From Reclinomonas americana ATCC 50394 (lineage: Eukaryota): a stretch of 42,385 nucleotides of DNA. The stretch covers positions 60,505 to 102,889 of the forward strand of contig PS015504.1 in the NCBI GenBank assembly GCA_048213135.1, read 5' to 3'. The position numbers were made by a program, and so were the translations under genes. Shown here piece after piece: positions 1 through 42,385 of this stretch; within the stretch, counting starts at the first letter, position 1; each line of letters opens with the position of its first letter. The notes beneath the pieces are model-generated. The model saw nothing but the letters and a program-made list of their open reading frames with translations. It searched no databases and was not told the DNA's origin.

Positions 1-205
1 AAGACAAGGAGGCAGCTCCATGCAACGTGCATCAGTCACGCAACTCGTCGAAAGGCCGACAGCAGCCGGGCGGCGCGCGAAAACAGCATTGTGTCAAGGT
101 GCGTTGGCGTTGAATTGGCGTCCTGGCGCAATTGCGCCAATTGCGTGGACGGCGGAAAACACACAATCTCACTCACGCGTTGTGTGGCGTGCACGTAGAC
201 AAGCC

Positions 206-3200
206 ATGGCAGACAAGACGTTGCGTGTGTGTGCCAGAGAGTGAAAGAGAGGAAATGCATATGCGCGTGCGTCGTAAAAGTGCTCTATTTTGGCTGGTGA
301 TGGCGCACCATGCCCGCCTTTTTTCCCCCTCCTTTCCCCCTCTCTCTTTTTCTCTTAGAGTGCTCACTGTGTCGCGTTGTTGTTCGCACAGTGCCACTGC
401 TGTTGCAGGCGGTGGTGGTGGCGCTGGTGTAGCCTCATTACCGCCTTCTGAATCATTATTACCGCCTGTGCGAGGAGCTTCCTCGTCAGTGTTGTCATCA
501 TCATCATCGTCGTCGTCTTCATCGACCGCAGCAGCCGCAGGTGAGTCACCATACAAACGGCCTTTCTCTCTTGCATTGTCCTCCTTCCGCTTCTCATGCA
601 GTTGTGCATGTGGCGGCAGCTCGGCCGGATCACTTTGGCGAGTTGGATCCGGAACGGATACCTCTGCTGCTGCGGCAGTTGGTGGAAGAGGCGCTGTCGG
701 GGTGCTTCTCGGCGTCAACGACAGAGTGCGGCTTCTTTGCATCGGTGCCGACGCACCCGGCTGTGTATCCGCACGTGGTGCGCGATCCGTGGTTTGCCAA
801 GGACCTGATGAAGATCATTCGCGAGAGACACGACAATGTGCCAGTTGCGTGCTGAGAGGGGAGAGGGGGTGAAGGGGGAATGGGTGAGAGAGTGGGAAAG
901 GTGTCTCGTAACTGTTGTCTGTGATTGTCGCTCCATGAGCTGCTCCTGCCTCCAACCACGCTCTTGTCTCTCCCTCCTCCTCCTCCTTGTTCTTCTTCTT
1001 CTTCTCACTACTTTTCTTCTGCATCCACCCCTCTCATTCTGTTTCTTGCCTCTGCTTCAACATCAGTCTTCATCCCTCCGCTTGTCTCCTCCTCGTCCTC
1101 CTGTTCTTCTTCGTCCTCTCCTCCCTTCCTCCTGCCTTTCTGTCTGTGCCGCAATCGTCTTGCATCCTCCACCTCCAGTCCTTCTGTTTCCTCTTGTCTT
1201 CTACTCTCACTCTTTCATTGCCTTCAGTCTCCACTCCTCGCCTGCCGTTGTCTCTCTCCTCTCCTCCCTTCCCTCTGCCTCTTTGTCTTGTCAGCAGCCC
1301 TCTTATCTCCTCCTTCCTCCCTTCTCCTTCTCCTCATCCTTCTCCTCATCCTTCCCTTCTCCTTCCGCAGCTCGTCCGTGCAAGCATCCACGGCCTGTGC
1401 ACCCTGGCGATGAGTCCGGAGGGACGCAGCGTAGTCATGGAGGCCGGAGCTCTGGATTTCGTACTGGAGCTCGGCGCGAAGCCAGCCTACGCCGATCTGC
1501 GCTGTGACTTGTATCTGGTGGCCACCGCGCTCACCTCGTCGGGGCTGGTGGTGAACGGCGTCAACCTGGCGCAGCGGATATTCCCGGCGTATCGAGAATT
1601 GGTGTCGGAGCTGAGCTTCTGGACGCGCTTCCCGCTGAGTGCGGTGGCGAACACGTGCGGCAACTTTATCGACACGGCGCGCGGCGAGAGGACAGACTTT
1701 GTCAGTTTGTCCAACAAGGTGAGCGAGAGGAGGAGAATGACGACAGGGGGACAGGGTGTGGGCGCGCACGACTGACACATCTTGTGCATTGTTAGCGTGC
1801 CATTCTCGAGGATGTCGTGTTTCTGGAACGCCTGCAATGGTTGCTGGAGCAAATGGCGGTGGCGAGCAGTGGCAGCGCGGCGACGGCAACCAGTCCTCCG
1901 CCGTCGCTCACCAATGGCCACCATGCGAGTGTCATACCGACGGCCAACGGCAGCGGTGGCGCCAGCGTGATTTCCATGGGAGCCACTCCGCCGGCGGGCG
2001 GTCCGGTGGCCTCTGGCGGCAGCAAGCTGGCATATGCGTTTTCGCTGCTGCTGCAGGACGGTTCGCAGAATCCGGTTGCCAACGAGCATGCGGTTTCCAT
2101 TGTGGACACTGGACTGTTTCGGGTGCGTTGTTGGTTGACTGCTTGTGTGAGAGAGAGAGTGTGCGAGGGTGATGCTGAAAGAGTTGTGGCATCGGTAGAC
2201 GCTGTTCGTGACCGTGATTGAGCCAATGTGCATGGCGTACACACTCGACAACAAACTGGCCATCACGTGGATGGAGTTTGTGTGCAATCTGGCGTTGACA
2301 CGCGACTGTGGTCCACGGTCTGTGTGCGGGCATCCTCTTCCATTCTTGTTTGATTCTGACGTGCGCGCACGGATCGCAGACTACTGAGCATTGAGAATTT
2401 TGTGGACACGCTGTGTGCGGTGGTGATGCGAGATCCCGCCGACGAGAACTTTTACCTGAAGAGTCTGGCCTTGAAGGCGTTGAACACGTGCATGCTCAAC
2501 TCCGGTGCGTGTATGTCTCTCCTGCCAGAATGTGTTCATGCATGTGCTAACTGCGCGCTGCAGACATNNNNNNNNNNNNNNNNNNNNNNNNNNNNNNNNN
2601 NNNNNNNNNNNNNNNNNNNNNNNNNNNNNNNNNNNNNNNNNNNNNNNNNNNNNNNNNNNNNNNNNNNNNNNNNNNNNNNNNNNNNNNNNNNNNNNNNNNN
2701 NNNNNNNNNNNNNNNNNNNNNNNNNNNNNNNNNNNNNNNNNNNNNNNNNNNNNNNNNNNNNNNNNNNNNNNNNNNNNNNNNNNNNNNNNNNNNNNNNNNN
2801 NNNNNNNNNNNNNNNNNNNNNNNNNNNNNNNNNNNNNNNNNNNNNNNNNNNNNNNNNNNNNNNNNNNNNNNNNNNNNNNNNNNNNNNNNNNNNNNNNNNN
2901 NNNNNNNNNNNNNNNNNNNNNNNNNNNNNNNNNNNNNNNNNNNNNNNNNNNNNNNNNNNNNNNNNNNNNNNNNNNNNNNNNNNNNNNNNNNNNNNNNNNN
3001 NNNNNNNNNNNNNNNNNNNNNNNNNNNNNNNNNNNNNNNNNNNNNNNNNNNNNNNNNNNNNNNNNNNNNNNNNNNNNNNNNNNNNNNNNNNNNNNNNNNN
3101 NNNNNNNNNNNNNNNNNNNNNNNNNNNNNNNNNNNNNNNNNNNNNNNNNNNNNNNNNNNNNNNNNNNNNNNNNNNNNNNNNNNNNNNNNNNNNNNNNNNN

Positions 3201-5146
3201 NNNNNNNNNNNNNNNNNNNNNNNNNNNNNNNNNNNNNNNNNNNNNNNNNNNNNNNNNNNNNNNNNNNNNNNNNNNNNNNNNNNNNNNNNNNNNNNNNNNN
3301 NNNNNNNNNNNNNNNNNNNNNNNNNNNNNNNNNNNNNNNNNNNNNNNNNNNNNNNNNNNNNNNNNNNNNNNNNNNNNNNNNNNNNNNNNNNNNNNNNNNN
3401 NNNNNNNNNNNNNNNNNNNNNNNNNNNNNNNNNNNNNNNNNNNNNNNNNNNNNNNNNNNNNNNNNNNNNNNNNNNNNNNNNNNNNNNNNNNNNNNNNNNN
3501 NGCAGGCACGGTGGACAACCTGAGATATCCACGGCCGGACTTGATCGACCAGCTGCCGCCAAGGCTGACGGGTACGCCGACGACGCTGCACAACATGTTG
3601 CCGATTGAGCAGCTCAGTGACATTACGGGAGGTATGTGTTGGGGAAGCATATGTGCTTCGGGCTTGGTATGTGCGTATTCACTGCGCACTCTGCAGCGGA
3701 ACCATTGATCCCGACCGCGTGTCTGGACATTTACTCGTCGTTTGACGAGGGTCTGCTGATGTCGCTGTCGCTGGAGAGCATCCAAAAGTCGCTGCACTTC
3801 TTGGGACCAAAGGTCGCGGCGTGCACCGAGGCCGACAAGCCAAATCTGCTCAGTGCGTTTGCCGTCGTGTACAGGACGCAAATATCAAATCCAGGTCATT
3901 TTTCATCGAGACATGCGCTATCTATCTTTGCTTCTCACGCACGCGCCACAGCAATTGCGAGATATCCACTGTTCCCGAACGGTTCGGCGTCACCTGGTCG
4001 TGGCCTGCCCACCAGACCTGTGGATTACTTGCATGCGTTGCACGCTGTTGCGTTTCCGATCTTCTCTACCTTCACGTGCTTTCCTCCTTTGCTCACCCGC
4101 GTGCGCAGGCGGGTGGCGAGGCGGACGACGAAGACGAAGACGATGGATCGGCCGCGGCCAAGAAGCGCAGGAAAAAGAAGAAGAAGAAGAAGAGCCGAGC
4201 CAAGGCGAATGGAGGGGTGGAGGGCGAGAGTGAGCTGCAGGCGACGGGGGCCGTATCCGGCGACGGAGCCGTGCCCGAAGACATGCCAGATCTGGAAGAC
4301 ACGAGCTCTGTGGAGGGCGGCGTGTCGGACTCGATCCGAGAATTGCCGCCAGGGCTCGCCGACTCTGCCATGGCGCTTCCCATGGTTTGCCATGTTACTG
4401 CTGCACAAGTGCTGCTAGTCTCCTCCTCCCTTACCACCTTTCTCTGCGCAGCCGTCAGAGTTCTCTCGCGGCATGTTTGTGGCCACATCCACATGGTACG
4501 CAGTGCTGCGAGCCGAGGTGGGTTCGAGTCATCGGATAGCCCTCGGCAAGGTGCGTCGGTGGTTTGTGAATGCGTGAGTGTCGCTGATTCCTCAGCTCAC
4601 CTTGTGTGCATTCGTGCAGGAGCGTGGTGACTCCGAGTTTGCGTACGGCGAGTTTGCCAAGGCAATTGGCAGCTACGGCTCAGTGGTCGAGTCGTGGGAC
4701 TACTTTTGGGCGGATCCGCACATCTTGAATGCGACGCTGTGCAATCGGGCACTGGCGTACATGAGACTGGTGAGCGATGCACGGCAAGGCACGGCAAGGA
4801 GAGAGTGGTGCGAGTGAGTCGTCTCACAGTCTCGGCTGTTAATGCAGGGCGACTACGCACGGGCGCAACGCGACTGCGAGTACGTGTTGAGACACGATTC
4901 ACGGAACGTCAAAGCGCTGTACCGGCACGCACTGTGCTGCAAGGAGCACGGTGATTTGCCGCAAGCCATTGAAGGTATCTGTCTGCTCACCCACTCAATC
5001 TCTCCCACGCACATGCTGTGTGTGGTTCATGACACCTGTCGTGTGTAGATGCATCGTCGTTGGTCACCTGGTTACCGGAGCACGCTGGAGCCGCGAATTT
5101 GCGTGCAGAACTTCTGTCCTCGTTGGACTTGCAGGCGATGGACTGA
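206..5146 (+). CDS. Large multi-exon protein: helical (ARM/HEAT-like) N-terminal region, acidic/basic linker, C-terminal TPR repeats; interrupted by gap 2568-3501
   Basis: Exons join in frame at GT-AG sites: MADKT|ATAVAGGG..., LVRASIHGLCTLAMSPEGRSVVMEAGALDFVLEL (ARM-like), then TPR text KERGDSEFAYGEFAKAIGSY...LCNRALAYMRL|GDYARAQRDCEYVLRHDSRNVKALYRHALCCKEHGDLPQAIED, stop TGA 5144-5146. Start ATG 206 is tentative because an upstream GT-AG intron (99-198) could be in the UTR or coding. Continuity across the gap is assumed. Confidence 0.7.
950..1365. repeat. CT-rich low-complexity tract within intron 844-1370
   Basis: Near-pure pyrimidine (TCC/TCT) sequence between the GTTGCG donor and the CCGCAG acceptor. 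Confidence 0.85.
2568..3501. other. Assembly gap (N)
   Basis: Run of N. Other gaps: 6911-7080, 25423-26143, 36007-36545. Confidence 1.
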
Positions 5147-5287
5147 GATGGTGAGCGGAGGGACGAATAAACCAAACGAGAGCACGGACGGATAGACGGA
5201 AATATCGAAACATTGGGTTGCTGTTGTGGGATTCATGTGCATTGGCGATAAGAGTGGGAGACAGGATCGAGACGAGTGCGGCGGCTC

Positions 5288-7533
5288 TCAGCGATTGCGA
5301 GACTTGTCACAAATGTGGTTCAGCTTGCGTGCGTGATCCAGCTTGTGGGCTTGCGTTCGGCATTCACGGCCCCACCTACAGTCACGGCGGCGTGCGTGTG
5401 AGGAGAAATGACGCATCTCTGCATGTGGGCCTCGCTCGGCATACGCACCAGCAGTTCGATCGATTCTTGGCCCAGTCGGGCATGTCGTCCTTTGTCAGTG
5501 CGGCACGGTACTGGTACAACAGCTCGGAGAACACGGAGAAGCAGCAGTTGCGGCACACGTACAAATCAGCGGTGACCGGGTTGCCGTTGCGAACTGTGCG
5601 CGACACGCAGACAATGGAGTCAACTACTGTCGTCGAACACGCAAATCAAGATGTACGCAACCCAGTGCCATCTCGTGATCGCGCAGGCGCTGCACGCAAT
5701 CCTGGAACACATCGTTCGGTGTCAAGCCGCGCTGCGTCATGTGGTAGCGCACAATCTCCATCTCGGCGGGGTTGCTGTTGAGCGCGGTGGCCGGCAGCGC
5801 ATCCATCGACCAGTCACCGAGCTTCTTCAGCGCGCCGACCGCGCCCGACGCACACCCACCAAAGTACTGGTCGCACATGAATATGCGGCAGAGGCCACCT
5901 GCCATGCACGTCAGCATTCTCCTGCATCACAATGTGGCCGCAGAGTTGTGCACGCAACAGGTCTGCACACGCTGACAGCCGGCATCCCGCATCGGCATGA
6001 GGCTGCGACAGAAGCCGCAGTACACATGTTGACCGGTGCACTGGAAGCCATCGGGGCCTGGGTGCAAGGGTATGATGAGGAGATTGGCACACACGGACGA
6101 AGGGAAGAAGAAGAAGAAGGGACATCGCACCTGCAGCAACGCACTCGCGGCACGTGGGTCGACCGAAGCGCGGAATGTCGTCGTCGTCGTCACTGCCACT
6201 GTAGTCGTCCGAGTCCTCGTCGTCGCTGCCGTAGTCGTCGTCGTCGTCGCCACTGTCATAGTCATCGCGGCGACGTCGACCCACACGCATGCTGTGATTT
6301 GACGGTGAGCCATGCACCTTGCGAGATTGATGCACGGAGCCACACACCTCTCCGACGTGATCATGTTCATCTTGTCCAACTCGGCAATGTCGTCGGGTGA
6401 GCGCTTGGCCTCCGGATGTGACTGCCGAGAGAAGCAAGTTACGTGAGCAGAAGGAAGAATGGAAGAGAAGAGACAATGATGGGGTGCACCTCCAGATACG
6501 CCTCCACCACTGCAAAGCAAGCAATTCGGTGAGATGCAGGGGGGAAAGAGTGACATTAACGGTATGGTGCGCAACGATTGCTAACAGTGTGATTGCGGTG
6601 CACGACCTCAACACGACGGCGGCATTGCGGGCACGTCTTGTTGCTCTTCAGCCACTGGCTCATGCACGGCGCACAAAATGTGTGCATGCCTGTCACACAA
6701 ATGTCAACTCGTGGCAGTTCACATTCACACCTAGGAGAGCGAACGCAACAAGGCATGGCCGAGACCGCCAGATACAAAACCTCGTAGCACACCGGGCATT
6801 GCAGTTCCGACTCGAGTTTCTTGTGCTGCACACACACACACATAGTTGTGAGCGACAGCGACTTTACACAAGAATAAGAAAACAATGTGAGTGTGACACG
6901 CACCAGACGTNNNNNNNNNNNNNNNNNNNNNNNNNNNNNNNNNNNNNNNNNNNNNNNNNNNNNNNNNNNNNNNNNNNNNNNNNNNNNNNNNNNNNNNNNN
7001 NNNNNNNNNNNNNNNNNNNNNNNNNNNNNNNNNNNNNNNNNNNNNNNNNNNNNNNNNNNNNNNNNNNNNNNNNNNNNNNNGGTGGAGAGGCTAGTCAGTG
7101 AGACAGTCTCCACACACCTGCACACTCCTGCACAACAAACCTGAGGTCCTTGACCACCAAGTAGCCACGTCCACTGGCCGCATCCTGCTCATACCACACC
7201 GCACAGTGCCGCGCCGACACTCGGCGATCATCGAAACGACACTCGTCGGGCAGCTCGGGTCGTCGCCCAATCACCACTGCCGACTCCTCGTTGAGATTGC
7301 GCGAGGAGAAGATGCCAATGGGTTGCAGAGAGGCGGGCCCAGCTGAGTACGATGCGCCAACGGGGACGAGACGGGCAACAGGCTGCTCCACCTGTGACTG
7401 AATGAGCGCAGAGTAAGTGAGCGCATGAATTGCAGACAACTGTGCGTGTGATGTGCACCTCGTCGTCTTTGGTGGAGGAGGAGAGGTCGGCGGCATCCGC
7501 GTCAGTGATTTCCAAAGTGGCGTCCAGCGACAT
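5288..7533 (-). CDS. CHFR: E3 ubiquitin ligase CHFR-like (FHA, RING, Cys-rich region, C-terminal PBZ)
   Basis: FHA: VVIGRRPELPDECRFDDRRVSARHCAVW...VKDLS. RING: LQCPVCYEVLYLAVSAMPCMHTFCAPCMSQWLKSNKTCPQCR, followed by HRNHTVSNLVEAYLESHPEAKRSPDDIAELDKMNMIT, matching CHFR NNLVEAYL..HP.K.RS. C-terminus VCRNCCFSVFSELLYQYR...RSNCWWGRECRTQAHKLDHARKLNHICDKSR matches the CHFR PBZ. Gap 6911-7080 lies inside the gene. Confidence 0.92.
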
Positions 7534-7621
7534 GTGACCAGCGCACACACCAACAAAGAAGAGAGATAAGAAGAGCGCGCGAGTCGGTCAGTCCAGCAGG
7601 CGGTCGACATCGACTCACAAG
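7534..7621. promoter_or_regulatory. Putative compact bidirectional promoter / 5' UTR region (88 bp)
   Basis: Lies between the divergent inferred start codons of CHFR (7533, -) and the class V aminotransferase (7622, +); no specific motif identified. Confidence 0.5.
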
Positions 7622-9170
7622 ATGACTGCAGTTGCGCGCTCACCACTCTCACTCTTTGCTCACTCACATACACTCACATCCACTGTAATCAGGTGCCCAC
7701 CTTTGGCCACGCGCTTGGACGCGAGCATTTCGGCTTGGCGGCGACCTATCGCAACTTTAATCATGGCTCGTTCGGGTCGGCTCCTCGCGCAGTCACCTCT
7801 GCGCGACGACGATACGAGGACTTGTGTGAGGTGCGTCTCCTTCTCTTTCACACACATCTCCTTGGTGTCTCAATGCTGGCTTGCAGGAGCGCCCTGATCG
7901 ATGGTTCCGCGAAACCTTTTACCAACTGTGTCGTGAGTCGCGTGAGGCACTGAGCGCCTACCTCAACGTGCCGGGATCTGTCGATCACTTGGTGCTGGTG
8001 GAGAATGCGTCCACGGCAGTCAACTCGGTGCTGCGCTCGATGCAGTGGAACGAAGGCGATGTCATTCTCTACTTTTCCAACACGTGCGCTCTCGAGAAGC
8101 TTCAACTGGGAGACTCGACTCGACTTACACCCTTCGCCTTTGTTCCGCAGGTATCCCATGATCCCGTACACGGCAGAGTGGATTCGCGATCTGCAGTCGT
8201 ATCGTGTATCGCTGCGACTTGTCACGGTGCCGCTGCACTTCCCGCTCGTGGACAAGGAGTCGGTGCTGGGGCCGCTGCGTGAGACGCTGCAGTCGCTGGT
8301 TGCGGAGGGCGCCCGGGTGCGTGTGGCGTTTGTGTGCCACGTCAGCTCCATGCCCACGGTGGTGATGCCGGTGCAAGAGATGGTGGCCGAGTTGCGCGGC
8401 TCGGGCGTGGTCGACAGTGTGTTTGTGGACGGCGCGCACGCCATTGGGCAAGTGCCGATCGACCTCACAGCCATGGCACCCGACTACTACACCGCCAACT
8501 GCCACAAGTGGCTTTACGCGCCCAAGGTATGTGCAAAGACACAAGATCGCCGCTTCGAAGACTGAGATGTAAAACGCAACGCAGGGCGCTGCCGTGTTCT
8601 ATGTACGCCCCGAGTTGCAGACGGAGTTGTCGCCGCAGCCGACGGTGATCTCCAGCACCGGCATGCGCGGCTTCGTTGACCGCTTCGCGTACACGGGAAC
8701 ACGCGACTACACGCCGTTCACCTCGATCAAGGACGCGCTGCAGTTTCGCAACGAGGTGTTGGGCGGCGACGAGGCCATTCGTGACTACGTGGGCGAGCTT
8801 GCACGCTGGGCGGGTCACTACCTCGCCGAACAGTGGGGCACCAGGGTGCTTGTGCCCGACGCCATGGTGGGTCGGGCGAGGAGGGGGTTGATGCCACCTT
8901 GTCACTGCACACTGACATCTTTTTGATTTCCAGATTGGTTTCATGACGAACGTGGAGTTGCCGGTGCGCAGTTTCGCCGAAGCGCAGCACCTGCAGGAGC
9001 GTCTCGATAAGCAGCACGACGCGTACATGACGGTGCTGCAGGTGGACGACATTGTGTACAGCCGCATCTCGGCACAGGTGTACATGGAGAAGGAGGACTA
9101 TGAGTGGCTGGCACGCATGGTGCCGGAGGTGCTGGCGTCGATGCGAGAGGGCGAGGCCGGTGAAGCATGA
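7622..9170 (+). CDS. PLP-dependent class V aminotransferase-fold enzyme (Egt2 hercynylcysteine sulfoxide lyase / L-cysteine desulfhydrase / isopenicillin N epimerase-like)
   Basis: 6 exons: MTA|VPTFGHALGREHFGLAATYRNFNHGSFGSAP...; LVLVENASTAVNSVLRS; FVDGAHAIGQVPIDL; DYYTANCHKWLYAPK|GAAVFYV (PLP lysine); FAYTGTRDYT; YSRISAQVYMEKEDY; stop 9168-9170. Confidence 0.9.
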
Positions 9171-9270
9171 GAGTAATACACACATCTTTTTTGTCTTTAA
9201 TCAACTACAGCAAAGCAAGGAAAAGCAACAACAAGAACAACAACACCAATACTAAGACACGAAAGAAATT

Positions 9271-12200
9271 CTAGCGAGCGGATGCAGCGGCCGCTGGCCG
9301 CTGTGGGGTGTGATACAGATTCGGGTCATTGCTGGTGGCAACTCTGGCGGCGGCACACGTCGGTGAGTTCCTCATATCGCAGAGCAAGCAGAGGTGGCAC
9401 GCAACAACAGCCGCAACTTCCTGCTGAGCTCCTCCAGCACGGCCTCACGCTCCTCAGCGGAGAGCGACTGTGGGGAGTACGATCGGAAAATCATCTGGTT
9501 GTCACTCGAATCCTGTGGCAGGTCGGGCAACGTCCGCTCAAGCGGTGGACCACCGACCCACAGCGGTCGCGACGATTGCCTGTGGCGACAGCGAGTGAGT
9601 GGGCGGTTGGATGAATGTGTACGCGGCAGCACTCTCACCGAGGCGGATTGTGCAACACGTCGCCAATCGCCACCAAGTCAGGCGTGTGTACTGCGCGCTG
9701 ACCCGACAGCGCCTCGTACAGCTGCTTCTTCTCCGATCGGATGGCCTTGTTGATGGCCGGAATGCCTGCAATGCTGTGAGTACGCCACATACACGGAACG
9801 AGCACCTCTTGATCAACGCAACATTGCCGAGGAATGGCGCCCGTCTGCACCATTTGCACCAGGTCATCCAGTGCCTTCACATGGCGCTCGGTGCTCATTG
9901 CTTCCGCTGGCGCATTCGCTGCTGCTGCTGCTGCTGTCGTCGTTGTCGTGGTGGACGACGAGTCAGCATTGCCGTCGGCAGCGGTGGCCGAGCGGAACGC
10001 GCGCCCACGAGCCGTCATGCGCGACCCGTTGTCAGAGGAAGCGACTGGCGAGTGCGGTGTTCGTCCACTGAGAGGTGGAGGTGCCGGTCGAGCACCAACT
10101 GCTGCAATAGTGGCAAGGAAACAGTGTGAGACACCAGCCTACAAGGATACCCACTTAATCAATTGACAAACCCAGAAGCGACGTGGGAGTGGCCAGGCGC
10201 TGCAATCCAGTCGGTAGTGTCCGTGGTGTCTGTGCCACGGTTGAAGCAGACGACAGCGGCATCTCTCTCCGCTGTCGGCTGTTGTGACGGTCGCTCACGG
10301 GTGGCAGATTGGGTGCCGAGTGCGCGGTCCCCGGCACCTTGCCCATCCTGCATTTCAACACAATGAGAAGGAGGGAGAAAGAATCAGGCAGGAGCAAGCA
10401 AACTTACATTGTGGAGGCGCTGGCGGCCGTAGCCGAGCGTGTGGTGGTCGTCCCGGACATGGGCTGGCCCCACGCCGACGCCGATCCGAATGCCACCATC
10501 GGTGACGGCTCGGGTAGTGGTGCGCGCGGTGGACTGGCCTCAGTCACGTCGGGCAGGAATTCGGTGAACTCCAGAATCGTGCGCTTCGCAATCACCTCCT
10601 CCAGCACAAACGTGTGACGCAGTCGCGGACCACGCATCGTGCGCGCCGACTGCACTCCGTTCTGATGCACCGACGACTTGGTTCCCGCACCAAAGCCATC
10701 CTCGTCATCCATCTGCTCTCGCCCACGACACGGAGTGGTGAGGAAAGATGAGCAGGCAAGGAGTCACAGATGGAAGCAAGTGCGTACCGCTCGCATGCCA
10801 GCAAGCCGGAGAGAGGGCACGGAAGGTGGTGGGTGTCGCGTGCCAAAGGCCAGCGGTATGCCGGTGCCACGGGAGGCACTCGTGGGCGACACAATCTCGG
10901 GTCTCCGCGTCGACTGCGCTGACGGTTGTGGCTGCGGCTGTGGCAGCGGAAATGACTGCCGACTCCTCCGTCGCTGTCCCTGGCGACCAGACGAGTGCGC
11001 AATGTGCATGTTGACCACGGTCGGCACAGATAGGTCGGCGTTGCGTTGAATGCCGGTGGCTGTGCACCATGAAGAGGTTTGGTCGGTGACGGACGGAGAA
11101 AAGGGGAAAAGCGTAGCACACAAACCAGTCACTCGCGCCGAAGGCACCACCGAGACTCCTGTCGTCGACTCCCCTTGTTGCTTTCTGTGCTCCAGGTCAG
11201 TGGATCGGAGAACTACTGCTGCTGCTGTGCACGCGATCCACCACGCACCTCTCCAGCAACTTGCGCACACGGCGAGCGCGCTCCGTGGCATACTGTTGCC
11301 GCATTTCACGCCATGTGGGGAAGGTGCGCTCCAGCAGCGACTTGGCGAGGTCGTAGTACTCTCGCGAATCAACCGAGTCCGTCCAGGCTGTGTGCGCACG
11401 CGCACGTGTCAGCACCACTCGTTGCGAGAACACAGAAAGGAGAAGAGTGTAGGCGAGGCGCAACTGTCGATAATCTCAAACATGGAATCGAAAAAGAGCG
11501 CAAACGTGATGAATGGTTCGTGTGTGCGATCCTGGTCCCACTCCGCCTGCGTGCAGATCGTGAGTGAGGTTGGAAAGAGCTGGTAAAGACGCGTGCATGC
11601 ACAACGCAGCCGCACCTCGAGAAGCCTGTCGATTTCCGCACTGGTGAAGCCCACCATGAGCGTGCTCAACACTTGCGCAAAGAACATGCGGTACTCGCCG
11701 CGCGAGAGCACGCCATCGTAATCCGCGTCGGCGCATTCCCAAAGCTGTGCAGAGTGAGCAAGGGAGGATGTGAAGAGTGGAGAGTGGACGAGGATGGCGC
11801 ACCGCGTGGAACACATCAGTCAGCTGCGGGTCGCGGTACGTTCGTGCACGCTCCACAGCCGCCACCTCCGTGTGCTTGTTCACAGCACTCTGCCGCCAGG
11901 CCGGTAATTGTACAGCGCTGCCGCGAGATCGCAGAGTGAGTTATAATAATGCGAGACGACAATGGGCACGGGTACGGTACGCACGGATCGTACTCGATCT
12001 CGACCTGGCCAGACTGCAACAACTCGTACATGACAAGCTTGTCTGCGCACGCCAGTTCATATGTGAGGTGATTGCGGTCACGGAAAGGATAGCAAGCGAC
12101 GCAGGCTATACACAACATCTGTCGACACGCTCCCGCCGCGAGTAGGCCGACGAGAGGAAGAGGGAGCCCTTGAGCACCCCACGCTGCGCATGCGAGTGAG

Positions 12201-14096
12201 AGGCGGATCTTTAGACAAAGAAATGCGAAATTGTCATCCGCACCTGCTCGCCCACTGCTCGACTGAGGCCGGCAGGTGGTGCCAGTGGTGGCACAGTGCC
12301 CGGTGTGCTGCTCCCCTTTGTCTTCTTCTTCTTGCTCTTCTTCTTGGCACTCTTGCTCTCTTCTCCATCGCCGCCCGCCGCGTCGCTACCGTGAGGCGCA
12401 ACCAGCGGCTCCACGCGTCTCCGGGGCAGCGCGGCGACTGGTCGACCATCGGCCGTCGTGGCGGTGGTGATGTTGAAGTTGGAGAGCGTGGCCGGTCCGT
12501 CGCCGGTGGATGAAGGTGCACCGTCGCCCGAGGTGGGGTTCTGGAGAGGGAAGGGGAAGAAGGGCGTGAGAAGTGCATCGAAGTACCAACGTGGTAAGAC
12601 AGTGCAGCGGGGATTGTTCAATGAGAGAAAGCACAACTTGCGGAAACAACGACGAGTGTCACAAAGAGGGGTGTCAGAGAGCAACTCAAGAAAACATCGG
12701 AGAGTACAGAAGGGACGAGCAGAACGATCGCACAGGAGAAGAGCATCGGAGGGGCGGGAGAGAGTCACGCAGCACGGTGGATCGCAGAAGGAAGAGAAGA
12801 GGACCGCGCGAAGGGACGAGACTGAATCGCACAGGGTGCACCGGAGAGGGGTGATGAATCACACCGGAGTGTAAAGGAATCGCGAAGGGATGACACTGAA
12901 TCACACGCAGTGCGATAGGTTGAATAATACCGCGAAGGAAGGACGACGGATTGCAGAGGAGGAGGGAGCGAAGAGGGATCGCAAACGGTTGAGAAACGCA
13001 CTGCGAACGCATCGCGCAAGGATGGCAAACACATCGCAAATGGTGAGACTAAATCGCATCGGAGTGAGAAGGCATAGCGAGCACATGAGAAACGCACCGC
13101 AAGGGAATGAGAAGCGCAGAGCGAAAGGGTTGAAAAGTATCGAAGGAACGAGAACAGTTTGCAGAGGAGAAAGACGCGCATCACAGAGCGATGAGTGGAG
13201 TACTGCGAACAGCTGAAAAGTATCGCGAAGAACGAGAAGCGCATCATGGAGGGTGCGAAGAGGGATCGCGAGCGCAGGAGAAACGCATTACAAAGGAGTG
13301 AGGGTTGACAAGTGCATCATGGAGGGCGTGAAGAAGGATCGTGAACGCACGAGAAACGCATCATAGAGACGTGAAGAGCACACGCATTGCAGAGACGCAA
13401 GACACGCGCATCGCAAAGTGGTGAGAAGCACATCCACGGAAAGGGATCGCTGCCACAGTTGACCTGCAGCAGTCGATATCTCCCCAAAAAAGCAGAACAT
13501 CAAGCGCGGTAACTCACTGTCGGTTCTCCATCCACAGCAGGCGCAATCTCCGGCGGCGCTACACCCCACAAAGAGCGTCAGAAACATACATCTCGGATAA
13601 AAAAAAACCAACCAACAAATAAACACATGAAAGAAGCAACAATGAGGCGCAACAATGATACGCGTTTTCTGTGCCAAGCAACTGCGCTCGGAGTGCGCCC
13701 GTCCACGAACCCACTTGCACAATGTCCAACACCAAAAGCTGAGAGAGAGAAGTGAAAGAGTGTGAGAAAAAAAGACACAGAGAGAGTGAGAGAGACACAC
13801 TTGAGCACGTGCCTGCCAGAGAGCACATTGACGAACAATGGCGCTGTTGTGTGAATGAGAGAGAGCGTGTGAGTGTGTGAGAGAGGAAGGAGACGTCGCA
13901 CTGTCTTTTTCTCTCACTCTACTCACCGACGACGTTGTACTGTAGTCGGTGACGCCTGATTGGCAGCAGCTGTCCCACCACCGCCACCTCCTCCGCGACT
14001 GAGAGAGAGAGAAAGAGAGAGTGAGTGCGTGGAAGTCAGACGCGTGCTCATAAACAGACGACGAAACTATGATCGCGGGGAAGGCATCAGCTCCAT
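9271..14096 (-). CDS. EF-hand domain protein with long low-complexity C-terminal half (about 17 exons)
   Basis: In-frame spliced path from MELMPSPRSY... to ...RPAAAASAR* (TAG 9271-9273). EF-hand LWECADADYDGVLSRGEYRMFF followed by AEWDQD...ITFALFFDSMFEIIDTWTDSVDSREY, a degenerate second EF-like motif. The 5' exons are less certain. Confidence 0.7.
12560..13450. repeat. Degenerate ~70-bp tandem repeat array inside intron 12541-13517 of the EF-hand gene
   Basis: Adjacent copies gcgcatcatggagggtgcgaagagggatcgcgagcgcaggagaaacgcat (~13240) and gtgcatcatggagggcgtgaagaaggatcgtgaacgcacgagaaacgcat (~13312); the motifs agggatcgc and gagaaacgca recur at ~12975, ~13087 and ~13441. Confidence 0.6.
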
Positions 14097-14262
14097 GAGC
14101 GCCCCACTCTCTCTCTCTCGCTCACTACAAAAAAAACGCGAGTGTGGAGATGTGTGTGCGTGCGGAAATGTGTGTCAGCCGTCAACGTCCGGTCGACGTT
14201 GCGCCGTCCCGCGGTCCCGGCGCGGTGATTGTCCATCACTCAGTGTGCGATTTGTGTGTGCG

Positions 14263-17020
14263 ATGGTGGTGCGTGTTTGTGTGTGAGAGTGAGAGACAAC
14301 AAGAGTGTGTGTGTGTCAGGCAGCGCTGAGGAGAAGAAATAGTATCGGACAATATGAATTTTATCACAGAAAGTCAGAGTGATTGAGAAGAGAGAAGAGC
14401 TCTCTCTCTGTGTCTTCTCTGTCTCACCTCTCTGTGCATGTTCAAGGCGTGTTGTTTAACTCTATTTGTGATTATTTTGTGATTTATAGGGAGTGATTCT
14501 TGCGACATCGAGTTACGATCATACGATTCGGTTGTGGGAGGCTCCGAGCGGGATTTGTTATCGCACTCTGCAGTATCAGGATAGCGTTGCGTTTCTCTGT
14601 GTGTGTGTGGTGGTGGTTGGGCAGGAGGGAGGGCGAGGGTGAGAGGGAGGGAAGGAGGGAGGAGTGGGAGAGAGGGGGAGGGAGAGAGAGAGAGAGAAGA
14701 GCAGAGGAGAGACCTGCGCTCTCCTTCCATGCTCCCTCAGTCTGCTAGTGTGTTGCGTCCCTCTCTAACTACGAGACGAACAGATGCGGGGACAAGAAAG
14801 TGCGTTCTGAGCGAGAATGCATGAGAGGGAGAGCAGAGAGACCTGCGCTGTTCCTTTCCCACTCTTCCGCATCAGCTTGTGTGTCACCTCCCTCTCTGAC
14901 TACGAGACGAACAGATGCGGGGACAAGAAAGCGAGAAAGCACGAGAGAGAGAGGAGCTGTGTACTCTTCCTTTCCCACTCTCTCTCAGTCTGCATGTGTG
15001 TCGCCTCCCTCTCTGACTACGAGACGAACAGATGCGGGGACAAGAGAGCGAGAAAGCAAGAGTGGGAGAGCAAGAGAGGGAGATCGTCTCTCGTTCCCAC
15101 TCCGTCTCAGTCTTCTTGTTTGTCGCCTTGCTCTCTGCGTACTGACAAGAGACAAGAAGAGTGTTCTGAGCGAGAATGCAAGAGAGGGAGAGAGGCCTGA
15201 GCTCTCCTTTCCACTCTTCGCAGTCTGCTTCCCCTCTGAATGCGAACGGGTGAGATGCGATCTGAGCGAGAAAGCAAGAGAGGGAGAGAGGCAGAGATAG
15301 ACATCGTCTCTCGTTCCCACTCTTCGAACGAGAGAGATGCGGAGACAAGAAGTGTGTTATGCGCGAGGAAGTAGACGAGAGAGAGACCGTCTCGTATGCC
15401 CATGCTCCTCAGCTTGCTTGTGTGTGGCGTCGATCTCTGAGCACGACGTGGCATGTCTGTTCCCCGTCGCTCTCCACTCACTCACTCTCTCCTTCTTCCA
15501 ACCCTGCAGCAAGTAAACTGCCTGTGCACCACCCCCGACCGCCAGTTCCTGGCCGCCGGTGGGCACTCACACATTCGCCTGTTTGATCTCAACTCCAAGA
15601 ACCCACAGCCGGTGCGTTTCTTTCTTTGCCTGCTTCTCCTCCCTTGTCAAGTCCTCAAGCACACACCACGATGCAGGTGGCCAACTTTGAGGGGCACACC
15701 AACAATGTCACCTCGATTGGGTTTCAGCGCGACGGGCGGTGGATGTACAGTGGATCGGAGGACGGCACGATTCGTGTGTGGGATGTGCGGTGCGTGTGTG
15801 CCTGCGTGATGTGCGTCACATGTCGCGTGCTGTGGGCTCACTGCTTTTGTACACACAGAACAAGTCAAGTGCAGCGGGAACTGAAGCACAGCGCGGCTGT
15901 CAACTCGGTGGCGCTGCACCCGAATGAGGTTTGTAGTGGGGTTGGCGAGTCATTCGTTCTATTTTCTCACGTCGTGTGCGCGCAGCGGCAATTCTTCTCT
16001 GGCGACCAACATGGTAATATTCGCGTGTGGGACATCAACATGAACGAGTGCTCGCTCGAGCTGGTGAGTGGGAGGAGCGAGAAAGCAGAGGCGAGGGAGT
16101 GGCAGCGAGAGAGCGGAGGCGAGGGAGTGGCAGCGAGAGAGCGGAGGCGAGGGAGTGGCAGCGAGAGAGCGGAGGCGAGGGAGTGGCAGCGAGAGAGCGG
16201 AGGCGAGGGAGTGGGAGAGAGAGAGCGGAGGCGAGGGAGTGGCAGCGAGAGAGCGGAGGCGAGGGAGTGAGAGCGCGGGAGAGGAAGCCAGGGAGTTGGA
16301 GCGAGAGTGGAAGCGTGTGCCTTGTCAGTCATCCTCTTCGTTCTTCTTGTGCTCACGACGCCCGCCCACCGCAGATCCCCGATGGCGAAACAGCCATCCG
16401 GAGCGTGTGTCTGAACCCCGAGGGCACACTGGCCGTCGCGGCCAACAACAAGGGCATGTGCTTTGTGTGGTCGTGGGAGTCAAAAGAGGCCACTGACGAT
16501 GAGGTACACACACACACTCTCTCTCTCATACACACACACGCACAATGTCAGTCTGTCTGTCTCTCTGTCTGCCTGCCTGTCTACCTGTCTTCCATCCCCC
16601 CTCACTCTCTCATTCCTCCAGACTGGCAGCGCTGGCACCCCGCACGAAGAGAGCGACGAGACCGCATCACTCCCCGACGTATACTCGGTGCTACAGCCGC
16701 GCTACAAGCTGGAAGCGCACAAAACCTACATCCTCAAGAGCGTCTTCTCGCCCGACGGCCGCTACCTGGCCACCACCAGCGCCGACAAGACCGTCAATCT
16801 GTGGAACACCAGCACATTTGATCTGTACAAGACCCTCGAAGGCCACCAGCGCTGGGTGTGGGACTGCTCCTTCTCGGCCGACTCGGTGTACCTGCTGACG
16901 GGCTCCAGCGACGGCACCGCACAATTGTGGGACGTCGGCACTGGGCAATCCATCAAGACCTACAGCGGGCATCAGAAGCCCGTGGTCGCCGTGTGTCTCG
17001 ACGACACCACTGATGCGTGA
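14263..17020 (+). CDS. LST8: TOR complex subunit LST8 (WD40)
   Basis: [106 protein letters not shown]...[30 protein letters not shown]...[13 protein letters not shown]: diagnostic LST8 sequence. The start exon (ATG 14263) is inferred from a phase-0 GTGCGT donor. The exon at 14490-14585 is not represented in its coding frame in the ORF track. Confidence 0.95.
14700..15360. repeat. Degenerate ~117-131-bp tandem repeat in LST8 intron 14586-15509
   Basis: Core ctacgagacgaacagatgcggggacaaga is exact at 14769, 14900 and 15017; weaker copies near 15150 and 15330 (gagacaagaag; ctgagcgagaa). Confidence 0.85.
16069..16290. repeat. 28-bp minisatellite (gagggagtggcagcgagagagcggaggc), about 7 copies, in LST8 intron 16064-16374
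   Basis: gagggagt recurs at 16093, 16121, 16149, 16177, 16205, 16233 and 16261. Confidence 0.95.
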
Positions 17021-17170
17021 GAGAGAGAGCTCAGCGGATGGTGGTTTTTTGCACAAGGAAGGGCAATCAAAAACGCAGATAATGAAGTGAGACGCGATGC
17101 TGTGTATGCGGGAGATATCGAACGAACGATCAATCGACCAAGAAAACCAATTTGCAACGAGCGAGAGAGA

Positions 17171-18924
17171 ATGGGTTGTGGGACTTCATCAGCGGCCACA
17201 CCTGTGAGCAATGCGCACTCGACGCCCGGCGATGCGCTGGCCTCCAAGACAATCGTCTTTGTGTTGGGTGCGCAAGTGAGAAAGAAAGAGAGAGAGAGAG
17301 ACTGACAGGTGGTGGCACGCGTCACTCTCTCTCTCACACTGCGTGAGTGAGTGAGAGAGAGCGTCCGTGACAGGCAGCGTGTGTGCGTGTGTCAGTGTGT
17401 GTGTGAGAGAAAGAAGTTATCGATTTGCAGTTGTGTTGATCGTTGATGATTGCTGTTTCTCACTCTGTCATCTCTCTAATAGGCGGTCCTGGCAGTGGCA
17501 AGGGCACGCAATCTGCGCGACTTGTGGCCGACTTTGGCTTCAAGCACTTGTCCGCGGGCGATCTGTTGCGCGAGGAGCAAGCACGTGGCGGGGAACGGGC
17601 GGAGCTAATTGACCGGCACATTCGCGAAGGGCTCATTGTACCGGCGGAGATCACGATATCGTTGTTGCGCGAGGCGATTGTGCGGGCGCCGGCGGACACG
17701 TGCTTTCTCGTGGATGGATTCCCGCGCTCGGTCGAGCAGGGACATGCGTTCGAGAAGGAGGTGAAACGCGGAGCGTTTTGCTTGTTTTACGAGTGCGCCG
17801 AGGAGGAGCTGGAGAAGCGCCTGTTGAAGCGCGGGGAGACGAGCGGGCGTGCGGATGATAACTTGGAGAGCATCCGTAAGCGTTTTGTGACGTACAAGCA
17901 GCAGACGATGCCGGTGATTGAGTTTTTCGGCAGCGAGAAGCGCCTGCAGGTGCGGTCTCACACTACCGGGTGGCGATGACGACGCTCTTGTGTTGTTTAC
18001 TCAGTTTGCGCACAGACCATTGACTCTGGTCGGGATGTCGACGAAGTCTACGCCGACACGAAGCGTGTCATTCACGAGACCCTCGGCGGCAAAGTCAAGG
18101 GAGTGGTGCGTGGTTGATTGGGAGAACTTGCATCTCTCTGTCACCCACAACGCTTTCTCGTCTTTGTTTTCCCTCGACTCGTCTGTCTTTGCATTCCCTC
18201 TCATAATCGGTGTCCCCTTGCATCTGCCTGCGCTGTCGTCAACAACGATGCTGGCGCTTACTTTGTTGTCTCTCGCGTTTGTGTTGTTGTTCACCTGTCT
18301 TGATCTTTTCCCTTGCTCTCTGCCTGCTTGTATCGTCGTTCAAAACGCTCTCGTTGATTCTGGTGTCTTTCTCCCTTCCGTGTCGCCCATATTTCTGACG
18401 TCTCTCAGCGCCTGTGTCGTCGTTCAATATGCTCATGTTGATTCTGGTGTCTTTCTCATGCCTTCTCGTTCTCGCTGCGCCTGTGCTCTTTCTTGCTCAG
18501 TTCTTCCCGTTGTCTCTCCCCGTTTCTCTTTGCCCTTATTACTTCTTCTCCTTTTCCCTTACTGTTTCTCGTCTATTTCTCCCTTCTCCTCATCTCCATC
18601 CCCTTCCTCATTCCCTCCTCTCTCCCCGTCTCCTCCCTCCCCTTCCACTTCACCTCCGTTCCCCTCTTTCCTCATCTCTCCTCCCTCCTCCCTCCTCCCT
18701 CCTCCCTCCTCCCTCCCTCCACCCTCCTCCCTCCTCCCTCCTCCCTCCTCCCTCCTCCCTCCCCTTCTCCCTCCCCTTCTCCTCCCACTTCCCCTTCCCC
18801 TTCCCCTTCCCCCTCCCCTTCCCTCCCCCTCCTCCCTCCCCCTCCTCCCTTCCCCTTCCCCCTCCTCCCTCCCCTCCTTTGCTCACCACCCCCTCCCCGC
18901 ACGCAGTCCGCCCCCGCGGCATAA
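17171..18924 (+). CDS. UMP-CMP kinase / adenylate kinase family protein with N-terminal MGCGTSS extension
   Basis: TIVFVLG|GPGSGKGTQSARLVADFGFKHLSAGDLLREE, FLVDGFPRSVEQG, KRGETSGRADDNLESIRKRF. The 3' end is either TGA 18115-18117 or, via intron 18106-18906, a last exon SAPAA* ending at 18924. Confidence 0.92.
18230..18900. repeat. Degenerate duplication (18333 / ~18417) plus polypyrimidine (CCT/CT) low-complexity tract
   Basis: tcgtcgttcaa...gttgattctggtgtctttctc occurs twice about 84 bp apart; 18590-18900 is almost purely C/T. Confidence 0.8.
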
Positions 18925-19132
18925 AACAAACAACCACGACGAGAGGGGGAAAGAGACAGAGACGTTGACTCGACACATCGCCCTTCCCCCTTTGTTTGTA
19001 TGTAAAGTATCTTATGTACGGCCCGGTTTTGCTCGCGCACGTTTGCGAACGCACGCGCTCTTCTATATTTTCAGTGTGTGTAGCAGTCGCGAGGGGTCAA
19101 GTCTTCCTCGCCCACTCGCTCGCACGAGCAGG

Positions 19133-22100
19133 ATGGAGCCTCCACAGAGCGGCCTCTTGCCGCGCATCAGGTGCATTGCTGTGTCGACATACAAAATGTA
19201 TCTAGGGTGAACTCAAGCACACATGCAGGTCGACCTCAATTGAGCGCCTCATCCAGCTGGCGAGCAACTCCGGCGACCAGTACATGAGCTCGGCCATCTC
19301 TGACGTGCTCATGCAGCTGGTGGACCGCACGCCGGTGGATATCGCCGCGCTGTCCGCGATTCATGCGCCGCCTGCGATGGTGGCCACACCAGCTGGCGCC
19401 AGTGGCAACACCGCGAAATCGCCTTCACCAGCGCGACGAAAGTTGCTGCCACACGGCCGATTGCCACCTACAATGGGCGGAGCGGCGGTGGCGGCAAGTA
19501 GCGGCATGCTGACGCCGACCAAGCAGATTGGAGCAGATAGCTTTGTGCCGACGGGCGACGTGCCACACCCAGTCATGCAACCGCGCGACATTACCACACT
19601 GCAGAGTCGTTCGTGGATCGCCGATCACTCGCGAGTGCGGTTCCCCAGTTCCCCCGACCTTTTCCGGTGAGCCCTTTTCCTGCCTCCATGCTTCCCTCTC
19701 CAGAATTCTCCTCACTGCGCCACCCGCCTGCCAGCGACCGGTTCGGCGCACTCGACACTTGGCCAGCGAATAGCACACAGACACGCTTCCCCTCTCCCAC
19801 CAAGTCGCGGACCAAGAAGAAGGCACCAAAGTTTGACCGTCGTGATGCTTTCACCCGCCCCGTGACGCTGCTGGACACGGAACCACCGTCGCCGCCTGCG
19901 GCGTTTGCCTCCGAATCACCCGAGTTGCGCGAGCTGGTCGGCAGTGAGAGCTTGGATGGCGGCGGAGACATGCGTGCCCCGCACACACCCGTGCAAGGGG
20001 AGCAGGACCAGCAACAGCAGCACCAGCAACAGTCCTCGTCCTCACACAAGAAGGCGAGGCAGGAGACGAGACCAAGTGTTGTCGGTCGTCGCCAGCCGGC
20101 CGCCCTGCAGACCGGTGACTTGTCGCCGGTAAAGCGACAAAGGAGAGACAGCCCCGAGGTTGTCGACGGTGATGGAGCGGAGGTGGATGGTGCGGTATAC
20201 TTGGTCTCGTGTTTTTTTTTGTAGGTCTCAACTACTCACCCCTTGTTTTGCACAGCGCATGCCAGCAGAACAAGTGTGGAGGCCGACAGGATGCAGCGCT
20301 ATGTTGGCGGCTCCAAGCCACAGCTGCTACGGCAGCTGGAAATGTACTTGGATGAGAACCTCACTCGACTCGGCGACCTCGGGTGCGTCCACTTGCTCGT
20401 GCCGTCTTCCTCACAGCACTGCTGACTGTTCCGACTGTTGCAGGCAAGAGGGACCACCGAATCTGCATCGCTTGGCCGTATTCCGTGAGACACTGAGTTG
20501 CGCATTCGTCTCCTCTGCCCACCTTCAATTTCTTTGCTTACCTTACTCGCCATGACAGGCCTTCTCCTGGAACAATTCAAAACGTACAAGCCCATCCTGT
20601 CGCGCATCGTGCAAGAGTACGAGACCAACTTGCAAGTGCTGCATGCCAGCCACCTGCTGATTCCCAAGCTGCGACAAAGCATATCCTACGTTCGAGCCGA
20701 GCAAACGCGCTCGGTGACGCAGGTGCACGACGAGTTTCACACTGCCACGACGGAGATGCGACAACAGATCAGGGAGCTGGAGAACAAGCTGCAGAGTGTG
20801 TCGGATGAATTCAGTTGCGCGCCGCACGTACGCCTTCGCCTCTTTGCAGCTCACCATTACTCACTCCCGAGAGCACAGCTGTGTTGACGTTGGAGTACGA
20901 GGAGGCCGACAAGGAGCGCCAAGTGCTGCGACGCGACAACTCCGAGCTCCGCACACAGAACACTGCGCTGATGGAGGCTCTGAAGGATTTCCGCGAGCGT
21001 GCTGCCACCAGCGAGGAGCTCGCTGCCCGCTTGCGTGAACTGGCCCTCGACCGCGATCGTGTTCTCGACGGTACCGACACATTCCCTCCTCCGCTCCACA
21101 GCCCTTGTCACTTGCAGTAACAGATGCTCTGCCTCTTGCAGTTGAGCGCAACTTGGCCGCCGTCACCAGGGAACTGGAAAAGACGCGCAGTGACCTGTCG
21201 CTCTCTGTCAGCGCCGCAGTGTACACCGAGCTGGAGCAGGCGGCTGCCGAGGTCCGCAAGGAGAATCACGCGCTGAAGAGCAAGACCAGTGTGTTGGTGC
21301 GCCGCTGCGTTTCGCTCGAATGCCTGCCCTCCACTGCCATTCATGTTTTTTTGCGTGCAGACAACACAACTCAAATCGGCCAGCGAACGTGCCGAACTGC
21401 TGGCCGCTCGACTCGCCGAGGCCGAGCGTGCGGTGCAGGCGGCGACAGTCTTGACCCCGAGACCCGACTGGCGTCGCGCATTCCGATCCATCCCCGAGGC
21501 CCTTCTGCCGGCACCACCAAACGGCGGCTCGTGGGCCATTGGCACCACTCCCACCAACGATGCCGTGGACTCGGTGCTCGAGCTCATGTCGACGCAGCAG
21601 TGCGTGGAGGTGTTGTTGAAGGAGGTCGAATCGGTGCAGCAGCAAGCCGTGCAATATGCCGTGCAAATGGACGAGCTGCGATGCGGCCTGTGGGTGTTTG
21701 GGAGGGCGGCACGAAAGCGTGCCGTGGCCGATGCCAATGGGTGCGTGTGATGCACGGATGTCTCTCGTCTTTTTGTTGACATTCTCACTCTCGGTGTGGA
21801 CGGCCTACAGTCGGCGTGGACAAGACAAGTGGCTGGTTGGGCTCGGCGACGGGCCGGATGTGCCGCGACACCTGCGCTGGGTGGGCAAGATCGCCAACAC
21901 CAATGTGCAGAAACGGGAGCTGCACGAGTCTGTGCGAGCGTTCTTGGAGCATCGTCGATCGGTGATGGCTGCGTACACACTAGAGAGCAGAACAGTGCCC
22001 GAGGTCAAGTCTTGCAGCGCCCCCCTGCGTGTTTTTTTGTCTCTGGGCCATCGCTAACGAGTTGTCGTGTCCGTGTCGCAGTTTGACGATGCGTGGTACG

Positions 22101-23472
22101 GTTTTGTCAAGTCACAGCAGAACGACAGCCACAAGGAGGCCACCGAGCGCATCTACAATCTTGTGGACGCCCTTCAGCGCTACCGCGACGACGCCGAGCT
22201 GGACACTTTCAGCCGCGTCCTCAAGGGTGTGCATTCAACACACAAGTTTCCTCTCCTTGTTGTGCTCCACTCGCACTCAATCAACTCATGTGCAGGCGAG
22301 CTGGACGAAGCAGTGTTGGGCGAGCAACAGAGCCTGGTGGCGCTGTTGAACAAGAAATTGCATCGGGTGGTGGACAAGGCGGCGGCGGCGGCGGCATCAG
22401 CTGGCCCCGCAGCCTCCCCCGCCGCCAACGAGATGCCGTGGGAGGCGTTCTGGAGCTGCGTAAAACGAGCGTGTCCAGCCAAGTCCGACGCCTATCTCCG
22501 TCGCTTGGAGGAGGTTGGTGACTTGCACTCCTTCTACGTCTTGCAACCTCCTCACTCAACGCATGCGGCTCGCTGCGATTGCAGGCCGTACGATTGGATT
22601 TCGACGGACAGCTTCCGGCGCAGGTGCCATTCGAGACCCTGCTGCAAGAGGACGGCGATCTGTGCAGCAGTGAATTCGTCGATGAACTGCGCCTCCAGCA
22701 TGTGGTGGAGCGTGAAGTCTTCTTCCGCGATCTCATGGTGTGTGTGTGTGTCGACTCCTTCTTCGGCAACAAGCATGAGTATATATGGCTAACTGATCGG
22801 TGCTTGCCGCACGCAGCTGGAGATCATGAGTCGGGCGTCGATGGACGGTGAAATCTCGCCCAACGAGGCCCTCGCTGCAATCCAGGCAGTGGATCCGGCG
22901 CAGCAGGTACGAGTGGGAGGCAGAAGTGGAGGTGTGATTCGAGACGGCTCATCGTGCTGTGTGATTTCCAGATACGAGAGCTGGATCACTTGGTGGCGCG
23001 TGGCTTCGACATGCTGACTCGCATCGAGCTGCTGATTCCTGTGGGTGGTGTGGTGGACGAATCGGGCGCCACGTCCAAGCGCTCGTACCGATCGCAGATG
23101 CGCGTGTCGGCTCACGACTTTTGCCAGGTGTGGTCGAGCATGCTCTGGTGATCTTGCGTGTGGTGGCGCGTCGACTCACTTTCTACACTCAGCGTCTGCG
23201 CACGGGAGCGTTGCGCCGACGATCGCGAAAACAGTACATTCGACACGGCACCGGCGTCAAGATGCTGCTCGGCGACGGTCTCGCGGCGGTGCTCCGCGGC
23301 ACGAGCTCCGGATCCTCGCACGGCAGGCGAGCACCGTCCACCGATCAAGTTGCGTCGCCCTGCGCTGCATCAGCGCCTTGTGTTTTTTTCCTCTTATCCA
23401 GTCGTCGCCTGCATGCAGGAGGCTCCGTCGCGACCACTGGTGCCACTGGAGCCCCCACGTGGACCATTGTAG
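19133..23472 (+). CDS. TSNAXIP1: Translin-associated factor X-interacting protein 1 (TSNAXIP1)-family protein, about 17 exons
   Basis: SKPQLLRQLEMYLDENL...RLAVFRETLSLLLEQFKTYKPILSRIVQEYE (TSNAXIP1_N-like), coiled coil, LTPRPDW, LVGLGDGPDVPRHLRWVGKIAN and YNLVDALQRYRDDAELDTFSRVLKGELDE are family-typical motifs. Final exon EAPSRPLVPLEPPRGPL* is inferred. Confidence 0.8.
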
Positions 23473-23978
23473 CAGGAGACGAGGTAGTAATGAAGAAGAA
23501 AATGGCAATTGTTTGCAACTTCCGACAGACGGCTAGCTGTGGTTGAGGTCACTGCAGCATCACAGACGGCCTTTGATATTCACGGAAGTCTCACGACCTT
23601 CTTTCGAGTGGTTCTTGCATTCGCCACTTGGGCTTTCTCATGCTGTCGTTCTCAGTTTTTTGATACCCATTCAAGACAGTGATGATCATGCAGCTGTGTT
23701 GCGTTTTGCAAGTTGCCTATGGGCGTGATGATCATGCTGTGTTGCCACGAGCGAAGTCGTAGTTTTTCCGAAGGACCTTCTATTCCATTTGTCCTCGTTT
23801 CACACGCATACGTACCGGTGAGCACAAACAGCACCTCACCCACACAGCTCCTGAGTATGAGTGGCCACCTTGCACATGCACATGTGTGTGTGTGGACGTG
23901 TGTGTGTTGCTGACCATGGCGCACATGTTGTCTCCACACAACCACCGACCCCCACTCACTCTCTCCCACTCACAGAGA

Positions 23979-26937
23979 ATGTCCAGCAAGCTCTCTCTGC
24001 TGCTTCTGTTGCTCCTCGTGGTGTCTCTGGCCTCGGCATCACACGCCTCACTGACTGCGAATGCCGCTCGCGACAATGGCGCCCCCTGGTCGCGTCTCTT
24101 TGGCATGTCGCCACTGATGCAGCTGGAGAGCTTCGATCCGCTCACTGGCCAGCCCATTGAGGTGAGCAGGCAGCAAAAAATGGACTCTCTTTATGAGGTG
24201 TTGGATTGATTCTTCCGCGTGACACAGGTCGGTCCGTCGCTGGCATACGAGGCGCAGGGACAGGTGCGTCTGTGTCTGCCTGCCTCTGTCACTCTAACCC
24301 TCCCAGTGCCTCACTCACTCTGTCTTGTCTGTCTGCATGTGCTCAGGGCTTGTCGACGATTGATCCGGATCGGAGCCTGGTGGGCACGCGTTTGCTTGCT
24401 TGTCGTTTGCTCTCTACTGTCTGTGTGTGTTGCTCACCCACCCGCTGCGCTGCGCAGTTCTACATTATCGGCACCAACATGACGTCGCCGTACACGATTT
24501 CACTCGTTACGCGCGCTCCACTCCGCCCTTGTGCATGGCTCGACGACTGACGCCCAGCTGCACACAGATTAGCGTGTCGTGCGCATCGGGTGGCGTCGTG
24601 GCGGAGATTCCGCTGCCGTTCCTGCTCGAGGCGTTTGTGGGCATTGTTGAGTGAGCATTGATTGTTGTTGCTGTGGCGATGGCAGATCCACTTGTTTCTC
24701 TGTTTCGAATCTCCTGCCAACACTTGTACTCCATGCGCCACAGGGCCAGTTCGTCAACTACGATCGCCCGACAAAGAGCATCATTGCCGTCGGTCGCAGT
24801 GCCGCCGTGCGTGATTCGGTATGGAGAAGCAAAGTGTGCACGAGTGTCAACATGTGATGTTGTTGACACGTTGTACATGCTCAGCATGAGATCCTCCGCG
24901 TCAATCCGGAGACCGGGTGAGTGTTGTTGGTCATCATTCTCCCACTTTCTCTCTGCGATCGTGAATGCTGAACGTGCCCTGTAGTGCCATTCGCCGCATC
25001 GCCGTTGTCGGCGATTTCCAGCCCATTGAGGTGCTCGGTGGATTCGGTGTGCTCGATCAGGCCAACGAAGTCGAGTTGCGTGCACAGTCAACCGCTCCGA
25101 CTCTCTTCTCTCTCTCTCTCTCTGTCTCATTCCCGTTCCCTCTCTCTCCTTTTCCCCCCTCTCCCTTCCGCTCCTCTTTCTCTCCCTCTACCTCTATCTC
25201 TTCCTTTTCCCTTCCCCTCTTCTTCTTCTTCTCTCTCCTCTCCCACTCCGTTTCCCTCTCTCCCTTTCCCCTCTCTCCCTTTCCCCCCTCTCCCTTTCCC
25301 CCCTCTCCCTTTCCCCTCTCCCTTTCCTCCTCTCCGTTTCCTCTCTCTCTCTTGTCCTCTTCCACTCCTTTCCTTCTCTCTCTCTCCCTGTCCCCCCTCT
25401 CCCTTTTCCCCCCTCTCCCTTTNNNNNNNNNNNNNNNNNNNNNNNNNNNNNNNNNNNNNNNNNNNNNNNNNNNNNNNNNNNNNNNNNNNNNNNNNNNNNN
25501 NNNNNNNNNNNNNNNNNNNNNNNNNNNNNNNNNNNNNNNNNNNNNNNNNNNNNNNNNNNNNNNNNNNNNNNNNNNNNNNNNNNNNNNNNNNNNNNNNNNN
25601 NNNNNNNNNNNNNNNNNNNNNNNNNNNNNNNNNNNNNNNNNNNNNNNNNNNNNNNNNNNNNNNNNNNNNNNNNNNNNNNNNNNNNNNNNNNNNNNNNNNN
25701 NNNNNNNNNNNNNNNNNNNNNNNNNNNNNNNNNNNNNNNNNNNNNNNNNNNNNNNNNNNNNNNNNNNNNNNNNNNNNNNNNNNNNNNNNNNNNNNNNNNN
25801 NNNNNNNNNNNNNNNNNNNNNNNNNNNNNNNNNNNNNNNNNNNNNNNNNNNNNNNNNNNNNNNNNNNNNNNNNNNNNNNNNNNNNNNNNNNNNNNNNNNN
25901 NNNNNNNNNNNNNNNNNNNNNNNNNNNNNNNNNNNNNNNNNNNNNNNNNNNNNNNNNNNNNNNNNNNNNNNNNNNNNNNNNNNNNNNNNNNNNNNNNNNN
26001 NNNNNNNNNNNNNNNNNNNNNNNNNNNNNNNNNNNNNNNNNNNNNNNNNNNNNNNNNNNNNNNNNNNNNNNNNNNNNNNNNNNNNNNNNNNNNNNNNNNN
26101 NNNNNNNNNNNNNNNNNNNNNNNNNNNNNNNNNNNNNNNNNNNCCCCCCCTCTCCCCTCTCCCTTCCCCTTACATCACCCTCTTGCGCACAGGTGGCTGA
26201 TGCTGGCGCAAAACGCCACCGGCCCGATCTACATCAAGTTCTACGGCTACTCGACGCGCAGTGGCGACCTGTTGAACATTATCGACAACCCCGTCGGCAT
26301 GGTTGCCGCCGCCGTGCGTCCACTGCCCGCTCCACTCGTTGTGCTGGTCGTGCAACGTCTCTCACTGTGTTTGTGCACACAGTTCGACTCCAAGACCAAG
26401 CTGGTGTACGGCATTGGCACTCGTGTCGACACGACGACCAACAAGTATGTGCGCACTCTGGTGACCCTCAACAGCCAGACGGCCCAGTTCAACCTTGTCG
26501 GTGACATCAAGGTTCGCCCACCTCGCTCACTCCGTGCACCCCCCTTCACCTCCTCACTCTTTTCTCCCTTTTACGCGCAGGGCTATCTGGGCATGCTCGC
26601 CGCCATTTCGGCACTGGACGAGAACGGCCGTGTCTTGTACGCGCTCATGCAGCCGGCCACCTCGAACAGTGGACCCACTCACGATTCGGCCACCGGCATG
26701 CCGTGGGACGTCCTCAACCCGGGCCTCCTGCGCGACCGCCCCACTGACCCATCGCTGGTGTTCGACCTCGGTGAGGCAGCCTTCTCCTCTCCTCCCTTTC
26801 CACCCTCCGCCCTCCCCCTCACTCACTTTTGCGATGTAGTGGCGATTGATTTGGGCAGCGGTGCCGTCCTGCATGTGGCGCCGAACGCGTGCGACATCCA
26901 GCACTGCCCGTGGAACCTGCACTTCCTCAACGTGTAA
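23979..26937 (+). CDS. Secreted protein of unknown function (signal peptide; beta-rich, possibly propeller), 12 exons, gap within an intron
   Basis: MSSKLSLLLLLLLVVSLASASHA signal peptide; short exons join in frame (GLSTIDPDRSL|FYIIGTNMT...; FDSKTKLVYGIG; SALDENGRVLYALM); ends CPWNLHFLNV* TAA 26935-26937. Confidence 0.8.
25100..25422. repeat. CT-rich low-complexity tract within intron 25075-26192, running into an assembly gap
   Basis: Repeated ccctctccctttcc-type units directly flanking the N gap. Confidence 0.85.
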
Positions 26938-27058
26938 ACCCACTCGCACTCGTGGAGACCTGTGCTGCTCTCTCTTTTTTTCCCTCCCATCACCAGCATG
27001 ACGTGTGTTGTTGCTTCATCCCAATCTCCATGTCATTAAAGTGGTGCGCCTTTTTTCT

Positions 27059-30000
27059 TTACTTTCGTAGTCGTGCAAGCTCCTCCTGCAGACGCGCGTT
27101 CTCCTCCCTCAGTGCATCGCACTCGGCATGCAACCTGCACGTGCGCGCGTTAGCGCCAGCCGCGGGAATGTTCTCTCTCGTCAGACGCAACTTTTCTGAC
27201 GGTGCATCCGCCAGGTGCGTCATGAGTTCGTTGCGAGCCTCCTCGGCGAGTTGCAGCTGCGCTTGAAGCTGCTCAATCTGCGTGGTTTTCGAGTGCAACT
27301 CCAACGTCAACTCGTTGCAGAGTACGCGCAGCTGATTGCCCTTGTCAGATTGGTTTGCGCGTGACAGCGACTGCGCCAGTGCTTGCTGACGCGTGGCCTC
27401 CTTCTTCAACTCCTCGCGCTCCTTCTTGCCACTATCCAGCAAGCTCTCCAGGAACGCAATGTGTTTCTTGTACCCGTCCATATCCCGTGCGTGCTCGCTC
27501 GCCGCCTTGGTGCGCACCTCCCGCTCGCGCAACACCATGGCACGCAGCTCCTCTGCTTCCGCCGTCATGGCACTGGCCCGATTCAGGGCGGCTTCGAAAC
27601 GCCGGTTCGCCGCAAGAGCCACAATCTCAGCGTCGGGATCCGGCTCTCCATCCTCTGCCACGCGCGTTAGAAATGCACTCGACGCTGTGCACCAACACCG
27701 TCCACTCACCCTCCTCGACCGTCTCCAGGCACTCGAGCAAGTCGGCCTCCTGCGACGAAGTACGGTGAGATCGCAGTTCACTGAAAATCAACTCGCACAA
27801 TAGCACAAACCGACAACTCTGCGTCTGAGAACACACGCGCACACAGAAGAGTGCATGTGTCAGCAACGTGTACAGATCGACGAAACATCGCACTACACAC
27901 TCACCGAGATCCCCAAACACGGTGGAGTCCACAGAGGCGGCAGAACCGAGATCGGATGCCTGTGGAAAGAGGCGCACTGGTCTCAGCGGCACCGCCTCGC
28001 CGCCATCCTGACTCGTCCTCTGCGCCGCCAGCACGTCTGGCATGGAAAGAGTGGCAGCTGCGCGACACAGCATAAGCGAGAGCGCAAAGGGAAAACTGAA
28101 TCGTTGATCGCTCACCATCGCCTCCCGCTGACGCAGCGTTCAAACGGACACGCCGCTCAAAGGTCAGATGGCTCAAGCTGGAGGCCGCCGAAGACATTTC
28201 ACTCGCACCGCCGCTGCCGCCACCCGTGGCGCGCGATGGACGACGGAAGCTCATCTGCACAGTCTCAAAACAAGCGATGTGACTCAACCGTCCACTACAT
28301 CCACGCGTACTCAGGCACTCACCCTCGCCTCCTGCATCTTGCGCAGCTTGACGCGCATTTTCTCCACGTACAGCTCCTTGTCGACACGAAGCCGCTTCAG
28401 ATCGCTGTGCAGATCGTGCGCCTTGACGGCGGCCTGTCGGCGCGCCTCGCGTGCAGCCAGCACCATGTGCTCCACCTTGCGCAAGTGCCGCGCAAGCATG
28501 CGCACTTCCTTGGCGGCTCGGTCACCATACTCTCCACCGTCCACATCCTCACCACCACCGCCACCACCACCGTTACTTCTGTCTGCGTCTCCGACAGAGG
28601 CTCCAGGTGGTCGCTCTCGCGCGCCGTCGCCATTCACACGACCACCCATGACTCCGCCACCGACATCGCTGTCGTCCGTCAGGGACGACATGAGAGCACC
28701 AGAGGAGGAGGCATTGGAGGGCGAGTAGAGTGCCGACGCGCCACCTGCGGACAAGGCACCTCCGGCTCCGCTGCTGAGAGCCGATATTCCTGCACGTCAT
28801 TTCGACTCAGCAACCTTGGGTGTGCCAAGAACGACTAATACACAACGGGGATGCACGCAACTGCTGCTGGCGCTCGCAGCCGGCTGCAAGACCGAAGTCA
28901 CGCTCAACAACGGAGGCGCCGACGACGAGAGTGAGGAGGCTGGTACGGGGCGCGACGCGGCCACAATGGGACCCGGAGAAATGGGAGTGTCTGGCAAGTC
29001 ACCGTCCTGTCGCTGCGCCGTCACGAGCGCCTGCGTCCACATGCTGCGTTCCTCGTCGCTGGCGAAGAACAAGTAGAGGTACTCCTTGCCGACTTTGGCC
29101 GGATTCGGCTGATGGATGCGCATGCCCACCATGCGGCGCAGCTTCTTCGGCAGGTCGTCGGGGTTCCAGTCGTCGGGCCGGTCGAAGGTAGCACCTGTAA
29201 GATCCAACGAGCCTTTCGGCGTCGCATACGGCCGCGATGTCTCCTGCTCGTTCGTGAACACACCGCAAAAAGACGACGCACACACACACACACTGACCTT
29301 TTGCGACCGGTACCAGTACAACGTGGTGCGGCGGACCAGTGCATACCGCGTGCGAGTCTTCTTGCGCACAGGGTCCACAAACTCCACCGGCCCCTCGATA
29401 GTGCTGCGCCACGCTGGTGGCATGGTGTACATATCGTCGCTAATGTCGGTGCCGAGTGTGGTGGTGCGCTTGACACGGCGGCGCACGTTGGGCGACGGCT
29501 CCATGTAATTCGGAAACGCGTTCGGCGACGAGTCCTGACCGCGACTCGCCAACAGCGCCAGTGCATTCACCTTTTGCTCCACGCATGTTTGCAGAGCCTC
29601 AGACTGGTGGCAGAGTGAGTCACGATGCGGGCCAGCCATGTGCACGGCGCCGACCAACTGCAAACCTTGTCGGCGTACTCGCGATTTGCGGCATCCACAT
29701 CGCCCTTGAGTGACTGAACGACCTGCCACGACTGCGACAACAGCATCTGCATCTGGAAGAGCAAGGCGTCGAGGTCGTCCAACTCCACAATGCCCTCACG
29801 CATGTCGGGGTTGCGCTGCACGTCGCCCATGAGTAATTATTCAACAAAAAAGGGATCTGTCTCGACACTCACCAGCTCCTCGACGAGACGCATGGTGTCG
29901 GACCACTCTTGCTTCTGACTGGCCTGGATCGTCAGCAGGGAGGCACAGTACTGAGCCGGGATGTGGAGCTTCAGCGAGTCGAGCTGTACACGAATGTCGT

Positions 30001-33000
30001 GCAGCAACGAGGTATCCAACACCGAGCCACGCAATTGTAGCTGTCGAAAGCAAGTCGCACGTAAAGCATCAGCTGGCAGGAGGGCATGAAAAGACACCGC
30101 ATGTACCCGCAAACAAATCGGCTCACACAGCGAGTCGAATGCAATGTGCTCCTCGTGGTACGACACGCCATTGAAACGAATGTTTTGCACCTCCACCAGC
30201 GTCTTCATCTCTGTGCACTTCGTGTGAGCAGGCGAGAGCGCATGAGTGTACATGGCAGCCACACCAACGGAACCCTTGTCAGGCAGTGATGCGGCGGCAG
30301 CAGCTGTTGATGCGCTACCATGGCGACCTGGTAGGTGCATCCACGCGCATGAGTTCGCCCATACACCAGTCAGCATGAGGAGGACACACTCACCTGATCG
30401 TTTCACCGACTGAATGCCGCGCAGCGCATCGACCGTGTCAATGCTGATGCTCATGACGTCGTTCTTGTCGCTCTCATCGAGCACAAAGATCTCGGTGCCG
30501 CGCACGAGAATGTGGAACTCCAGAGCAGCTGCACACGCGTTGCTGTGTTTTAGTACGTGGCAACAAGAGCGCGATCGCCACACGTGAGAGACGAAACGAC
30601 TGGGCTTGCTCGTGGCTGTCTCCTCGTCCACCTCCGACGTCCCGACACCGTCAACATCAAACTCGGTGAAACGAGGTCTGCAGTAGTTTCTCTCTCGCCG
30701 TCAGTGACTGCTCCAACAAGAAAGGAACATGTGGACAAGCAGTCGGCGCTCACCGTGATGGTGGATCGTCCTCCGATGACATCTCATCATCAAAGTCCAA
30801 TGCATTCAAGCGCTCGGCAACGGCGGCCGCCATTGGCGTCGCCGGCGCGTGCAGCTGATGCAGTGGTGATAGTGGATCGCGAGCAGTTGGGTCTTGAAGG
30901 CGCTCCAGGAACTTGCCGGGATCGTCGACGATCTTTTGCACGCGCAACATCAACCTGCAATCAACGTCGTGGGGTTGAATAAAACAGCCGGTAGTGATTA
31001 ACACGGTCAAAAAAGACGCACTGTGTGACAGCTTCCATGGGCGCCACATAAAAGTGGTTGTCGCGACTGAGCAAGAAGCGCCCGAGCTGCACCGCCATCT
31101 CCCGCAGTCAGTCGAAACAGAAACAAACAACGCGAGTCCCCGGTCGTAAAGCACACTCACGCAACATGACCAATGTTGCTCGAATTGACACCCACGTGGA
31201 TCGAGTGTGCACGCATAAACAGCCGAACCGGCAGCACCTCCGGCGGTGCCTCGACCACAGACGACGATTCTCCAACTGCGTGGCACACCTGCTCTGAGAA
31301 AAACTGTGCAGATGAGAGGAGATATTTTTTCTGCAGACCCACCTCGCGCCACATCCGACGTAGGCGGCGGCGGTGGCGGCGGCGGCAGGGGAATCTCCAC
31401 ACGCACAGCAATCATGGGCTCCACTTCAAGTGGCAATGTGTCGCGACTGATGATCATGGTGGTGGAGTCGCTTGCCGCTGGAAGCACACAGCACAAAGGT
31501 GAGCTCGTGAACGGACGGCAGTGGCACAAGATAGGCGGCGCACACACCAGAGGATTCGGTGAACCAGCTGTTTTGCCGATGCGAGGCACGGTCGTCGGTC
31601 ATGCGCGAAAAGTAGCGCTCCAGGAAGCGGTGCTTGTTGGTGAGCAGCGCCGAGGCCGGCGACGGTGACTCGGGCGGGCAAAACACCTGTTCAATGGGGA
31701 AAGCAGGCAGAGAGGTGAGTCGTACGGTCACTGCGCCCGGCAAATCGGAGCGACACGCTCACCTCGACCGCCTGCAGCGTGGCCTTCAACACCATCAGCT
31801 GCTGCGCTGGCTGCACCTGCACGAGGACGTGTGTGTCGGACAGCTCGACGGATGAGAGCACTGCGGTGGTGCTGTGCAGTGCTGTGAAGGTATTCCGTCA
31901 GCAGTCAGACCACATTGTCGTCGAGCACAGCAACGCACAAGTGGAGAGTGTGGGTTCGCGTATGTCCACGCTCTGCTCCAGGGCCACTTTGATGCGGTGC
32001 AACGTGAACAGCGCCAGCACACTGCAACATTCGCACGCTGCGAGATGAGTGTGGTGGCCAGCACAACAACTCTGCTCAAGCACGCAACGGAGGGGCGATC
32101 GGTGGGGCGGCCGGCGGCGCGGTGGAACGTGGAGTGACTACCGGCGATCCTACCTCCGACTGCTGCTGTTGTTGTGCCTTCTGCTCCTTCTGCATCTTCA
32201 GGTACTGCTGCAGGAGCACTCGCACCACGTCGGGCGGCGAATCAAAGAAGGCATGCGCAAACTCGAACACTTGCAACAGCTGGTCTTGGCTGATGGAGAG
32301 CGCAATCTCCTCGACCCGTCCATACGCCACAATGGCAGGCGCCGTGGCGTGCATTGGCTGACATCATAGGACAATCCATATCAGCAGCATGTGACAAGGA
32401 GACGAGCCGACACAGAAAAGAAAACGTCCACACACCTCGAGGTTCATCAGCAGCTCCACATGCATATTGAGCGGAGCCAAGATGCGCTCCGGCAGCGAAA
32501 AGTAGGAGCTCTTGACGTCGATCTCGAAGCCATGAATGTCGAACTTGAACATGCGAATGTAGGGGATGCGGTGGGCGTCGAGCCCCGTAAAGTCGCCGAA
32601 TGTTGACGGGAACCGCGGCGCATCTTCCTCTGCTCGTGCGGAGCTCGCAGAAGACGGCGAATTGGGAGAGAGTGGTGGCGACTGTGGTGGCGTCCGTGCA
32701 GACGCCAGATCCACCACTGATGAGCGCTCAAACACACTCCGCGCCCCCAGCACCTCAAACGTGTCGGGTGCATCCCAGTTGTTCGTAATCACGACTGCAC
32801 GGCTTGTGTGAGTGACCAGCAACACCACCAGAGAGGAACGAGTGCATGATGCACGCAACTCTTGTCAAAGTGCATGCGCAGGATAACGCCGCTCGGGAAC
32901 GGAGCCGGAATGGAAATGGTGGGCGACACGACTTCCACACGCATGCGGAACGGATCCGACGGCAGCACGGGACCTTGAAAGTTGACGAGTTCCATTGGCG

Positions 33001-35593
33001 GCTTGAAATGGTTGGGAATGCACTCTGCCACACCATGCAAAGACAGAACAAGATAACGCACGTCGTAAGAAGGCTGGTGTGCACAAAGCAACAGTGGCAC
33101 CAGCGTCGGATCGCACCTTGGAAGAAGACCATGAGCCCGGAGATGACATCAGGGTGGATGTAAATGGCCGACGGCTGCAGCTTCATCTCGAGTTCGAGCA
33201 CTGGCGTCGGCGGCGGTGGCACGGGCAAGCGACTGATGATCTTCATGCGCAGGAACATGCTCTTGTGGTCGCGCGACATGAGCGCCACCGCCTCGGACGG
33301 ATAGGTCTCCGTGTCGGAGAATTGCGGCCACAGTCCTGTCGTGAGAGAGAGAGAGAGGTGAGTGGGGGAGTCGGTTGTGCAATGGCAGCACGTGGAGTGT
33401 GGCGCACCAGCTCGATACTCCTGATTCAACCAATCGGAGCCCTCCGCTGGCGCAAAGATGTGCGAAAAGTCCTGGTGATAGCGCGCGCTGGGGAAGTTCT
33501 CCTTGACACTGATGAATGGCAACGAAACCTGCATAACGCAACGAGGTTTCATCAACACAACTCGTAGACATACAGAGATGAAAAGGCGAGAGCACGAGAC
33601 CTGCACTTGCGTGTGCGACATTGGTGCATCCTCCTTGAAGACGAGACTGACGCGAATGTCGCTCGACACCAACGAGTAGGAGCGACTGTCGGCATCACGG
33701 CTGCCGTCGCTCAACGGCGACGATGCTGCAGGTGTGTGTGAACGGGACTGCATGAAAACAGGCAAGAAGGATGCAGGCAGTGCGACGCGACTCACCAATG
33801 TCGGAGACAGAGGCTCCGAATTTCGGCATCAGCTTGATGATCAACTGCGGCACAATCATGTTGATGACGACTAGCGGATGTGGCGGGACCGCCTGTGGCG
33901 ATGCAGACGAGCCACTGGCTCCACTGCTTGAGCCACCAACAGCGATGCCGGGGTCGGTGGGGCCATCCATGCCCACTGGCTCATCGTCCTGCGCGCACAC
34001 ACAACAAGACGAACTGCGTGTGAGTATGCACACGCCACTGCCTACTCTCTGCTGTTGTTGTTGCTGCTCGTACACGCACATCAGTGTCCTCGCCCAGCTC
34101 CTTGGCCAGCTCCTCCAGCTGCTCCGACGCGTCGTCCTCTTCGCTGCCATCCGAGGTCGCCGGCGGCACACCGCTCACGGCCGGCGCTGTAAGCCTCAGT
34201 GACGATTCGGCTCGCGCAGCTGCGGTCTGCGAACTGGCCGGAGCGGGTACATCGTCGCGGAAGATGCAATAGACCAGCCCAGATACCTGCCGTGCCAGAG
34301 TCAGCGCGCACGTGTTGGCTCTCTTGCGTGCAACCGCCAGCACTTACCGAGTGCAGCAGGGAGCGCAAGTCGAGAGATGTCACTTGAATGATGAGGTCAT
34401 CCAACGTGATGTTGACGTACACGGCTGTCGGCGTGCCACCAAGTGCTTTCTTGGTGATTGACATCTGGCGCATAGTCGAGGGTGAGCACACAGCACACGC
34501 TCAAGTGAGGTTACCGCGACACCACCACAACACCTTCATCATGCAGCTGAGGTTGCGCAGAATGTAGGACCGCTCGCCCACCGTCTGTGTGCCATACGAA
34601 CGCGCCATCGTGAACAGGCTGATGGAGCGCACGATTCCCTTCTTGTAAACGGTGATCTCTGGCACTCGCTTGTTGTACTTGGGCAGAGCCTGGTTCAGTG
34701 GAACCACATTCCATTCCGAGTTGGTCGTGAACATGGCAATCTCGTTCAGCTCGAGGCACAGCGCCGGTGGAGTCCTGCGACAGCAGCCGTGAACAACAAC
34801 AAAAGGCTGGAATGCACACGTCACAATTCACCAATCGCCTGTGGCCTCGGTGCGATACTGGCCGAGTGTGAACAGTCGAACGAGAATACTATTCACCTCG
34901 AAGCGCAGTCCGTCACCGATCCGATCACCGAACCCGTACTTGGCCAGTTTTGGCGGCTTCTTTGGTGGCTTCTTACTGCACACACGTGTACACAGGTGAT
35001 TGGATGCGCAACGTCAGTCACCATCCATGCGTAGGAAGCAGCTGCAGGGAGGCCGGCAACGAAACGTCGGGAACAGATGCGACACAAGATCCGGAGCCTC
35101 GACCAGCGTCTCCGGCTCCACCACATCCACGACGATCTGGTCGACGCAGATGGTGACGGGCTCGGAGCCGAGCTTGGTCACCGAACACTGCACGCATATC
35201 GCCGTGAGAAAGAGCGTGCGCGAGGAAGGAAAGCGCGCACGAACCTTGACGTGCGCTCGATTGATGAATGCACGAGCCAGCTTGATCTGTGGCAGTCCCG
35301 TCAGCGAGTTGATGGCGTCCACGTTCAGCTCTGCATCTCACGTGTGAGTGATGAGGTGAACACAGGAGAGCGAGTGAGAGAGAGAGAGAGGAGAGAGTGA
35401 TCGCACCAATGTTGGTCAACACGCCCTCGCCCTTCATCAACGACAGCGAGATCTGCTCTCGCGACCAGTTGACAATGAATGCCTTGAGGTACTTGGCAAA
35501 GATCTACCGCACCCACTTGCGTCAGCCGTGCGCATGCACACCACATACTTGCAATAACACAGCGACACCCACCTTGCTGATGATTGCCTCCAT
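27059..35593 (-). CDS. Bridge-like lipid transfer protein, BLTP3/UHRF1BP1-like (Chorein_N + RBG-type body) with C-terminal PH domain and coiled coil; about 28 exons
   Basis: MEAIISK|IFAKYLKAFIVNWSREQISLSLMKGEGVLTNIELNVDAINSLTGLPQIKLARAFINRAHVKCSVTKLGSEPVTICVDQIVVDV (Chorein_N) and YGFGDRIGDGLRFEVNSILVRL...TTNSEW...EITVYKK align with the BLTP3 N-terminus as I recall it. PH-like: IEGPVEFVDPVRKKTRTRYALVRRTTLYWYRSQK...KGSLDLTGA...YLFFASDEERSMWTQAL (~29010-29400). Terminal coiled coil ends at TAA 27059. An uninterrupted in-frame splice path could be traced. Confidence 0.8.
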
Positions 35594-35901
35594 GATTCAG
35601 ACTCTCTTTCTCTCACACGCACTTACAGACACACGCAGCGTGCAGAGACAGAGAGACAGCAACCACAGAGACACCACCCCTGTGCGGGAATCCACATGAT
35701 TGCAAGTGTGTGAGCAAATGGTTCCCGGCACATCGATGCCGAAATGCGATCACAATGCAGACTGACAACAAACCAGCGAGCAGCCAGTGAGCTCCTCTCC
35801 TCACCTCTCCTCTCCTCTCCTCTCCTCACGCACACGCACACACGCACACACCGCACAGACTTTTTTGCCGGTCTACTTGGACAATTGACCGACTGTAGCG
35901 G

Positions 35902-38900
35902 ATGAGTCACCTGTAAGCGAGCGCGCCGCTGAAGGCAGTTTTCACCTCCTCTCGCGCACGCAGACCGGACAAACACACGCTGGAACATCTCTCTCACGCT
36001 CGCTTGNNNNNNNNNNNNNNNNNNNNNNNNNNNNNNNNNNNNNNNNNNNNNNNNNNNNNNNNNNNNNNNNNNNNNNNNNNNNNNNNNNNNNNNNNNNNNN
36101 NNNNNNNNNNNNNNNNNNNNNNNNNNNNNNNNNNNNNNNNNNNNNNNNNNNNNNNNNNNNNNNNNNNNNNNNNNNNNNNNNNNNNNNNNNNNNNNNNNNN
36201 NNNNNNNNNNNNNNNNNNNNNNNNNNNNNNNNNNNNNNNNNNNNNNNNNNNNNNNNNNNNNNNNNNNNNNNNNNNNNNNNNNNNNNNNNNNNNNNNNNNN
36301 NNNNNNNNNNNNNNNNNNNNNNNNNNNNNNNNNNNNNNNNNNNNNNNNNNNNNNNNNNNNNNNNNNNNNNNNNNNNNNNNNNNNNNNNNNNNNNNNNNNN
36401 NNNNNNNNNNNNNNNNNNNNNNNNNNNNNNNNNNNNNNNNNNNNNNNNNNNNNNNNNNNNNNNNNNNNNNNNNNNNNNNNNNNNNNNNNNNNNNNNNNNN
36501 NNNNNNNNNNNNNNNNNNNNNNNNNNNNNNNNNNNNNNNNNNNNNGCCGTTGCACACACACTGAAAGAGACGCGCTCTGTGCTAAACACAATTTGCTGGG
36601 TGTGCGCAGAACGAGTGCGAGCGCCTGAGGAGACTAGTCGTCACTCTGCAGCGCGACCTTGCAGTTACTTCGCCGCCCCGGACACATCCAGCCCCTCGCC
36701 CCTTTTTTTCACACTCCCCCTCTCTGTCACCTGCGCAGGAGAAGCAACGTCGACTGCACGAGAACGGCGTGTACATTGAGGTGGCGAGGGCGAAGCTGGA
36801 CCGCAAGAACAAGGTCATCATGTACATTCGACGGACACTCTTCCAGGAGGTGGTGCGACTGCGTGAGGAACTGTACAAGCAGAGCAAGGCCGGCGGCAAC
36901 TACACGGTACGTAGAGCAAGGCGTTTGCATGTGTGTGTGGCCAGATGGGCTCACACACGCGACGGTGGCATGCAGAGCGAGTTCGAGAGCCTCTTCGACA
37001 TGGCGATGTTGATGGACGAGATCTCGCAGGGCGACGGCCCCGACCGCGCCATGTCGCCCGAGGCCAATGCCAACCTGATCGAGAAGCTGAAGAAGCAAGC
37101 CGACGCCAACAACCAGGCCATGGAGCTCAAGTACTCGGTGCTGATGGAGGAACTGAAGGAGGTATGCGCGAGGGTCCCTTGGCCACAGAGTGACGGGAGT
37201 TGTCCTCACCTAACTGTGTTGTAGAAATACGAGCGGCAGCTGTCTGATCTGGCCGCCGACATGGGCGAGGAGATCGCCAACCTGCGTGCTGATCGGGAGA
37301 ACGCCGAGATTCAGGCCGACTTGCGCGTCCGCCAGGCCATCGAGGAGGTGGAGAACGAGCTGGAGCTCGTCAGGAGGTGCGCGTCCACATGCACCGTGCG
37401 CACATCCATTGCCCTCCACTCTCCCTCTCTCTCACACGTGTGCACAGAGATGCCATTGATCGCAGCAGCATGATGGAGGCAGAGATGGAGGCACTGCAAA
37501 AGCGCAACGACGCCCTGAACGCGGACCTCGATCAAGCCATGACCAACTTGGCCGGCTACGACGAGCTGCAGGAGAAGCTTCGGCAGGCCGAGGAGGAGTT
37601 GAATGAGCACCGAGAGAGTGCGCAGGGCCGGCGCGCCGAGTTGGCACTCGCCGAGACCAAGCTTGCGCAGGATCACGAACAACTGCAGGCCTCCTTCAGG
37701 ACACTCCAGGCCACCCTCGACGACAAAGAAGCAACATTGGAGGAGCTCGAACGCAAATGCAACGAGCTCGACGTCAAGCACTCCGAGTTGTCGTACGAGA
37801 ACGAGCGGTGGACAGACTTGCGATCGTCGGTGGTGCTGGACGAGGCACAGAACCGATACATATGCCAGGAGCTGGTGGACTTGCGACGGCAGATCGCCGA
37901 CCTGGAGCGCACACTGCGTGACGAAAAGACGCTGCGCAACAAGCAGGCCAAGAAAATCATGTCCAAGGCCAAGGCCACTGGCGAAGAGGAGAATGGCCGG
38001 CGCTCCTCCACTTCGTCGGTCACCTCACCCAACTCGAGAGTTGCGTCGATAGTGTCTCACCCTGTGTCGGTGAGATCTCTGGCGACTCGCTCACCCTCGT
38101 TGCTGCGTACTGTAGGCCGGTACGCCAAGTGGCGCCTCTGCTGGTGGTGCTGTCGCAGAGACGGACGACAAGGAGACACAGACACAGGAGGTGACGGTGG
38201 TCGACGGAGGCCGAGTGTCCACGCTGGAGACTGCCAACAGAACACTGGAGGCCACAAAGAAGGCTCTGGAGCAGCACGCATCGACACTGGAGGAGAAACT
38301 CAACAAGGCCACGGCCGATGTCAATCGTCTGCAGCGACGCTTGGTGCAGGTGTGTGTGTGGTGGCAAGCGGTCGGGAGAGAGTGATGACGAGTGGTTGCT
38401 GACGACGATATGTATCCACAGGTCGGCGGCGAAGGAGAGCGCAAGTTCTTCTCCTCGCCAAGCTCCAAGGGCAGCCCGAAGAATGACACCTCCGCAGCCT
38501 CCGACCAGTACGCGGGCATGGAGGTGGCGCCACCCAACGACGAGCCCTTTGACGAGCGCGCGGCCTTCCGGCCACGCAAGGGCTCGTCGCCCAACAGTGT
38601 GCGTCAAGTCGACATTCACGGCCTCGGCAGCGACGACAGTGCCGGCATGTCGGACGACGCAGAAGAATCGAGTTCTCGCCAAGAGCGTCGCCGAAAGAAG
38701 CGACAAAAGGCGACGGCATTCAGGTGAGCGAACAATTGTTGTACATTATCCGGTTTTGGGCAGCAGCATTGATATCATGACGCGCACGCAGCAATATGGA
38801 TGTGTATGAGCGCATGATGCAACGCTCGGTCCAGTCGCGACAGCGCCTGGAGGAACAGCGCAGCCTGCACGCCGGCGAAGTCCGTCAGATGTGGGAGCGG

Positions 38901-41516
38901 CTGCTGGCGGTCACTGGCTACGGCAACCTCTCCGACGAGGTGCTGTCGCCCGAAATCGACAAGATGACGGTCGAGGCACTCGAGCTGGTCGGCAATGGCG
39001 GCTACGGCGGCCGCTCTGGGTTCGCTGGTGGTGCCACGAGCAGTGGGACCGAGAGCGATGGTGAGTATCCGCGGAACCGGCCGTCGCTGCAGGAACTGCG
39101 CGCCATGTATCATCGCCACCTGGCCGAGGCGATGCGCTCGCGATCGGTGAGTGTTCGAAAGAGAGTAAGAGGAGAAGGTGGACTGCACGAATATTGACCA
39201 CGGTGGGCGTGGGGGCAGCCGTCGTTTGCAGCTGCCTCCGAATCATTTTTGGCCGACCATGCGGGTGAGCGTGAATTCCTGCCGGCCAACTTGCGCGGCG
39301 TCCCCGGCGCCCCAGCCACCACCACCACCACGACTTCACAGTTGCTACTGGATGCATTGGCGACGAAGCGGTTGCTCGATAAGCAGACCGAGGAGGAGAT
39401 GCGCAGAGAGTACGAGCGGGACCACGGTCAGTGGGCGTCTCGCTGTCGATGTGATGCATCTTGTGCGAGTGCTGACAGTCGCAACCCACAGCTCCGATGC
39501 CGCCACCGCTGTGGGGCACACGCACACCGCAGTCGGTGTACTCGCTGATGAGCTCCACCGGTCCCCTCAACACCAGCGAGTTGAGTCAGTTGGCGACGAG
39601 CTCGCTGAACCACTCGTTGCACATTAGCAGCATGGGCGGACCGTCCGGCAGTCGCGCCTCTTCGCCACCTTCTCGCCCACCCGCCACGCACACGCACATG
39701 GCCAGCAGTGGCTCTGCCAGTGGCACTGCGTCGCGCTCCACGTCACCCGTGCGACAGCCGGTGGTCACTGTGCAAAACATGCCGCTGATGGCGCGCGACG
39801 GGTCGAACCCCGTGGCCCAGATGCTGCTCGGTCGCCAGTTCACCCACGAGAGCATTCGCGACGACGACGACATGGTCATGGACGACGATGGCGAAGGCGA
39901 CGCTGGCGGCATGCAACAGACAATCACTGGCTCGCACTTCTCGCCCATGTCGGTCGGCAGCAATGCCAGTATTGCGGTCGCGGCCGGCACTGGTCACAGT
40001 GGTCCAGTCACCGAGTTTGCGGCGGCTGTGGAGGCCAGTCGAAGGAAGCAACGGCCGGCCACCGCTCCGCACCGCTCGGTCGCTTCGGCGGATCTGCTCG
40101 ACATGGCGGCCAACGGCGGCGGCAGTGGTGGTGGTCCGATTATGACCGCGACAGCGGCACTCACGGCGGCTGGCGGTGTTTCCGGTGGTGGTGCCTCTGG
40201 TCTGGTCGACGCGGCGCTGGCGTTGCGCAAGCCTCGGCCGAGCACCGCGCAGTCGCTGCGCTCCGCCTCGTGGGCTCCGTACGGCGTCGTGTCATCGTCT
40301 TCCGGTGGCGCCGTGCAAGCCACCATTCCAGAGGGTGGTGCATCGCGCAGCACGGCCTCCGAGTCCGTCTCCAACTCGGTGGTGACTGCGAGTACCGGAA
40401 CTGGCACGGCATGGAGGTCAGTTGGCGCAGCGGTGGTACTCGTGGGAAGCAGACTCCTCACTTTGTTATTGCCACAGACGACCACAGAATGCTGTCGCCG
40501 GCGTCGGAAGCCTATCGCAGTCGTCCAGTTCGAACGACATGGCAGCCTCCATGCAGCTCGTGTCGGCCTCGCACGGCAAGTTCACTCGGCAGATGCGCGA
40601 CTTGCTGAACATGCAAAAGGCCGAGCGGCATCGCCAGATGCCCGCCGTCCGCAACGCACGCACCGCGAACGCCTCATTGTTCCGTGGTCGCGCACTTGTC
40701 AGGTATGGTTTTCTTGATGTGCACAGTCTGTCTTTCTTTCCGCTGATCACGGCGGTGATGCAGACCACTGTCGGCCGGGAAGAGAGAGGACGAGCCGGCA
40801 AGTGTTGCGGTACGACCGACCAGCTCGAAGAGCAACATGGACTGTTGCGTGCATCGCATCACGTGGCTGATATCTGTTTCTCTGAGATTTGCTGATCATT
40901 GCGATTGTGTGCATGCAGTGCATGCTGCTGGCCGCGGTCGGACACCCGTACTGCCACCAGCTGCAGACACTCCCACCAATCCAGCCGACCTCTTGCGCCA
41001 TCTGTTGCGTCCCTTCTCCTCCCCTCGGTGTTTGTTCGCCGTCTCACGTACTTTCCCTTTCCCTTTCGCAGCGAGGAAAATAGTCCGCCGAGTTCATTCA
41101 CGCTGACGCTCCGCAAGAAGCTCGAGCGACTGGAAGAAGGCGAGCGACAGCGTGAGGGTTCCACCAAGCTGCTGGCCTCCGATTACCTTCGGCGTGTCGT
41201 CGATGGTGATGAGAGTGGATCCGCGGTCAATGGATCGCTGGAAACCAGCCTGCAAGCCGATGTCATCAACCAGTACCTGGCGCAGAGCGAATCCACCCCG
41301 GTGCCACATCCTGCTGGCCGACCCCAACGCTCACTGAGTGTGGGCGCCCCCACACGAGGCTCCTCGGCCCCCATAAAACGAAGCCCCGACTTGCGTGGTG
41401 AACCCTGCGAGCCGGTGGAGGGTGGCGGCGTCGGTGTCGGTGGCCTCGATGTCACCAGTCCCTCCTCTCGCTTCGTGAACCGCGTGCGCTACGCCTCGCG
41501 GCAGCACATAAAATGA
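35902..41516 (+). CDS. Large coiled-coil protein with low-complexity C-terminal half, unknown function
   Basis: Spliced heptad-rich exons (NECERLRRLVVTLQRDLA|EKQRRLHENG...RTLFQEVVRLREELY; MEAEMEALQKRNDALNADLDQ...), then Ser/Gly/Ala-rich exons with RPATA/RPSTA motifs; stop TGA 41514-41516. The start (MSHL|PDK...) is tentative because gap 36007-36545 intervenes. Confidence 0.7.
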
Positions 41517-41585
41517 ATGACTTGTACTTGATAATAATGCAAGAAAAACAGGCGTCCTGTGTGTGTTCGAATTCATATCACTGCA

Positions 41586-42385
41586 ATGTTGTCGCGCGTG
41601 TTGCGTCGGGCGTTCAGTGATGCCGCGTTTGCGGCAAGTGTCTATGAGTTGCATTCATGCACACACGCACACACACACACACACTCTCTTCTGCATTGTT
41701 CCCTCACACTGAGGTGCTATGCAGTCATCCGATGCGTCGCGCTCCCGGACCTCATCTCTCCAAACATGAGACGGCCGCGGTGATTCTGCGCTATCCCGCC
41801 GTGCAGCGCGCCATGGAAGACGAGAGCAGACGCACTGGCAAGTCGCTGGCACAAGTGGAGAAGGAGTTGTGTGTGTGTGTGATTGCGTGTGTGCATTCTT
41901 GTGCCTCATCATCTCCCCCGTCCTCGCAGATCGCGCGATGCACTGCTGTTCATGGTCGCTGAGCCACGCATGGCACACATTCGTGTCATCTTCTATGTGC
42001 TGGTGAGGAGATGTGTGTGTATGTGATGTGCGACTGGAGTGTGCGGACGGCTCACATGCTGCGGGAATCCACCAGCGCAAGGTCATTCGCCGCATGTTCT
42101 CCAGCATCCATGTCGATCGCGAGGGCGCCACGCAGGTGTGTGGCAGGCGAGAGGGGTGATGCGGAGAAAGAGAGAATGAGTTGTCTCACGCTGCCGGTAG
42201 ATTCGTGCCGCACTCGAACGAGCCCCGATTGTGCTGCTGCCGACCCACAAGGTCAGTTGTCTGTCTCGTGGACGACGCTCCACGCTGCTTGTTGTTGGCT
42301 CAAGTGACTCGCACAGGCGCACATGGACTATCTGATCATGCCTTGGACGCTGGTCACGGAGGCTGGCATCGAGTGCCCCGTGTGC
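41586..42385 (+). CDS. Glycerol-3-phosphate / dihydroxyacetone-phosphate acyltransferase (GPAT1/GNPAT/PlsB family), 3' partial
   Basis: ...RKVIRRMFSSIHVDREGATQ|IRAALERAPIVLLPTHK|AHMDYLIMPW contains the acyltransferase HxxxxD motif in its family context (LLPxH(R/K)xHxDY). The N-terminus MLSRVLRRAFS resembles a mitochondrial presequence. Confidence 0.85.

Follow-up and report, generated by a model that had tools for sequence, protein, structure and literature searches.

Textbook accounts place the U1 helix in a fixed register with the cut site. U12-type introns have their own consensus, with /RTATCCTT at the donor and a TCCTTAAC-like branch site near the 3' end.

Human shifted-register 5' splice sites have been described by Roca and Krainer (ref. 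10 and Fig. 1B of PMC4856993), and the available part of PMC4856993 gives 3119 of 201,541 human sites (1.5%) as validated off-register sites of all kinds, with the shifted ones making up a small part of these. Lineage-fitted U1 ends are given in the available part of bioRxiv 10.1101/2022.06.08.495308 for Entamoeba (donor GUUUGU(U), U1 end AACAAAC) and for Mastigamoeba (GUACGU and ACGUAC). Our literature searches, with subscription journals and supplements outside their scope, returned no relevant report of GTTGCG or GUUGCG as a splice site, and for "shifted register" they returned human or model-organism work only and nothing specific to protists. Here we describe a 42,385-nt stretch of the Reclinomonas americana genome (contig PS015504.1, hereafter the window, to which all coordinates refer), in which GTTGCG(T/C) forms a true second class of 5' splice sites of the GT-AG type, found at about one intron in six.

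Gene models and intron set

The sample consisted of this single window of 42 kb with about 11 genes, taken from a gapped assembly (four N runs in the window), and the gene models were trained on the same window. The final gene finder combined Markov coding and intron models and was run twice, once blind to donors, with GT as its sole donor knowledge (120 introns predicted), and once in full with its own donor table. Adding three corrections from homology to the full model gave a curated set of 118 introns, and the full gene model has 22.7 kb of coding sequence interrupted by 118 introns. The resolution of the gene models is about 5 nats, as three donors fixed by homology scored 2.6-4.8 nats under the optimum. 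Among the 118 modelled donors 26 match neither of the two classes described below, and those at 6140 and 6023 are plainly wrong, being contradicted by CHFR alignments. Two other gene finders were dropped: one that relied on codon usage alone gave results too noisy for use (71 introns, many of them composite), and one with an acceptor matrix and a donor table still lumped short exons.

Pfam searches of the open reading frames of at least 100 aa in the window named only six genes, and searches of those flanking each claimed donor bore out the junctions of CHFR and LST8 and no others. Rfam at the gathering threshold gave no matches in the window, and thus no snRNA gene there. With regard to relatedness, proteins homologous to the UMP-CMP kinase open reading frame reached only 46-62%, with none from the organism itself, and the LST8 exon had a best protein homologue at 71%. 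The best homologues with a named origin were from chytrid fungi, at about 60%. A metagenome scan with the LST8 exon found no close relative, the best identity being 64% among the best 80 of 543 relatives.

Occurrence and enrichment of GTTGCG donors

An earlier note on this DNA, made without database searches, had proposed 24 GTTGCG donors and eight relatives of them, and all 32 hexamers are present at the claimed coordinate and strand. There are 60 copies of GTTGCG, 31 on the plus and 29 on the minus strand, about three times the mean hexamer count of 19.5. Relative to the gene models, 40 copies are in sense orientation, 15 are in antisense and five fall outside. The comparison with background that the note had called for came out clearly in its favour, as GTTGCG is the donor of 16 of the 120 donor-blind introns while making up 60 of the 5180 GT sites overall (binomial p ~1e-12). 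It is the commonest donor hexamer in the donor-blind model, and all 16 sites were already on the note's list. Expressed as usage per hexamer in the donor-blind model, 16 of 60 GTTGCG copies served as donors, compared with 10/64 for GTGCGT, 0/23 for GTTGAG and 1/30 for GTTGTG.

Support from the full model with its three homology corrections extends to 20 of the 24 GTTGCG sites, with the sites at 220, 9405, 13653 and 25075 staying candidates, and the full model recovered three of the eight relatives (24506, 30597 and 35065), the other five being unsupported there; the donor-blind run recovered the relatives at 24506, 35065 and 41866. The class is abundant. The note's share of about 30 in 120-130 introns is an upper bound: we count 20 GTTGCG donors, or 23 shifted-type donors with the relatives, among 118 introns (17-19%). 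T is found at +3 in 36 of the 118 curated introns, and G at +5 in the ordinary register in 69 of 118.

Junctions fixed by homologues

Five junctions could be examined by spliced alignment with homologues, one in LST8 (14586) and four in the CHFR-like gene (6749, 6575, 5958 and 5661), and in all five the GTTGCG donor was the best of the stop-free GT-AG pairs within 18 nt. The LST8 intron (14586..15509, plus strand) is 924 nt long and contains a 117-nt tandem repeat. Its upstream exon ends in ...QYQDS and its downstream exon starts with QVN..., residues 33/34 of the yeast LST8 chain abut across the junction (PDB coordinates), residues 34/35 of P0138 align to window positions 14585/15510, and the GTTGCG donor came top of three stop-free pairs.

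The CHFR-like introns are all on the minus strand. The one within the RING finger (6690..6749) is in phase 1 and splits a Cys codon as T/GC; a 20-residue gap falls exactly there in all CHFR homologues aligning at the site, the donor is the top of two stop-free pairs, and the RING Pfam profile resumes in the following exon. The intron at 6510..6575, with the junction N-L-VEAYLE, is also present in the donor-blind model, coincides with a 22-residue gap in the homologue alignment, and ranks first among the stop-free pairs found. For the intron at 5899..5958, with the junction QTC/GLC (C-x-x-C) in the homologue alignment, the homologues have a 20-residue gap, the zf-CRD profile positions are contiguous across the intron, and the donor is the top of three stop-free pairs; the GTGCAC located 5 nt downstream, which was our model's choice, gives the wrong frame. 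Finally, the intron at 5594..5661 is supported by homology and by the donor-blind model, and its GTTGCG donor is part of the sole GT-AG pair within 18 nt that is free of stops and links both homology-defined frames. The three examples among these that the note had regarded as pinned by conserved residues (LST8 14586, CHFR 6749 and CHFR 6575) proved correct to the residue in homologue alignments. Our own model had misplaced three of the five homology-fixed junctions.

At all five junctions cleavage is directly 5' of the GU, as expected for a shifted-register site. A cut one base later, leaving an intron that starts with TT, would give the wrong residue at LST8 (S/Q) and at CHFR 6575 (N-L-V).

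Other introns of the class and candidate sites

Most of the remaining GTTGCG introns were found by both the donor-blind and the full models. On the plus strand these are 4047..4108, 7631..7692 (following a predicted first exon of three codons in a class-V aminotransferase gene), 20497..20558 and 20814..20878 (both in the TSNAXIP1-like gene), 23349..23418, 38040..38115, 40844..40918 and 41004..41071, and on the minus strand 9766..9822, 11388..11464, 28745..28861 (in a PH-domain gene), 31087..31165 (with a GTGAGT 5 nt downstream that is out of frame), 32022..32088 and 32795..32859. The CT-rich intron of 527 nt at 844..1370 (plus strand) is in the full model only and absent from the strict donor-blind run. 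The note had also taken the first TSNAXIP1-like intron, with the junction FRETL-S-LLLEQFKTY, as pinned by conserved residues; the gene models agree on it and the TSNAXIP1_N profile begins at its position 33 in the downstream exon, but Pfam did not detect the short upstream exon. Three relatives show the same displaced pattern, namely a GTTACG intron with C at -1 (24506..24567, plus strand, donor-blind and full models) and two GTTTCG introns on the minus strand, 30529..30597 (full model) and 34976..35065 (donor-blind and full models).

Candidate donors had to be forced into the gene model. The one at 220..601 (plus strand) lies 5.2 nats below the optimum, which takes GTGTGT at 225, a cost that can be read against the 2.6-4.8 nats needed at the homology-pinned sites. 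On the minus strand the candidates at 9332..9405 and 13559..13653 cost 7.6 and 6.6 nats, respectively, and the modelled intron of 1393 nt spanning the 13653 region is probably composite. For the candidate donor at 25075..25080 (plus strand) no acceptor was located before the N gap at 25423. The GTTGTG relative at 41866 (plus strand) is used in the donor-blind run and has a rival in the full model, an in-frame GTGTGT three bases downstream.

Displacement of the flanking sequences

The note had described a donor consensus displaced by one base within the intron. The second class is real and abundant, and the displacement also reaches the exon side and position +7, which goes beyond that description. 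G at -1 was found in only one of 20 GTTGCG donors, compared with 44 of 50 ordinary donors (Fisher 5e-11), and in the donor-blind set these numbers were 1/16 and 40/44 (1e-9). Position -1 of the class resembles ordinary -2 (chi-square p 0.32) and is unlike ordinary -1 (1e-11), its position -2 resembles ordinary -3 (p 0.71), and its +7 resembles ordinary +6. When compared with the other GTTGCG sites in the window, the donors were enriched in C at -2 (10/20 vs 3/36, p 0.0008), in T at +7 (15/20 vs 8/36, p 0.0002) and in CA directly before the cut (5/20 vs 1/36, p 0.018). Non-donor GTTGCG sites are also poor in G at -1 (5/36), and the contrast at this position is with ordinary donors and not with background.

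The two types are discrete: the 36 donors with T at +3 comprise six with G at both -1 and +5, 28 with neither, and one of each mixed kind (Fisher 2e-5), with a similar split of six, 22 and 1+1 among the 30 such donors of the donor-blind run (8e-5). All 23 shifted-type donors have C at +5, as opposed to 28 of 69 with C at the corresponding ordinary position +4 (7e-8), and 20 of 23 have G at +4. Ordinary donors have C, T, A and G at +4 in 28, 19, 17 and 5 of 69 cases, and strongly prefer G over A at +3. More potential pairs are formed in the displaced register by 27 of the 118 introns, with all 20 GTTGCG donors among them, and in both flanking preferences and complementarity the class agrees better with a helix moved by one base than with the ordinary register.

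Judged by its letters, the motif CA/GUUGCGU differs from the ordinary CAG/GUGCGU by a one-base register shift and not by a bulge. The second class is the ordinary nine-letter motif with a single letter changed (ordinary +1 G to U), and is cut one base earlier, before the G that stands in the place of the ordinary -1 G. The note had pointed to rare mammalian sites that U1 reads in a shifted or a bulged register; as the GTTGCG class has no preference for G at -1, the shifted register is favoured and the bulged one disfavoured.

Pairing with U1 and alternative explanations

Duplex energies were calculated by nearest-neighbour rules, ignoring pseudouridines and proteins. On this basis the pairing of the textbook U1 5' end would be very weak for the class in any register, with a mean of -1.3 kcal/mol, compared with -6.9 kcal/mol for ordinary donors and -3.1 kcal/mol for random GT sites. 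More frequent use of the rare mammalian register, which the note had put forward as one possibility, is insufficient as an explanation, since textbook U1 is predicted to bind the class more weakly than random GT sites. On these modelled energies the class requires a changed U1 5' end, a second U1 or a helper factor. The weak pairing together with the strict C at +5 makes it likely, within this model, that the class is served by an adapted or second U1. This C, the order C > U > A > G at ordinary +4 and the preference for G at +3 point to a U1 end fitted to GUGCGU, and the donor letters suggest that the 5' end of the organism's U1 has an ACGCAC-like core in place of the textbook ACUUAC. A hypothetical end of this kind gives means of -7.6 kcal/mol for the class, -10.2 kcal/mol for ordinary donors and -5.7 kcal/mol for random GT sites, and at nine of 20 class sites the predicted helix sets G+1 against position 9 and G+6 against position 4. 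The class is then just 1.9 kcal/mol better than random GT sites, and a single U1 may therefore discriminate too poorly.

As the best explanation, to which we give a probability of about 0.55, the GTTGCG class is marked by a U1-type helix one base downstream of the usual register. The first mark on the site would be a U1-type snRNA helix lying one base deeper in the intron than usual, and the cut would be set later, in the U6/U5/Prp8 steps, at the sole GU available. The shifted helix would have a forced mismatch at U+2, and the near-invariance of UGCGU may follow from this, because every other position is then obliged to pair. U1 as the reader, its shifted register and its sequence are inferred. 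A wider proposal, which we hold tentatively and at slightly less than even odds, is a major spliceosome with two registers, in which about one-fifth of introns would have the helix one base off the cut, U1 would have coevolved with GUGCGU or have a paralogue changed at position 8, and the choice of the cut would be uncoupled genome-wide from the first helix.

The explanation that survives best next to this one, which we nevertheless consider unlikely, is a dedicated second U1 snRNA paralogue with a 5' end fully complementary to CAGUUGCGU and serving the GTTGCG class. It would require one C-to-A change at position 8 relative to the GUGCGU-fitted U1 and would parallel U11 for U12-type introns, with the cut still one base off the usual helix place. 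Such an end would pair with all 20 class sites in one register, and its mean energies (class -11.7, random GT -4.9 and ordinary donors -6.2 kcal/mol) discriminate far better than those of any single U1; the discreteness of the donor classes, with 1+1 mixed cases in 36, also fits it, and Physarum is reported to have standard and modified U1 variants (bioRxiv 10.1101/2022.06.08.495308, available part). A fully matched U1 should, however, allow degeneracy as in the ordinary class, while the near-invariant class (C at +5 in 23/23, G at +4 in 20/23) looks like compensation for a forced mismatch.

Recognition independent of U1, in which a protein (of the U1-C/Luc7 type, or another binder of the intronic motif) or U6/U5 reads UGCGU and U1 pairing is negligible, is improbable. 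The worse-than-random pairing of the textbook U1 end and the unusual strictness of the motif are in line with it, but the exon side shifts in step with the intron side and copies the ordinary class, as one continuous helix partner would give, and U6 ACAGA is without a partner for C+5 on our reading of the pairing scheme in the available part of bioRxiv 10.1101/2022.06.08.495308. Still less probable is a bulged register, with U1 in its ordinary place at G+1 and U+2, a bulged U at +2 or +3 and pairing resumed at GCGU. In form, GTTGCG is a GTGCG with a T inserted, and such bulges have been demonstrated for rare human sites (68 predicted at +2/+3 and 51 at +3; PMC4856993, Table 3). The -1 position would still be opposite U1 C9 and G would be expected there as in ordinary donors, contrary to what was found, the preferences for C at -2 and A/T at -1 match ordinary -3 and -2 and are not predicted by a bulge, and the ordinary C8-G+1 pairing is predicted in a small minority of class helices (1/20 with the GUGCGU-fitted end). 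An artefact, in which splicing takes place at another GT nearby or the added T reflects a homopolymer sequencing error in an ordinary GTGCG, could draw on the 12 of 24 sites that read GTTGCGTG and hence have a second GT 5 nt downstream, on the gaps in the assembly and on the errors of the gene model at some junctions, but it is largely refuted by the homology results (GTTGCG in 5/5, including 5958 with its wrong-frame GTGCAC), by the donor-blind enrichment and by the -1 G, which a sequencing error would keep at about 88% of sites and which was found at 5%.

Comparison with known systems

If true, a displaced motif at about one intron in six represents unusually heavy off-register use, and would offer a natural system for U1-independent positioning of the cut, for the limits of co-evolution between snRNA 5' ends and donor motifs, and for the coexistence of discrete donor classes within the major spliceosome. 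Gene finders with a single donor matrix (G at -1 and +5) will misplace the junctions of the class.

Like U12-type introns, the GTTGCG introns form a second discrete class next to the major one and have a strict 5' motif. They were rejected as U12-type, as their donors are GTTGCG and their branch region is shared with the other introns: in the 3' regions of both, CTCAC/CTGAC is found at a distance of about 19 nt from the acceptor. Median intron length is 67.5 nt for the class and 69 nt for the others.

With the human shifted-register sites, as described in the available part of PMC4856993, the class shares the cut at GU, poor complementarity in the ordinary register and the predicted U1 helix displaced by one base, with G+1 opposite the usual partner of -1. 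The human sites are a small part of 1.5%, whereas here one displaced hexamer accounts for 17-19% of modelled introns, and UGCGU is entirely at odds with the textbook U1 end. The human sites with a bulge at +2/+3 resemble the class in the extra U after GU and in a +6 G that takes the role of +5, and differ in that their exon side, in the available part of the same source, is in the ordinary register and here is displaced.

Entamoeba and Mastigamoeba are alike in having a donor consensus away from GUAAGU that is followed by the U1 end, as is predicted here for GUGCGU, and in Entamoeba, as here, U is a regular letter at +3 of donors. According to the available part of bioRxiv 10.1101/2022.06.08.495308, Entamoeba has one motif in 88-90% of its introns, in the ordinary register. 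A single atypical motif in nearly all introns is not what we found in the window (20-23 of 118); in contrast to Entamoeba, there are here two motifs, in two registers, in one intron-rich genome.

Gene content and intron architecture

The G+C content is approximately 58% across the 42,385 bases of this eukaryotic window, which contains four N gaps (2568-3501, 6911-7080, 25423-26143 and 36007-36545) and is crowded with intron-rich genes on both strands. Pfam searches of long ORFs identified a CHFR-like RING/zf-CRD gene and a PH-domain gene on the (-) strand, and a class-V aminotransferase, a WD40 gene, a UMP-CMP/adenylate kinase and a TSNAXIP1-like gene on the (+) strand, with the WD40 gene identified as LST8 via a PDB search; no RNA genes were found by Rfam within the 42,385-base window. 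Among named proteins, those of chytrid and blastoclad fungi matched best (about 60% identity), and the closest LST8 relative (P0138) has 71% identity. The UMP-CMP/adenylate kinase domain lies in a single unbroken 179-codon ORF (17440-17976, +), the sole long intron-free coding stretch of the window, which has no GTTGCG donor, the in-frame GTTGCG words at 17565 and 17664 both being exonic.

Short introns (e.g. 1719-1795, 4551-4619 and 20190-20255) are very uniform, with a modal length of 57-79 nt, an acceptor that is mostly TGCAG or CGCAG, and a branch-site-like CTCAC (more rarely CTGAC or CTAAC) with its A at a median of 19 nt from the 3' end. CTVAY was present within the final 50 nt in 81/110 short introns, where CTCAC was the top 5-mer (57 occurrences). 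The intron at 844-1370 (527 nt) consists almost entirely of CT-rich low-complexity sequence (CTCCTCC/CTTCTT runs).

GTTGCG as a donor hexamer

The earlier note had claimed that, next to ordinary GTGNG donors with G at +5, a second class of introns starts with GTTGCG, and had listed 24 such sites and eight relatives (such as GTTACG, GTTTCG and GTTGTG); all 32 hexamers are present at the coordinate and strand claimed. Counting both strands, there are 60 GTTGCG words, versus a mean hexamer count of 19.5 and 64 occurrences of the ordinary donor word GTGCGT. Relative to the gene models, 40 of the 60 are sense, 15 antisense and five outside, and the sense-strand surplus approximates the number of claimed donors.

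Genes were predicted with a two-strand dynamic programming gene finder self-trained on the window, which in its donor-blind form combined an interpolated 3-periodic Markov coding model, an acceptor matrix, a length prior and an intron-interior composition model that left out 10 bases at the intron start and 14 at its end, with GT as the sole donor requirement. This donor-blind model gave 120 introns with GTTGCG as the top donor hexamer (16/120 vs 60/5180 GT sites, binomial p 1e-12), and all 16 were within the list of claimed sites. Usage per word was 16/60 for GTTGCG, vs 10/64 for GTGCGT and 4/49 for GTGAGT, with GTTGAG (0/23) and GTTGTG (1/30) scarcely used as donors. When an iteratively learned donor hexamer table was added, the model contained 117 introns, 18 with GTTGCG, and recovered 20/32 claimed sites. 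Forcing the remaining 12 cost 2.5-7.6 nats, and since three of these that were afterwards fixed by homology had cost 2.6-4.8 nats, score differences near 5 nats carry no weight in this crude model. Of the claimed sites, 20/24 GTTGCG have backing from the model or from homologues, and 3/8 relatives (24506, 30597 and 35065) are recovered by the full model. At 25075 (+) there is no acceptor ahead of the N gap.

Junctions fixed by homology

In LST8, residues 3-34 of the yeast protein match the ORF that ends at 14585 and residues 33-71 the ORF containing the next exon, with the exon end (S) and exon start (Q) at yeast residues 33 and 34, and P0138 residues 3-34 and 35-72 map to 14490-14585 and 15510-15623, respectively. 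For CHFR, 17 relatives from a full HMMER search, in which a single exon served as query, were mapped onto the window, and the alignment gaps lie exactly at three GTTGCG introns on the (-) strand. These are a 20-residue gap inside the RING (6749), where PC/MH is rejoined via a Cys codon split T/GC, a 22-residue gap at N-L-VEAYLE (6575), and a 20-residue gap at QTC/GLC (5958), where the family C-x-x-C is restored.

All stop-free GT-AG pairs within 18 nt of a junction were compared by scoring the spliced peptide against homologues, and the GTTGCG donor with its inferred acceptor came out best at each of the five junctions examined (6749, 6575, 5958, 5661 and 14586). At 5661 it was the sole possible pair, and at 5958 the gene model had picked GTGCAC 5 nt downstream, giving the wrong frame. 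The Pfam coordinates for zf-CRD and RING are consistent with the junctions. An intron start one base later is ruled out by a conserved residue both at LST8 (Q) and at CHFR 6575 (L). At 6023-6140 (-), two model introns (donors GTACTG and GTTGCT) conflict with the CHFR homologue alignments, which have the exon end at ~6129 (...CRECVAAG) with an ordinary G/GTGCG donor, and thus the model donors belonging to neither class include errors.

The LST8 intron (14586-15509, +) is the one long GTTGCG intron, and at 14810-15070 contains approximately 2.2 tandem copies of a 117-nt unit (84-89% matches) with AG-rich microsatellites on its flanks; more diverged copies seem to continue to ~15400, as judged from repeated peptide-like frames. 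The LST8 frame opens at 14490, immediately past a stop codon and an acceptor-like TAG, and the start codon must therefore sit in a tiny upstream exon. Within 14168-14489 the model has an ATG at 14168 and a further GTTGCG donor at 14198, a start unlike the MVGVIL... with which the closest relative begins.

Displacement of the exon-side motif

The claimed one-base displacement is borne out by the flanks. In the curated set (118 introns, the full model with homology corrections), G at -1 was present in 44/50 ordinary GTGNG donors vs 1/20 GTTGCG donors (Fisher 5e-11), and in the donor-blind set in 40/44 vs 1/16 (1e-9). As G at -1 is also rare at non-donor GTTGCG sites (5/36), the telling contrast is with ordinary donors and not with background, and since the donor table of the model covers +1 to +6 only, the exon-side result is not a product of the donor scoring. 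In the 23 shifted-type donors (20 supported GTTGCG and three recovered relatives), position -1 (A 9, T 7, C 6, G 1) resembles ordinary -2 (chi-square p 0.32) and is far from ordinary -1 (1e-11), -2 (C 10/23) resembles ordinary -3 (p 0.71), and +7 (T 17, C 6) follows the pattern of ordinary +6 (T 39, C 17, G 8, A 5; n=69). GTTGCG donors also differ from non-donor GTTGCG sites in C at -2 (10/20 vs 3/36, p 0.0008), CA before the cut (5/20 vs 1/36, p 0.018) and T at +7 (15/20 vs 8/36, p 0.0002).

Donors with T at +3 separate by register: six have G at both -1 and +5 (GTTNGT, ordinary register) and 28 have G at neither, with only 1+1 mixed (Fisher 2e-5; 6, 22 and 1+1 in the blind set, 8e-5), and 23/29 of those lacking the +5 G have G at +6. 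The ordinary site is CAG/GUGCGU and the second class is CA/GUUGCGU, so that the two differ by a single substitution and by a cut placed one base earlier in a shared motif. The second class also varies much less than ordinary donors, with C at +5 in 23/23 shifted-type donors vs 28/69 at the equivalent ordinary +4 (7e-8).

Predicted pairing with U1

While the class and its displacement are confirmed and sharpened, the U1-based machinery is one that we infer. With a textbook U1 the +5 C of the class would face a pseudouridine, and should not matter. All nearest-neighbour duplex predictions given here ignore base modifications and proteins. With the unmodified 11-nt U1 oligo printed in PMC4856993 as textbook end, the mean energy was -1.3 kcal/mol at class sites (n=20), compared with -6.9 at ordinary donors (n=69) and -3.1 at random GT sites (n=399). 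The earlier proposal of an unusual recognition step was right in spirit. Textbook pairing of the class is weaker than that of random GT sites, and on these predictions the textbook end cannot be the whole story for the class. Ordinary donors prefer C at +4 (C 28, T 19, A 17, G 5) and G at +3 (50, vs A 9), the order expected with G and C as the facing U1 letters, which together with the energies argues for a U1 whose 5' end is adapted to GUGCGU. Such a hypothetical end gives -7.6 kcal/mol for the class, -10.2 for ordinary donors and -5.7 for random GT sites, and in the predicted helix G+6 pairs with position 4 in 18/20 class sites, nine of which also pair G+1 with position 9. The class has the geometry of a shifted register, with the 5'ss/U1 helix displaced by one position, where the forced mismatch at U+2 would require every other position to pair and so produce the strict motif.

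The main rival is a second U1 that differs by an additional change at position 8. It would match 20/20 class sites in a single register (-11.7 kcal/mol), but the class lacks degeneracy, which speaks against this rival. A register with a bulged U (+2/+3) is disfavoured, since it leaves -1 facing U1 C9 and should retain the G at -1 that the class lacks.

Next to the shifted register, the modelled donors GTACCG(T/A) at 11980 (-) and 21071 (+), which are GTACGT with one extra C, could represent another off-register type with a one-base bulge at +4/+5. Tandem in-frame donors, GTTGTG (41866) and GTGTGT (41869), are located 3 nt apart at 41866-41874 (+); as either preserves the frame, the pair is a candidate one-codon alternative 5' splice site with two registers in competition.

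Comparison with known splicing systems

No report of a GTTGCG/GUUGCG splice class or a similar shifted class was found in full-text searches of mainly non-subscription articles (main texts), and a description in a genome paper is possible; interest would be high if transcript data and U1 genes bear the class out. According to PMC4856993, all 5'ss/U1 helix pairs move by one position at rare human shifted-register sites, validated human off-register sites number 3119/201,541 (1.5%), and the +2/+3 bulge group comprises 68 predicted sites. The preprint bioRxiv 10.1101/2022.06.08.495308 describes GUUUGU in 88-90% of Entamoeba introns with U1 ACAAAC, the Mastigamoeba donor GUACGU with U1 ACGUAC, and both standard and modified U1s in Physarum. 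Compared with the 1.5% of human off-register sites, the second motif here accounts for 17-19% of introns, and, in contrast to human and to Entamoeba and Mastigamoeba as described in these sources, two discrete motifs in two registers are present side by side in an intron-rich genome.

Follow-up and report, generated by a model that had tools for sequence, protein, structure and literature searches.

A candidate second 5' splice-site type, GTTGCG, and its possible one-base-shifted reading in a 42-kb window of Reclinomonas americana

Alongside introns with ordinary donors, this locus appears to contain many that begin with GTTGCG, a motif that rarely follows G, which raises the question of whether a second donor type exists here and, if so, how it would be recognised. 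All donor counts refer to a single window, the whole 42,385-nucleotide (42-kb) stretch of DNA analysed, and to gene models derived from its sequence with a purpose-written dynamic-programming parser, in which donors were scored on intron bases only and the output was then curated by hand. The curated models contain 130 donors, comprising 24 GTTGCG donors (24/130, about 18% of introns), four other donors of the build GTT-NN-G and 102 ordinary donors. The GTTGCG and other GTT-NN-G donors are listed below with the last exonic base (-1) and the support for each.

220..225, plus strand: GTTGCG donor, C at -1; first intron of gene 1; ambiguous, with an ORF-compatible in-frame GTGTGCC 9 nt downstream
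844..849, plus strand: GTTGCG donor, A at -1; 527-nt CT-rich intron; frame-required, no other recognisable donor
4047..4052, plus strand: GTTGCG donor, T at -1; frame-required, the sole alternative being weak-class
5656..5661, minus strand: GTTGCG donor, G at -1, the only such case; CHFR-like gene; read-through leads to a stop, no other recognisable donor; in a variable alignment loop, so not homology-fixed
5953..5958, minus strand: GTTGCG donor, T at -1; CHFR-like Cys-rich domain; junction gapless against eight homologs
6570..6575, minus strand: GTTGCG donor, C at -1; after the CHFR-like RING; junction aligned without gaps, split codon giving Leu in a hydrophobic column
6744..6749, minus strand: GTTGCG donor, T at -1; within the CHFR-like RING finger; Cys/His spacing across the junction equals that of homologs
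7631..7636, plus strand: GTTGCG donor, A at -1; after ATG ACT GCA in an aminotransferase gene; needed to connect the enzyme frame with the single upstream ATG, no alternative donor
9400..9405, minus strand: GTTGCG donor, T at -1; last intron of gene 4; tentative, with good branch and acceptor signals, yet read-through also reaches a stop
9817..9822, minus strand: GTTGCG donor, T at -1; 57-nt in-frame stop-free candidate, supported by signals only
11459..11464, minus strand: GTTGCG donor, A at -1; frame-required, no other recognisable donor
14586..14591, plus strand: GTTGCG donor, C at -1; LST8; 924-nt intron containing 117-nt repeats; homology-fixed
20497..20502, plus strand: GTTGCG donor, A at -1; TSNAXIP1-like gene; ambiguous, in-frame GTGAGA 12 nt upstream
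20814..20819, plus strand: GTTGCG donor, A at -1; ambiguous, in-frame GTGTGT 18 nt upstream
23349..23354, plus strand: GTTGCG donor, A at -1; last intron; tentative, without downstream frame constraint
25075..25080, plus strand: GTTGCG donor, A at -1; intron across an assembly gap; the exon frame stops here, followed by CT-rich low complexity
27186..27191, minus strand: GTTGCG donor, A at -1; 57-nt in-frame candidate, CTAAC branch site present, supported by signals only
28856..28861, minus strand: GTTGCG donor, A at -1; frame-required
31160..31165, minus strand: GTTGCG donor, T at -1; overlaps a GTGAGT 5 nt downstream; ambiguous, two ORF-compatible donor/acceptor pairs
32083..32088, minus strand: GTTGCG donor, C at -1; frame-required, no other recognisable donor
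32854..32859, minus strand: GTTGCG donor, A at -1; frame-required, picked by the parser even with all GT scored equally
38040..38045, plus strand: GTTGCG donor, A at -1; ambiguous, in-frame GTGAGA 30 nt downstream giving a 46-nt intron
40844..40849, plus strand: GTTGCG donor, T at -1; 75-nt in-frame stop-free candidate, supported by signals only, no other recognisable donor
41004..41009, plus strand: GTTGCG donor, T at -1; frame-required
24506..24511, plus strand: GTTACG donor (GTT-NN-G build, other core), C at -1; frame-required, the only usable donor
35060..35065, minus strand: GTTTCG donor (GTT-NN-G build), C at -1; frame-required, no recognisable alternative
12111..12116, minus strand: GTTGTG candidate donor, T at -1; ambiguous, in-frame GTGTAT 3 nt downstream
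24646..24651, plus strand: GTTGAG candidate donor, T at -1; ambiguous, in-frame GTGGGC 9 nt upstream

Support for the 24 GTTGCG donors ranges widely: four are fixed by homology, ten are needed by the reading frame, five (220, 20497, 20814, 31165 and 38040) have an in-frame, ordinary-looking alternative, three (9822, 27191 and 40844) are in-frame stop-free candidates, and two (9405 and 23349) are terminal or tentative. Ten of the 24 are, in other words, ambiguous, optional or tentative, and support beyond ORF logic is confined to four junctions. Among the frame-required donors, no other donor could be recognised for 844, 5661, 7631, 11464 or, additionally, 32088; the remaining ones have weak-class alternatives only. 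Counted over both strands of the whole window, GTTGCG is present in 60 copies; 100 dinucleotide-preserving shuffles gave 37.5 +/- 6.8, none of them (0/100) containing 60 or more, and within genes there are 40 sense versus 16 antisense copies, a surplus equal to the number of donors. Furthermore, a T directly follows the hexamer in 19/24 donors versus 0/13 sense-exon copies (p=2e-6). On this evidence, the GTTGCG donors of the window are judged to be real.

Two further sense copies were rejected as donors in the models, namely 33542, where the acceptor lies 13 nt downstream, and 35012, which has an in-frame TGA ahead of it and whose intron would measure 37 nt. An EM-trained version of the parser dropped the GTTGCG class entirely.

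The position of the cut can be read from conserved residues. In LST8 (donor 14586), comparison with chain 5fvm_C makes residue 33 the last of exon 2 and residue 34 the first of exon 3, which opens with a Gln equivalent to the Gln of mLST8, and in the CHFR-like gene the alignment of the RING and Cys-rich regions shows no gaps over junctions 6749, 6575 and 5958. The preliminary description had held that cleavage occurs before GT, because the LST8 Gln and a CHFR Leu exclude a G|TT cut, and the four homology-fixed junctions (5958, 6575, 6749 and 14586) bear this out; at 5958, 6749 and 14586 ordinary-looking, ORF-compatible alternatives are present, and homology picked GTTGCG in all three. GTTGCG donors in general thus appear to be cut before GT, with the GU one base upstream of the site that the core would define and GCGT at +4..+7, not +3..+6, in 19/24 cases (GCGC in 5/24).

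The two donor classes differ sharply at -1. G occupies this position in 1/24 GTTGCG donors versus 89/102 ordinary donors (curated models of the window, Fisher p=5.3e-15), and the difference is present in the uncurated parser output (1/21 versus 83/123, p=4e-8) as well as in the homology-checked junctions alone (0/4 versus 7/7, p=0.003). The four other GTT-NN-G donors are preceded by T, C, T and C. An earlier count of A10, T9, C4 and G1 for 24 GTTGCG donors is here A11, T8, C4 and G1, with the same single G at 5661, the two sets not being matched site by site. Ordinary donors had also been said to follow G with about a dozen exceptions, and 13 are found, including the previously named 8084 and 26314; the third named site, 13517, is an exception in the uncurated models only, its repeat-rich 5' region having been left uncurated.

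The further proposal that displaced donors avoid G at -1 stands in part. Relative to codon-position composition, G is depleted (1 versus 7.9 expected, P=0.0009), whereas relative to sequence context it is not clearly so: the depletion is not significant against G before non-donor GTT (P=0.10), G before GTT being generally rare in the window (133/873), nor against non-donor GTTGCG (G before 5/36, Fisher p=0.39). A, by contrast, is enriched relative both to codon position (11 versus 4.8 expected, P=0.003) and to context (P=0.003-0.005). A general code opposing G at +5 to G at +6, as had been suggested, fails, given that G precedes 9/10 ordinary donors without +5G, among them three with +6G (21071, 22004 and 34533). 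Nor is the -1 pattern simply an effect of +3T, since donors with +3T that keep +5G, GTT(T/C/G)G, follow G in 9/9 cases (p=3e-7).

The -1 position of GTTGCG donors (A11 C4 G1 T8) matches the -2 position of ordinary donors (A47 C20 G12 T23) in composition (chi-square p=0.55), with A at 46% in both, and the log-likelihood over -1..-3 is 46.6 units higher for a model shifted by one base than for an unshifted model; at -2 of GTTGCG donors, the shifted and flat models were not discriminated. Ordinary -2 departs from codon-position expectation in the same direction as GTTGCG -1, with A at 46 versus 21.7 and G at 12 versus 28.9. The idea in the preliminary description that G+1 may replace the usual G-1 fits these data as an exchange of slots, in which the last exon base acts as an A-preferring -2 slot and no G is required at -1. 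In composition, therefore, GTTGCGT resembles a G|GTGCGT whose first intron G has turned into T and whose cut lies one base upstream.

The reading put forward here, with a probability of roughly 55%, is that ordinary U2-type GT-AG introns here have a genuine second kind of donor, GTTGCG(T), a shifted-register reading of G|GTGCGT. GTTGCG(T) would be the commonest ordinary donor together with its exon G (G|GTGCGT), the first intron G being changed to T; the reader of the conserved GCGT core, U1 first and U6 later, would keep its register, and with the only GT now one base upstream, the cut would shift accordingly by one base. The G of GT would then sit where exon G-1 is usually found, with the last exon base placed in the A-rich, G-poor -2 slot, for which reason GTTGCG donors would not follow G. 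We infer that U1 (and U6) would pair in a +1-shifted register, and the 5' end of the organism's U1 is predicted to fit the GCG core better than human U1 does.

The displaced form is unevenly distributed over cores, with 24 displaced versus 32 ordinary donors for GCG and at most one displaced versus 22 ordinary for GAG (p=5e-4). The motif is long, extending to GTTGCGT in 19/24 donors and to GTTGCGTGC in 8/24, with a pyrimidine always at +7, G at +8 in 12/24 and C at +9 in 14/24. In other respects these introns are ordinary, with a median length of 67.5 versus 68 nt and the same branch motif, CAG acceptor and composition; YTVAY is found in 20/24 GTTGCG introns, at a median of 21.5 nt from the 3' end, and in 88/101 ordinary introns, at 19 nt. 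In canonical donors, -1G is traded against intronic matches, and such exon/intron compensation has a likeness in the window, where ordinary donors without -1G cluster on the best core, GTGCG (8/32 versus 5/70 elsewhere, p=0.02); compensation alters strength within one register, whereas in GTTGCG donors the cut site itself seems to have moved one base relative to the core.

U12-type introns carry an RTATCCTT-type donor and a TCCTTRAY branch site near the 3' end; a minor-spliceosome identity was rejected here, the donor being GTTGCG and the branch motif YTVAY as in ordinary introns. An introner-like repeated family was also rejected, interior local alignments averaging 7.24 over 190 GTTGCG pairs versus 7.39 over 5151 ordinary pairs.

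No U1 or other snRNA gene was found within the window. A human-type U1 5' end, which may not be this organism's, forms a mean duplex of -1.3 kcal/mol with GTTGCG donors versus -7.1 with ordinary +5G donors, C4 pairing with +6 in 12/24 and C9 with G+1 in 5/24, and given this weakness, recognition by U1 would call for a U1 unlike the human one, or else for factors other than U1. A hypothetical guide complementary to the window consensus reaches -9.9 kcal/mol on ordinary donors and a mean of -7.7 on GTTGCG donors, with C4 on +6 in 24/24. In the shifted register U10 could also form a wobble pair with G at -1, so pairing alone does not account for G being less frequent there than T or C. A U1 5' end of 11 nt leaves the conservation of G at +8 and C at +9 unexplained.

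Bulge +2/+3 and asymmetric-loop U1 registers were reportedly described by Roca et al. in 2012. Shifted, bulged and asymmetric-loop registers have been proven experimentally and together make up about 1.5% of donors in humans (Tan et al., 2016, PMC4856993), a rarity that differs from the single heptamer serving 24/130 donors in the window. A shifted (+1) register at atypical human 5' splice sites was described by Roca and Krainer (2009, as cited in PMC4856993 and PMC9311317), and by analogy the GTTGCGT pattern matches this register of a few human sites: as outlined in those accounts, GU is still cleaved, the intron match is displaced downstream by one position, the C9 slot goes to G+1 and the -2 slot to exon -1, and the model oligonucleotide (PMC4856993) has A at -1, as do 11/24 GTTGCG donors. 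The human shifted core is AAGU, whereas it is GCGU here, hence the poor human-type U1 pairing, and the register proposed for this window is a prediction from sequence. In addition, the reported rule that +5G enforces the canonical U1 register (Tan et al., 2016, PMC4856993) agrees with the nine of nine GTTNG donors that follow G.

Another, unlikely, explanation is that U1 keeps its normal register, paired with G+1 and U+2, while the +3 U bulges, the long intronic match GTTGCGTGC replacing exon pairing and leaving -1 free. The bulge +2/+3 register is known in human donors, with 68 predicted (Tan et al., 2016, PMC4856993), and in it, in the asymmetric-loop registers and in GTTGCG donors alike, GU is separated from the +5G/+6U-equivalent pair by an additional nucleotide; the added intronic conservation at +7 to +9 and the non-significant depletion of G against the context null would also suit it. 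These registers, however, keep -1G pairing, and a bulged register should favour -1G, which would add a C9 pair, whereas G precedes a single GTTGCG donor out of 24; a free -1 should, moreover, track coding or context composition instead of being enriched in A on both counts, and the match with ordinary -2 would be left unexplained.

It is very doubtful that a dedicated recogniser, either a second U1 variant (e.g., changed facing +2) or another factor, binds GUUGCGUGC, such that two parallel codes operate and not one register used twice. The long stereotyped motif (GTTGCGT in 19/24, GTTGCGTGC in 8/24), the near restriction of the class to one core, the very weak human-type U1 binding and the reported existence of variant U1 snRNAs in humans would all favour such a factor, but no snRNA gene was found in the window, and a single hypothetical consensus-complementary guide suffices to bind the two classes (-9.9 and -7.7 kcal/mol), so that a second RNA is not required. 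That many GTTGCG donors are mis-called, the -1 pattern arising from donor picking, codon or context composition or small sample, is highly improbable, for although ten of the 24 are less than firm, the models rest on sequence, G before GTT is rare and manual overrides may favour after-G donors in the ordinary class, exon bases were never scored, the contrast persists without curation and in homology-checked junctions, homology chose GTTGCG at three junctions despite ordinary-looking alternatives, and motif surplus and sense bias equal the donor count.

In Mamiellophyceae the donor consensus is atypical and rich in GC, GTGCGT(G), and the branch sites read CTGAC (Irimia and Roy, 2008, PMC2483917; Verhelst et al., 2013, PMC3879977); Irimia and Roy (2008, PMC2483917) wondered whether matching snRNA changes exist. 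The ordinary AG|GTGCGT-type donors and YTSAY branch motif of the window resemble this consensus, whereas the available portions of both descriptions carry no mention of a GTTGCG class or a -1 dependence, and the window is far more intron-dense than the Mamiellophyceae they portray. Extended to the whole lineage, the shifted-register reading becomes quite unlikely: two donor registers would run genome-wide, the cut in about one-fifth of introns lying a base upstream of the junction that U1 defines, and either the U1 5' end would have co-evolved to match GCG or a second U1 variant pairing with U at +2 would serve the GUUGCGU class. Were this so, the major spliceosome would harbour a second, naturally occurring code for 5' splice sites.

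Gene-prediction programs that have learned from G|GTRNG donors would mis-splice about one-fifth of the introns in this genome. Knowledge of noncanonical U1 registers comes from mutational studies covering a small fraction of human donors. If the pattern holds genome-wide, one shifted heptamer would serve about one-fifth of the introns of a single organism, offering thousands of natural test cases for cut-site choice independent of U1 register, as well as test cases for the handling of an extra base by U6, for -1/-2 exon constraints in their trade-off with coding, and for introns sliding by one base.

Within this window, donors of the GTTGCG class, whose core (GCGT or GCGC, +4 to +7) lies one base later than in ordinary donors, lack the strong requirement for G at exon position -1 seen in all other donors, and A is preferred there. 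As the preliminary description had stated, nearly none of them follows G, and ordinary donors mostly do, with about a dozen exceptions, counted here as 13 and including 8084 and 26314 (single numbers denote donor positions in the window).

Base at -1 in the final curated table (130 donors, from gene models of this window)
GTTGCG donors (n=24): A 11, T 8, C 4, G 1 (5661)
Other GTT-NN-G donors (n=4): T, C, T, C
Ordinary donors (n=102): G in 89

Fisher tests on gene-model junctions in the window associate the -1 base with donor class, in the curated table as well as in its subsets and in the uncurated output, which confirms the observation for this window.

G at -1, GTTGCG versus ordinary donors (Fisher test)
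Curated table: 1/24 versus 89/102, p=5e-15
Frame-required and homology subset: 1/14 versus 74/80, p=1e-10
Uncurated parser output: 1/21 versus 83/123, p=4e-8
Homology-checked junctions alone: 0/4 versus 7/7, p=0.003

Introns were obtained with a custom dynamic-programming parser that weighed codon usage and frame continuity together with a profile of branch and acceptor signals, and in which the donor score used intron letters only, so that the exon base at -1 had no influence on donor choice; three GTTGCG donors were already chosen with every GT scored equally. The main version, run gene by gene with GTTGCG and GT[AG]NG in one tier, gave 144 introns, and a self-trained EM gene finder was dropped because its 154 introns reflected over-prediction, with genes merged and donors collapsed onto GTG. 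Curation relied on reading frames, homology and the usual size of introns (median 68 nt); all curated models translate without internal stops. The parser's first donor classes left out the GTGCA(C/T/G) type, which lacks +5G and occurs at 6489 and 7458 (minus strand), 19171 (plus) and 33606 (minus), with G at -1 in three of the four. Among the 24 GTTGCG donors, four are fixed by homology and ten are required by frame, five (220, 20497, 20814, 31165, 38040) have an ordinary-looking in-frame alternative, three (9822, 27191, 40844) are in-frame stop-free candidates and two (9405, 23349) are terminal or tentative. Two further GTT-NN-G candidates, both following T, are ambiguous: GTTGTG at 12111-12116 (minus) and GTTGAG at 24646-24651 (plus).

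The 42,385 bases (G+C about 58%, four assembly gaps) hold some eleven eukaryotic genes, rich in introns and lying on both strands. Pfam searches with single exons (66 exons) gave an identity for those listed below and no family for several others.

Genes with a Pfam-based identity
206-5146, plus strand: TPR protein gene
5288-7533, minus strand: CHFR-like RING/Cys-rich protein gene
7622-9170, plus strand: class-V aminotransferase gene
14263-17020, plus strand: LST8 gene
17171-18117, plus strand: adenylate/UMP-CMP kinase gene
19133-23472, plus strand: TSNAXIP1-like protein gene
27059-35593, minus strand: VPS13/BLTP3-like protein gene with PH domain

The last of these is modelled as a candidate single gene of about 2055 aa and 35 introns, with a VPS13/BLTP3-like N-terminus (weak Pfam matches), the PH domain and a long C-terminal coiled coil. 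For LST8, open reading frame logic places a tentative 6-nt first coding piece, ATG GTG, at 14263-14268 (plus), and after it a 221-nt intron whose donor reads gtgGTGCGT. Repeats are found in two other LST8 introns: the 924-nt GTTGCG intron has a 117-nt tandem unit in about two copies (within 14810-15070), and the 311-nt intron has a tandem 28-nt unit in 8.3 copies (within 16076-16307). CT-rich low-complexity tracts at 850-1370, 18120-18900 and 25080-26190 occupy the few long introns and one 3' region, two of them coming after GTTGCG donors (844, 25075), and the 7-nt unit TCCCTCC is repeated 39 times at 18612-18872. The curated model of gene 4 (minus) stops short, at its 5' end, of candidate donors 13517 and 13653; between its first curated exon and the candidate upstream exons, the plus strand at 12560-13500 is purine-rich with many degenerate repeats.

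The position of the cut is established by conserved proteins. For the CHFR-like gene, phmmer with one exon against 1.84 billion representatives yielded 14 relatives, and the spliced model aligns gaplessly with eight relatives across GTTGCG junctions 6749 (within the RING), 6575 and 5958 as well as across ordinary junctions 6130 and 5448; the same alignment set the donor at 6489 to gagGTGCAC. The LST8 junctions were tested exon by exon against PDB chains. On chain 5fvm_C, exons 2 and 3 correspond to residues 3-33 and 34-67, and exons 5, 6 and 7 begin at residues 106, 129 and 155, exactly as predicted from exon lengths. This settles three junctions, GTTGCG 14586/15509 and ordinary 15929 and 16064; for 15612 and 15790 the residue count supports the two together, not each by itself. 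Exon 3 opens with C, its first residue being Gln and matching mLST8 Gln, so a G/TT cut (slash, cleavage site) at junction 14586/15509 is rejected and the earlier view that cleavage falls before GT stands. At three homology-fixed sites an ordinary-looking, ORF-compatible alternative exists, and homology picked GTTGCG each time. Homologous-protein searches with a CHFR exon and a TSNAXIP1 exon gave no matches, and one with an LST8 exon gave at least 120 multi-WD40 proteins of 875-1947 aa, with no LST8 among the matches listed. The FHA-region alignment was too ragged for placing donor 7140, which, together with 17268 and 35572, rests on weaker grounds (motif recall, Pfam offsets) and is outside the seven homology-checked ordinary donors.

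Apart from the donor, GTTGCG introns are of the ordinary U2 type (GT-AG). They match ordinary introns in median length (67.5 versus 68 nt) and composition, and have the same branch motif and CAG acceptor. A U12-type identity is rejected on donor and branch motif, as is a repeated introner family, since a search for a shared sequence family among these introns found none. Across curated introns the 3' signals are very uniform: 108 of 125 carry a YTVAY branch motif some 19-21 nt before the 3' end, and 113 of 125 have a CAG acceptor.

Whether G is actively avoided depends on the null. Against codon-position composition (23.9 kb of curated coding sequence), G is depleted, with one -1G observed and 7.9 expected (P=0.0009), but the depletion does not reach significance against sequence context (P=0.10; Fisher p=0.39), G being generally rare before non-donor GTT in the window (133/873) and preceding 5 of 36 non-donor GTTGCG copies. 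The excess of A is found under both (11 observed, 4.8 expected, P=0.003; context nulls, P=0.003-0.005).

The best reading of the class is a one-base register shift; in the proposed U1 pairing, G+1 would take the slot of exon G-1 and exon -1 that of -2; N/GTTGCGT equals NG/GTGCGT with T in place of the first intron G. Base frequencies at GTTGCG -1 (A 46%, C 17%, G 4%, T 33%) match those at ordinary -2 (A 46%, C 20%, G 12%, T 23%; chi-square p=0.55), and ordinary -2 shows the same kind of departure from coding expectation. For the last three exon bases of GTTGCG donors, log-likelihood rises from -142.7 under the unshifted ordinary model to -96.1 when that model is shifted by one, with a flat exon background at -101.1; almost all of the gain comes from position -1. 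All nine donors with +3T that keep +5G (GTTTG, GTTCG, GTTGG) have G at -1 (p=3e-7 versus GTTGCG), which ties the effect to displacement of the core rather than to +3T.

The preliminary description had gone further, proposing two complementary donor codes; its shift was retained, but a general +5G/+6G code is rejected, because G precedes 9 of the 10 ordinary donors without +5G, three of the nine carrying +6G. Furthermore, the displaced form is nearly confined to the GCG core (24 displaced versus 32 GTGCG), GAG showing at most 1 versus 22 GTGAG (p=5e-4), and GTTACG and GTTTCG are single cases. These two, at 24506-24511 (plus) and 35060-35065 (minus), share the GTT-NN-G build, lack +5G, are frame-required and each follow C. 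Ordinary donors lacking -1G are mainly GTGCG (8/32 versus 5/70 in others, p=0.02), a clustering that looks as though pairing were budgeted and the best core alone could afford to lose one pair.

The motif also extends deeper into the intron (+7 T in 19 and C in 5, +8 G in 12, +9 C in 14). GTTGCG is over-represented in the window (60 copies versus 37.5 +/- 6.8 expected), and within genes the excess is on the sense side (40 copies versus 16 antisense). None of the 13 non-donor copies in sense exons (for example 8299, 8391, 17565, 17664, 19924, 23210 and 40222, all plus strand) is followed by T, all being followed by C or G (p=2e-6 versus donors, 19/24 with +7 T); the heptamer GTTGCGT is thus either a donor or avoided in exons, from which it looks purged.

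Shifted registers, one-base bulges and asymmetric loops are permitted in the human 5' splice site/U1 helix (PMC4856993, PMC9311317), where validated noncanonical registers account for about 1.5% of donors and +5G forces the canonical register (PMC4856993), and one tandem donor has been proposed to use U6 in a shifted register. Like the human shifted register, the GTTGCG class combines a cut at GU, a core one base later and A at -1; unlike it, the class is frequent (24/130 donors), has another core sequence and forms a single stereotyped heptamer. GTGCGT has been reported as a splice signal in Mamiellophyceae (PMC2483917, PMC3879977), and a literature search of a limited library found no description of GTTGCG or GUUGCG as a donor, which is not proof of its being unpublished.

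Pairing was computed for two guides, the 5' end of human-type U1 given by Tan et al. 2016 (PMC4856993) and a hypothetical one complementary to the window consensus; an Rfam scan of the window gave no matches, hence no U1, U6 or other snRNA gene there.

Mean computed duplex energy
Human-type U1, ordinary +5G donors: -7.1 kcal/mol
Human-type U1, GTTGCG donors: -1.3 kcal/mol
Human-type U1, GTGCG donors without -1G: -1.9 kcal/mol
Hypothetical guide, ordinary +5G donors: -9.9 kcal/mol
Hypothetical guide, GTTGCG donors: -7.7 kcal/mol

Given the weak human-type duplexes, a standard U1 leaves unexplained both why the GCG core is so popular and why the displaced class exists. On GTTGCG donors, the hypothetical guide would form the C4-(+6) pair in 24 of 24 and C9-G+1 in the 11 with -1A, a result that is not evidence but a prediction about the real U1.
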